Position numbers and translations under genes: made by a program. The notes under the pieces were generated by a model. That model was not told where the DNA came from. It saw only the letters and a program-made list of their open reading frames with translations, and searched no databases. Shown one piece after another: positions 1-64,000 of a stretch of DNA of 64,000 nt; positions within the stretch are counted from its first letter, which is position 1; every line of letters begins with the position of its first letter. The DNA comes from Macrostomum hystrix (lineage: Eukaryota > Animalia > Platyhelminthes), in assembly GCA_950097015.1 (NCBI GenBank), contig CATNEN010000038.1, positions 22,196,001 through 22,260,000 of the forward strand. Direction: 5' to 3'.

Positions 1-109
1 CGTCAATCACTGGAAATAATTAGATTTTATTGAGACACGTAAGGACTGTCAGGATGACAGACAAAGATAAGTACAATGGAGACAGACAAGGACAGGTACA
101 CTTGCTGGA

Positions 110-396
110 CACAGACAGACAGACAGAAAACCAGGCTGGCAGGCAGACAGACAGACAGACAGATAGATAGACAGACAGGCAGGCAGGCAGACAGACAGAC
201 AGACAGACAGATAGACAGACAGGCAGACAGACAGACAGACAGACAGACAGATAGACAGACAGACAGACAGGCAGATAGACAGACAGGCAGACAGGCAGAC
301 AGACAGACAGACAGATAGACAGACAGGCAGACAGACAGACGGACAGATAGACAGACAGACAGACAGACAGGCAGACAGACAGACAGCCAGACAGGC

Positions 397-429
<33 letters not shown>

Positions 430-448
430 GGCAGGCAGACAGACAGGC

Positions 449-487
<39 letters not shown>
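110..487. repeat. (GACA)n microsatellite in Ku80 intron
   Basis: Direct reading: GACA tetramers with GGCA/GATA variants. Confidence 0.97.
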
Positions 488-502
488 ACCAGGAGCGCTC
501 AC

Positions 503-3391
503 AGTCAGCCCCAATGCCGCGGAAGTTGGTGCCGTCCTCATTGAAGAACTGCACTAGATCCCAGTCCACAACGCTAAGCGAACGGCAAAGGCTGATGTTT
601 TCAAAATTGCCATCGTCGTCTGCTAGAGGATTGTCAGTGGCTTCCGTGCCTACCAGGACTAGGGCCACTTCGTCTTTGGATTGTTGAAATAGCTGAGGAT
701 TTTGGCGAAAATTGGCAAATATTGTCGATGTCAATTTAAATTAAAATCCATTAGAGGAAGACAATTATGAATAAGAATGCTTGAGAATTACTTGAATACT
801 TGAATACACGGAGGCCGACATTAATGGGGAGAATTCTGGAAAGGAAAACTAGGATGAAATAGAATCAGGATGGCGAAGAACAAGGATGAAGAAAAATCAG
901 GATGGGAAGAATCAGGATGGGAAGAATTAAGATGGGAAGAATCAGGATGGAAAAGAATTAGGATGGGAAGAATCAGGATGGGAAGAATCAGGATGGGAAG
1001 AATCAGGTTGGAAAAGAATTAGGATGGGAAGAATCAGGATGGGAAGAATCACGATGGCAAGAATCAGGATGGGAAGAATCAGGTTGGAAAAGAATTAGGA
1101 TGGGAAGAATCACGATGGCAAGAATCAGGATGGCAAGAATCAGGATGGGAAGAATCAGGATGGGAAGAATCAGGATGGGAAGAATCAGGATGGGAAGAAT
1201 CAGGATGGGAAGAATCAGGATGGGAAGAATCACGATGGGAAGAATCAGGATGGCAAGAATCAGGATGGGAAGAATCACGATGGGAAGAATCAGGTTGGAA
1301 AAGAATCAGGAGGGGAAGAATCACGATGGGAAGAATCAGGATGGGAAGAACCAGGATGGGAAGAATGAGGTTGGAAAAGAATTAGGATGGGAAGAATCAC
1401 GATGGCAAGAATCAGGATGGGAAGAATCAGGATGGGAAGAATCAGGATGGGAAGAATCAGGATGGGAAGAATCACGATGGGAAGAATCAGGATGGGAAGA
1501 ATCAGGATGGAAAAGAATTAGGATGGGAAGAATCAGGATGGGAAGAATCACGATGGGAAGAATCAGGTTGGAAAAGAATCAGGAGGGGAAGAATCAGGAT
1601 GGGAAGAATCAGGATGGGAAGAACCAGGATGGGAAGAATCAGGTTGGAAAAAAATCAGGATGGGAAGAATCAGGTTGGAAAAGAATTAGGATGGGAAGAA
1701 TCAGGTTGGAAAAGAATCAGGATGGGAAGAATCAGGATGGGGATTGGGAAGAATCGGGATGTGCAAAATCAGGATTTGAAGAACCAGGATGTGGAGGAAT
1801 CTATACTATCAGAATTTCGGCCCTCCCCATTACCTTTCTCTGCATCAGCATCTTCAAGCAAGTCAGAGACTGTTCAATCGGCTTCTCATAGCCAGGTGGT
1901 CCGCGCGGCATATGCGGCCCAATGTCCAGAATAATCGCTATGCTTTCAGCCTGAAACAGGAGCACAATTTAGGATTCATATAAGGAAGATATGAAAACTT
2001 TTCAAAAGAATACAGAATTTAGGTTTTTAATTTGGAAGCCTAATAACAACATTTTCAGTCTTAATTCTAGGAAGCAAGTTAAGATCTCCGTCAACTATTT
2101 ACCTACTGGCTGAAGCCTCGAACTTATGATTGATCTCAAATTTAGATCCTTTAAATAGAAGCTCAAGTCAGATTCTAGGAATCGAACTACTAATCAGGAT
2201 TCTAGGAATCGAACCAACTAATGTATTCTAGAAATCGAACCCCTAATCAGGATTTTAAGAACCGAACCCCCTAATCAGGATTCTAGGAATCGAACCCCCT
2301 AATCAGGATTCTAGGAATCGAACCCCTAATCAGGATTCTAAGAATCTAACCCCCTAATCAGGATTCAAGGAATCGAACCCCCTAATCAGGATTCTAGGAA
2401 TCGAACCCCCTAATCAGGATTCTAAGAATCGAACCCCCTAATCAGGATTCTAGGAATCGAACCCCTTAATCAGGATTCTAGGAATCGAACTCCTAACCAG
2501 GATTCTAGGAATCGAACTCCTAATCAGGATTCTAGGAATCGAACTCCTAATCAGGATTCTAGGAATCGAACTCCTAATCAGGATTCTAGGAATCGAACTC
2601 CTAACCAGGATTCTAGGAATCGAACTCCTAATCAGGATTCTAGGAATCGAACTCCTAATCAGGATTCTAGGAATCGAACCCCCTAATCAGGATTCTAGGA
2701 ATCGAACCCCCTAATCAGGATTCTAGAAATCGAACCCCCTAATCAGGATTCTAGGAATCGAACCCCCTAATCAGGATTCTAGGAATCGAACCCCCTAATC
2801 AGGATTCAAGGAATCGAACCCCCTAATCAGGATTCTAGAAATCGAACCCCCTAATCAGGATTCTAGAAATCGAACCCCTAATCAGGATTTTAGGAATCGA
2901 ACCCCTAATCTGAATTGAACCCCTAATCTGGATTTTAGGAATCGAACCCCTAATCTGGATTTTAGGAATCGAACCTCTAATCTGGATTCTTATAATCGAA
3001 TCCCCTAATCTATGATAAGTAAATAATGATAGGAAAAAATTCGTTTAGAAATATGTAAGTGTATATTTAATAAATAATCAATAGAGAACTGTTGCGGCTA
3101 AACAGAGCTAGCATTCACATAGAAAAGCATGAGTTTGAGCAAAAGAAAAGCATAAAGGACTTATTCAAACATCCATGCCAAAATTTAAAGCGAAAGTCTG
3201 CAAAAATCTGGAAAGAAAGTTCCAAAAACTTCTCCGTTTTTAAGCAGATGCATGTACTTTTTATTACCAAACATTGTTAACTGGTATATGCATGAGAATA
3301 TTTTAAAGCACTGAAGGCATTCAAGCAAAACCAACAAGAAAGCAAACAAAATAACTCATAACAAATCAAGAACTAATTGTACCTGATTCAT
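503..3391 (-). CDS. XRCC5: Ku80 (XRCC5), 5' exons; gene continues off the left edge
   Basis: GT-AG exons 1834-1950 ([39 protein letters not shown]) and 503-692 ([46 protein letters not shown]...GAD) join in frame and match the Ku80 N-terminal vWA domain as I recall it. The start exon 3383-3391 (ATG AAT CAG|gtac) is tentative. Confidence 0.88.
860..1790. repeat. 15-bp minisatellite (GGGAAGAATCAGGAT)n in Ku80 intron
   Basis: Tandem units read directly. Confidence 0.96.
2170..3010. repeat. 27-28-bp minisatellite (AATCAGGATTCTAGGAATCGAACCCCCT)n
   Basis: Tandem units; internal inverted GATTC/GAATC; shares AATCAGGAT with the neighbouring 15-bp array. Confidence 0.95.
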
Positions 3392-3419
3392 GCCTAGACT
3401 TCTATATGTAGCTAATTTT

Positions 3420-4425
3420 ACCTGTGTGTTCTCTAGCCCTGACCTATTTCACCTGCGTGTTCTCTACCCCTGACCTATTTCACCTGCGTGTTCTCTACCC
3501 CTGACCTATTTCACCTGCGTGTTCTCTACCCCTGACCTATTTCAACTGCGTGTTTTCTACCCCTGACCTATTTCACCTGCGTGTTCTCTACCCCTGACCT
3601 ATTTCACCTGCGTGTTCTCTACCCCTGAACTAATTCACCTGCGTGTTTTCTACCCCTGACCTATTTCACCTGCGTGTTCTCTACCCCTGAACTAATTCAC
3701 CTGCGTGTTTTCTACCCCTGACCTATTTCACCTGCGTGTTCTCTACCCCTGACCTATTTTACCTGTGTGTTCTCTACCCTGACCTATTTTACCTGCGTGT
3801 TCTCTACCCCTGACCTATTTTACCTGTGTGTTCTCTACCCCTGACCTATTTCACCTGCGTGTTCTCTACCCCTGACCTATTTCACCTGCGTGTTCTCTAG
3901 CCCTGACCTATTTCAACTGCGTGTTTTCTACCCCTGACCTATTTCACCTGCGTGTTCTCTACCCCTGACCTATTTCACCTGCGTGTTCTCTACCCCTGAA
4001 CTAATTCACCTGCGTGTTTTCTACCCCTGACCTATTTCACCTGCGTGTTCTCTACCCCTGAACTAATTCACCTGCGTGTTTTCTACCCCTGACCTATTTT
4101 ACCTGTGTGTTCTCTACCCTGACCTATTTTACCTGCGTGTTCTCTACCCCTGACCTATTTTACCTGTGTGTTCTCTACCCTGACCTATTTTACCTGCGTG
4201 TTCTCTACCCCTGACCTATTTTACCTGTGTGTTCCCTAACCCTGACCTATTTCACCTGCGTGTTCTCTACCCCTGACCTATTTTACCTGCGTGTTCTCTA
4301 CCCCTGACCTATTTTACCTGCGTGTTCTCTACCCCTGACCTATTATACCTGTGTGTTCTCTACCCCTGAACTAATTCACCTGTGTGTTCTCTAGCCCTGA
4401 CCTATTTTACCTGTGTGTTCTCTAC
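3420..4425. repeat. 31-bp minisatellite (CACCTGCGTGTTCTCTACCCCTGACCTATTT)n filling the DEX1-like/Ku80 spacer
   Basis: Tandem units read directly. Confidence 0.96.
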
Positions 4426-4473
4426 ACCAATTTATTTCAATAACCTGGTTTTCACACCTGTATATAAAAGTGT

Positions 4474-7400
4474 CTACTCAGTGTGCCTAGCAACAAACGG
4501 CAGTACTAGATTGTCTTCCACAGTGAACACCTGGCCAAGCAGCAGCAGCAGGGTTACACCAACTGGTAGGTAGAGAAGGAATGGCATCTCGTACACGTAG
4601 TTGACATTAGCAACCAGCGTTGCCTGGGACTCGGCGGAGCGAGCATCGGCCGAATTTGTTAGGCGCAGCAATAGTTGCGACTTCAAAGGCCGACTACCGG
4701 CGTCGAAGTACATCAGATGCGGCCCGGGTCGGGTGTAGCGCAGTGTTAGTGTCTCCTTGTTGTACAGGTACACCTGGGAGAGGTATGTATAATTTTAGTT
4801 TAAATACACACAGTAGAGGCGGTATGAATCAAAGAAAGGGTAAATAATAACAGGCGGAATTTTTAAAAGCGGTGGCACTGAAATAGTAGAAAACTAACAT
4901 GAAGGCGGCATTCTTCAAAGGAACTGGAGGGGTAGAAAACTAACATGAAAGCGGCATTCTTCAAAGGAACTGGAGGGAGGAGAAACTAATATGAAGGCGG
5001 CATTCTTCAAAGGGACTGAAGACGTAGAAAACTAATATTGAAGCGGCATTCTTCAAAGGGACTGAAGGCGTAGAAAACTAATATTGAAGCGGCATTATTC
5101 AAAGGGACTGGAGGGGGGAGAAAACTAATATGAAGGCGGCATTCTTCAAAGGGACTGAAGGCGTAGAAAACTAATATTGAAGCGGCATTCTTCAAAGGGA
5201 CTGAAGGCGTAGAAAACTAATATTGAAGCGGCATTCTTCAAAGGGACTGAAGACGTAGAAAACTAACATGAAAGCGGCATTCTTCAAAGGGACTGAAGAC
5301 GTAGAAAACTAACATGAAAGCGGCATTCTTCAAAGGGACTGAAGACGTAGAAAACTAACATGAAAGCGGCATTCTTCAAAGGGAGTGAAGACGTAGAAAA
5401 CTAACATGAAAGCGGCATTCTTCAAAGGGACTAGAGGGGTAGAAAACTAACATAATAGCGGCATTCTTCAGAGGGACTGAAAAGCATAAGGATATAAAAC
5501 TATGGCGTAATAATCTAATAAATCAAAGAAAATACCAAGCGAACTCACATGAACAGTGTACATCATAGACATCAAGCCATCGGTATTGAGCAGATCCTCA
5601 ATGAAAATGGGCAGGATTAGCGTCGAACCACTCTGCTCAATGTAGGGCGCGCCCGGAATGCGAATTGACAGCTGGGAAAGGTAAAAAACTCTATATACTT
5701 TGATTGTTTAAAAAAATGTTACATATTTTCTATGTTTTTTAATGAAGTTACACTCACCGATTCTTGCATACGCAGATCGCAATCTAAACCGGTAAGCTTG
5801 TCTAAAAATAATCGAGAAAAGTATATATTGTAGAAAATTAATCCATCTAACTATTGTTAGGGTTAAATCATCAATTATTTATTAGATTAGTAATTTTTCC
5901 CTTTCCTAGCTTCCAATATCCATCTCTCTAATCTCCCAATATCCATCTCTCTAATCTGCCAATATCCATCTCTCTAATCTGCCAATATCCATCTCTCTAA
6001 TCTGCCAATATCCATCTCTCTAATCTGCCAATATCCATCTCTCTAATCTGCCAATATCCATCTCTCTAATCTCCCAATATCCATCTCTCTAATCTGCCAA
6101 TATCCATCTCTCTAATCTGCCAATATCCATCTCTCTAATCTCCCAATATCCATCTCTAATCTCCCAATATCCATCTCTCTAATCTCCCAATATCCATCTC
6201 TCTAATCTGCCAATATCCATCTCTCTAATCTGCCAATATCCATCTCTCTAATCTGCCAATATCCATCTCTCTAATCTCCCAGTATCTATCTCTAATCTCC
6301 CAGTATCTATCTCTAATCTCCCAGTATCCATCTCTAATCTCCCAGTATCTATCTCTAATCTCCCAGTATCCATCTCTAATCTCCCAGTATCCATCTCTAA
6401 TCTCCCAGTATCCATCTCTAATCTCCCAGTATCCATCTCTAATCTCCCAGTATCCATCTCTAATCTCCCAGTATCCATCTCTAATCTCCCAGTATCCATC
6501 TCTAATCTCCCAGTATCCATCTCTAATCTCCCAGTATCCATCTCTAATCTCCCAGTATCCATCTCTAATCTCCCAATATCCATCTCTAATCTCCCAGTAT
6601 CCATCTCTAATCTCCCAGTATCCATCTCTAATCTCCCAGTATCTATCTCTAATCTCCCAGTATCTATCTCTAATCTCCCAGTATCTATCTCTAATCTCTC
6701 AATATCAATCTCTAATCTCCCTATATCCATCTCTAATCTAAAACCCTAAAAAACACTCCAAACCTTCGAGTCGATATCCCAGCTTAACAACCCGCCCATC
6801 GGTAGTTAGGACTGCGAGATCAGCCAATCCGGTCCGTTCGCTGTTTACTCCTGACAGGCCCAGTGCGGTGGTGGCGTTCAACCCGTTGTAGTAACTGACG
6901 CTGGCAAAGCCGGCATCTTCAGTCAGGGCGATCGTTACGATTCTGCCAAGCCAATCAACTCCAGCTAGGAGGCCAATGTCTGCTGCCTCATTGTAAGCAG
7001 ATTGTGGTCTGTTATAATCCGCTGTCTGATAAACCTGCAGCTTATTAGATTTTAACAATGAGTCTTCGCGACCAGGGTGCGGCTTGCCCCGACAGACTAG
7101 AGGAGTCAGGCGGGACATGGGCGGCACCTGTTTGGGGAAGGGGAGAATTGACAAATAGTCATTGCGACTCTCTACTCTCTCACCTCCTAATATCTACTCA
7201 CAACTCCCAACCTCTAATCTCTCACCTCCCAACCTCTACTCTCTCACCTCCCAACCTCTACTCTCTCACCTCCCAACCTCTACTCTCGCACCTCCCAACC
7301 TCTACTCTCTCACCTCCCAACCTCTACTCTCTCACCTCCTAACCTCTACTCTCTCACCTCCCAACCTCTACTCTCTCACCTCCCAACCTCTACTCTCTCA

Positions 7401-10400
7401 CCTCCCAACCTCAACTTTCTCACCTCCCAACCTCTACTCTCGCACCTCCCAACCTCTATTCTCTCACCTCCCAACCTCTACTCTCTCAACTCCTAATCTT
7501 TACTTTCTTACCTTCTAATCTCTACTCACACCGCCCAATCTCTACTCACACCAACCTCTACTCTCTCACCTCCCAACCTCTACTCTCTCACCTCCTAACC
7601 TCTACTCTCTCACCTCCCAACCTCTACTCTCTCACCTCCCAACCTCTACTCTCGCACCTCCCAATCTCTACTCACACCTCCCAACCTCTACTCTCTCACC
7701 TCCTATTCTCTACTCTCTTACCTTCTAATCTCTACTCACACCGCCCAATCTCTACTCACACCTCCCAATCTCTACTCACACCTCCCAATCTCTACTCTCA
7801 CCTCCCAATCCTAACTCTAACCTCCGAATCTCCTATTTTTCACATTCCAATCCCTAAAAGTTTTGTTCCCCTGCAGAAGCAGATAACAAACGCACTAAAT
7901 TGTGTCTTCTATGCGGCCCGCTTTCGTAGTGAGCATTGCTAGCGCTAGAATTAAAAGAGTGCATTGCTAGCACAGTATCTAGGCTGTGCAATTCTCCATT
8001 AGCAGCCGATATCAGATGCAATCGGCCGACGCTACTGGGACCAGTGTCAAACGCATGATCTGGATTAGTTGAAAATGCTACAGCATAGGCCCGACCAGCC
8101 CTATAAAATGCTGTCAGAGGTGTGACAGTATCTAGTATGGAACTGTCAGCTAGAAAATTATATGAAAGTCTAGTTGTGGACCAAATTATTTGACCGCGAC
8201 AATTCAAACCAGACACTTGACCGCTGGCAGAGTCCAGTACAACTAGGACATTGTTGCTAGTTGTTGAAGTTGCCGAAGCGGTCGAAACTGACTGGCCGGG
8301 TTGCAGTCCAGACAGAAGCAGCGGCTGCAAAGACGCGAAGACGGTGACAGGTGGCAAAAAATTAGGGGATAACTGGGGATAGGGGAAGTTTTGGTAGCTA
8401 GGGAGTTACCTACCGGATGAATTAGAGAGCCAAACAGTACAGGAAAACCAGTGACGGAACGCAATTGTCCTTTAAAATAGGATGATTCAGCTAAAGAAGA
8501 CTCGTATTTGTACGCGAATAGACGACCAGAAGCTGATGCAACAATCAGACTATTGTGAGTCAGCTCCGTCGATAGTTGAATCCACAGCGGAGTAGAAAAT
8601 AAATAGCCTGGTCTGGCCGATGACAGCTGAAAAATTGTCAACCAGAAAGAGTCATTGAGTAGGGTGTTGCGATTGTTGAGTAGTGTGTTGCAATTGTTGA
8701 GTAGGGTGTTGCGATTGTTGAGTAGGGTGTTGCGATTGTTGAGTAGGGTGTTGCAACTGTTGAGTATGGTGTTGCGATTGTTGAGTAGGGTGTTGCAATT
8801 GTTGAGTAGGGTGTTGCGATTGTTGAGTAGGGTGTTGCGATTGTTGAGTAGGGTGTTGCAATTGTTGAGTAGGGTGTTGCGACTGTTGAGTAGGGTGTTG
8901 CGATTGTTGAGTAGGGTGTTGCGATTGTTGAGTAGGGTGTTGCAACTGTTGAGTATGGTGTTGCGATTGTTGAGTAGGGTGTTGCGATTGTTGAGTAGGG
9001 TGTTGCGATTGTTGAGTAGGGTGTTGCGATTGTTGAGTAGGGTGTTGCGATTGTTGAGTATGGTGTTGCGATTGTTGAGTAGGGTGTTGCGATTGTTGAG
9101 CAGGGTGTTGCTATTGTTGAGTAGGGTGTTGCGATTGTTGAGTAGGGTGTTGCGATTGTTGAGTAGTGTGTTGCAACTGTTGAGTATGGTGTTGCGATTG
9201 TTGAGTAGGGTGTTGCGATTGTTGAGTAGGGTGTTGCGATTGTTGAGTAGGGTGTTGCGATTGTTGAGTAGGGTGTTGCGATTGTTGAGTAGGGTGTTGC
9301 GATTGTTGAGTAGGGTGTTGCGATTGTTGAGTAGGGTGTTGCAACTGTTGAGTATGGTGTTGCAATTGTTGAGTAGGGTGTTGCAACTGTTGAGTAGGGT
9401 GTTGCGATTGTTGAGTAGGGTGTTGCGATTGTTGAGTAGGGTGTTGCAACTGTTGAGTAGCGTGTTGCGATTCTTTAGTAGAGTGATGGGATTATTTTGC
9501 AGGGTGCTAGGATTGTTGAGTAGGCAGATAAGATATTTAGGTAGGGTGCTAGGGTTTTGAGTAGGGAGCTGGGATTGTTGAGTAAGTTAATTAAGTAGGG
9601 GTAGGGTACAATTGTGATTAGGTCGAGTAGTGCAAGTTGAGATTGCTGAGCAGGGTGATGAGATAGTAGGCCAGTACTTATAGACCTGTGCTCACCCAGC
9701 TGTGCTCAAGCCAGTGCCAAACCAGAGTCCGTTTCAGACGCAGGCTGTAAATCAACAGAGCCGAGACCAATCGCCTCTCGCCAACGAAGCTGACGCTGAG
9801 CGCGAATTCTTCCCGCGAGCCGTCGGCGTCGCAATCGCAGAGCACTGGAGAGGCGAACACCGAGGGTAACAGTCGCTCCGATTTAGGCATTTCATTGACA
9901 CCATCGCCTTCAAACGGCCTGTTGCTAATGACAACAATGGGGACGTCAGGATTGGACACTGACGATGGAGAGTCCAGAAGTTGAGCTAAGGTGCCGGTAG
10001 CAGATGCGAGCCAGAGGGTTGGCACTTCAACTGAAGGCAGCTGGCAAAAAATTGATTCGGGTTCTTGAATTTTACTTCCACGTCACCATACTCAACAGCT
10101 TCATCAGCCTATTTTACAATCCGAGTATCCTACTCAACAACCCGATTATCCTACTCAACAACCCGATTATCCTACTCAACAATCCGAGTATCCTACTCAA
10201 CAACCCGATTATCCTACTCAACAATCCGATTATCCTACTCAACAATCGGATTATCCTACTCAACAATCCGATTATCCTACTCAACAACCCGATTATCCTA
10301 CTCAACAATCCGATTATCCTACTCAACAATCCGATTATCCCACTCAACAACCCGATTATCCTACTCAACAACCCGATTATCCTACTCAACAATCCGATTA

Positions 10401-12570
10401 TCCTACTCAACAATCCGATTATCCTACTCAACAACCCGATTATCCTACTCAACAATCCGATTATCCTACTCAGCAATCCGAGTATCCTACTCAACAACCC
10501 GATTATCCTACTCAACAACCCGATTATCCTACTCAACAACCCGATTATCCTACTCAACAATCTGAGTATCCTACTCAACAATCTGAGTATCCTACTCAAC
10601 AATCCGAGTATCCTACTCAGCAATCCGATTATCCTACTCAACAACCCGATTATCCTACTCAACAACCCGATTATCCTACTCAACAATCCGATTATCCTAC
10701 TCAACAATCTGAGTATCCTACTCAACAATCTGAGTATCCTACTCAACAATCCGAGTATCCTACTCAGCAATCCGATTATCCTACTCAACAACCCGATTAT
10801 CCTACTCAACAACCCGATTATCCTACTCAACAACCCGATTATCCTACTCAACAACCCGATTATCCTACTCAACAATCTGAGTATCCTACTCAACAATCCG
10901 AGTATCCTACTCAACAATCCGATTATCCTACTCAACAACCCGATTATCCTACTCAACAATCCGAGTATCCTACTCAACAACCCGATTATCCTACTCAACA
11001 ATCCGATTATCCTACTCAACAATCCGATTATCCTACTTAACAACCCGATTATCCTACTCAACAATCCGAGTATCCTACTCAGCAATCCGATTATCCTACT
11101 CAACAATCCGATTATCCTACTCAACAATCCGATTATCCTACTCAACAACCCGATTATCCTACTCAACAACCCGATTATCCTACTCAACAACCCGATTATC
11201 CTACTCAACAATCCGATTATCCTACTCAACAATCCGATTATCCTACTCAACAATCCGATTATCCTACTTAACAACCCGATTATCCTACTCAAAAATCCGA
11301 TTATCCTACTCAACAATCCTAACACCCTGCTCAACAGTCCTGACATTATATTTGATCAAAGTAAGCCAAGACACTACCTTAGCAGCTAATTACGCACCTG
11401 ATCTTCGTGTTTCAATGCGCCAGTCTGTGAGTAGTAGTGCAGGGCGCCAGAATAGCTAACAAAGATTAGTTCTTCTTCACCGTCTTGATCGACGTCAAAC
11501 TGAAATTTTTTATATATTTTAATTTGATAGATTTCGTTGATAAAACAGTAGAATGCAAGCCACAATGTTCTAAAAATGTAGGATCAGACAAGGTAGATCA
11601 GAATGTTACAAATAATACAATGCCAAAATAGACTACATAGAATGCCAGAATAGACACATGATAGATGTCAAAATAGACAGTACACAATGTGTGGATAGAC
11701 AGAATAGAATTCCAGAATATACATGATTGAGTGCCAGAAAAGACAGGATAGACAGTATAGAATTCCATAGACAGGATAGAATACCATAGACAGTATAGAA
11801 TTCCATAGACAGGATAGAATACCATAGACAGGATAGAATGCCATAGACAGGATAGAATGTCATAGACAGGATAGACAGGATAGAATGCCATAGACAGGAT
11901 AGACAGGATAGAATGTCATGGACAGGATAGAATTCAATAGACAGGATAGAACGCCATAGACAGGATAGAATGTCATGGACAGGATAGAATGCAATAGACA
12001 GGATAGAATGCCATAGACAGGATAGAATGCCATAGACAGGATAGAATGTCATGGACAGGATAGAATACCATAGACAGGATAGAATGCCATAGACAGGATA
12101 GAATGCCATAGACAGGATAGAATGCCATAGACAGGATAGAATGCCATAGGATGGACAAGATAAAACGTCATCATAAACAGAGGTCTCACCCGCAAAGGCG
12201 TAGCGAAGTGCGCCTCGCCGTGATGAAACCTGGGCCAAGCGCCCCCGCCAGCTTGAAAGCGGCCGTCGCTGGCGTCTAGAACGCTGAATGCGCCGTCAAA
12301 CCCGGCTAGCACAATCTCATCGGCACCGTCAGCATTCAGATCCATGACTAGAGGCTCGGCAGCGAATCTGTGACCAATAGGCGGCGTTCTCCATGCAACC
12401 TTCCAGGACCAGACAGGCTTGGCTGGTTCAACGTGCGGCATTCCAGAATTAGTAGACACTGGTGATACTTCAGTGGCATTCAGAGCCAATGGAACTGGCT
12501 TTGGATTGGCTGTCGAAAAAGCTATTACTAGAAGTAGTAACAGTTTTACCACCAGTCGTACTAGATTCAT
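4474..12570 (-). CDS. DEX1-like (defective in exine formation 1) FG-GAP/beta-propeller type I membrane protein, 9 exons
   Basis: In-frame GT-AG exons 12190-12570, 11398-11499, 9696-10040, 8414-8626, 7896-8324, 6764-7127, 5758-5801, 5549-5671, 4474-4773. Signal peptide MNLVRLVVKLLLLLVIAFSTA; Ca-loop motifs DLNADGADEIV, DVDQDGEEELI, DCDADGSREEF; C-terminal TM and tail PFLLYLPVGVTLLLLLG...LVLPFVARHTE resemble the plant DEX1 C-terminus (from recall). Confidence 0.75.
4880..5480. repeat. 46-bp intronic minisatellite
   Basis: Unit GCGGCATTCTTCAAAGGGACTGAAGACGTAGAAAACTAACATGAAA. Confidence 0.93.
5912..6737. repeat. Compound 23-bp then 21-bp intronic minisatellite
   Basis: CCAATATCCATCTCTCTAATCTG switches to CCAGTATCCATCTCTAATCTC near 6270. 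Confidence 0.95.
7170..7830. repeat. 22-bp intronic minisatellite (CCTCCCAACCTCTACTCTCTCA)n
   Basis: Tandem units read directly. Confidence 0.93.
8655..9590. repeat. 21-bp intronic minisatellite (GATTGTTGAGTAGGGTGTTGC)n
   Basis: Tandem units; explains the LLSRVLR ORF. Confidence 0.96.
10117..11337. repeat. 21-bp intronic minisatellite (ATCCTACTCAACAATCCGATT)n, inverted relative of the 8655-9590 array
   Basis: Reverse-complement unit GATTGTTGAGTAGGATAATCG matches the previous array at 16/21 positions. Confidence 0.96.
11740..12150. repeat. 19-bp intronic minisatellite (AGAATGCCATAGACAGGAT)n
   Basis: Tandem units read directly. Confidence 0.94.
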
Positions 12571-12829
12571 TATTTTCTTTTGGTTAATTAAATTGATAGA
12601 AATTTTAATTCTTTCATTGTGACTATACGACGCACTGAAATTATGTCAAAGGTTGGTAATTCTGGGAGGGATATTAAACTGAGTTTATTTCCTTTCAGTG
12701 GCATTACGACGCTCTAACGTGTTTTCTTCACTCGAATCGAGTACATCAGGGGTCAGCATCTCTCTAAATGTACACTCGCCCTGCCTAACTCGACTCCCTT
12801 ACCCTAAATGTACTCTATCCCGCCTGTCC

Positions 12830-13345
12830 TCCCGTGTCTCATCTCTACCGTGTCTCATCTCTCCATGTCTCATCTCTACCGTGTCTTATCTCTCCCGTGT
12901 CTCATCTCTCCCGTGTCTCATCTATCCCGTGTCTCATCTCTTCCGTGTCTCATCTATCCCGTGTCTCATCTCTTCCGTGTCTCATCTATCCTGTCTCAAC
13001 TCTCCCATGCCTCATCTCTCTGGTGTCTCATCTCTCTGGTGTCTCATCTCTCCCGTGTCTCATCTCTCCCATGTCTCATCTCTCCCATGTCTCATCTCTA
13101 CCGTGTCTCATCTCTCCCGTGTCTCATCTCTCCCGTGTCTCATCTCTCCCGTGTCTCATCTCTCCCGTGTCTCATCTCTCCCATGTCTCATCTCTACCGT
13201 GTCTCATCTCTACCGTGTCTCATCTCTCCTGTGTCTCATCTATCCTGTCTCAACTCTCCCATGTCTCATCTCTCCCGTGTCTCATGTCTCTAGTGTCTCA
13301 TCTCTCCCGTGTCTTAACTCTCCCGTGTCTCATCTCTCCTGGTCT
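12830..13345. repeat. 16-bp intergenic minisatellite (GTCTCATCTCTCCCGT)n
   Basis: Tandem units read directly. Confidence 0.95.
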
Positions 13346-13499
13346 TATCTCCTCCCTGTAATCTCTTTCACATTTCTAAAGTCAATGCGGCCCGCTATCG
13401 TCTATTAGGCTCTCTCCTTGGTCCGCTGCTAATAAGTTTGACGACCCCTGGAATACAAGAAGTCGATTCAGCGGCTGGCAATTTGTTTAACAATCACCC

Positions 13500-13590
13500 A
13501 AGAGTGAGAGTGTACACTGGCAGACGATGAGAAAGCCAGGGCAGATGTACACACCCTGTTTGTGCTTGTGTGCGTCAAGGACCACTAGGA
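13500..13590 (+). mobile_element. Fragment of SINE family A (internal hairpin segment)
   Basis: AGTGAGAGTGTACACTGGCAGACGATGAGAAAGCCAGGGCAGATGTACACACC is nearly identical to 20812-20864. Confidence 0.7.
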
Positions 13591-14096
13591 GTATAATTAC
13601 GGAAGACCACGTTTCTTAGAAAAAAACTTTTTAAAGACCGGTTTTCGTCAAAAAATACACTACGGAAACATGAAATCTGACATTTTCTATTCATATTTAA
13701 TTAGATTCCTTGTTTGAAAAAATCTGCTTTGTGACAAAGTTTATATTCTACGCTTAGGCCTCTGCTAATATTATTTGTAATATTATTTTTCAGTATAATT
13801 AATTTCAGCGGACAGAAAAAAATAAATCAATAAGTACAGATTTCGTCTTAATGCATTCTACGAAAGTGCTTATAGTCGAAATATCAAGAATTTCAGTTGA
13901 AAGTCGGTAAATTATCATGTAAATTCTTGATATCGTGAATAAACATTTCGAAAGTTTTTGGAATTTGTTATTCAGTGAAACATAATAACTGAAATCTGTA
14001 TATTACAAGTCTGCCCCTAAAAAATGGAAAGCTATGACAAACCCATATATGCATTAAATTTTTATAGACAAGCATAAGTAGTCAAGAAATGAATAA

Positions 14097-15038
14097 TTAT
14101 TTTTTGTCTCCACCGCTGCTTGATGAAGATCTTTCATAGTTTTTTAGAAAGTCCTTGATCTTGTCTGATAGCAGCACAGGATCGTACATGATGGCTGGCA
14201 GTTCGTAGTTTTTCTGAGCGTAGGCCCCGGCATAAAACCCGGTTACAAAGATTAGCTGCGTGGAAAAATGACAAAACGAGAATATCAGTGGATTGATTTT
14301 TACGTGTACAGTATGAGGTACAGGGGATGGCATGGGTTGGTGAACGAATGTACAGTGTGAAAGACGAAGAATAAATGAGGTGGTGAGCTAATGTACAGAG
14401 TTAGAGACTGAAGATAGTTAGGGTGGGCTGCAACTGAATGTGCAGTGTGAGGGATGGAAGATAAATAGGGTGGGTAACTTAATGTACAGTGTTGGGGACG
14501 GAAGATAGATTGGGTGGGCTGCAACTGAATGTACAGTGTTAGGGACGGAAGATGGATTTGGTGGGCTGCAACTGAATGTGCAGTGTGAGGGATGGAAGAT
14601 AAATGGGGTGGGTAACTTAATGTACAGTGTTGGGGACGGAAGATAGATTGGGTGGGCTGCAACTGAATGTACAGTGTTAGGAACGGAAGATGGATTTGGT
14701 GGGCTGCTACTGAATGTGCAGTGTGAGGGATGGAAGATAAATGGGGTGGGTAACTTAATGTACAGTGTTGGGGACGGAAGATAGATTTGGTGGGCTGCAA
14801 CTGAATGTGCAGTGTGAGGGACGGAAGATAAATGGGGTGGGCAACTTAATGTACAGTGTTAGGGAGGACTGATTGCATAGTGTGAGTGATGAAAGATAAT
14901 GATGTAATATAATAATTATAATGTGAACATAAGGGATAGTAACGATTTCACTATTAAAATCCTCATTACTCGTATATACGCAAAATTACAATAAACTCAA
15001 GCAAATTTTAAAATGCAACTTACAATTGCTTTCAACAT
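14097..15038 (-). CDS. STMP1: STMP1/C7orf73-like short transmembrane mitochondrial microprotein, 57 aa, 2 exons
   Basis: Exon 15024-15038 (MLKAI|gtaagt) plus exon 14097-14255 (acgcag|LIFVTGFYAGAYAQKNYELP...KIKDFLKNYERSSSSSGGDKK*). The G..G.Y.AQ/KNY.LP motif fits the STMP1 family (from recall). Confidence 0.78.
14370..14865. repeat. Higher-order minisatellite (138-bp period built from three ~46-bp subunits) in the STMP1 intron
   Basis: 138-bp period visible between 14513 and 14651. Confidence 0.88.
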
Positions 15039-15944
15039 TGCGCTGAAAAAGTGGATGAAGACTAGTAACAAAAGTTAAAGCCAATTAGTAGCCTTAGTAG
15101 ACGCTGAAAGTATAATTAAAATTATTATGTAATTATAAGCGCGCAGTGTATATGTACTAGAAGAGGTAAAACTAATTTAGAAAAGCTTGCTTATGGAAAT
15201 CATAAAATAGTTTTTTTATATTGGTCTCCTTAACTTTAACTTAACTTAACTTTAACTCCTTAACCTTGATACGAATATTTGTTACCAAAAATAATTAACA
15301 GGGAGTATAAAATTTGTTTCCTTTGTCATAAATTAGTATATTTCTGAATTCTGAAATTTTAACGATGATTCGCGTGAAAGCATAAGAAAGCGTTTTTTAA
15401 TGACGCGGAGTTTACTTAACAAAACAAAACAACTTTGCCAAAAGAATTGCATTTTTATTGTTAAAAAATATTCATACAGAGCAAATCAAGAACCGCTAGC
15501 TAAGTCTTTGTTCATCAGGATAAATAACACTTTATAGAAAAATACATGCTGTTATAGAAGCAAAGCATGCACTGAGGTCACATATAAAGAAACAAAACAC
15601 TCCTATTAATCGACTTAAGATTTCACAATCGGATGAAGCCAAAGCCAATTCAGGAAATAGCTTAGAAGCATTACTGATCAACAATCAAACAAATAAATGT
15701 GATATTCAACCAGAACCAGGGACTACTAAATACGTAGAATATATAGTTAAGTATTTAGTAGACTCTGTGTTCAACTCAGTCAATTTTTTCTACATTTTAA
15801 CAACAAATTAAGTTGCCAACTTGACAGTAAGGTCAGTTATAGCCAGAACGTACAAATTTGGAGGGTTGAATAGAAAAATTAAGGCCATTATACAACTCAT
15901 CAAAAACAAAGAGGAATTTAGAGATAAGGAATTGCGAGTCTGGA

Positions 15945-16405
15945 GTGGCAAGTGTACAATTAGGGGTAGAGGGTTGAGACAGGCGGGCGAGTGTAAATTT
16001 AGGGGTAGGAAGTTAAGATAGGCTGGGCGAGTGTACATTTTGGGGTAAGGGGTTGAGACAGGCGGGCGAGTGTACATTTAGGGGTAGAAGTTAATATAGG
16101 CTGGGCGAGTGTAGATTTTGGGGTAGGAAGTTAAAATAGGCTGGACGAGTGTACATTTAGGGGTAGGAAGTTAAAATAGGCTGGGCGAGTGTACATTTAG
16201 AGGTAGGAAGTTAAAATAGGCTGGGCGAGTGTACATTTAGGGGTAGGAAGTTAAGATAGGCGGTGAGTGTAAATTTAGGGGTAGGAAGTTAAAATAGGCT
16301 GGGCGAGTGTACATTTAGGGGTAGGGAGTTGAGACAGGCGGGATAGAGTACATTTAGGGGAAGGGAGTCGAGTTAGGCAGGGCGAGTGTACATTTAGAGG
16401 TAGAG
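15945..16405. repeat. 40-bp minisatellite (GGGTAGGAAGTTAAAATAGGCTGGGCGAGTGTACATTTAG)n
   Basis: Units start at 16161, 16201 and 16241. Confidence 0.93.
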
Positions 16406-16629
16406 GTTGGGATGAATGTACGTCTAGAAAACGAATAAAATTTGTAAAACTGTTCAGGGCTAACTAGCTAAAGTTCAGCTCAGGTCGAAAGCTAAACAAT
16501 CAGAAACAATTTTGTGACAGCATTTTAGCTGGCAGCCTACGGCACCTAATTTGTGTATTTTAACGAGATGAAAAATGATGAAAAAAGTATTTGTCTTAAA
16601 TTAGACAATAGGAATGCGATGCGTATTGA

Positions 16630-16830
16630 AGGAGGTTGTAGCCCGGAGTTCAGAAAATCAGAATTACGAATCAAATGTCAGGGGTTCGATTCGCGACTTA
16701 ACTGAAACAACTAGTGTCCTTTACCAAGATACTTGAATCTACAGTGCTTCAGTTCACCCAGCTTTTTAATTGGATTCCAGCATTAGCTGGGGTAATTGGG
16801 GGTGGGTGTGGCGTCCCCCTGTCCATGGAC
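16630..16830 (+). mobile_element. Old CORE-type SINE copy
   Basis: B-box GGTTCGATTC followed by CORE-like GTGTCCTTTACCAAGATACTTGA...CAGTTCACCCAGCT; related to 51094-51412. Confidence 0.6.
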
Positions 16831-17720
16831 TTTATTGTAATTTTAAGAGAAAATAAAACAGCATATTTATAAATGTTCAAAAGGATCAATTAAAAAGCAG
16901 AGCATCAGGCCGGTAGAGATCCATTGCAGCACCGGTCCATCTTCAACGCGGTGGAGTTAATTGAAACTTAATTTTTCTATAAAGAAATAATTTACAAACT
17001 AATTTACACCACGATGAGTGAAATCAAATGCGTACTACTAGATATAATGTAAATAGATTATTGAATTACTCGTATTTTTCGTTATTTGCTACCGTCTACT
17101 ATAGATGAAGAATGAGAATAATTGTAAGATACAAATACTGAACATGACAATAAGTATTACATTAGGTTTCATATTGGCATCAGCGGCAAGTTATTAGTGT
17201 GAATTGAAAAACAAACAACAACAACAAAACCTCATACAAACTGGTAGGTCGAAAATGATGCTTCGAGTACAGAAAATACGAATCACAATTCCATTTCAAT
17301 ACAGGCGACACAAGAAACATGAAACGGGGATTAATCTTAGGATTATGGATTATTGATAATCTCATGTTAATACATAAAAAGATGGACTCGAGATTTTCAG
17401 AAAAACTAAAGTTAAAATTGTTATATCGATTGAAGATTATATGGATATGGGATAATCAATACTATTGGGATATAAGATTAGTAAGACTATTGGGAAAATG
17501 GATTATTTATATTATTGGGATCTGAGATAAAAAATATTAAAGTGATATGGGATTTTCAATACTATTAGGGTGTGGGATAATCAATAATCTAGTATGAAAT
17601 TGTGAATTTTTGGGATTATGGGATATCCAGAAAATATCTTTCACGATAATCCAGGATTAACAAAACAGGAGCCAAAACTGACTCAATTGATTGTGTATGA
17701 AACCGTAATCCGACAAAAAA

Positions 17721-20700
17721 CTAAGCCACACTGGACTTATGCGTCGACAAGGATGCTTCGATGCTCTTCAGCACGCCTGGCAACTGACTCCCGCCGCTCG
17801 CTCCTCCTCCGAGGCTACTGACGGAGCTGGCGGCCTGTTTCAAAGTCAGGACACGCTGAAGGCCCTGCCTGACGCGTTGAAAATTGTATTCAATAATGCC
17901 CTGCCTATCCATGCTCTCCTCGCGTAAGACGCAAACCAAGGCCAGGTGGCGATCAACTCCGCGTAGTAACAGAACTGTGCTGTTGTCCAGGTGGATGGAC
18001 GAGCAGGTGTCCTCGCTAAAGCCCGGCTGATCGTCGGCGTCTTGGCTGGGAAGGTACAACCAAGGTCATGTAGGTTAGATTTAATACGAATCGAGGCACC
18101 GAAATTTGATACGCCATCAGGTCATATAGAATACTGATTGAAGTCATTCAGGTAAGGATCATACGGATTATGTTATACATGTTAGTGTCATACAGATTAG
18201 GGTTATACAGGTTAGGGTCATACAGATTAGGGTTATACAGGTTAGGGTCATACAGATTAGGGTTATACAGGTTAGGGTCATACATATTAGGGTTATACAG
18301 GTTAGGGTCATACAGATTAGGGTCATACAGGTTAGGGTCATACAGATTAGGGTTATACAGGTTAGGGTCATACAGATTAGGGTTATAGAAGGTCAGACAG
18401 CTATAAAAAGTTCTACAGCTACGGATGGTCATGCAGCTAGAAATGATCATACAGCTTCAAATTGTCATACAGCTACAAATGGTCATACAGCTGCAAATGG
18501 TCATACAAAGGTAAAAATTCACACATTCAAAAGGTCATTAGGATTTAAAAGCTAAATTGATTCTGATTTACTATTACGGGCTTGCAAAACTCACCCGTCA
18601 GAGTAGATAGTGGTCACATCCACAACTAGATCGATCATGTCGCAGCAAAGCTCGTAAACTTGCATATCAACAGGCGACGGATCTGTTGCTATGTAGATCT
18701 TGGTAGCGACGTCAAATAGGAATGCTTTTTCTAAGCCAGAGTTCTGCAACGAATTTGTGGATTCAGGAGGGATGAGGACAGGTGAAGATACAGTGGGGAT
18801 ACTGATAGGGGAATATACAGTGGGGATACTGATAGGGGAAGATACAATGGGGATACTGATAGGGGAAGATACAGTGGGATACTGATAGGGGAAGATACAG
18901 TGGGTATACTGATAGGGGAAGATACAGTGGGGATACTGATAGGGGAAGATACAGTGGGTATACTGATAGGGGAAGATACAGTGGGGATACTGATAGGGGA
19001 AGATACAGTGGGGATACTGATAGGGGAAGATACAGTGGGGATACTGATAGGGGAAGATACAGTGGGGATACTGATAGGGGAAGATACAGTGGGGATACTG
19101 ATAGGGGAAGATACAGTGGGGATACTGATAGGGGAAGATACAGTGGGGATACTGATAGGGGAAGATACAGTGAGGATGACAAAAGTTCAAAGTCCGAATA
19201 GGAAAGATACATATTGTAACTCACATTGCAGAAAATGTTGAGCAAGCTTTCAAAAGCGCCCATGTGAGGAATGAGTTTTTGCACAACCTTGCTGAAGGCC
19301 TCAAAGATCGAATGATCATAGATAGTAGTCAGGTGGTAGTGGATATTAATCACTTCGTTGCCTGAAAAAATGCGGTTCAATCAATCAATTAATTCAATAA
19401 TAAACTGCTGGTCTAAATTGAGAAATTGTGGAAAACCTGTTTCTTGGAATCCACACATTTGGATAATAAAATGTTTCTAGGAATCTACAACTTTAGATGA
19501 TTAACAGCTTCTTCAAACTGCATATCTAAGATAATCAACTGTATCCTGGAATAGAAATTTACGGAAACAAATTACAGTAGTTAAAAAAATTAAAATTGAA
19601 ATTAAAATTATAAATAAAATAAACGGTTTCTTACAATCCATATTTTCGGCTAATTTTTTATAATTAACTGTTTCTTAGAATCTGCATGTTTTGGGGGGAA
19701 ACGTTTACTTAGAATCTACCCTTCTTTACAAGAAACAGTTTCTTGGAATCTACCCTTCTTTATAAGACTGTTTCTTGGAAGCAACCCTTCTTTATAAGAA
19801 GCTGTTTCTTGGAATCAACCCTTCTTTATAAGAAACTGTTTCTTGGAAGCAACCCTTCTTTATAAGAAACTATTTCTTGGAATCAACCCTTCTTTATAAG
19901 AAACTGTTTCTTGGAATCAACCCTTCTTCATAAGAAACTGTTTCTTGGAATCAACCCTTCTTCATAAGAAACTGTTTCTTGGAATCAACCCTTCTTCATA
20001 AGAAACTGTTTCTTGGAATCTACCCTTCATCATAATAAAGTGTTTCTTGGACATTTTTTTAAATAAAATATTTCTCGGCACCAACATTTTGCGAAAAAGG
20101 TGCATTTTTGTAATTAATAGTTTTAAAAATTTTTTGCAAGTCAGCACTTGAATAAATTAATATGTTTTTATTGTGCTATTTTATTCGGCCAATAGCGATT
20201 AGTAAAAGGAAAAACGCATTTTGAAATTGCGACGTTTTTCATAAATGAAAACCAACTAACAGATAGCATTCTTACCATTGCCAATGTCAATGAGAACATC
20301 GTTGGCCCTTTGAGTAATATCGCATTGCGTCTCAATCTTTTGCTCATCGGTGAGTCCGTCCACTTTGTGAATGAAGACTTCGAATTTAATCTTGGGATTA
20401 ACATTGTAGGCGCCGCTAACTAGAACTTTCAATCGATCGATGGCCTCCATGTAGTCGTCCTGGGCGTCGATGACGAACACGATGGCTCCGGTGCCGGCGA
20501 AGGTGTCGCTAGAGTCGAAGATATCGGCAAGGTAGTCAATGTGGCCGGGCACGTCCCAGACGGAGAATTGGATGAAAGAACAGTCGGAGACCTCTGGGAA
20601 ATTAAAAATCATTAGCATGGTACTGGGTCTTTGAAGTTTGCGGATTGTCAGGGGGGTCGGTGGCAGAGCGGTTAACGCGTTTGCCTCTCGCACCAAGGTC

Positions 20701-21730
20701 CCTGAGTTCGATTCCGCGGCGAGGCCACATTTATTTGGGGCGCAGCCGCGGAGAGAAGGCTTGGGGGCTTGTCGTGCAATTTACGCCCGTGAGGGCCAAC
20801 CTCCAAGGCACAGTGAGAGTGTACACTGCCTGACGATGAGAAAGTCAGGGCAGATGTACACACCTGTGTGAGCGTGTGTCTGCGTACAGTATCTGTGTGC
20901 GTGTGTGCTCAGGAGTCAGCGAAATGGGCAGAATTGCCTCCTCGCTTGCTGTGGGTCTAGTGACACCAAATGATGTGCCATTGCCTGCAGCCCTCCAGCA
21001 ATAATTTTTATTATGAAATTATTGAGGATTGTCGAATTCAGGGCTCATGAAGTTTGTCGATTGTGAAATTTCAGCTTTATGAATGTTAAAAAGGCTTGTG
21101 AATTATTAAAATTTAGGTTAAAGAATGCTGTAACTTTTGAAATTTTGGGCTTAATAAAGTTTCTGGATTGGAAAATTTTAATAAAATAAAGCTAAGGGAT
21201 TAGTGAAATCCGGGAAAAATAAAGTTTAGGAACTGAATTTAATTTAGGAGAAGGCTCAAGAAAATGATTCCAAAAAGCATGCAATCAATCATTCTATAAG
21301 ATCCGAATCGCTTACCATCTTTCTGAATCTTGCAGGTGCTTTCTAGGAAAAGGGTCTCATTGGGGCTCATCTTGTGAAACACCACCTTCTGAATGGAGGA
21401 TTTGCCGCTGCGCCGCAGCCCCATGACTAGAATGCGCGGCTTCTCCTCTGGCGGCGTTACCGTGGCAATGGCGCCACCAATGGAAGCCGAAGCCGGCAGG
21501 ATAGTGGCTGCCCCGCCGCCAACTGCACCAGCCATGACTGACGAACTGCCAGTTGGCCCTATCTGGCCAGATTTGGCACCGCTGGACCCGCCATTGAGCA
21601 GATCCGAGGATGGCTGCTGCTGCTGGAGTTGCTGATCGTAGCCATATTGGGTAGGAAAACTGCTAACAACATAGCTACCAACAATTGGCTCCTCGGCGTC
21701 TCGTGCATTCGATCGGTTAATGTGCGCCAT
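17721..21730 (-). CDS. RRAGC: Ras-related GTP-binding protein C/D (Gtr2), 5 exons
   Basis: Exons 21316-21730, 20276-20593, 19225-19361, 18595-18743, 17721-18045 join in frame. Motifs [82 protein letters not shown] are diagnostic of RagC/D; C versus D cannot be resolved. Confidence 0.95.
18172..18387. repeat. 15-bp minisatellite (30-bp dimer) in RagC/D intron 4
   Basis: GGTCATACAGATTAG and GGTTATACAGGTTAG alternate. Confidence 0.93.
18784..19172. repeat. 24-bp minisatellite (GGGGATACTGATAGGGGAAGATACAGT-type) in RagC/D intron 3
   Basis: Tandem units read directly. Confidence 0.94.
19700..20050. repeat. 34-bp minisatellite in RagC/D intron 2
   Basis: Unit TTCTTGGAATCAACCCTTCTTCATAAGAAACTGT. 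Confidence 0.92.
20650..21021 (+). mobile_element. tRNA-derived SINE family A in RagC/D intron 1
   Basis: A box TGGCAGAGCGG, B box GAGTTCGATTCC, AT-rich tail; imperfect TSD TTG(C/A)GGATTGTC at 20638-20649 and 21022-21033. Confidence 0.85.
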
Positions 21731-22478
21731 TAAATAGAACTCTTTTAAAATTCGAATCGATTTATTTGCAAATCTGTAAAATTGATAAGGTTCTTAGAAT
21801 TTTGCATTGGCTAAAATAAATCATTGAATATCTTTAAATAGAAATATAAATTTGTTTTATATTGACGACTTATGAATAGAATAGCAATAATAATCCCTTT
21901 CTGCTAAAATATTTCATTGTAAACAGTGAATAGAAGTTTAGGATTTTTTTTGTTTTACTAGTGTAATCATATTGTGGCTTCATCTTGGCATTTCAGAAAC
22001 TATATCATACATTTAAACAACTGTTCTTATATTATAATTTATTATAGCAAAAAACACAATAGCTATTCTCTTTTCAGGGGCAAAGTGATTTCAGTCACAG
22101 TTTTTATTTTCTCTTCAAATTTCAATATTTCATTTTTTGTTTTAATGCCTTTTTTACCTATTTCAAATAGTTTACTCATCTAAAATAATTGTTATGAATG
22201 CTACTGTTTTCCTACGGCCTTTTTTAAATCAAAATGTTTAGCCTTGTTACCAATATCAAATAAACAAAAAATCATAACCTGATTGGCATGTGCATTTCAA
22301 TAATAATAATAATAACAATAACAATAATTATAAACACATTATCCTAACACTTGGTTTAATATTTTAGAAATGTAGCTAAATATTGTATGAGCCTGCCCTT
22401 ATTGTAGAGGGCAATATAACTTTGATTTAGGCTTTCTTGAGATTACATAATCAAGATAAATATTAAACAGCTGGGATA

Positions 22479-22854
22479 ATAATAATAATAATAACAATTG
22501 CAGGAGGGCTGGGGGCAATGGCACACCATTTAGTGACACTAGACCCGCAGCCAGCGAGGAGGCAATTCTGCCCATTTCACTGACTCCTGAGCACACACGC
22601 ACACAGATACTGTACGCAGACAGACACTCGCTCACACAGGTGAGTACATCTGCCATGACTTTTTCATCGTCAGGCAGTGTACACTCTCACTGTGCCTTGG
22701 AGGTTGGCCCTCAAGGGGTGTAAATTGCACGACAAACCCCCAAAGCCTTCTCTCCATGGCTGCGCCCCAAAAAAATGTGGCCTCGCCATGGAATTAAACT
22801 TAGGGACTGTGGTGCAAGAGGCAAACACGTTAACCGCTCTTCCACCGACCCCCT
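22479..22854 (-). mobile_element. tRNA-derived SINE family A, second full copy, inverted
   Basis: Reverse complement of 20650-21021 over its length; (ATT)n tail; TSD AAC(A/T)GCTGGGATA at 22466-22478 and 22855-22867. Confidence 0.85.
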
Positions 22855-23059
22855 AACTGCTGGGATAGAGAATCTTATAATTAACAGTCCAGAGTAAATG
22901 TTTTGGCATGCATATGGTATCTTTGTCCTTTAATGCCATTTGTTACTTAAATCAAAGCTTGCGATTACTAAATATAAACTAGACCCAAGAAAAACAAGAA
23001 AAGAAAAATTCATTCATTGTCATTCATTTTAATGAATCTATAGCTTTTCAGTCTATAGA

Positions 23060-23250
23060 CTAGGGGGCACCAGACCCACCCTTAATTAAATACCCCAGCT
23101 AATGCTGAAACACATTTAAAACAGTTGGGTGAACTAAAACAAAACAGAGTTAAGTGTCTTGCTAAAAGAAAACTTGTTTTGGTGGGAGTTGCAAATTGAA
23201 CACCTTACCAAGTTGTGCATCTAACACTTAAACCACTAAATAGGCCAAAA
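23060..23250 (-). mobile_element. Old CORE-type SINE copy
   Basis: CCCCAGCTAATGCTG...CAGTTGGGTGAACT...GTTAAGTGTCTTGCTAAAAG resembles 51253-51329. Confidence 0.55.
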
Positions 23251-26200
23251 TTTCAGCCAAAGTCATACACAACCAATGGAGAGAAAGATAGAGTAATAAG
23301 CACTGTTACTTTTAAATTAATTCATCTTGACATGCTGCAGACATTGTTATATCATTAATTAACAGTCAACCCAAACCCATAGCCAAAAAGAAATAACTTC
23401 CAAAGTGTATTGACTCTTAAATGTTCATATATAAATGTGTATTAGTATATATTGTGATATACATCTAAGCCCTAGGCCTATTGCAGCAAGAGTGGGTCCA
23501 TGAGTACATATTTTTTTAATAATTTATTTAGGCTAAAAGTTGACTTTAAAATTAATAGCTAGGGAGCTTAACAGGTTTAACTAAAAAGTTATATCTACTT
23601 AAGCATCATGCATCAAGAACTATAATTAATTAATTTTAGTTATATTCACATATGAACTCAAATGGTATCATTCGGTTAAAGATAGCAAAACATTTTTTAA
23701 AACATGCATTGTTAAAATGTAAGATACTGCATATACATAAATAAGATGGCTATATGACTATATTATGCCAAATATAATAGAGTACATACAATCTAGCAAG
23801 AGAAGGCGATCTTATAGTTTTACAGACTTAATTTTTTAATTTATAAACTTTTTAGCAACTGAAAGACACACCAAAGGCGTAAAGCTTACACTGTATATTT
23901 TAAACTTAAGTGGCACACAGTGGCAATATTATGTGTGGCTATGTTTATGGCCAAAACCAGAGAAAAAGAGAAGAGAATATGTGAAGGACAAGGAGGGAAT
24001 AATGATTTTATTCTTGCATTGTTAGGCCCTGTCTTGCCTTGCTACTTTTGTTGCTTTGGCAACATTATTTTCTTGGTAGCAGACTACTACACAATTGAAG
24101 CACAGTAGGGCCTACTACAACATCTGATTCCAGACTCCGGATAGTATACATGTACACCGGAAAATTCCGGTGTACAGAGGGGTCTGGCGTACCCCCTTTG
24201 GTGTACACCTGCCTTGGCGTATACCCATCTCTGGCATAATGGCGAAACTTGGCATATGGCATTAATGGCGAAACATGGCATAAGACGTTTACGGCATAAC
24301 ATTGACAGTGTACTATTTCTCAAAATTCCGCCACTCTGCAACCAACATCATGTCAATTTTCAAAAGTGCAGTACTAACAATTGTTGAAATTTTTCTTCAA
24401 GGCTTTTATTTGTTTTTTAAATATACAATGTTTGAAAGACAAAAATCTTCTTTCGTAAATTACATTTTACCATCAACACTTTGTTTAATATTGTTAAACA
24501 ATATCATTTTTCAAAATCTTTTTTGGTCAGTCGGTTGTAAACTTAATAGACTTTATAATTTCTTTTTTCTAATAGATACATGCGAAAAAAAATTATACAA
24601 TAAAGTTAATGCAAGTGCAAATTTTGCTTGGCGTATTTTCATGAGTGATATAAATCTGCTGGCATACATTGGCATACAGGAGCTAGGGAATCAAATTTCA
24701 CACCAGCACACGACACGATATGTCGATACTGACACTGGATCTGATTCGCTGGTTGATTAGTCATTGCTGATATATTTTACTACAAAGAAGTCACTCAAAC
24801 TGTCATTATAAATTACAGTTCAAGTATATCTAAAAAATTAGAGGATTGCAAAGAGAACAACAAAATAGGGCCTACAACTTCATAAATAGTGTACAGATAT
24901 AAATCGAATGAATATGATCCAATAACTCCTACTAATAACTAGGGCCTTAAACTTTAACATCAAGGCCTGGCGCTTGAAATATAAATTACAAAATGAGCTC
25001 GATTTTTCGTTCAAATCTCTAGATGTAAAGCTACTGTGTGGCATCAAACTCTGCCTTGCAGCCTTTCATTTGATATCGTCTAGATACTTTTACATGATTC
25101 TTAATTTTCATATCTAACCGATCCAAATAAAATCCCCTAAAGGCTCCAAAATCTAACTGGTCAGGCCTGCTCTATGTAACTTGATCAACGCTGTCAAGGC
25201 TGAAAAAGCGAAGAATGTTATAAGTTCGAGAAACAAAACTGTGAACAAAAAAGTGTACGAAAAAATATTATTTTTATTTCAAATATCGCTGCGATATTTT
25301 CTCAGAAAGTTCTCTATGAAACATACCTTTTTAATTTTTATATTTGCACATAAAATACAAGTACTAGAAAATCAAAATGTCTAGGCTAAAGGACATGACA
25401 AAAAAGTCATTCTTGTATAGCTACAAGAAAATTATTTTGTTTGTTCTAGATGCAAAAAAGTCGCTTTGATTTAAACGATTTTTGTTCTTTATAATTAAGG
25501 TCAAGGAAATTTCTAATTTAAGTACAACGAGCTGAAATTTTGCTTTCGTCAGACTAATCTGTCTGCCACACTTATGACATATTGACAGAACGTACTTGCC
25601 TGTCTTTTAAAACTATTATAACTTTTTTCATTACATTATCAATCAAGAGTCATCATTCAATTGGAACTTTTGCTTTTTATTTTTCTTGCGCTGCTCCTAT
25701 TCCGTTTATATTATGCATATGAGCAAGTGGATTAAGAAGTGTCTCCATATGTAGCTTGTAAATTTAGTATAGTTGTTTGCGAGGATAGTAGATCTGACAC
25801 GCCCTATCATCCATGTTTCTCGCATTTGCTTTAATAACTAAATTCACTTAGCTATAGTTCTAGTATCAAACTAAACCGTAGCACTGTCTGTACTTTTAAG
25901 TCAGCCTGGAAGTAAAAGTTAATACTGCGCATAAGTATAATACTGAACTACCCTTACACCCTCTTTCATAATTAGGAACAATTTTTTGCACATCATCCCG
26001 TAAAATATCAACCTTATATATACGAGTATTTAGAAGCCAGGAAAATCGTGTTTATTATCGTGTGTATTCCAATCATTGTATGTTTTCAGCTTCTTTAGTA
26101 ATGGCAGTTCACTTAATATTTCACCATCACCAATGTGCCACCGATTGCAGCTATTCTTATTGCGTAATCGCATATAACGTGGGTCCCCTTAAGTACAAAA

Positions 26201-26329
26201 ACCTAAAGAGAGAAAGAAAAAGAGATCACTTTATATTTACAAAGATGCTTGCAATTTGAATCGAATGTTACGGTTACAGGCAGGTGCAAGTGAGTTAAAT
26301 GTAACGGTTCCCCGTTTCATTTTCAGATT

Positions 26330-26900
26330 TACTTTCGAAATATGGCATACTGCGGCCCTGACCACCAAATCACAGGAAAATTTGCAGCCTTCGAAGAGTG
26401 ATCAGTGAGCATCAAATTTGGAATCGATTCGTCGTACCTGCATGCACCTGCCGATTGTGCGTTTTAACCAATTCTCAAATTTCCTAATGTTACAGGCTTT
26501 TTACAAGCACAGGTGCAAGTACAGATGAGAAAGGTCGAACATTTGACAACGGCGAGACATTGAGTTATAGATTCAATTGTGCATACTCGACAGAAGGGCG
26601 GCTACAGCTGTGGCGTCTTTGTATGCCTCTTTGTTCGAATGCTATAGTCTTTGACCAGTCATCACAAGGACTGTGTCTCCACAAATGACAGGCGAAAGGC
26701 TTTGTTTGTGTTCCGTGAGAAAATGGTTGGTTCCGAAACTTGACAGACTTGACGCCTGAGAAAAAAATTTATTCTTTAAAACTCAGTAATGAATATCCGA
26801 TTGTCTTGCGTATGCAATAATTTTGAAGCTTGTGAACATTGTGTACACCACACCGTAGGCATTTCGCAGTTTGTTGCCCTATTTTTTTAGTGATAAATAT
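26330..26900 (+). pseudogene. Degraded Ulp1/C48 protease-like fragment, probably a DNA-transposon remnant
   Basis: 26582-26644 translates HTRQKGGYSCGVFVCLFVRML, the Q-x5-CG-VFVC catalytic-Cys motif of Ulp1-like proteases; surrounding frames are broken by stops. Confidence 0.4.
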
Positions 26901-27104
26901 ATTTGAATGCCATTAAACGATGCGCATACTTATATTATTGTCCTCTAAGGCGAATGTTTTAACCTAATTCTACAACAACTTCTCATCCTTCAGTGTTAGC
27001 TGTACTTTTCTGCGGTTCAGTTGCCTATGTCAAATTGCTTGGTTCTTTTATGGCTTATTGAACTAAATGCCATGGCATGAAGATCCCAAACAGAATCCTC
27101 GCAA

Positions 27105-28250
27105 CTGATCCCCATCGAGATGGATTGCCATACATCCATCAGCTACCGGGTGCTGATCCCCATCATGCAGGGTTGCCACACATCCATCAGCTACCGGGTC
27201 CTGATCCCCATCATGCATGGTTGCCACACATCCATCAGCTACCGGGTCCTGATCCCCATCGTGCATGGTTGCCACACATCCATCAGCTACCGGGTCCTGA
27301 TCCCCATCGTGCATGGTTGCCACACATCTATCAGCTACCGGGTCCTGATCCCCATCATGCATGGTTGCCACACATCCATCAGCTACCGGGTCCTGATCCC
27401 CATCATGCATGGTTGCCACACATCCATCAGCTACCGGGTCCTGATCCCCATCATGCATGGTTGCCACACATCCATCAGCTACCGGGTCCTGATCCCCATC
27501 ATTCATGGTTGCCTTTTACTTTTACTTAATTGCAGGGGGGCCTGGGGCACTTGACGCACAAGCGCAGGAACGGCATGCCCCCAGGCCGGCGAACTAGGCG
27601 GGAGTCGCCCATCGCGCCATCTAGACCCCTGAACACAGGCACCTCAAACACAGCCGTAAGCCAAGCGGGGAAGGGGGCGGCAGCCGGAGTGCCTCTCACC
27701 CCAGGCCCGCACACGCACAGAGCTAACCAAACCAGGGGAGGACTTACATGCCTGAAGGGTAGGGACGAGAGGACCAAGCCACGCGCGCAGACGGCTGGTG
27801 AAACCTCGCCGCTCAGAGCACGCATGGCTGGTGCACACCCACCCCACCCCCCATACAACGCCTCACACCCGGCCCAACGCACAAACACAAACACAAACAA
27901 GCAGGCATGCAGAAGGCAGGAGCGAAGCTTTTATTTCAAGCTTTGATTGCACGAAATATGGTGCACCTCCGCCGGTCGCTACTGTCCAAACCCCCCCAAC
28001 ATGTCCCGAAATTAATCGTGACTTGAAGGGTGAATCGAACTAGCGTCCTTTGGAGTGCGAGGCAGCGACGTTAGCTGCTGACCCACTCGCCCCCTTGCAT
28101 GGTTGCCACACATCCATCAGCTACCGGGTGCTGATCCCCATCATGCATGCATGGTTGCCACACATCCATCAGCTACCGGGTCCTGATCCCCATCATGCAT
28201 GGTTGCCACACATCCATCAGCTACCGGGTCCTGATCCCCATCGTGCATGA
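27105..28250. repeat. 48-bp minisatellite interrupted by a SINE
   Basis: Unit GGGTCCTGATCCCCATCATGCATGGTTGCCACACATCCATCAGCTACC at 27105-27513 and 28098-28250. Confidence 0.94.
27514..28097 (-). mobile_element. tRNA-derived SINE family B (~580 bp)
   Basis: Minus-strand head GGGGGCGAGTGGGTCAGCAGCTAA...AGTTCGATTC (A/B boxes); tail TTAAGTAAAAGTAAAA; flanked by CATGGTTGCC at 27504-27513 and 28098-28107 (TSD ambiguous inside a tandem array). Confidence 0.7.
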
Positions 28251-28453
28251 TGGTCACAAAGGGTCATATGCAGACCCGATGCAATCATATACTTAGATAT
28301 GAAAGCGGGGTCGGACATGATGCATTCTCGATTCTCTATCGACAGTTTTGTTGGGCTGGGTGCAGTATTGTAGGGCTGGGCAGTATTTTAGGGCTGGGTG
28401 CAGTATTGTAGGGCTGGGCAGTATTTTAGGGCTGGGTGCAGTATTGTAGTGAT

Positions 28454-28704
28454 TGTGAGAGATACAATTCAGACTACTGACAACAGTAGAAAAGCAAAGA
28501 CATGGCTGCAAAACTCTCACATAGTTTTAAGGCGACAAAAAAAAATATCGCCATAAAAATGGCAAGCTTAAAACAGACTTCTGTGCACACTGAGAGTGGT
28601 GGGAGAGGACGGCGTGGCTATGGCTGACTGACGAAGGCAAACAAGCCAGAAACCGGTCTCGGTCTGCCAGCGCGAGGTTCGTTCCCCACTTTTAGTGTGT
28701 TACA
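28454..28704. mobile_element. Solo LTR (251 bp)
   Basis: TGTGA...TTACA termini; 5-bp TSD GTGAT at 28449-28453 and 28705-28709; absent from the paralogous sites in duplication units 2 and 3. Confidence 0.75.
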
Positions 28705-29568
28705 GTGATGGGTGCAGTATTGAAGGGTTTGACGCAGACGAAGGCCAAAATTCGGCAATAAAAACAACGAACCGACTTTGGCCCTGATTAGGCGTAAATC
28801 TATTCTGGGCCGGCCGAGACACCCACCTCAGCCCGCTCACTTGGACCTGGCAGCCAGGTGCACATTCAGAGTGATACGAGATATTAGTAAACAACGGCAT
28901 ATGCGCGGCGGACTACAGTTGCTATTGATAATCAGTAGGTGCTGTTAAGTAAGTTTGCTCACAGTTTTGCTTGGTACAGTTGAGTAGGGTGAGTGCTTTT
29001 AATAAATTTGAATAGGGAAAACTGCACATAAAATATTATTTCCGCTACAGTCAGTAGAGTATTGTAGAGTTTTGTAGATTCCGTTTTAAATTTCTGCATT
29101 TGATGAGGAGTGGCACATTGAACTCATGCTTCTGGTTAGAGTGTATTTTAATATATTTATTAAGCAATACTTGAGAACAGTAATTAGAACAGTTTATGAC
29201 GCATTTTCGCATGCTTGAATGGCAGTCAGTCTGGGTGCAAAAAGCAGAGAAATTTCAGACAGAATCGTCTAAGGAAACTGGGCTTCTACGAGCTATGATA
29301 TGATAAGAACATTTTTGGGACTGTCTGCCCAGATACTGTAATAAATTGGCTGAGGTGACAACCAGATAGACATATTTGAGTCTTGAACATATTCTGCATG
29401 AATAATTGATCAGCCACTAGTGAGAGCAAAACTAATGAACGAACAGTTTCTTTTATTATTTATTGATTATGATAAATTAATTCACAGATTTTGAAATTCA
29501 AATTCATCTACTCCAGCTTAATAATCAGAATTGCAAAGCTATGCAAGAATTTCGAGCTCTAAAATCAC

Positions 29569-32500
29569 TCAAAAATGTGTACTTTGATGAATCTCTGGCT
29601 GATCACGAAAAAGATCGCCCACAGCAACAATCTCAATGTAGTCAGTGCAGCTGTCACTGTCTGTGTCCTGCCTCTCCACAGCAGCACCAGCAGCAGCAGT
29701 CGCTGGTATGCTAACAATCAAGTAGCAGCACTCGGACTCGAAGCCGTTGGTTTTCTGAAATCAGAGAAGCCTTGAGCACTCATTCAGTTTCGGAAATGAA
29801 ACGGAAACACTACTGACAAGTAGCATTGTTGCCAAGTAGCCACTGTAGCCAAGTAGCCATTGTAGCCAAGTAGCCATTGTAGCCAAGTAGCCATTGTAGC
29901 CAAGTAGCCATTGTAGCCAAGTAGCCATTGTAGCCAAGTAGCCATTGTAGCCAAGTAGCCATTGTAGCCAAGTAGCCATTGTAGCCATTGTAGCCTTGTA
30001 GCCAAGTAGCCATTGCAGCCAAGTAGCCATTGTAGCCAAGTAGCCATTGTAGCCTTGTAGCCAAGTAGCCATTGCAGCCAAGTAGCCATTGTAGCCAAGT
30101 AGCCATTGTAGCCGAGTAGCTATTGTAGCCAAGTAGCCATTGCAGCCAAGTAGCCATTGTAGCCAAGTAGCCATTGTAGCCATTGTAGCCTTGTAGCCAA
30201 GTAGCCATTGCAGCCAAGTAGCCATTGTAGCCAAGTAGCCATTGTAGCCTTGTAGCCAAGTAGCCATTGTAGCCAAGTAGCCATTGCAGCCAAGTAGCCA
30301 TTGTAGCCAAGTAGCCATTGCAGCCAAGTAGCCATTGTAGCCAAGTAGCCATTGTAGCCCAGTAGCCACTGTAGCCAAGTAGCCATTGTAGCCAAGAAGC
30401 CGTTGTAGCCCAGTAGCCACCGTAGCCAAGTAGCCATTGTAGCCAAGTAGCCATTGTAGCCAAGTAGCCATTGTAGCCAAGTAGCCATTGTAGCCAAGTA
30501 GCCATTGTAGCCAAGTAGCCATTGTAGCCAAGTAGCCATTGTAGCCAAGTAGCCATTGTATCCAAGTAGCCATCGAGATTAATGGATAAGCAACGTGGCA
30601 TTTCTCGGACAGGACTGTCCCTGTTTGCTCGCTGAAGTCTAAGTGACTCGTTGACTCACCTAATTAGCAGGATGAGACACATCAGGTGACACTTTCGATT
30701 CCTCCTGAATGCCCGAGCTTAGGTTGAGCCCGGCTGCTGAAGGCTCAGTTGACGGCACTCGGAGCTGCAATGGAAAGGTTCAGAGCCGTCAGCTGCTGAA
30801 GTGCACGATCGCCACATTTTCCTGCACTGACCTTCGAGATGAGCAGAAAGCATGCAGCGCAGACGACAGACACAACAACGAAGACGATGATGGCTGAGAC
30901 AACAATCGTGAAAGTCGTGAGCCCAGCCCCAGGGCAGACGAGTCGAGCCGTGGTGTGAACAGGTGAGCCGACAGTCATGTTCTCAGGGAGGTTCTGTGAC
31001 GCACTGCAGTTGACAAAGACTTCGCTCCTGCTCATGTCATGCTCAACACCGCTGTCGAGCGACCACGTGCTAAGGAGGCTCCTGTTGTCTGGTACCTGAA
31101 GTTTCATATAGTACAGTGTGTTGCCACCAAGTCTTTCAAGAATCATACGGAATGCAACTCACCAGTGAAAGCCGAGAGACATTTTTTGTAGCCAAGTAGC
31201 CAAGTAGCCACTGTAGCCAAGTAGCCACTGTAGCCAAGTAGCCATTGTAGGCATGTAGCCATTTTTTCATTTGAGATACATTTTTTTCCTTGAGTTCGCC
31301 AGCTTGAAAGTTGCACGTGTGCTCAGGCATTGGGTGAGAAGCCGATGATCTGAACTGTACCGTTATTCTTGCCATGCTTTTGCAGCTTTCCAGGAATTTT
31401 ATCGATAGACTCGATGGCGGGTCTGGCGGGAATTTTGAGGTGCATTCATAAATTGCTGCTGAAGAATTTTTTATGAGGAGCAAATAGTAGAAATATTCTG
31501 GATGCTCACTCACACAGCACGTTGACTGGGGTCTGCGTCTGCACAGAGCCAAGGCTGCAAGAGTAATTTCCTGAGTGCTCAGGGAGTGCTCGAGCCACTG
31601 CTGTCTTGTGATCTTCAATGCAGGTACCGTTCGGAAGGCAGAGCTGGAGCCCGCTTGAGTTTGAGCACAGCATTGAGCTGTTGCAGTGCAGCTCGCATCT
31701 CACAGCGAAACTCGAGTTGACGGCCACAAACTGATCCGCGGAAGCCGCTGAAAAAATATTTTGACCAGCTTGTATGATAAACAGATATACAAATAGCGAT
31801 CGAATCCATTTTATGTGACTGAAGTCTCTGTGACGAGGTAAAGGCAGGATAGGAATCAAGTATCGATTTTCGTTGATGAGGAGCTAATTTCTCAACGATT
31901 TCATGAGTTCCATTAATCAGCATGATCGTTGAATTGGCTATTGGCGTTTCAATTGGCTTTGGGTGTTTGCTACCCTGTCCTGTCTGTTTTGCTGTCTGCT
32001 TACCTTGGATTCTTCACAGTCAGTTCTGACTTCGCTCTAATTCTATCTAATTCTCTACATTTTCCGCCTTCTGATTGGTCCGCCTCTCACTTTCTAGCCT
32101 CCTCTCTTACCCTCAGTCGCGCACTCTCTTGTTATCGCCACGCCAACCCCCTCCAGTCTGTCCAACTTAACCATGCGCATATTCGAGTCGTGTATAGCCA
32201 AGGACACAGCGCCCTGTCACTTTCGCTTCTCTTCTCTCCATTGGCTACCCGCAGGCCAGCTTAAAAAATTATTGCTTCTCTTAATTTCTCGACACTCCTT
32301 CCAAGCAAATCGGAAAATAACTCGAGCAATTCTCTATTATTCCTTATTGTGTTTAAATTGGCTTTCGGCTTTTCTAATTTAACTAATTTCCCCAGGCTAA
32401 CTTCTGCATTGTGCTATTTTTGACCGTTTGTCTAATTTGTCCGAGCTACGATTTGAAGGGTAAAAATGTCCCGCTTTCAGGCCCTTATAATTCTTTAAAA

Positions 32501-34267
32501 GAAAGTAGTAAATCTGCTCACAGAGCACGGTGACTGAGGTCAGCGTCTGCACAGAGTTAAGTCTGCAAGAGTACATTCCTGAGTGATCAGGCAGAGCTTG
32601 AGCCACTGCAGTCTTGTGATCTTTAATGCAGGTACCGTTCGGAATGCAGAGGTGGAGTCCGCTTGAGTTTGAGCACAGCATTGAGCTGTTGCAGTGCAGC
32701 TCGCATCTCACAGTGAAACTCGAGTTGACGGCCACAACCTGATCCTCGGAGGCCGCTGAAAAAATGTTTTGACCAGGTTGTATGATAAACAGATAAACAA
32801 ATAGCCCTTTCATGCCCTTGTTATTCTTTAAAAGTTATAAACAGTTATAAAAGTTCTTTAAATGTTATAAAATTGTAGAAAATCTGCTCACAGAGCACGG
32901 CGACTGAGGTCTGCTTGCTGACAGAGCCAAGTCTGCAAGAGTACATTCCAGAGTGATGAGGCAGAGCTTGAGCCACTGCTGTCTCATGTTCTGCAATGCA
33001 GGTACCGTTCGGAAGGCAGAGCTGGAGACCGCGAGAGTTGAAGCACATCCGAGAGTTGTTGCAGTGCATCTCGCAGCTCACAGAGAATCTCGACTTGAGG
33101 GCCAACACCTGATCTACTGAGGTGGCTGGAATATAAGTTACCATTGAAATTTCAAGCTCAACCTGTGCGTTTCCTGCTTGAGAAATTGCTTTAAAATTGA
33201 ACTCACTCAGTACACTGACAGGGGATGTTGCTGTAATTGATCCGAATCTGCACCTGTAGTCACCTGAGTGCTCAGGTTGAGCACTGCCAATGTGCAGCTC
33301 ATGGCCATTTATGCAGCTGCCGTTGGGAGAGCACAGCTGCAGCTCGCTTGAGCTCGAGTTGAGTTTTGCTCCTTTGCAGTCCAGCAAGCAGCTCACACTG
33401 AACTTTGAGCCCTGAGGCACCAGCTGAGGCGCTGAGTATCCTGGAGATTTACAAATCATCCAATTGACATTGTAGAATTTTCCTTCCACAACAATAGGTC
33501 CATAGTAAAAGACCCGAACTCACTCAGATACACAGTCTGAAGCCTGAGATCTGCGAAGCTCATGTAGTCCTCATTATTAGGCGACACAGAAATGTTCCTT
33601 CGCAGCAGCAAGTGTCTCACCTGGAGTTCAGATGAAATCTCAGTGGGATCCAGAACTCAACAGAGCACAACTCAAGGCACAGAGCAGGTCTCACCTCCGC
33701 TAAGCAGTTCACGGTGAAGATCTCACCAGCCTCGATACGCGCCTGCTTGCTCACCGTCAGGCCGCACCGTCTCCAGAGATGCTGAGACTCTCTGAACTGA
33801 CTGCTCATGTTTCTTGAGCTGCAGTGATCACCTGAGAACAGTTGTCTGTTGCTGCTCGATGTCCAGATCTCGATGTCTCTGGCTCTCGAGTAGAGATGTG
33901 TAGCGTCATCTAAAAGTGAGAACTTCACGACTAAGCAGTGGAAGCTGATTGCATGGAAAAAATAGGCCAGTGACTCACCCTCTCTGCCCTTCACAGTGAC
34001 TGATTTTATGAGTAATGGCCTACGCAGCCACAATGCGAACCAATGAAATCCTCCGTCTGCTTGGCTTCTGTCTTTGCTGTGGAAGAACGCGTAGCTGGGG
34101 ATAACATTTTCCTCTTCGGCAGAGCTTCTGCTGTTGAAGCAAGACATTCTTCCGCGGATAATCTCAAAGGACGACTGCCAGGAGTTATCGACATTGTACT
34201 TGCGAATCGGCAACTCACAGGCTGCAGTTGCCATGGAAACTTGCAGTGCCAGGATCAGCAGAAGCAT
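29569..34267 (-). CDS. Receptor copy 1: signal peptide, F-type lectin-like domain, 4 Ig exons, C2-like domain, TM, cytoplasmic tail (~760 aa)
   Basis: In-frame GT-AG exons 33979-34267, 33695-33909, 33524-33620; Ig exons 33207-33440, 32892-33125, 32522-32755, 31514-31747 (each 234 nt, phase 1, HSGxYxC); 31163-31458; TM exon 30832-31095; tail exons 30660-30764 (ends in TAG) or 29569-29754 (contains TDYIEI). Confidence 0.8.
29820..30572. repeat. 17-bp minisatellite (GTAGCCAAGTAGCCATT)n in last receptor intron; paralogues at 41237-42312 and 54312-54827
   Basis: Tandem units; array length differs between copies. Confidence 0.96.
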
Positions 34268-35121
34268 GGCCTTGGCCAGTTTGAGAATTTCAAAATCAGT
34301 GAAAAGTTGAGCTTCTGAAATGAACCCAGAAATTATAGCGGATTCGCTATGGCGTCCTATTTGAATGAATCGGTACCTGCGATATGATTTGATGATCCAG
34401 AGAGTAGCACTGTTCACAGCAAATCAAATAAAGGCACAATCTGCTTTATGTCGAAGCTTGGACCAAGTTGTGTTGCTGCCAGTTCATTTGTCTGCACTTG
34501 TTCTTTCTTGTTCTTTCTTTTTCTTGCTCGATAATATAGCTTTTTCAATCCTTTTTGGTTCTTTCTGCGTTCAAATTGGTGCGTGGCTGTCAGCAGTATG
34601 ACGTGGCAGCGGTGTCGGGATGTACCATAGAAGACAGAATCAATTCGGTAAAAACTGCGAGCACTTTAGGTCACATGGGGGAGGCATAGCCGAGACGAAG
34701 AATTGCGCAGAGGGGATGATACGCTAAGGGTCGGTCAGTCAGGCAAGCAGAAAGTGTTGTCTACGATAGATTTTTACTATCGGATTAAAACCCTTGCAAC
34801 AGACTGACAGATGCACGACATGTATACGATGAGTGCATAAAAATAAACGTGAATGACCAATACGGCTAACAATTTGGTGACTTGTGGTACCACTTCTTAA
34901 CGTCTCGGTGAATTTCGTGTTGTAAGGGTCAGTCATGACATCAGTTGCTTTTGATCCAGCACCACATTTTTGCACCAGCCGGATTATCGAAGCTTTCAAA
35001 GAAATGTTGCCTCCATTTGCACTGCTTCAGTGTTAGGATGCCAATAACGCACGCTTCTACTTCGTAAACTTCGTGGACACGGATTATGTCTACGTCTTCT
35101 GGCACATAATAATTATTATTA

Positions 35122-35861
35122 TTATTGAAATGCACACGCCGATTCGGGCAGGCTTTTTTGATTATTTAATGTTGGTTTCACATTCATGCGAAACCCAAGA
35201 TATGTCCACTGCTGTACGGATTCAACCAGTTGACCATGTAAAAACATTCTATGTGCTGCCCTTGAGTGGAGATTGCAGCTCAGAAGCTTTGTCTTCTCAG
35301 TGTTTATTTCTAATTTCTGAATATTGCTAAAATCTGCTACTTTGTGGTGGTTATCTTGTAATTCTGTCAGGTCTTCACCAAAAATGACCAAACCGTCACA
35401 ATCAAGCAGGTTTTTTAAAATACTTCTTCATTCAATATGGAGGTATGGCTTTGAAATGAGTTTTTTAGAATTGTGCTTAGCGGGTCGATGTATAGGGAGA
35501 ATAGCAGTGGAGATAGGGGGCATCCTTGTCTGACGCCATTAGTGATTCGACACGCCTCAGCAGCCGTGCTTTCTGACATCTTGAGGTGAAATTTCGCGCT
35601 TGAGTACATACTCTCAATGATGCTTATTATTGCTGGGTTCACGCCCAACTGCTTTAATCGTGTGACCAGGGTTGGGTGGTGAACCATGCCAAAGGTGCTT
35701 TTTAAATCAAAGAAAACTAAATGGAAAGGTTTTTTCTGTTTCTTCTTTTTATGAATTAATGTCAATAGGGTTGCGATGTGATCGGAAGTCCGGCAGCCTT
35801 TTCTGTTTCCAATTCGATATTGCAATTTCAACAATTGAAATGAGGAATGACAGATAAACAA
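35122..35861 (-). pseudogene. Degenerate non-LTR retrotransposon reverse transcriptase fragment
   Basis: LVFFDLKSTFGMV, GVRQGCPLSPLLFSLYID, LEINTEKTK, WTYLG; the YADD region is broken. Confidence 0.85.
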
Positions 35862-36179
35862 AGCTACACAAAATTATAACATGGTTAAGTAAAATAGCAG
35901 ATTTTAGGTAGCACTGTAAGAAAACAAACGAAAGTAGCGACCGATATTATGTTTTAGGTAATCTTTCGCTACCCAATTTTCCGTTACCAGATGGTCAGTT
36001 TCGATCGGTACCGCCATCACCGTTAATTTTTTGGTAACGCGCCTAACCCTGATTGCACCTTTGGGAGCTCATATCTGTTCGTAAAAACAAGTATATTAGA
36101 CTTGTTTCCACAGACAGTTTCACGCAGATGTTTTTCCCGCGGATTCTCTCCCACCGTGGAAAATCAGGAAAAGCTCGTC

Positions 36180-37368
36180 GGGAAAAGCTACTGCACTAAA
36201 AGCTCCTGCGGAAAAACCTTGTTATGGGAAAAGCTCGCACGGAAAAACCTTGTTATGGGAAAAGCTCGCACGGGAAAACCTAGTTGTGGGAAAAGCTCCT
36301 GCGGGAAAGCCTTGTTGTGGGAAAAGCTCCCACGGGAAAACGTTGTTATGGGAAAAGCTCGCACGGGAAAACCTAGTTGTGGGAAAAGCTCCTGCGGGAA
36401 AGCCTTGTTGTGGGAAAAGCTCCCACGGGAAAACGTTGTTGTGGGAAAAGCTCCTGCGGGAAAGCCTTGTTGTGGGAAAAGCTCCCACGGGAAAACGTTG
36501 TTGTGGGAAAAGCTCCCGCGGGAAAGCCTTGTCGTGGGAAAAGCTCGCACGGAAAAACCTTGTTATGGGAAAAGCTCGCACGGAAAAACCTTGTTATGGG
36601 AAAAGCTCCCGCGGGAAAGCCTTGTTGTGGGAAAAGCTCCTGCGGGAAAGCCTTGTTGTGGGAAAAGCTCCCACGGGAAAACGTTGTTGTGGGAAAAGCT
36701 CCTGCGGGAAAGCCTTGTTGTGGGAAAAGCTCCCGCGGGAAAACGTTGTTGTGGGAAAAGCCCCCGCGGGAAAGCCTTGTTGTGGGAAAAGCTCCCGCGG
36801 GAAAACCTTGTTGTGGGAAAAGCTCCCGCGGGAAAGCCTTGTTGTGGGAAAAGCTCCTGCGGGAAAGCCTTGTTGTGGGAAAAGCTCCTGCTGGAAACCT
36901 AGTTGTTGTGGGAAAAGCTCCCGCGGGAAAGCCTTGTTGCGGGAAAAGCTCCCGCGGGAAAACGTTGTTGTGGGAAAAGCTCGCACGGAAAAACGTTGTT
37001 GTGGGAAAAGCTCGCACGGGAAAACCTTGTTGTGGGAAAAGCTCCTGCTGGAAACCTAGTTGTGGGAAAAGCTCCTGCGGGAAAACGTTGTTGTGCGAAA
37101 AGCTCCCGCGGGAAAACCTTGTTGTGGGAAAAGCTCCTGCGGGAAAACCTTGTTGTGGGAAAAGCTCCTGCGGGAAAACCTTGTTGTGGGAAAAGCTTCT
37201 GCGGGAAAACCTTGTTGTGCGAAAAGCTCCCGCGGGAAAACCTTGTTGTGGGAAAAGCTCCTGCGGGAAAACCTAGTTGTGCGAAAAGCTCCCGGGGAAA
37301 ACGTTGTTGTGGGAAAAGCTCCTGCGGGAAAACCTAGTCGTGGGAAAAGCTCCTGCGGGAAAACCTTG
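36180..37368. repeat. 31-bp minisatellite (GGGAAAAGCTCCTGCGGGAAAACCTTGTTGT)n
   Basis: Tandem units; paralogue at 49222-50490. Confidence 0.96.
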
Positions 37369-37523
37369 GTGCTTTTAGAAGATCTTGCTGGCCTGGAAGA
37401 GACGGCATCAGAAATGTGATGAAACTGTATTGCGAATTAAAGTATTTGTATAGGCCCTAATTTGTGGGAAAGACTTGTATGGATCTAAAATACAGACATC
37501 CGATAAACTAATTGAGGTACTCA

Positions 37524-37822
37524 CTCATCATTCAGCTGGCTGGATGAGATGGCGTTGGCATCTCCAATGAGTTGCCTCATCTGTGAAATGATAGCCTCTT
37601 GGGACTCGTTGTACATGCAATTACGCACTTGGTGCATGCTGAAGGTGCAGAAAAGTGTTCGACCAGCAGCTGATGTTGCTTGAGGTGATGCTGCTGCTGC
37701 TGCTGCTTGGCCATTGGCAGCGATAAATTCCATATTAGGGGGCCTATCTGAAGCCGCTGGCGAGCCGTGTTGACAGCCGTCAACAGTCACAATAGAATGC
37801 TCACTGCCACTGAGCAAGTCTT
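37524..37822 (-). other. Orphan exon-like ORF of an unknown gene (paralogue 50644-50942)
   Basis: tttttag acceptor and gtgagt donor bracket an open frame (DLLSGSEHS...FCTFSMHQVRNCMYNESQ...); no family recognised. Confidence 0.35.
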
Positions 37823-38218
37823 CTAAAAAACTACAATGGAATCACCAATTGACAATAATAGCAATAAAGGTAATAATCGCGCCGAATTAAAAGCTGTCTT
37901 AGAACACTTCTTTTTTATTCCAAACAGTCCTGCTTTATCTCTGCTGAATCTACGCAAAACATAGGGACTCTATAAGTGGGCTATCGCTCTCTCTCACCCA
38001 TGTGAGTGTGGATGAAATCTTTTTTCTATTCGCAGTAAATAATATACTTGTAAATCTCACCGATTAAAAAGTGCCAATCTCTGGCAGTACCAGGTCCAAT
38101 CTTTTAACAGCCTGAAGCCAATTATTAAGTAATCATTAAGTAAGTAGTTCAATAGCGTTTCTTTCACTAACGAAAGAAAATAATCATTAAGTAGACATTG
38201 CTGTATTAAAGCTGCTTC

Positions 38219-38647
38219 TTGGATATTTCTTGGATTGGCTCATTCTTAGCTGGTGTTCCGTTGCTATTAGGCCCGGTAACTTCGGTGCTGACTGATCGAT
38301 ACGGATGTCGATCTGTCACAATAGCCGGAGGCCTCATCTCCGGCTTGGGCTTTGTTTTAACCTTCTTTTTGCCGCGGAGCACTTTGCTGTTTATATTCTC
38401 GGCCGGATTATTGACTGGCTTAGGACTCGGCTTAGCCTTCATGCCAGCTGTTGTGGCCGTGTCCTGTTATTTCTTAGAAAGACGCGCTTTAGCCACAGGC
38501 CTAGCAATGTCCGGGTCTGGCGTTGGCACCGTTGTATTCGCCTACATCACCCGAGCTTGCATTGAAGAGTACACGTGGCAGGGCGGCTTCTTAATAATTG
38601 GCGGCATGCTGTTGAATCTATGCGTCTGCGGTGCTGTAGGCGAATGA
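38219..38647 (+). pseudogene. Orphan exon of an SLC16/monocarboxylate transporter (MFS)
   Basis: SWIGS...GPVTSVLTDRYGCRSVTIAGG...YFLERRALATGLAMSGSGVGT...YTWQGGFLIIGGMLLNLCVCGA; no other exons of this gene found in the window. Confidence 0.75.
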
Positions 38648-39199
38648 ATTTATAAGCTCTGAAATTCGCTGGTCTTTGTCATTTCATTGTCATCACAATA
38701 AAATAGCAAAACTTTGAAGCTGTAAACTATCATTTCTGCAATTTGACCATGAAACGATTGCAGCAGGTGCGAGCTCCACATCTTAAGCCAGCGATAAATT
38801 GTGTGTGATAAATAGAATACGTTCAAAGCCTATAATGTATGAGGCAGACCCGTTTTTAATACTGTACAATTTCAAACCAAATTGCCGCCAAAAACAATTT
38901 TTTCATTCGAGTGTTTGTTTGAATTGTTACGTGTCGCCCTTCCCCTTTGTGGACGGAAAACTAAATCCCTGATTTCTTAAAACTTTGATTTCCTTAATCG
39001 TTGATTTCCTAAATCTCTGATTTCCTAAGTCTCTGATTTCTTAAGTCTCTGATTTCCTAAATCCTTGATTTCTTAAATCGCTTATGTACAGGCGTAGTTA
39101 TCATTCATTTATTTACTCAATTTTTATTAATTAATTTATGTAGTTTTGACAGCGGGGTCAGACCCGATGCATTCTCGATTCTCGATCTACAATATCGAA

Positions 39200-39980
39200 G
39201 GGCTGGGTGCAGTATTGAAGGGCTGGGTGAAGAATCGAAGGGCTGGATGCAGTATTGTAGTGATGGGCGCAGTATTGTAGTGATGGGTGCAGTATTGTAG
39301 TGATGGGTGCAGTATTGTAGTGATGGGCGCAGTATTGTAGTGATGGGTGCAGTATTGTAGTGATGGGTGCAGTATTGTAGTGATGGGTGCAGTATTGTAG
39401 TGATGGGCGCAGTATTGTAGTGATGGGTGCAGTATTGTAGTGATGGGTGCAGTATTGTAGTGATGGGCGCAGTATTGTAGTGATGGGTGCAGTATTGTAG
39501 TGATGGGTGCAGTATTGTAGTGATGGGTGCAGTATTGTAGTGATGGGTGCAGTATTGTAGTGATGGGTGCAGTATTGTAGTGATGGGTGCAGTATTGTAG
39601 TGATGGGTGCAGTATTGTAGTGATGGGTGCAGTATTGTAGTGATGGGCGCAGTATTGTAGTGATGGGTGCAGTATTGTAGTGATGGGCGCAGTATTGTAG
39701 TGATGGGCGCAGTATTGTAGTGATGGGTGCAGTATTGTAGTGATGGGTGCAGTATTGTAGTGATGGGTGCAGTATTGTAGTGATGGGCGCAGTATTGTAG
39801 TGATGGGTGCAGTATTGTAGTGATGGGTGCAGTATTGTAGTGATGGGTGCAGTATTGTAGTGATGGGCGCAGTATTGTAGTGATGGGTGCAGTATTGTAG
39901 TGATGGGTGCAGTATTGTAGTGATGGGTGCAGTATTGTAGTGATGGGTGCAGTATTGTAGTGATGGGTGCAGTATTGAAG
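39200..39980. repeat. 20-bp minisatellite (GCAGTATTGTAGTGATGGGT)n; paralogues at 28352-28453 and 52655-53092
   Basis: Tandem units read directly. Confidence 0.96.
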
Positions 39981-40071
39981 GGTTTGAAGCAGAAAAAGGC
40001 CCAAATTTGTAAATCTATATATTCTGGGCCGGGCGAGACACCCACCTCAGCCCGCTGACTTGGACCTGGCA

Positions 40072-40282
40072 GCCTGGTGTACATAGCCAGGTGTACATAG
40101 CCAGGTGTACATAGCCAGGTGTTCATAGCCAGGTGTACATAGCCAGGGTGTACATAGCCAGGTGTACATAGCCAGATGTACATAGCCATGTGTATATTGC
40201 CAGGTGTACATAGCCAGGTGTACATAGCCAGGTGTACATAGCCACGTGTACATAGCCAGGTGTACATAGCCAGCTGTACATT
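40072..40282. repeat. 14-bp minisatellite (CCAGGTGTACATAG)n; paralogue 53184-53365, single unit at ~28853
   Basis: Tandem units read directly. Confidence 0.93.
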
Positions 40283-41017
40283 CAGTGATACGAGATAATG
40301 GTAAACAACGGCATATACGCGGCGCACTACAGTTGTTATTGATAATCACCAGGTTCTGTTAAGTAAGTTTGCTCACATATTTTGCTTGGTACAGTTGAGT
40401 AGGGTGAGTGCTTTGAATAAATTTGAATAAGAGAAACTGCACATAAAATATTATTTCCGCTACAGTCAGTAGAGTATTGTAGAGTTTTGTAGATTCCGTT
40501 TTAAATTTCTGCATTTGATGAGGAGTGGCCCATTGAACTTATGCTTCTGGTTAGAGTGTATTTTAATATATTTATTAAGCAATACTTGAGAACAGTAATT
40601 AGAACAGTTTATGACGCATTTTCGCATGCTTGAATGGCAGTCAGTCTGGGTGCAAAAAGCAGAGAAAATTCAGACAGAATCGTCTAAGGAAACTGGGCTT
40701 CTACGAGCTATGATATGATAAGAACATTTTTGGGACTGTCTGCCCAGCTACTGTAATAAATAGGCTGAGGTGACAACCAGATAGACATATTTGAGTCTTG
40801 AACATATTCTGCATGGATAATTGATCAGCCACTAGTGAGAGCAAAACAAATGAACGAACAGTTTCTTTTATTATTGATTGATTATGATAAATTAATTCAC
40901 AGAATATGAAATTCAAATTCATCTACTCCAGCTTAATAATCAGAATTGCAAAGCTATGCAAGAATTTCAAGCTCTAAAATCACTCAAAAATGTGCAGTGT
41001 GATGAATCTCTGGCTGA

Positions 41018-44000
41018 TCACGAAAGAAATTGGCTTACAGCAACAATCTCAATGTAGTCAGTGCAGCAGTCGCTGTCTGTGTCCTGCCTCTCCACAGCAG
41101 CACCAGCAGCAGCAGTCGCTGGTATGCTAACAATCAGGTAGCAGCACTCGGACTCGAAGCCGTTAGTTTTCTGAAATCAGAGCAGCCTTGAGCACTCATT
41201 CAGTTTCGGAAATGAAACGGAAACACTACTGACAAGTAGCATTGTAGCCAAGTAGCCATTGTAGCCAAGTAGCCATTGTAGCCAAGTAGCCATTGTAGCC
41301 AAGTAGCCATTGTAGCCAAGTAGCCATTGTAGCCAAGTAGCCATTGTAGCCAAGTGGCCATTGTAGCCATTGTAGCCTTGTAGCCAAGTAGCCATTGCAG
41401 CCAAGTAGCCATTGTAGCCAAGTAGCCATTGTAGCCTTGTAGCCAAGTAGCCATTGCAGCCAAGTAGCCATTGTAGCCAAGTAGCCATTGTAGCCGAGTA
41501 GCTATTGTAGCCAAGTAGCCATTGCAGCCAAGTAGCCATTGTAGCCAAGTAGCCATTGTAGCCATTGTAGCCTTGTAGCCAAGTAGCCATTGCAGCCAAG
41601 TAGCCATTGTAGCCAAGTAGCCATTGTAGCCTTGTAGCCAAGTAGCCATTGCAGCCAAGTAGCCATTGTAGCCAAGTAGCCATTGTAGCCGAGTAGCTAT
41701 TGTAGCCAAGTAGCCATTGCAGCCAAGTAGCCATTGTAGCCAAGTAGCCATTGCAGCCAAGTAGCCATTGTAGCCAAGTAGCCATTGTAGCCCAGTAGCC
41801 ACTGTAGCCAAGTAGCCATTGTAGCCAAGTAGCCGTTGTAGCCCAGTAGCCACCGTAGCCAAGTAGCCATTGTAGCCAAGTAGCCATTGTAGCCAAGTAG
41901 CCATTGTAGCCAAGTAGCCATTGTAGCCAAGTAGCCATTGTAGCCAAGTAGCCACTGTAGCCCAGTAGCCACCGTAGCCAAGTAGCCATTGTAGCCAAGT
42001 AGCCATTGTAGCCAAGTAGCCATTGTAGCCAAGTAGCCATTGTAGCCAAGTAGCCATTGTAGCCCAGTAGCCACTGTAGCCAAGTAGCCATTGTAGCCAA
42101 GTAGCCGTTGTAGCCCAGTAGCCACCGTAGCCAAGTAGCCATTGTAGCCAAGTAGCCATTGTAGCCAAGTAGCCATTGTAGCCAAGTAGCCATTGTAGCC
42201 AAGTAGCCATTGTAGCCAAGTAGCCACTGTAGCCCAGTAGCCACCGTAGCCAAGTAGCCATTGTAGCCAAGTAGCCATTGTAGCCAAGTAGCCATTGTAG
42301 CCAAGTAGCCATCGAGATTAATGGATAAGCAACGTGGCATTTCTCGGACAGGACTGTCCCTGTTTGCTCGCTGAATTCTAAGTGACTCGTTGACTCACCT
42401 AATTAGCAGGATGAGACACCTCAGGTGACACTTTCGATTCCTCCTGAATGCCCGAGCTTAGGTTGAGCCCGGCTGCTGAAGGCTCAGTTGACGGCACTCG
42501 GAGCTGCAATGGAAAGGTTCAGAGCCGTCAGCTGCTGAAGGGCACGATCGCCACATTTTCCTGCACTGACCTTCGAGATGAGCAGAAAGCATGCAGCGCA
42601 GACGACAGACACAACAACGAAGACGATGATGGCTGAGACAACAATCGTGAAAGTCGTGAGCCCAGCCCCAGGGCAGACGAGTCGAGCCGTGGTGTGAACA
42701 GGTGAGCCGACAGTCATGTTCTCAGGGAGGTTCTGTGACGCACTGCAGTTGACAAAGACTTCGCTCCTGCTCATGTCATGCTCAACACCGCTGTCGAGCG
42801 ACCACGTGCTAAGGAGGCTCCTGTTGTCTGGTACCTGAAGTTTCATATAGTACAGTGTGTTGCCACCAAGTCTTTCAAGAATCATACGGAATGCAACTCA
42901 CCAGTGAAAGCCGAGAGACATTTTTTGTAGCCAAGTAGCCAAGTAGCCATTGAAACCAAGTAGCCATTGTAGGCATGTAGCCATTTTTTCATTTGAGATA
43001 CATTTTTTTCCTTGAGTTTGCCAGCTTGAAAGTTGCACGTGTGCTCAGGCATTGGGTGAGAAGCCGATGATCTGAACTGTACCGTTATTCTTGCCATGCT
43101 TTTGCAGCTTTCCAGGAATTTTATCGATAGACTCGATGGCGGGTCTGGCGGGAATTTTGAGGTGCTTTCAAAAATTGCTGCTGAAGAATTTTTTATGAGG
43201 AGCAAATAGTAGAAATATTCTGGATGCTCACTCACACAGCACGTTGACTGGGGTCTGCGTCTGCACAGAGCCAAGGCTGCAAGAGTAATTTCCTGAGTGC
43301 TCAGGGAGTGCTCGAGCCACTGCTGTCTTGTGATCTTCAATGCAGGTACCGTTCGGAAGGCAGAGCTGGAGCCCGCTTGAGTTTGAGCACAGCATTGAGC
43401 TGTTGCAGTGCAGCTCGCATCTCACAGCGAAACTCGAGTTGACGGCCACAAACTGATCCGCGGAAGCCGCTGAAAAAATATTTTGACCAGCTTGTATGAT
43501 AAACAGATAAACAAATAGCGATCGAATACATTTTATGTGACTGAAGTCTCTGTGACGAGGTAAAGGCAGGATGGGAATCAAGTATCGATTTTCGTTGATG
43601 AGGAGCTAATTTCTCAACGATTTCATGAGTTCCATTAATCAGCATGATCGTTGAATTGGCTATTGGCGTTTCAATTGGCTTTGGGTGTTTGCTACCCTGT
43701 CCTGTCTGTTTTGCTGTCTGCTTACCTTGGATTCTTCACAGTCAGTTCTGACTTCGCTCTAATTCTATCTAATTCTCTACATTTTCCGCCTTCTGATTGG
43801 TCCGCCTCTCACTTTCTAGCCTCCTCTCTTACCCTCAGTCGCGCACTCTCTTGTTATCGCCACGCCAACCCCCTCCAGTCTGTCCAACTTAACCATGCGC
43901 ATATTCGAGTCGTGTATAGCCAAGGACACAGCGCCCTGTCACTTTCGCTTCTCTTCTCTCCATTGGCTACCCGCAGGCCAGCTTAAAAAATTATTGCTTC

Positions 44001-47000
44001 TCTTAATTTCTCGACACTCCTTCCAAGCAAATCGGAAAATAACTCGAGCAATTCTCTATTATTCCTTATTGTGTTTAAATTGGCTTTCGGCTTTTCTAAT
44101 TTAACTAATTTCCCCAGGCTAACTTCTGCATTGTGCTATTTTTGACCGTTTGTCTAATTTGTCCGAGCTACGATTTGAAGGGTAAAAATGTCTCGCTTTC
44201 AGTCCCTTATAATTCTTTAAATGAAAGTAGTAAATCTGCTCACAGAGCACGGTGACTGAGGTCAGCGTCTGCACAGAGTTAAGTCTGCAAGAGTACATTC
44301 CTGAGTGATCAGGCAGAGCTTGAGCCACTGCAGTCTTGTGATCTTTAATGCAGGTACCGTTCGGAAGGCAGAGGTGGAGTCCGCTTGAGTTTGAGCACAG
44401 CATTGAGCTGTTGCAGTGCAGCTCGCATCTCACAGTGAAACTCGAGTTGACGGCCACAAACTGATCCTCAGAGGCCGCTGAAAAAAATGTTTTGACCAGC
44501 TTGTATGATAAACAGATAAACAAATAGCCCTTTCATGCCCTTGTTATTCTTTAAAAGTTATAAACAGTTATAAAAGTTCTTTAAATGTTATAAAATTGTA
44601 GAAAATCTGCTCACAGAGCACGGCGACTGGGGTCTGCGTCTGCACAGAGCCAAGTCTGCAAGAGTACATTCCAGAGTGATGAGGCAGAGCTTGAGCCACT
44701 GCTGTCTCATGTTCTGCAATGCAGGTACCGTTCGGAAGGCAGAGCTGGAGCCCGCTTGAGTTTGAGCACAGCATTGAGCTGTTGCAGTGCAGCTCGCATC
44801 TCACAGCGAAACTCGAGTTGACGGCCACAAACTGATCCGCGGAAGCCGCTGAAAAAATATTTTGACCAGCTTGTATGATAAACAGATAAACAAATAGCGA
44901 TCGAATACATTTTATGTGACTGAAGTCTCTGTGACGAGGTAAAGGCAGGATGGGAATCAAGTATCGATTTTCGTTGATGAGGAGCTAATTTCTCAACGAT
45001 TTCATGAGTTCCATTAATCAGCATGATCGTTGAATTGGCTATTGGCGTTTCAATTGGCTTTGGGTGTTTGCTACCCTGTCCTGTCTGTTTTGCTGTCTGC
45101 TTACCTTGGATTCTTCACAGTCAGTTCTGACTTCGCTCTAATTCTATCTAATTCTCTACATTTTCCGCCTTCTGATTGGTCCGCCTCTCACTTTCTAGCC
45201 TCCTCTCTTACCCTCAGTCGCGCACTCTCTTGTTATCGCCACGCCAACCCCCTCCAGTCTGTCCAACTTAACCATGCGCATATTCGAGTCGTGTATAGCC
45301 AAGGACACAGCGCCCTGTCACTTTCGCTTCTCTTCTCTCCATTGGCTACCCGCAGGCCAGCTTAAAAAATTATTGCTTCTCTTAATTTCTCGACACTCCT
45401 TCCAAGCAAATCGGAAAATAACTCGAGCAATTCTCAATTATTCCTTCTTGTGTTTAAATTGGCTTTCGGCTTTTCTAATTTAACTAATTTCCCCAGGCTA
45501 ACTTCTGCATTGTGCTATTTTTGACCGTTTGTCTAATTTGTCCGAGCTACGATTTGAAGGGTAAAAATGTCCCGCTTTCAGGCCCTTATAATTCTTTAAA
45601 AGAAAGTAGTAAATCTGCTCACAGAGCACGGTGACTGAGGTCAGCGTCTGCACAGAGTTAAGTCTGCAAGAGTACATTCCTGAGTGATCAGGCAGAGCTT
45701 GAGCCACTGCAGTCTTGTGATCTTTAATGCAGGTACCGTTCGGAATGCAGAGGTGGAGTCCGCTTGAGTTTGAGCACAGCATTGAGCTGTTGCAGTGCAG
45801 CTCGCATCTCACAGTGAAACTCGAGTTGACGGCCACAACCTGATCCTCGGAGGCCGCTGAGAAAATGTTTTGACCAGGTTGTATGATAAACAGATAAACA
45901 AATAGCCCTTTCATGCCCTTGTTATTCTTTAAAAGTTATTAACAGTTATAAAAGTTCTTTAAATGTTATAAAATTGTAGAAAATCTGCTCACAGAGCACG
46001 GCGACTGAGGTCTGCTTGCTGACAGAGCCAAGTCTGCAAGAGTACATTCCAGAGTGATGAGGCAGAGCTTGAGCCACTGCTGTCTCATGTTCTGCAATGC
46101 AGGTACCGTTCGGAAGGCAGAGCTGGAGACCGCGAGAGTTGAAGCACATCCGAGAGTTGTTGCAGTGCATCTCGCAGCTCACAGAGAATCTCGACTTGAG
46201 GGCCACCACCTGATCTACTGAGGTGGCTGGAATATAAGTTAGCATTGAAATTTCAAGCTCAACCTGTGCGTTTCCTGCTTGAGAAATTGCTTTAAAATTG
46301 AACTCACTCAGTACACTGACAGGGGATGTTGCTGTAATTGATCCGAATCTGCACCTGTAGTCACCTGAGTGCTCAGGTTGAGCACTGCCAATGTGCAGCT
46401 CATGGCCATTTATGCAGCTGCCGTTGGGAGAGCACAGCTGCAGCTCGCTTGAGCTCGAGTTGAGTTTTGCTCCTTTGCAGTCCAGCAAGCAGCTCACACT
46501 GAACTTTGAGCCCTGAGGCACCAGCTGAGGCGCTGAGTATCCTGGAGATTTACAAATCATCCAATTGACATTGTAGAATTTTCCTTCCACAACAATAGGT
46601 CCATAGTAAAAGACCCGAACTCACTCAGATACACAGTCTGAAGCCTGAGATCTGCGAAGCTCATGTAGTCCTCATTATTAGGCGACACAGAAATGTCCCT
46701 TCGCAGCAGCAAGTACCTCACCTGGAGTTCAGATGAAATCTCAGTGGGATCCAGAACTCAACAGAGCACAACTCAAGGCACAGAGCAGGTCTCACCTCCG
46801 CTAAGCAGTTCACGGTGAAGATCTCACCAGCCTCGATACGCGCCTGCTTGCTCACCGTCAGGCCGCACCGTCTCCAGAGATGCTGAGACTCTCTGAACTG
46901 GCTGCTCATGTTTCTTGAGCTGCAGTGATCACCTGAGAACAGTTGTCTGTTGCTGCTCGATGTCCAGATCTCGATGTCTCTGGCTCTCGAGTAGAGATGT

Positions 47001-47368
47001 GTAGCGTCATCTAAAAGTGAGAACTTCACGACTAAGCAGTGGAAGCTGATTGCATGGAAAAAATAGGCCAGTGACTCACCCTCTCTGCCCTTCACAGTGA
47101 CTGATTTTATGAGTAATGGCCTACGCAGCCACAATGCGAACCAATGAAATCCTCCGTCTGCTTGGCTTCTGTCTTTGCTGTGGAAGAACGCGTAGCTGGG
47201 GATAACATTTTCCTCTTCGGCATAGCTTCTGCTGTTGAAGCAAGACATTCTTCCGCGGATAATCTCAAAGGACGACTGCCAGGAGTTATCGACATTGTAC
47301 TTGCGAATCGGCAACTCACAGGCTGCAGTTGCCATGGAAACTTGCAGTGCCAGGATCAGCAGAAGCAT
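41018..47368 (-). CDS. Receptor copy 2: lectin domain plus 6 Ig exons, frameshifted before the TM (secreted form or pseudogene)
   Basis: Ig exons 46308-46541, 45993-46226, 45623-45856, 44615-44848, 44244-44477, 43236-43469 (all 234 nt). Exon 42902-43180 is 279 nt versus 296 nt in copy 1, giving ...AFT|GTRQQEPP* before the TM. Tail exon 41018-41170. Confidence 0.72.
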
Positions 47369-48223
47369 GGCCTTGGCCAGTTTGAGAATTTCAAAATCAG
47401 TGAAAAGTTGAGCTTCTGAAATGAACCCAGAAATTATAGCGGATTCGCTATGGCGTCCTATTTGAATGAATCGGCACCTGCGATATGATTTGATGATCCA
47501 GAGAGTAGCACTGTTCACAGCAAATCTAATAAAAGGCACAATCTGCTTTATGTCGAAGCTTGGACCAAGTTGTGTTGCTGCCAGTTCATTTGTCTGCACT
47601 TGTTCTTTCTTGTTCTTTCTTTTTCTTGCTCGATAATATAGCTTTTTCAATCCTTTTTGGTTCTTTCTGCGTTCAAATTGGTGCGTGGCTGTCAGCAGTA
47701 TGACGTGGCAGCGGTGTCGGGATGTACCATAGAAGACAGAATCAATTCGGTAAAAACTGCGAGCACTTTAGGTCACATGGGGGAGGCATAGCCGAGACGA
47801 AGAATTGCGCAGAGGGGATGATACGCTAAGGGTCGGTCAGTTAGGCAAGCAGAAAGTGTTATCTACGATAGATTTTTACTATCGGATTAAAACCCTTGCA
47901 ACAGACTGACAGATGCACGACATGTATACGATGAGTGCATAAAAATAAACGTGAATGACCAATACGGCTAACAATTTGGTGACTTGTGGTACCACTTCTT
48001 AACGTCTCGGTGAATTTCGTGTTGTAAGGGTCAGTCATGACATCAGTTGCTTTTGATCCAGCACCACATTTTTGCACCAGCCGGATTATCGAAGCTTTCA
48101 AAGAAATGTTGCCTCCATTTGCACTGCTTCAGTGTTAGGATGCCAATAACGCACGCTTCTATTTCGTAAACTTCGTGGACACGGATTATGTCTACGTCTT
48201 CTGGCACATTATTATTATTATTA

Positions 48224-48963
48224 TTATTGAAATGCACACGCCGTTTCGGGCAGGCTTTTTTGATTATTTAATGTTGGTTTCACCTTCATGCGAAACCCAA
48301 GATATGTCCACTGCTGCACGGATTCAACCAGTTGACCATGTAAAAACATTCTATGTGCTGCCCTTGAGTGGAGATTGCAGCTCAGAAGCTTTGTCTTCTC
48401 AGTGTTTATTTCTAATTTCTGAATATTGCTAAAATCTGCTACTTTGTGGTGGTTATCTTGTAATTCTGTCAGGTCTTCACCAAAAATGACCAAACCGTCA
48501 CAATCAAGAAGGTTTTTTAAAATACTTCTTCATTCAATATGGAGGTATGGCTTTGAAATGAGTTTTTTAGAATTGTGCTTAGCGGGTCGATGTATAGGGA
48601 GAATAGCAGTGGAGATAGGGGGCATCCTTGTCTGACGCCATTAGTGATTCGACACGCCTCAGCAGCCGTGCTTTCTGACATCTTGAGGTGAAATTTCGCG
48701 CTTGAGTACATACTTTCAATGATGCTTATTATTGCTGGGTTCACGCCCAACTGCTTTAATCGTGTGACCAGGGTTGGGTGATGAACCATGCCAAAGGTGC
48801 TTTTTAAATCAAAGAAAACTAAATGGAAAGGTTTTTTCTGTTTCTTCTTTTTATGAATTAATGTCAATAGGGTTGCGATGTGATCGGAAGTCCGGCAGCC
48901 TTTTCTGTTTCCAATTCGATATTGCAATTTCAACAATTGAAATGAGGAATGACAGATAAACAA
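48224..48963 (-). pseudogene. Degenerate non-LTR RT fragment (unit 2 copy)
   Basis: Near-identical to 35122-35861. Confidence 0.85.
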
Positions 48964-49221
48964 AGCTACACAAAATTATAACATGGTTAAGTAAAATAGC
49001 AGATCTTTCGTTACCCAATTTTCCGTTACCAGATGGTCAGTTTCGATCGGTACCGCCATCACCGTTAATTTTTTGGTAACGCGCCTAACCCTGATTGCAC
49101 CTTTGGGAGCTCATATCTGTTCGTAAAAACAAGTATATTAGACTTGTTTCCCCAGACAGTTTCACGCAGATGTTTTTCCCGCGGATTCTCTCCCGCCGTG
49201 GAAAATCAGGAAAAGCTCGTC

Positions 49222-50490
49222 GGGAAAAGCTCCTGCGGAAAAACCTTGTTGTGGGAAAAGCTCCTGCGGAAAAACCTTGTTGTGGGAAAAGCTCCCGCGG
49301 GAAAACGTTGTTGTGGGAAAAGCTCACACGGGAAAACGTTGTTGTGGGAAAAGCTCGCACGGGAAAACCTTGTTGTGGGAAAAGCTCCTGCGGGAAAACG
49401 TTGTTGTGCGAAAAGCTCCCGCGGGAAAACCTTGTTGTGGGAAAAGCTCCTGCAGGAAAACCTTGTTGTGGGAAAAGCTCCCGCGGGAAAACCTTGTTGT
49501 GGGAAAAGCTCGCACGGGAAAACGTTGTTGTGGGAAAAGCTCCCGCGGGAAAGCCTTGTTGTGGGAAAAGCTCCCGCGGGAAAGCCTTGTTGTGGGAAAA
49601 GCTCGCACGAGAAAACCTAGTTGTGGGAAAAGATCCCGCGGGAAAGCCTTGTTGTGGGAAAAGCTCCCGCGGGAAAACGTTGTTGTGGGAAAAGCTCCCG
49701 CGGGAAAGCCTTGTTGTGGGAAAAGCTCCCGCGGGAAAACGTTGTTGTGGGAAAAGCTCGCACGGGAAAACGTTGTTGTGGGAAAAGCTCGCACGGGAAA
49801 ACCTTGTTGTGGGAAAAGCTCCTGCGGGAAAACGTTGTTGTGGGAAAAGCTCCCGCGGGAAAACCTAGTCGTGGGAAAAGCTCCTGCGGGAAAACCTTGT
49901 TGTGGGAAAAGCTCCTGCGGGAAAACCTTGTTGTGGGAAAAGCTCCTGCGGGAAAACCTTGTTGTGGGAAAAGCTCCCGCGGGAAAACCTAGTCGTGGGA
50001 AAAGCTCCTGCGGGAAAACCTTGTTGTGGGAAAAGCTCCTGCGGGAAAACGTTGTTGTGGGAAAAGCTCCTGCGGGAAAACCTTGTTGTGGGAAAAGCTC
50101 CTGCGGGAAAACCTTGTTGTGGGAAAAGCTCCTGCGGGAAAACGTTGTTGTGCGAAAAGCTCCCGGGGAAAACCTTGTTGTGGGAAAAGCTCCTGCGGGA
50201 AAACCTAGTCGTGGGAAAAGCTCCTGCGGGAAAACCTAGTTGTGGGAAAAGCTCCTGCGGGAAAACCTTGTTGTGGGAAAAGCTCCCGCGGGAAAACCTA
50301 GTCGTGGGAAAAGCTCCTGCGGGAAAACCTAGTTGTGCGAAAAGCTCCCGGGGAAAACCTAGTTGTGGGAAAAGCTCCTGCGGGAAAACCTAGTTGTGGG
50401 AAAAGCTCCTGCGGGAAAACCTTGTTGTGGGAAAAGCTCCCGCGGGAAAACCTAGTCGTGGGAAAAGCTCCTGCGGGAAAACCTTGTTGC
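49222..50490. repeat. 31-bp minisatellite (unit 2 copy)
   Basis: Same unit as 36180-37368. Confidence 0.96.
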
Positions 50491-51093
50491 TTTTAGAAGA
50501 TCTTGCTGGCCTGGAAGAGAGACGGCATCAGAAATGTGATGAAACTGTATTGCGAATTAAAGTATTTGCATAGGCCCTAATTTGTGGGAAAGACTTGTAT
50601 GGATCTAAAATACAGACATCCGATAAACTAATTGAGGTACTCACTCATCATTCAGCTGGCTGGATGAGATGGCGTTGGCATCTCCAATGAGTTGCCTCAT
50701 CTGTGAAATGATAGCCTCTTGGGACTCGTTGTACATGCAATTACGCACTTGGTGCATGCTGAAGGTGCAGAAAAGTGTTCGACCAGCAGCTGATGTTGCT
50801 TGAGGTGATGCTGCTGCTGCTGCTGCTTGGCCATTGGCAGCGATAAATTCCATATTAGGGGGCCTATCTGAAGCCGCTGGCGAGCCGTGTTGACAGCCGT
50901 CAACAGTCACAATAGAATGCTCACTGCCACTGAGCAAGTCTTCTAAAAAACTACAATGGAATCACCAATTGACAATAATAGCAATAAAGGTAATAATCGC
51001 GCCGAATTAAAAGCTGTCTTAGAACACTTCTTTTTTATTCCAAACAGTCCTGCTTTTATCTCTGCTGAATCTACGCAAAACATAGGGACTCTA

Positions 51094-51412
51094 GAATAGA
51101 ATAGAATAGAACTACACCTGGCAGGCTGCAAGCAGCCAGTTTTTGCCAGATGTACAGTCAAGGCACAGCCGCAGCGAGTGCGCGGCGCATCCGAGACTGT
51201 GTACGGCTGTCACAGAGTTACTGTGGGGGGTCGCCACTCCACCCTTTCTATTCCCCAGCTTGCGCTGGTACCCAATCACAGCTGGGTGAACTGGAGCAAT
51301 ACGTGGTTAAGTGCCTTGCTCAAGGACACAGATCGCCGCCCGGTCCGGGAGTCGAACCATGGACCTTTAAGTCCTGAGTCTGACGCCCTAACCACTAGGC
51401 CACGGCTCCACT
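51094..51412 (-). mobile_element. Young CORE-type tRNA SINE
   Basis: Perfect 12-bp TSD ATAGGGACTCTA (51082-51093, 51413-51424); empty site at ~37961 in unit 1; A box TGGCCTAGTGG, B box GGTTCGACTCC, CORE-like TGTGTCCTTGAGCAAGGCACTTAACC, (TTCTA)n tail. Confidence 0.92.
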
Positions 51413-51670
51413 ATAGGGACTCTATAAGTGGGCTATCGCTCTCTCTCACCCATGTGAGTGTGGATGAAATCTTTTTTCTATTCGCAGTAAATAATATACT
51501 TGTAAATCTCACCGATTAAAAAGTGCCAATCTCTGGCAGTACCAGGTCCAATCTTTTAACAGCCTGAAGCCAATTATTAAGTAATCATTAAGTAAGTAGT
51601 TCAATAGCGTTTCTTTCACTAACGAAAGAAAATGATCATTAAGTAAAGATTGCTGTTTTAAAGCTGCTTC

Positions 51671-52099
51671 TTGGATATTTCTTGGATTGGCTCATTCTTA
51701 GCTGGTGTTCCGTTGCTATTAGGCCCGGTAACTTCGGTGCTGATTGATCGATACGGATGTCGATCTGTTACAATAGCCGGGGGCCCCATATCCGGCTTGG
51801 GCTTTGTTTTAACCTTCTTTTTGCCGCGGAGCACTTTGCTGTTTATATTCTCGGCCGGATTATTGACTGGCTTAGGACTCGGCTTAGCCTTCATGCCAGC
51901 TGTTGTGGCCGTGTCCTGTTATTTCTTAGAAAGACGCGCTTTAGCCACAGGCCTAGCAATGTCCGGGTCTGGCGTTGGCACCGTTGTATTCGCCTACATC
52001 ACCCGAGCTTGCATTGAAGAGTACACGTGGCAGGGCGGCTTCTTAATAATTGGCGGCATGCTGTTGAATCTATGCGTCTGCGGTGCTGTAGGCGAATGA
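51671..52099 (+). pseudogene. Orphan SLC16/MCT exon (unit 2 copy)
   Basis: As 38219-38647, with T>I and an L>P substitution in a predicted TM segment. Confidence 0.75.
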
Positions 52100-54067
52100 A
52101 TTTATAAGCTCTGAAATTCGCTGGTCTTTGTCATTTCATTGTCATCACAATAAAATAGCAAAACTTTGAAGCTGTAAACTATCATTTCTGCAATTTGACC
52201 ATGAAACGATTGCAGCAGGTGCGAGCTCCACATCTTAAGCCAGCGATAAATTGTGTGTGATAAATAGAATACGTTCAAAGCCTATAATGTATGAGGCAGA
52301 CCCGTTTTTAATACTGTACAATTTCAAACCAAATTGCCGCCAAAAACAATTTTTTCATTCGAGTGTTTGTTTGAATTGTTACGTGTCGCCCTTCCCCTTT
52401 GTGGACGGAAAACTAAATCCCAGATTTCTTAAAACTTTGATTTCCTTAATCGTTGATTTCCTAAATCTCTGATTTCCTAAGTCTCTGATTTCTTAAGTCT
52501 CTGATTTCCTAAATCCTTGATTTCTTAAATCGCTTATGTACAGGCGTTGTTATCATTCATTTATTTACTCAATTTTTATTAATTAATTTATGTAGTTTTG
52601 ACAGCGGGGTCAGACCCGATGCATTCTCGATTCTCGATCTACAATATCGAAGGGCTTGGTGCAGTATTGAAGGGCTGGGTGAAGTATCGAAGGGCTGGAT
52701 GCAGTATTGTAGTGATGGGCGCAGTATTGTAGTGATGGGTGCAGTATTGTAGTGATGGGCGCAGTATTGTAGTGATGGGTGCAGTATTGTAGTGATGGGT
52801 GCAGTATTGTAGTGAGGGGTGCAGTATTGTAGTGAGGGGTGCAGTATTGTAGTGATAGGTGCAGTATTGTAGTGATGGGTGCAGTATTGTAGTGATGGGT
52901 GCAGTATTGTAGTGATGGGTGCAGTATTGTAGTGATGGGTGCAGTATTGTAGTGATGGGTGCAGTATTGTAGTGATGGGTGCAGTATTGTAGTGATGGGT
53001 GCAGTATTGTAGTGATGGGTGCAGTATTGTAGTGATGGGTGCAGTATTGTAGTGATGGGTGCAGTATTGTAGTGATGGGTGCAGTATTGAAGGGTTTGAA
53101 GCAGAGAAAGGCCCAAATTTGTAAATCTATATATTCTGGGCCGGGCGAGACACCCACCTCAGCCCGCTGACTTGGACCTGGCAGCCAGGTGTACATAGGC
53201 AGGTGAACATAGCCAGGTGTTCATAGCCAGGTGTACATAGCCAGGGTGTACATTGCCAGATGTACATAGCCAGGTGTACATAGCCAGGTGTACATGGCCG
53301 GGTGTACATAGCCAGGTGTACATAGCCAGGTGTACATAGCCAGGTGTACATAGCCAGGTGTACATTCAGTGATACGAGATATTGGTAAACAACGGCATAT
53401 ACGCGGCGCACTACAGTTGCTATTGATAATCAGCAGGTGCTGTTAAGTAAGTTTGCTCACAGTTTTGCTTGGTACAGTTGAGTAGGGTGAGTGCTTTGAA
53501 TAAATTTGAATAGGGAAAACTGCACATAAAATATTATTTGCGCTACAGTCAGAAGAGTATTGTAGAGTTTTGTAGATTCCGTTTTAAATTTCTGCATTTG
53601 ATGAGGAGTGGCCCATTGAACTCATGCTTCTGGTTAGAGTGTATTTTAATATATTTATTAAGCAATACTTGAGAACAGTAATTAGAACAGTTTATGACGC
53701 ATTTTCGCATGCTTGAATGGCAGTCAGTCTGGGTGCAAAAAGCAGAGAAATTTCAGACAGAATCGTCTAAGGAAACTGGGCTTCTACGAGCTATGATATG
53801 ATAAGAACATTTTTGGGACTGTCTGCCCAGCTACTGTAATAAATTGGCTGAGGTGACAACCAGATAGACATATTTGAGTCTTGAACATATTCTGCATGAA
53901 TAATTGATCAGCCACTAGTGAGAGCAAAAACTAATGAACGAACAGTTTCTTTTATTATTGATTAATTACGATGAATTAATTCACAGAATATGAAATTCAA
54001 ATTCATCTACTCCAGCTTAATAATCAGAATTGCAAAGCTAGGCAAGAATTTCGAGCTCAAAAATCAC

Positions 54068-57000
54068 TCAAAAATGTGTACTTTGATGAATCTCTGGCTG
54101 ATCACGAAAAAGATCGCCCACAGCAACAATCTCAATGTAGTCAGTGCAGCTGTCACTGTCTGTGTCCTGCCCCTCCACAGCAGCACCAGCAGCAGCAGTC
54201 GCTGGTATGCTAACAATCAAGTAGCAGCACTCGGACTCGAAGCCGTTCGTTTTCTGAAATCAGAGCAGCCTTGAGCACTCATTCAGTTTCGGAAATGAAA
54301 CGGGAAATAAAAGCCATTGTAGCCAAGTAGCCATTGTTGCCAAGTAGCCATTGTAGCCGAGTAGCCATTGTAGCCAAGTAGCCATTGTAGCCAAGTAGCC
54401 ATTGTAGCCGAGTAGCCATTGTAGCCAAGTAGCCATTGTAGCCGAGTAGCTATTGTAGCCAAGTAGCCATTGCAGCCAAGTAGCCATTGTAGCCAAGTAG
54501 CCATTGTAGCCCAGTAGCCACTGTAGCCAAGTAGCCATTGTAGCCAAGTGGCCATTGTAGCCAAGTAGCCATTGTAGCCAAGTGGCCATTGTAGCCAAGT
54601 AGCCATTGTAGCCAAGTAGCCACTGTAGCCGAGTAGCTATTGTAGCCAAGTAGCCATTGCAGCCAAGTAGCCATTGTAGCCAAGTAGCCATTGTAGCCCA
54701 GTAGCCACTGTAGCCAAGTAGCCATTGTAGCCAAGTGGCCACTGTAGCCAAGTAGCCATTGTAGCCAAGTAGCCACTGTAGCCAAGTAGCCACTGTAGCC
54801 AAGTAGCCATTGTAGCCAAGTAGCCATCGAGATTAATGGATAAGCAACGTGGCATTTCTCGGACAGGACTGTCCCTGTTTGCTCGCTGAAGTCTAAGTGA
54901 CTCGTTGACTCACCTAATTAGCAGGATGAGACACCTCAGGTGACACTTTAGATTCCTCCTGAATGCCTGAGCTTAGGTTGAGCCCGGCTGCTGAAGGCTC
55001 AGTTGACGGCACTCGGAGCTGCAATGGAAAGATTCAGAGCCGTCAGCTGCTGAAGTGCACGATCGCCACATTTTCCTGCACTGACCTTCGAGATGAGCAG
55101 AAAGCATGCAGCGCAGACGACTGGCACAACAACCAAAACGATGATGGCTAAGACAGCAATTGTTTTCGTTGTTGCAGTCGTGAAAGTCGTGAGCCCAGCC
55201 CCAGGGCAGTCGAGTCGAGCCGTGGTGTAAACAGGTGAGCCGAAAGTCATGTTCTCAGGGAGGATCTGTGCCGCACTGCAGTTGACAAAGACTTCGCTCC
55301 TGCTCATGTCATGCTCAACACCGCTGTCGAGCGACCACGTGCTAAGGAGGCTCCTGTTGTCTGGCACCTGCAGTTTCATATAGTACAGTGAGTTGCGACC
55401 AAGTCTTTCAAGAATCATACGGAATGCAACTCACCTGTGCAAGCAGAGAGACATTTCTTTCTTTGAGTTCGCCAGCTTGAAAATTGCACGTGTGCTCAGG
55501 CATTGGGTGAGAAGCCGATGATCTGAACTGTACCGTTATTCTTGCCATGCTTTTGCAGCTTTCCAGGAACTTTATCGTTAGACTCGATGGCGGGTCTGGC
55601 GGGAATTTTGAGGTGCATTCATAAATTGCTGCTGAAGAATTTTTTATGAGGAGCAAATAGTAGAAATATTCTGGATGCTCACTCACACAGCACGTTGACT
55701 GGGGTCTGCGTCTGCACAGAGCCAAGGCTGCAAGAGTAATTTCCTGAGTGCTCAGGGAGTGCTCGAGCCACTGCTGTCTTGTGATCTTCAATGCAGGTAC
55801 CGTTCGGAAGGCATAGCTCAAGAAACCTAAGAAGCGAGCCCCATTGGCTTGAGTATGAGCACAGCATTGAGCTATTGCAGTGCAGCTCGCATCTCACAGC
55901 GAAACTCGAGTTGACGGCCACAAACTGATCCGCGGAGGCCGCTGAAAAAATTATTTTGACCAGCTTGTATGATAAACAGATAAACAAATTGCGATCGAAT
56001 GCATTTTATGTGACTGATATCTCTGTGACGAGTAAATGGTACGGATGCACTCAAAGGTATTGGAATCTAGTATCTATTATCGTTGATGTGGAGCGTGTTT
56101 ATCAACGAGTTCATGAGTTCCATGAGTCCTAGTTGATGTTCAAATTGGCTATTGGCGTTTCAATTGACTTGGCTTTTTGCCAACATGCCCGTGGACATTG
56201 TGTCAGTCGAGTTTTTGTGCTGTGGGCATTGTGTCAGTTGAGGATTTGTGCTGTGGTCATTGCGTCAGTTGAGGTTTGGTGCTGTGGTCATTGTGTCAGT
56301 TGAGGTTTTGTGCTGTGGGCATTGTGTCAGTTGAGGTTTTGTGCTGTGGCCATTGTGTCAGTTGAGGTTTTGTGCTGTGGTCATTGTGTCAGTTGAGGTT
56401 TTGTGCTGTGGTCATTGTGTCAGTTGAGGTTTTGTGCTGTGGTCATTGTGTCAGTTGAGGTTTTGTGCTGTGGTCATTGTGTCAGTTGAGGTTTTGTGCT
56501 GTGGTCATTGTGTCACAAGTGTCACTCTTTCAGCGCAATCGACATCACGAAGCACCCTCTTGGTGTCCCTGTTTCGTGGATTGAGGAGAATCGTAAGCAG
56601 TGCTCCAATGCAATCGCAGGTGCAGTTCTTCTTAATAAGCTGCTCTGCATCCATGGTGCCATTGTTGAGAGCAACCGAGAAGCTTCTCTTGCTGGGCTGC
56701 AATTCTCTGCCGAGGTTTTTGGAAGCTGCTTCACAATGCTCGTCTGTTTCCAAAATCAAGGTTATATAGCAGCGTAATTTACTTTTGACCTATTTAAAGT
56801 TATATTGTAGCTCACAAATCAATCCTTCTTTTGTTTTAGTGTTTCTACACCATTGACACCTTTGCTTATACCATTGAATATGATTATTTCTCTTAAATCC
56901 ATTATTGTGTTTGCATTCAGCTTTCGGCCTTCGTCATTGGATGAATTTCCCTTGACCAGTTTCTGCTTTATGGTTTTCATTGTTTCACTAATAGGTCCAA

Positions 57001-60000
57001 GCGACAATTTGAAGTGTAAAAATGTCCCGCTTTCAGTCCCTTATTATTCTTTAAAAGTTATAAACAAAGTAGAAAATCTGCTCACAGAGCACGGCGACTG
57101 AGGTCTGCTTGCTGACAGAGCCAAGTCTGCAAGAGTACTTTCCAGAGTGATCAGGCAGAGCTTGAGCCACTGCAGTCTTGTGTTCGGCAATGCAGGTACC
57201 GTTCGGAAGGCAGAGCTGGAGCCCGCTTGAGTTTGAGCACAGCATTGAGCTGTTGCAGTGTAGCTCGCATCTCACAGCGAAACTCGAGTTGACGGCCACA
57301 AACTGATCCGCGGAGGCCGCTGAAAAAATATTTTGACCAGCTTGTATGATAAACAGTAAAACAAATTGCGATCGAGTGCATTTTATGTGACTGAAGTCTC
57401 TGTGACGAGGTAAAGGAAGGATAGGAATCAAGTATCGATTGCTCGCACCGGCGGGACACAGTGCCTGTGAGGTATGAGTCAGTCCAGGCCCACGGGCTAT
57501 GGTCTGCGATGCCTCACACCTGCAGCCGTTTTTTGAGCAGGCTTGGCAGGAAGGAGACCTGTGCCTCCGGGTGCAGGAATCCCTCCACGCTGTACCGTCA
57601 GCTGACCCATGGGTACACGTCCCGCGAGTGTTCAAGGCTGACCCTAGGGCAGCCGGACAGAATGGGCAACAGCGCTGGATGACCCATCCAGGGCCTCCGG
57701 CCTAACTGGGTACCTCTAGCCCCGGCTGGAGGGAAAGGTGTCACCCTTTGACCTTAACAGGGTATGCGGCCAGTCCGCAGCGTTCGTGCACCTGTGCGTG
57801 ATCAGGTACCTCTGGCTACGGCTCTGAGGGAAAGGTGTCACCCTTTGACCTTAACAGGGTATGCGGCCAGTCCGCAGGCCTCGGCGCTGGCCAAATAGCG
57901 CCCTCTAATGTCCCAGTGTTGACCGTGCTGATGGACGCTTGACCAGGGAGTAGTCTGGCCTCCTACGGTTCCTCCCGGTGGTCCTGGCATCCCACCCCGG
58001 GTTGTAACTTGTCTTTTTTGGCTGCCCCCGCTCAGCTTTGGGATCGCGGCTGAGCGGGTTATTCCTGCCTGTGTCTACAGGAAGCCCCTCTCCTCATTGC
58101 AGCTTCTAATGGCTTCCAGCCTTCCAACTGCTCCGGCCGAGGACACCATGGTGCCCGAGGCCATACACGCTGCGGCGCCCGGGCTAGCTGGCCCCGCGAC
58201 CGCCACAAATGCCGCGCTGCCCAACTCGCGCGATGACCGGGGCGCTAAGCGCTCCTCAACCTCTGGAGCGGCAAAGCGTCGTAGGCGCTTAATGGCCCAC
58301 GGCAAGCCGGCTCCATCGACCGAGGACCGGGCCCAGGCCAGAGGGGCCGAAGGGGCTCTGCCTAGGGCGGGGGCTGGGGCGGGGGGCCTTGCGCCTCCTG
58401 CCCAGGCTCCTGCACGGGGCGGAGCCCACGACGCCCCGAGGCCAGGGTCGCGGGCCAAGGAGGTCCCGGCGCCCATCCGGACGGCGGCTCGGCCTGAAGG
58501 AGAAGCGGAGGCAGAGGGCCCTGTGCCCACCGCCGACGCTGATCCCGAGGGTGGGGTCGCCACCGGACAGGGCCCGGGACCACATGCCACCTACGCCGCC
58601 ATCGCACGTAGGCAACCTGCCGTTGTCATCACCGGCAGAGACGGAAAAAGGCTGAGCAGCGAACAGCTCAGCAACATTTGCCGCAACATAGATGCTATGC
58701 TGTGGCAACTTCAACTGAAGGGCGAGCCCCTGGCGGTCGGCGCAAGCGCTACCAGGGAATCGTGCTTCGTCGTCTGGCCCGGCGACGCGGAATCAGGGCG
58801 GCGGCTCCTTGAGTTGCTGCCCACGCAGAGCTGGGCGGCTGGCCTCGACTTCCTCCGGGAGAACGAGCCACCAAAGACCAAGCGACACCGCATTTTCGTC
58901 CCGGCGAAAAGTGTCGTCACCAGCGCTGAGGACCTCCGCATGGGCCTCATCGCGATGAACCGGGAGCTGCCGACAGCGGGCCTGATCGTGCACCGCACGA
59001 TCCTGCGCCCCGATGGCACCGGGTTCACCGCCATTCTGGGCCTGTCCGAGCAATGGACACGCCGATACCCAGATGGCGCCAACATCTGCATTGGTCTGTG
59101 GAAGACCAAAATCTTCGCCTTCGAGGCAGATAAAACTCGAGGTCAGACCGGGCCCACCACCGTACCGGCCACTGAAGGGTCCTCGGACCCCGAGGTTGGG
59201 ACTGGGGGCAGGGCCCAGTCGTCTCGCCAAAAAAGGCCAGAGCGTGCCATCGCTGGCAGCTCTGAGCGTCGCCCCGCGCGCATTACAAAGCGCCGGGGCC
59301 TTCTCCAGCGGGCCTCCGAGGTGGTGCGAACCGCCAGGATGGCCCAGCTGCGCGCTGAGATGCGCGGTGGCCCACCGGGGCAAGCGCCGCAACCAAGGGC
59401 TACGGGGGAGGCCTCTAAGGTGCCCAGCTCCATCGAGCAGGGCCCTTCGAGCGCCCCTCCCACGGCCCAGGGTGCGGTGTCGGCACCGGTTGAGGGTGAC
59501 TCTGGGCCTGGGCTCGGGGCCGGGGGTGGGGACTGGGCGGCTGACCCCGTCGAGTTCCCGCCTCTGGCTCGGGGCCGGGGCACGGAGGAGCCCATGGCTA
59601 CCGACATCGACCCGGAGGAGGAGGACCGCCTTCTGGCTGAGTCCCCCTCCAAGTAGACCTCTGTCTGCATGATGATCCCCGGAATATCATGCCTGCAAGT
59701 TAACACCCAGCACTGCGTGGCAGCATCAGTCAATCTGATGCGCATGACAGAGCGCACGATGCCGGGCCTTGTACTTGTGCAGGAGCCCTGGTTATCAAAA
59801 AACAAGCCAAGTAACATTCCTGCTGGCTATGACTGCTTCTGCATGGCAGACTCTGTCCGCCCTAGATCACTGATCTATGCTGCAAAAGCCTTAAATGCGT
59901 GGATGAGACCCGATCTCTCTAACGGGGACATCTGCGTCATCCAATCTGCACACATTGTGCCCAACAAGTTGACCCTCGTGGCATCCGCCTACCTGGCAGG

Positions 60001-63000
60001 CGACGCCCCTGTGGTCAGCGATACCCTCGTCGCCCTCTGTGATTTCGCCAGGGCACGAAATTTTGAGCTGCTCCTCGCGGGAGATGTTAACTCGCATCAC
60101 ACCCACTGGGGTAGCTCAAAAATCAATGACCGCGGCGAAGAGCTCCTGGCCTTCGTCAGCGGCACGCCTCTTAACTTCTGCAATGTGGGCAACACGCCCA
60201 CGTTCGACAATGGGCGGTGGGCTGAGGTGCTTGACGTCACCCTGGCCTCACCCGGCATCCTCCCAAGGGTGCTGGGGTGGGAGGTGTGGGAGACCGAAAG
60301 CTCGCTCTCGGACCACCGCTTCATTCGCTTCAACATCGGTACCCCCGATAAGAAGCAAAAGCCTATTTGGAGGCGTAATGTCAGAAACACCGACTGGCCC
60401 GTGTTCAGCCAAAAGCTGCATGAGGGCCTTCGGGATTCCGACCCCTCCATGGCCATGGCAACCACGCAGGACCTAGATGGAGTGGCTGCCCTGCTGGGCG
60501 GCGCCATCACAGAGGCCTACGAAATGGCTTGCCCGCTCAAAGCCTACAAAGGCAAAAAATTGGCCCCCTGGTGGAACCCCGAGCTCGGAGTCCTGAGACG
60601 CCGAGCAAAGGCTCTCCAGAGGAGGATGAAAATCTCGCACGACCCTGATGACAAAGAGGCCTATACTCGCGCCATCCATGAGTTGAAGGGCCGGGTCAGA
60701 AGGGCAAAAGCGGACAAGTGGCGACAATACTGCGAAGGGCTTGAGGGCTCGCGGCCCACGGCCCGCGTGGTAAAGGCGCTCACCAACGACCGCTTCTCCA
60801 AGCTCTCATCGATCAAAAAGCCAGACGGCTCGATCACGGAGCGCCCGGAGGAAACGCTCGAGCTTATGCTAGGGCATTTCTTCCCGAGTGTACCGGCGCA
60901 CTTTGGCCCAGACGACCACTCACGTGGAGGTCAGGGCCTGGCTCAGTCACTCGTCACGAATGACCGCATCGTTCGCGCGGCAAAGTCATTCAACCCTTTC
61001 AAAGCACCTGGGCCAGATGGTATTTATCCGGCCTTTTTGCATGAAGCGGTCAAAAATGGCCGCTTCCTCCATCTCCTCTGCAGACTTCTACGGGCCTGCA
61101 TCGTGCTGGGCTATGTACCAGCGCTGTGGCACGAAGCCCGGGTCGTCTTCATCCCGAAGCCCGCCAAAGGCGACTATCGCTCGGTCAAGTCCTATCGCCC
61201 GATAAGTTTGACTTCCACCTGCCTCAAGCTCATGGAAAGACTGGTGCTCTGGCGCCTTCTTACTGTAGAGCTAGGGCGGGCCCCGCTCTCACCAAACCAG
61301 CACGCCTTTCGGGCGGGCCGGTCCACGGAGAGCGCCCTCCACTGCATCGTGGAGACTCTCGAGAAGGCAGTGCTGAGCAGCGGTTTTGCCCTGGCTGTCT
61401 TCCTAGACATTGAGGGGGCCTTCGATAACGTTGTTTTCGAAGCTTTTGAGGAGGCCCTGGTCTCCAGGGCCACTCACCCCCACCTCGTTCGCTGGGTCAT
61501 GTACATGATCCGGCATCGCCACGTGGTGGCCCACCTCGAAGGAAGGCTGCTCTCGGCACCTGTCCTAAAAGGAGGGCCCCAAGGCGGCGTCCTCACCCCA
61601 CTGCTGTGGAATCTCGTCATGGATGAGCTGCTGAAAAGCACTCGTCCAGACCCAGTCCTGAAGGTGGGATATGCCGACGATGTGACCGCCATCTGCGCGG
61701 GCCCCTCGGCGGAAACCACCAGAGACCTCATCCAGGGCTTTATCAACAGGGCGGTGCGCTGGGCGGACCAATGCGGGCTCCGACTCTCTGAGTCCAAGAC
61801 CGTTGCGGTTATGTTTACCAGCAAACTGCTCTGGACCATTGAGCCTCTGACTCTCTATGGCAAGAATATTGCCATGGAAAAGCAGGTCCGGTGCCTTGGT
61901 CTCGTGCTAGACCATAGGCTTAACTGGACCCCACACATCACCACAAAGGCCAAGAGGGCCCTGGCCATACTGGCGCAAGTCAGGCGTGCCGTGGGCACCA
62001 CTTGGGGGCTAACCCCCAAGAACCTTTGGTGGATTTACACGGCGATCATTAGACCGTCCGTCGCTTACGCTGGCCTCATCTGGGCCAGCGCCATGAGAAT
62101 CCAGAAAAACCTGGAGGCGCTTTATAGGGTGCAGGGCAGAGCCTGTCGTATGACGCTGGGCGCCCCACCCTCCACTCCCTTCGAAGGCATGAATGCTTTC
62201 CTCAACGCTACACCCATTGACATTTTCGTCAAGGGGGAAGCAGCAAAGTCCACCCGTCGTCTTCTTGATGCGGGTGTATCCTTCCAGAATTCGCGAGCCT
62301 TCTCGAAGCGCTCCCTTCTGCCTCACTCTGACCTCTGCCTGAAAACTCTGGGCGAGTGCGGAGGGCTCACCATCCTTTCGGACGGGGCCCCGGCTACTTT
62401 ACTCCGGAGCCACAGGTACAAAGTCAGCATCTCCCCTCGTAATGAGGTAAAGGACTGCTGGGATGACCCGGCAGTCCACTGTTACACTGACGGCTCTCTG
62501 ATGAACGGTAAATCGGGATTCGGAGTGTGCGTCGCCTCGGGTGGTGAGGTCCTCTGGACCCACTCCCAATACTGTGGCAAGAGCTCTAGCGTTTTCCAAA
62601 ACGAAGTGCTCGCCATCAGCTTCTGTGCGGCTGAGCTGCGCCAGAGGCAGCTGGCTGGTCGGAGGATCTTCTTTCACTCCGACAGTCAAGCAGCCCTCAA
62701 GGCCCTCAGCCGCTGCACCTCTCGCTCCAGAACCACCTTGGACTGCAACACCCAGTTAAACGGGTTGGCGCAGTCTAACAAGGTGGAGCTGCTGTGGATC
62801 CCTGGGCATGCCGGGTTCACAGGGAATGAGATGGCGGACCAGCTTGCTAAGGCTGGAGCAGCCAGCTCCCTGATGGGCCCGGGCCCGGAGTCCCCGATCC
62901 CCATCTCAGTTGTCAACTCCAGCATCAACTGCTGGATGGAGACCCAGCACCGGAGGAGGTGGTCCAGCACCCTGAACTGTCGCCAGTCCAGGGCTGCGGT

Positions 63001-64000
63001 GCCAACCCCCTCTAGTAACCTGCGTAAGGCCTTACTCAGGCTTAACCGCAGAGACCTAAGAGCAGTCACTATGGCTCTTTCGGGACATGGCTGCTTCACC
63101 AGACACCGCTACCTTCAAGGCCACGTGCCTGAGGAAACGTGTCCCTTCTGCTGCTCCGGACGCGAAAATGCAGAGCATTTCATCTGCCACTGCCCGGCCT
63201 TCACCCGGGCCAGGCTAAAACATCTCGGGCCGGCACCGACTCTCGCCGAAGCCTGCTCGCCCGAGAACATCCCACAGCTCGCCCACTTCCTCCGGGATAC
63301 CGGCCGAGCTGATTTCTTCCCAGCCTATGGCGAGGAAGATCGCGCGGCGGAATCGACCGACGGACCACCCTGAGCGGCACCGCCTCGCTGGAGGCTGTCT
63401 GGCTGCCAGGGGTTAGCGATATGGGCGGCATCTGCCGCCTCCTCGCTGCGTCCGTCATGGAGGCTCCCTGCCGCTAAGTCAAGTAAGTCAAGACTTCGCT
63501 TTAATTCAATCTAGTTCTCTACATTTTCGGCCTTCTGATTGGTCCGCCTCTCACTTTCTAGCCTCCTCTCTTACCCTCAGTCGCGCACTCTCTTGTTATC
63601 GCCACGCCAACCCCCTCCAGTCTGTCCAACTTAACCATGCGCATATTCGAGTCGTGTATAGCCAAGGGCACAGCGCCCTGTCACTTTCGCTTCTCTTCTC
63701 TCCATTGGATACCCGCAGACCAACTTAAAAAATTATTGCTTCTCTTAATTTCTCGACACTCCTTCCAAGCAATTCGGAAAAAAACTCGAGCAATTCCCTA
63801 TTATTCATTTTTGTGCTTTAATTGGCTTTCGGCCTTTATACTTAAGCTTAATTCCCCAGGCTCACTTCTGCATTCTGCTATTTTTTACCGTTGGTCTAAT
63901 TTGTCCGAGCTACGATTTGTGAAGTGTAAAAGGTCCCGCTTTCAGGCACTTATAAGTCTTTAAAATTTTGTAAACAAAGAAGAAAATCTGCTCACAGAGC
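54068..64000 (-). CDS. Receptor copy 3 (3' part; 5' exons lie beyond the window)
   Basis: Tail exon 54068-54253; TM exon ~55086-55367 with a 6-aa stalk insertion; uninterrupted C2 exon ([13 protein letters not shown]); Ig exons 55687-55941 (255 nt) and 57086-57319; another Ig exon donor at ~63994. Confidence 0.75.
56195..56515. repeat. 31-bp minisatellite (GTGCTGTGGTCATTGTGTCAGTTGAGGTTTT)n, unique to copy 3
   Basis: Tandem units read directly. Confidence 0.94.
58109..59656 (+). CDS. LINE ORF1 (gag-like; central region resembles DUF4780-type ORF1s)
   Basis: Open frame upstream of ORF2; first ATG at 58109; low-complexity ends around a globular core. The domain call is from recall. Confidence 0.75.
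   Translation: MASSLPTAPAEDTMVPEAIHAAAPGLAGPATATNAALPNSRDDRGAKRSSTSGAAKRRRRLMAHGKPAPSTEDRAQARGAEGALPRAGAGAGGLAPPAQAPARGGAHDAPRPGSRAKEVPAPIRTAARPEGEAEAEGPVPTADADPEGGVATGQGPGPHATYAAIARRQPAVVITGRDGKRLSSEQLSNICRNIDAMLWQLQLKGEPLAVGASATRESCFVVWPGDAESGRRLLELLPTQSWAAGLDFLRENEPPKTKRHRIFVPAKSVVTSAEDLRMGLIAMNRELPTAGLIVHRTILRPDGTGFTAILGLSEQWTRRYPDGANICIGLWKTKIFAFEADKTRGQTGPTTVPATEGSSDPEVGTGGRAQSSRQKRPERAIAGSSERRPARITKRRGLLQRASEVVRTARMAQLRAEMRGGPPGQAPQPRATGEASKVPSSIEQGPSSAPPTAQGAVSAPVEGDSGPGLGAGGGDWAADPVEFPPLARGRGTEEPMATDIDPEEEDRLLAESPSK
59669..63373 (+). CDS. LINE ORF2: APE endonuclease, reverse transcriptase, RNase H, C-terminal CCHC
   Basis: LVQEPW, GDVNSHH, SDHRFI; [41 protein letters not shown]; [32 protein letters not shown]; CPFC...EHFICHC. 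Uninterrupted 1234 aa. Confidence 0.97.

Follow-up and report, generated by a model that had tools for sequence, protein, structure and literature searches.

A tandem cluster of Macrostomum genes for predicted surface receptors with an F-type-like head, a variable Ig stalk and a stop-bearing cassette exon before the tyrosine tail

Introduction

The layout of the proteins studied here matches that of the Siglecs and CD22, in which a distal head of sugar-lectin type, a variable stalk of C2-type Ig domains, one transmembrane (TM) helix and a tail with ITIM/ITSM tyrosine motifs are encoded by tandem gene clusters. The likeness is one of layout only, and beyond the Ig modules there is no homology: a Siglec has as its head a V-set Ig domain that binds sialic acid through an Arg, whereas the flatworm head is a discoidin/F-type jelly roll and so falls outside the Siglec definition, and in the clade to which our copies belong a stop codon precedes the tyrosine tail. 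A second likeness is to the FREPs, CREPs and GREPs of molluscs, where IgSF and lectin-type domains are combined in the diversified multigene families of a lophotrochozoan; these are secreted proteins with N-terminal Ig domains and a fibrinogen, C-type or galectin domain. The discoidin domain receptors (DDR1/2), which bind collagen and carry a kinase domain, and Drosophila Furrowed, built from a CTLD and CCP modules, differ from the flatworm family and have neither Ig stalks nor tyrosine-motif mini-tails nor large tandem expansions. No family of diversified surface receptors, whether of immune type or for recognition, is known to have been described from flatworms.

Two bodies of work on F-type lectins are relevant to the head. 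The fucose-binding motif of these proteins is HX24RXDX4(R/K), and the F-type lectin domain (FTLD) is further marked by a cation-binding motif, h2DGx, and a vicinal disulfide, Cys82-Cys83 (PMC5712786). In oyster sperm bindin, which is an F-lectin, recombination, alternative splicing and positive selection make both the repeat number and the sequence variable (PMC12221842). This secreted protein of the acrosome is the product of a single-copy gene; it consists of tandem FTLDs and lacks an Ig domain, a TM helix and a tail.

Here we analyse 64,000 nucleotides of Macrostomum hystrix DNA (the window) in which a preliminary description had recognised a cluster of Siglec-like receptors with an F-type lectin head and an ITSM-type tail. 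Taken as a whole, its observations are partly confirmed and its interpretation is partly supported. We consider it fairly probable that the window holds one gene in three tandem copies, spaced by roughly 13 kb, and that this gene belongs to a large Macrostomum family of cell-surface recognition receptors with an F-type-like head.

Results

Three tandem copies on the minus strand

The minus strand of the window carries three tandem copies, A, B and C, of a gene whose exons, bordered by GT-AG splice sites, encode a type I membrane protein. Each gene specifies, in order, a signal peptide, a head of ~185 aa spread over three exons, Ig modules on 234-nt exons of phase 1-1, a membrane-proximal domain and a TM helix; CCYLIV and TDYIEI lie in its last exon. 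The duplication units measure ~13.1 kb each and are 94-99% identical to one another, and are therefore very young. Copies A and B, at 99% identity, are unlikely to be an assembly artefact because they differ in Ig-exon number and insertion length. The peptide motifs of the preliminary description are all in place on the minus strand: SWQSS, FFHS, HWFALWL, IKSVTVKGRE, DDATHLYSR and FTVNC in copies A and B, and YLIV and TDYIEI in all three units. Its claim of paralogues in every unit therefore stands for the tail motifs; the third unit has its head beyond the edge of the window. The features of copy A are as follows.

33979-34267, minus strand: exon 1, with the ATG at 34267, the signal peptide and the first half of the head (WQSS, CF, FFHS, GFHWF, KGRE), ending in phase 1; joint 33979/33909 in RNA-like contigs
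33910-33978, minus strand: 69-nt intron, open and in frame, yet spliced out
33695-33909, minus strand: exon 2, which continues the head (D97, R105, IEIWTSS, HC, W..CG, FTVNC)
33524-33620, minus strand: exon 3, last two head strands (VRHLLLRR ... YMSFADLRLQ); joint 33695/33620, 74 nt
31514-33440, minus strand: stalk of four 234-nt phase 1-1 Ig exons (33440-33207, 33125-32892, 32755-32522, 31747-31514)
31163-31422, minus strand: membrane-proximal exon a, 260 nt; joint near 31163/31095, with a contig across 31213-31327
30832-31095, minus strand: membrane-proximal exon b and TM helix ([28 protein letters not shown])
30660-30764, minus strand: 105-nt cassette exon of the cytoplasmic part (phase 0-0), closing with an in-frame TAG codon at 30662-30660; joint 30832/30764
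~29790-30600: 17-bp minisatellite, filling the intron before the last exon
29569-29754, minus strand: last exon, with CCYLIV (YLIV at 29724-29713), TDYIEI at 29646-29629 and the stop at 29571-29569

Copy A looks intact, being open through all exons with intact splice sites. Every one of its exons has AG/GT borders and the phases are compatible, as the proposed exon joining requires; the length put forward for the product, ~760 aa, comes out in a local frame check at 748 aa without the cassette and at 721 aa with it, the reading frame then stopping at the cassette TAG. Searches with the window's protein used single exons, with two open in-frame introns read through, and exons were joined solely for this check of length and stops. 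We rejected a coding role for the 69-nt in-frame intron since homologous proteins and RNA contigs lack the 23 aa and paralogues have stops there. In exon a, 99 nt that stem from the 17-bp minisatellite are inserted in frame; copy C retains the ancestral length of 161 nt. The two other copies are laid out as follows.

40984-47368, minus strand: copy B, with head exons 1 (47368-47080), 2 (47010-46796) and 3 (46721-46625)
Starts at 46541, 46226, 45856, 44848, 44477 and 43469, minus strand: six Ig exons of copy B
43144-42902, minus strand: membrane-proximal exon a of copy B, with an 82-nt insertion, frame shifted
42834-42571, minus strand: TM exon of copy B
42503-42399, minus strand: cassette of copy B (TAG)
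~41170-40984, minus strand: tail of copy B, TDYIEI at 41062-41045
54068-57319, minus strand: in-window part of copy C, with Ig exons 57319-57086 and 55941-55687 (255 nt)
55595-55435, minus strand: membrane-proximal exon a of copy C, ancestral 161 nt
~55367-55086, minus strand: TM exon of copy C
55018-54914, minus strand: cassette of copy C (TAG)
54253-54068, minus strand: tail of copy C, TDYIEI at 54145-54128
58097-63373, plus strand: LINE retrotransposon, with ORF1 (58097-59656) and ORF2 (59669-63373; endonuclease, RT, RNase H)

The insertion in the membrane-proximal exon of copy B comes from the minisatellite and causes the frame shift, and this copy is probably broken. In copy C, one Ig exon and the TM exon have in-frame insertions; two further Ig exons and the head of this copy fall at ~63997-65381, mostly outside the window, with the head alone at ~64646-65381, beyond the LINE. 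The LINE, which does not belong to the receptor, sits antisense within one of the introns of copy C.

A stop-bearing cassette joined to the tail exon in RNA

The exon junctions had been proposed for checking against RNA, and contigs from public runs skip the predicted introns exactly (33979/33909, 33695/33620, 33524/33440, 33207/33125, 32892/32755, 31514/31422 and 30832/30764); the run type of these contigs is unrecorded and paralogues are indistinguishable in them. Contigs ≥99% identical to the exons of copy A are present in the runs. The contigs were aligned to 30620-34400, beside the minisatellite, a span in which the joint from TM exon to tail is visible only as loose ends and the cassette-skipped form is not detectable. 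Loose ends at 30660 continue into the tail exon, which places the cassette next to the tail in RNA.

Of 16 paralogues, 14 have an in-frame TAG as the last codon of the 105-nt cytoplasmic exon, and the three copies in the window are among them. The exon ends in GAG instead, and reads through to the tail, in two C8 paralogues and in one contig of run X1, which may be from another species. Given that the TAG-bearing cassette is joined to the tail exon in RNA, translation of the tyrosine tail should require that splicing skip the cassette or use an inner donor. Because the TAG is common to 14 paralogues it must be older than their spread, and it did not stop the expansion. The tail exon itself is disrupted in 4 of the 14 copies with full tail coverage. 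A protein search with the TM exon, for transcript-derived fragments that show the tail following it, returned no match.

Between species, the tail motif is kept: M. lignano has TVYLEIV (P0001) and TEYLDIV (P0022), at a head identity of 33-55%. Of the proposed ITSM-type tail, TDYIEI and YLIV are present in all three copies, and an RNA-supported exon with an in-frame TAG precedes them in all three. We regard the Siglec-like tyrosine signalling that had been read from these motifs as doubtful in the window's clade since the ITSM-type exon lies behind that TAG in the only mRNA form seen.

A head with a jelly-roll fold, nearest to F-type lectins

As had been anticipated, the head models as a discoidin/F-type jelly roll, the model being that of a homologue of the window's spliced protein. 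Animal F-type lectins are nominally its best structural matches; the scores of F-type lectins, CBM32 and discoidin domains differ by no more than one Z unit. In the ESM Atlas the head lies nearest to F5/8C and fucolectin clusters (score 0.95). A family profile run against the PDB gave only two matches at E ≤ 10 (0.36 and 0.53), both of them animal F-type lectins and both non-significant. Pfam found nothing at E ≤ 10 on the window's own head exons, and five M. lignano homologues gave F5_F8_type_C below threshold only (E 0.008-0.44; 11-17 bits against a cut-off of 28).

The spacing reported for the candidate fucose-binding residues, H63-x31-R95-x-D97-x7-R105, is correct (R95-E-D97), with the D97 codon split G|AT by the 69-nt intron. 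H63, R95 and R105 are conserved in 86-91% of family members, and the structural core residues of the head are invariant across 46 members. Like the F-type lectins that have the same fold (eel agglutinin AAA, 1K12; striped bass FBP32, 3CQO; the lectin domain of lectinolysin), the head shows a His...Arg-x-Asp...Arg series followed by an E-I strand, which aligns to R79-x-D81...R86...E91-I of AAA, and it has a QSS first strand and helices ahead of the His. In the profile alignment to AAA, R95-x-D97 pairs with R79-x-D81 and R105 with R86 across a 3-residue insertion; in the ungapped HMMER stretch, H63 sits 5 residues ahead of His52. Unlike those lectins, the head is ~45 residues longer, has C43, C149, C168 and C188 as its conserved cysteines, and continues into Ig modules and a TM anchor, an arrangement absent from the two reviews consulted. 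The strict HX24RXDX4(R/K) spacing is absent from the head, and neither a conserved DG of the h2DGx calcium motif nor a CC pair occurs in the family alignment. Of the claim that the head is an F-type lectin, then, the jelly-roll fold holds, while the diagnostic spacing, the h2DGx motif and the Pfam thresholds all fail; the head is F-type-like rather than a shown FTLD member, and its sugar binding is putative.

A stalk of small Ig modules

The Ig modules are 78 codons each, as described (234 nt, phase 1-1), with four in copy A and six in copy B. An AF2 model of one of the window's own Ig exons (32893-33123) has an Ig fold at pLDDT 87, and its best Foldseek matches are LAG3 D3-4, Sidekick-2, FGFR2 Ig-C2 and NCAM2 (E 5e-4 to 2e-3). 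C17, S58-G59 and C63 are invariant in 38 modules, and the modules show the beta-sandwich, the B-F disulfide and the D/S-G-x-Y-x-C F strand of the Ig superfamily. Pfam gives Ig_2 on an Ig module at E 7e-4, under its cut-off, and nothing on the membrane-proximal and tail exons.

A large family of narrow range

The head has at least 109 matches in its own 220-Mb genome assembly. A protein search of 1.8 billion representatives returned 15 matches; M. lignano accounts for 14 of them and a metagenome contig for the other. Judged by public proteins, the family is confined to Macrostomum flatworms. In agreement with the preliminary description, which knew of no family with such an architecture, none was found in the literature or protein names searched; a literature search for the M. 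lignano gene identifiers had no match. Diversity is higher in exons than in introns, with head exons 1 and 3 at 2-7 times their flanking introns. The dN/dS ratio is ~1 (0.9-1.3; loops 1.22, strands and helices 0.88), which relaxed constraint also fits, and pairwise values are unreliable because of gene conversion among paralogues. The number of modules varies through recombination and exon skipping.

Discussion

A proposed receptor family with a possibly switchable tail

In the reading that we favour, the proteins would be type I recognition receptors at the cell surface, a location that is predicted. The head, a galactose-binding-domain-like jelly roll that appears nearest to the F-type (fucose) lectins while divergent from them, would have a pocket, lined by the conserved His63, Arg95 and Arg105, that binds an extracellular ligand, with a glycan the most likely candidate. 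It would be carried on a stalk in which small C2/I-type Ig modules, each on its own 234-nt exon, vary in number. Exons 1 and 3 of the head appear to diversify between paralogues. With the TAG cassette in the mRNA, the main product in the window's clade would have a 35-residue tail without tyrosine, and the ancient T-x-Y-[IL]-[ED]-I-V tail would be made only upon cassette skipping or use of the inner donor AAA|GTGTCA. An immune or self/non-self role we purely infer.

A large, genus-restricted, fast-diversifying family with a lectin-like head, an Ig stalk and a tyrosine tail would be a new, independent case of the Siglec/paired-receptor design, and the stop-bearing cassette exon offers a concrete, testable on/off mechanism for the signalling tail. 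M. lignano is a laboratory model with RNAi and transgenesis, so that a role in immunity or mating is directly testable. A bolder extension, which we hold to be unlikely as it stands, is that the family is a germline-diversified recognition system of Macrostomum, directed at pathogens, mates or self/non-self, in which the head exons that contact the ligand are kept diverse while gene conversion homogenises introns, Ig-exon shuffling varies the stalk, and the symmetric stop-bearing cassette switches the tail per transcript. If this were true, the logic of paired receptors, one ectodomain with its tail on or off, would be achieved by splicing and not by separate genes.

Alternative explanations

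The proteins could also be taken at the face value of their motifs, as true fucose-binding F-type lectin receptors whose phosphorylated ITSM (TDYIEI) recruits SH2 phosphatases or adaptors, making them functional analogues of inhibitory Siglecs. The basic residues of the triad are indeed conserved, their R-x-D...R pattern can be aligned to eel agglutinin, F-type lectins nominally lead the structural matches, TxYxxI has been kept between species whose heads are 33-55% identical, and the GAG-ending cassettes of the two C8 paralogues and the run X1 contig do read into the tail. We nevertheless find this doubtful, given the x31/x7 spacing, the lack of a vicinal Cys pair and of the calcium motif, the tail exon disrupted in 4 of 14 fully covered copies, and the in-frame TAG ahead of the tail in 14 of 16 paralogues and all three window copies. 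A role outside immunity, in adhesion or in mating or gamete recognition, would cast the lectin-like head as evolving under sexual conflict in these hermaphrodites, much as in oyster sperm bindin, with signalling secondary. Diversity concentrated in head exons 1 and 3 (2-7 times flanking introns), a module number that varies by recombination and exon skipping, and restriction to one genus all suit such a role, and oyster bindin combines the same features (PMC12221842); yet bindins are secreted acrosomal proteins and not TM receptors, and dN/dS is only ~1, and we rate this possibility as quite improbable.

Rather than working receptors, the three copies might be decaying by-products of a recent segmental duplication, transcribed but functionless, with the real function residing in other members. 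The frame-shifting minisatellite insertion in copy B, the intronic LINE and the in-frame Ig- and TM-exon insertions of copy C, the TAG before the tail, a dN/dS of ~1 and the youth of units that are 94-99% identical all speak for this reading. It is very improbable, however, as an account of the window: copy A is open in all exons with its splice sites intact and is matched at ≥99% identity by public-run contigs, the core residues of the head are invariant across 46 members, and the TAG common to 14 paralogues predates their spread, through which the expansion went on.

The tandem locus and the gene model

The preliminary description, which had proposed Siglec-like receptors with an F-type lectin head, an Ig stalk and an ITSM-type tail, was largely right. 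In an assembly of 220 Mb in 42 contigs, the tandem duplication spans the window from ~28.8 kb to its end with a period of ~13.1 kb and 94-99% identity, and all of the peptide motifs quoted in that description are found on its minus strand. We name the receptor-gene copies A, B and C, the last lying partly beyond the window. Copy A is open throughout, has AG/GT at every exon border, and encodes 748 aa without its 105-nt cytoplasmic exon and 721 aa with it (local frame check).

Gene model of copy A
34267-33979, minus, exon 1: signal peptide and first half of head, ending in phase 1
between exons 1 and 2, minus, intron 1: 69 nt
33909-33695, minus, exon 2: head
between exons 2 and 3, minus, intron 2: 74 nt
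33620-33524, minus, exon 3: head
33440-33207, 33125-32892, 32755-32522, 31747-31514, minus: four Ig exons of 234 nt, phase 1-1
31422-31163, minus: membrane-proximal exon a
31095-30832, minus: membrane-proximal exon b and TM helix
30764-30660, minus: cytoplasmic exon, 105 nt
between cytoplasmic and tail exons, minus: last intron, filled by a 17-bp minisatellite
29754-29569, minus: tail exon, with CCYLIV and TDYIEI

The GT-AG joining of these exons is seen in RNA: contigs from four public runs, placed on 30620-34400, skip the predicted introns exactly, with CT..AC on the plus strand corresponding to GT..AG on the gene strand. The joints are 33979/33909 (69 nt), 33695/33620 (74 nt), 33524/33440, 33207/33125, 32892/32755, 31514/31422 and 30832/30764. 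Further joints (33207 to 32755, 32892 to 31747, 32892 to 31422 and 32522 to 31422) skip one or two Ig exons, reflecting either alternative splicing or paralogues with different exon sets, between which the contigs do not discriminate. Our searches used single exons, except that intron 1, which is open and in frame, was translated through as part of the query; the 23 residues it could encode are absent from M. lignano proteins, whose matches break at query positions 99 and 124, and the same interval contains stop codons in paralogues.

The three copies differ in the coding exon membrane-proximal a, where A and B carry an inserted piece of the minisatellite found in the last intron of the gene (17-bp unit, GGCTACTTGGCTACAAT type).

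Membrane-proximal exon a and the LINE of copy C
31163-31422, minus, copy A: insertion of 99 nt, in frame
42902-43144, minus, copy B: insertion of 82 nt, frame-shifting
55435-55595, minus, copy C: no insertion, ancestral 161 nt retained
58097-63373, plus: 5.3-kb LINE, antisense in a copy C intron, with endonuclease (APE), RT and RNase H

Barring use of a cryptic donor, copy B is probably broken. Copy C has an Ig exon of 255 nt and a TM exon with six extra codons, and its head lies at ~64646-65381, beyond the window. The LINE has a GC content of 60-65% and open ORF1 (519 aa) and ORF2 (1234 aa).

Other features share the duplicated region and its flank. The MFS-like exon is duplicated along with the unit and sits between receptor copies on the opposite strand; several minisatellite arrays yield long spurious ORFs on both strands, and array lengths vary among duplication units.

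Other features of the window
38219-38647, 51671-52099, plus: MFS/monocarboxylate-transporter-like exon (Pfam MFS_1, E 2.5e-16)
35415-35861, 48517-48963, minus: reverse-transcriptase fragment in each duplication unit (RVT_1, E 1.3e-15)
36100-37400, 49100-50490: minisatellite, 31-bp unit
39120-40330, 52610-53400: minisatellite, 20-bp unit
824-1801, 2153-3011, 3412-4428, 8655-9584, 10089-11343: further long minisatellite arrays

The extracellular domains

The proposed Ig stalk is borne out by the window's own sequence: copy A exon 32893-33123, modelled with 38 related modules, reaches pLDDT 87 and resembles C2/I-type Ig domains (LAG3 D3-4, Sidekick-2, FGFR2, NCAM2). Copy A has four 234-nt Ig exons and copy B six, the result of a 1.38-kb internal duplication.

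For the head, Pfam gives no match to the window's own exons even at E 10; F5_F8_type_C matches the same stretch of head below threshold in five M. lignano homologues. A family alignment, combining 91 translated exons of this genome's paralogues with 13 proteins from M. lignano or a metagenome, served to model the homologue P0002 (61% identical), whose head reached pLDDT 70-96. Foldseek returns striped-bass F-lectin 3cqo as the top PDB match to this model (E 1.3e-5), followed by an F5/8C domain, eel agglutinin 1k12 and the lectinolysin lectin domain. Searched against the whole PDB, the family profile yields just two hits at E <= 10. Both are F-type lectins of animals, at E values (0.36 and 0.53) that are non-significant on their own. 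In its alignment to eel agglutinin, R95-x-D97 pairs with R79-x-D81, E-I with E91-I92, and R105 with R86 once a 3-residue insertion is allowed for. In language-model features the head of another homologue, P0014, adjoins the F5/8C, fucolectin and 'F-type lectin 2' clusters (score 0.95). The Foldseek, profile and language-model results agree: the head models as a jelly roll of the discoidin/F-type kind, with F-type lectins its closest neighbours, as the earlier reading of the fold had anticipated.

Membership of the F-type lectin family is another matter. By the definitions of PMC5712786, the head spacing H-x31-R-x-D-x7-R falls outside the diagnostic motif; the family alignment of the head contains neither the h2DGx calcium motif nor the vicinal cysteine pair, and its conserved cysteines differ from those of F-type lectins. 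H63, R95 and R105 are retained in 86-91% of members of the alignment, consistent with a functional pocket. On sequence and model the head is F-type-like rather than an established member of that family.

The cytoplasmic exon and the tyrosine tail

The public-run contigs contain the 105-nt exon 30764-30660, and their loose ends at 30660 lead on into the beginning of the tail exon. The final codon of this exon is an in-frame TAG (30662-30660).

Stop-bearing 105-nt cytoplasmic exon, symmetric, phase 0-0
30660-30764, minus, copy A
42399-42503, minus, copy B
54914-55018, minus, copy C

AAT TAG|GT is common to 14 of the 16 paralogues found by DNA, copies B and C included, and GAG replaces TAG in the other two, both on contig C8. 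One contig of run X1 (organism A, possibly another species) also reads through into the tail. In M. lignano P0001 the corresponding segment is in frame and leads to ECSYLSV and TVYLEIV, and the distant M. lignano homologue P0022 ends in TEYLDIV. The tyrosine tail is, judging from these sequences, ancient. In the window's clade the sole mRNA form seen would stop 35 residues past the membrane, tyrosine-free. Skipping the symmetric cassette would restore the tyrosine tail, as would splicing from the inner donor AAA|GTGTCA. Of the 14 copies whose tail exon is fully covered, 10 have it open through TDYIEIVAV and four have it disrupted, at a divergence too low for a constraint test. Thus the TDYIEI motif behind the proposed Siglec-like tail is present, but signalling by the window's copies is in doubt because the cassette preceding it carries a stop.

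Family range and diversification of the head

Head matches occur at 109 places in this genome, clustered on contigs C38 (which holds the window), C8, C5, C31, C3 and others, with the three-exon head and its tiny introns at ~40 loci. More divergent head subfamilies (37-57% identity), which have Ig exons of their own, form further clusters: L031, L032, L048 and L049 (C8, 3.16-3.20 Mb and 2.89 Mb) and L033-L040 (C5). A protein search of 1.8 billion representatives gave 15 matches, 14 from M. lignano, carrying automatic names unrelated to the family, and one metagenome contig protein, P0011, also a relative; the informative relatives are all from M. lignano (33-66% identity), which marks the genome as that of a Macrostomum-type flatworm other than M. 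lignano. Our literature search found no paper linking Macrostomum with such a family, and the reviews of F-type lectins that we consulted name CTLD, pentraxin, CCP, TM and FA58C as domains combined with the lectin, Ig not among them.

Nucleotide diversity by segment, C38 clade (18 paralogues)
exon 1: 0.165
intron 1: 0.059
exon 2: 0.048
intron 2: 0.018
exon 3: 0.125
intron 3: 0.068
Ig1 exon: 0.062

Pairwise dN/dS is 0.92, 1.30 and 1.18 in head exons 1, 2 and 3, and 1.22 in modelled loops against 0.88 in strands and helices. Together with the diversity these values are consistent with diversification of the head over a homogenised background, and do not prove positive selection. Head intron 2 (window 33621-33694, and paralogues L001-L024) is exactly 74 nt in 18 of 18 compared paralogues and nearly invariant, its flanking exons being 3-7 times as diverse, which could reflect gene conversion or a splicing constraint.
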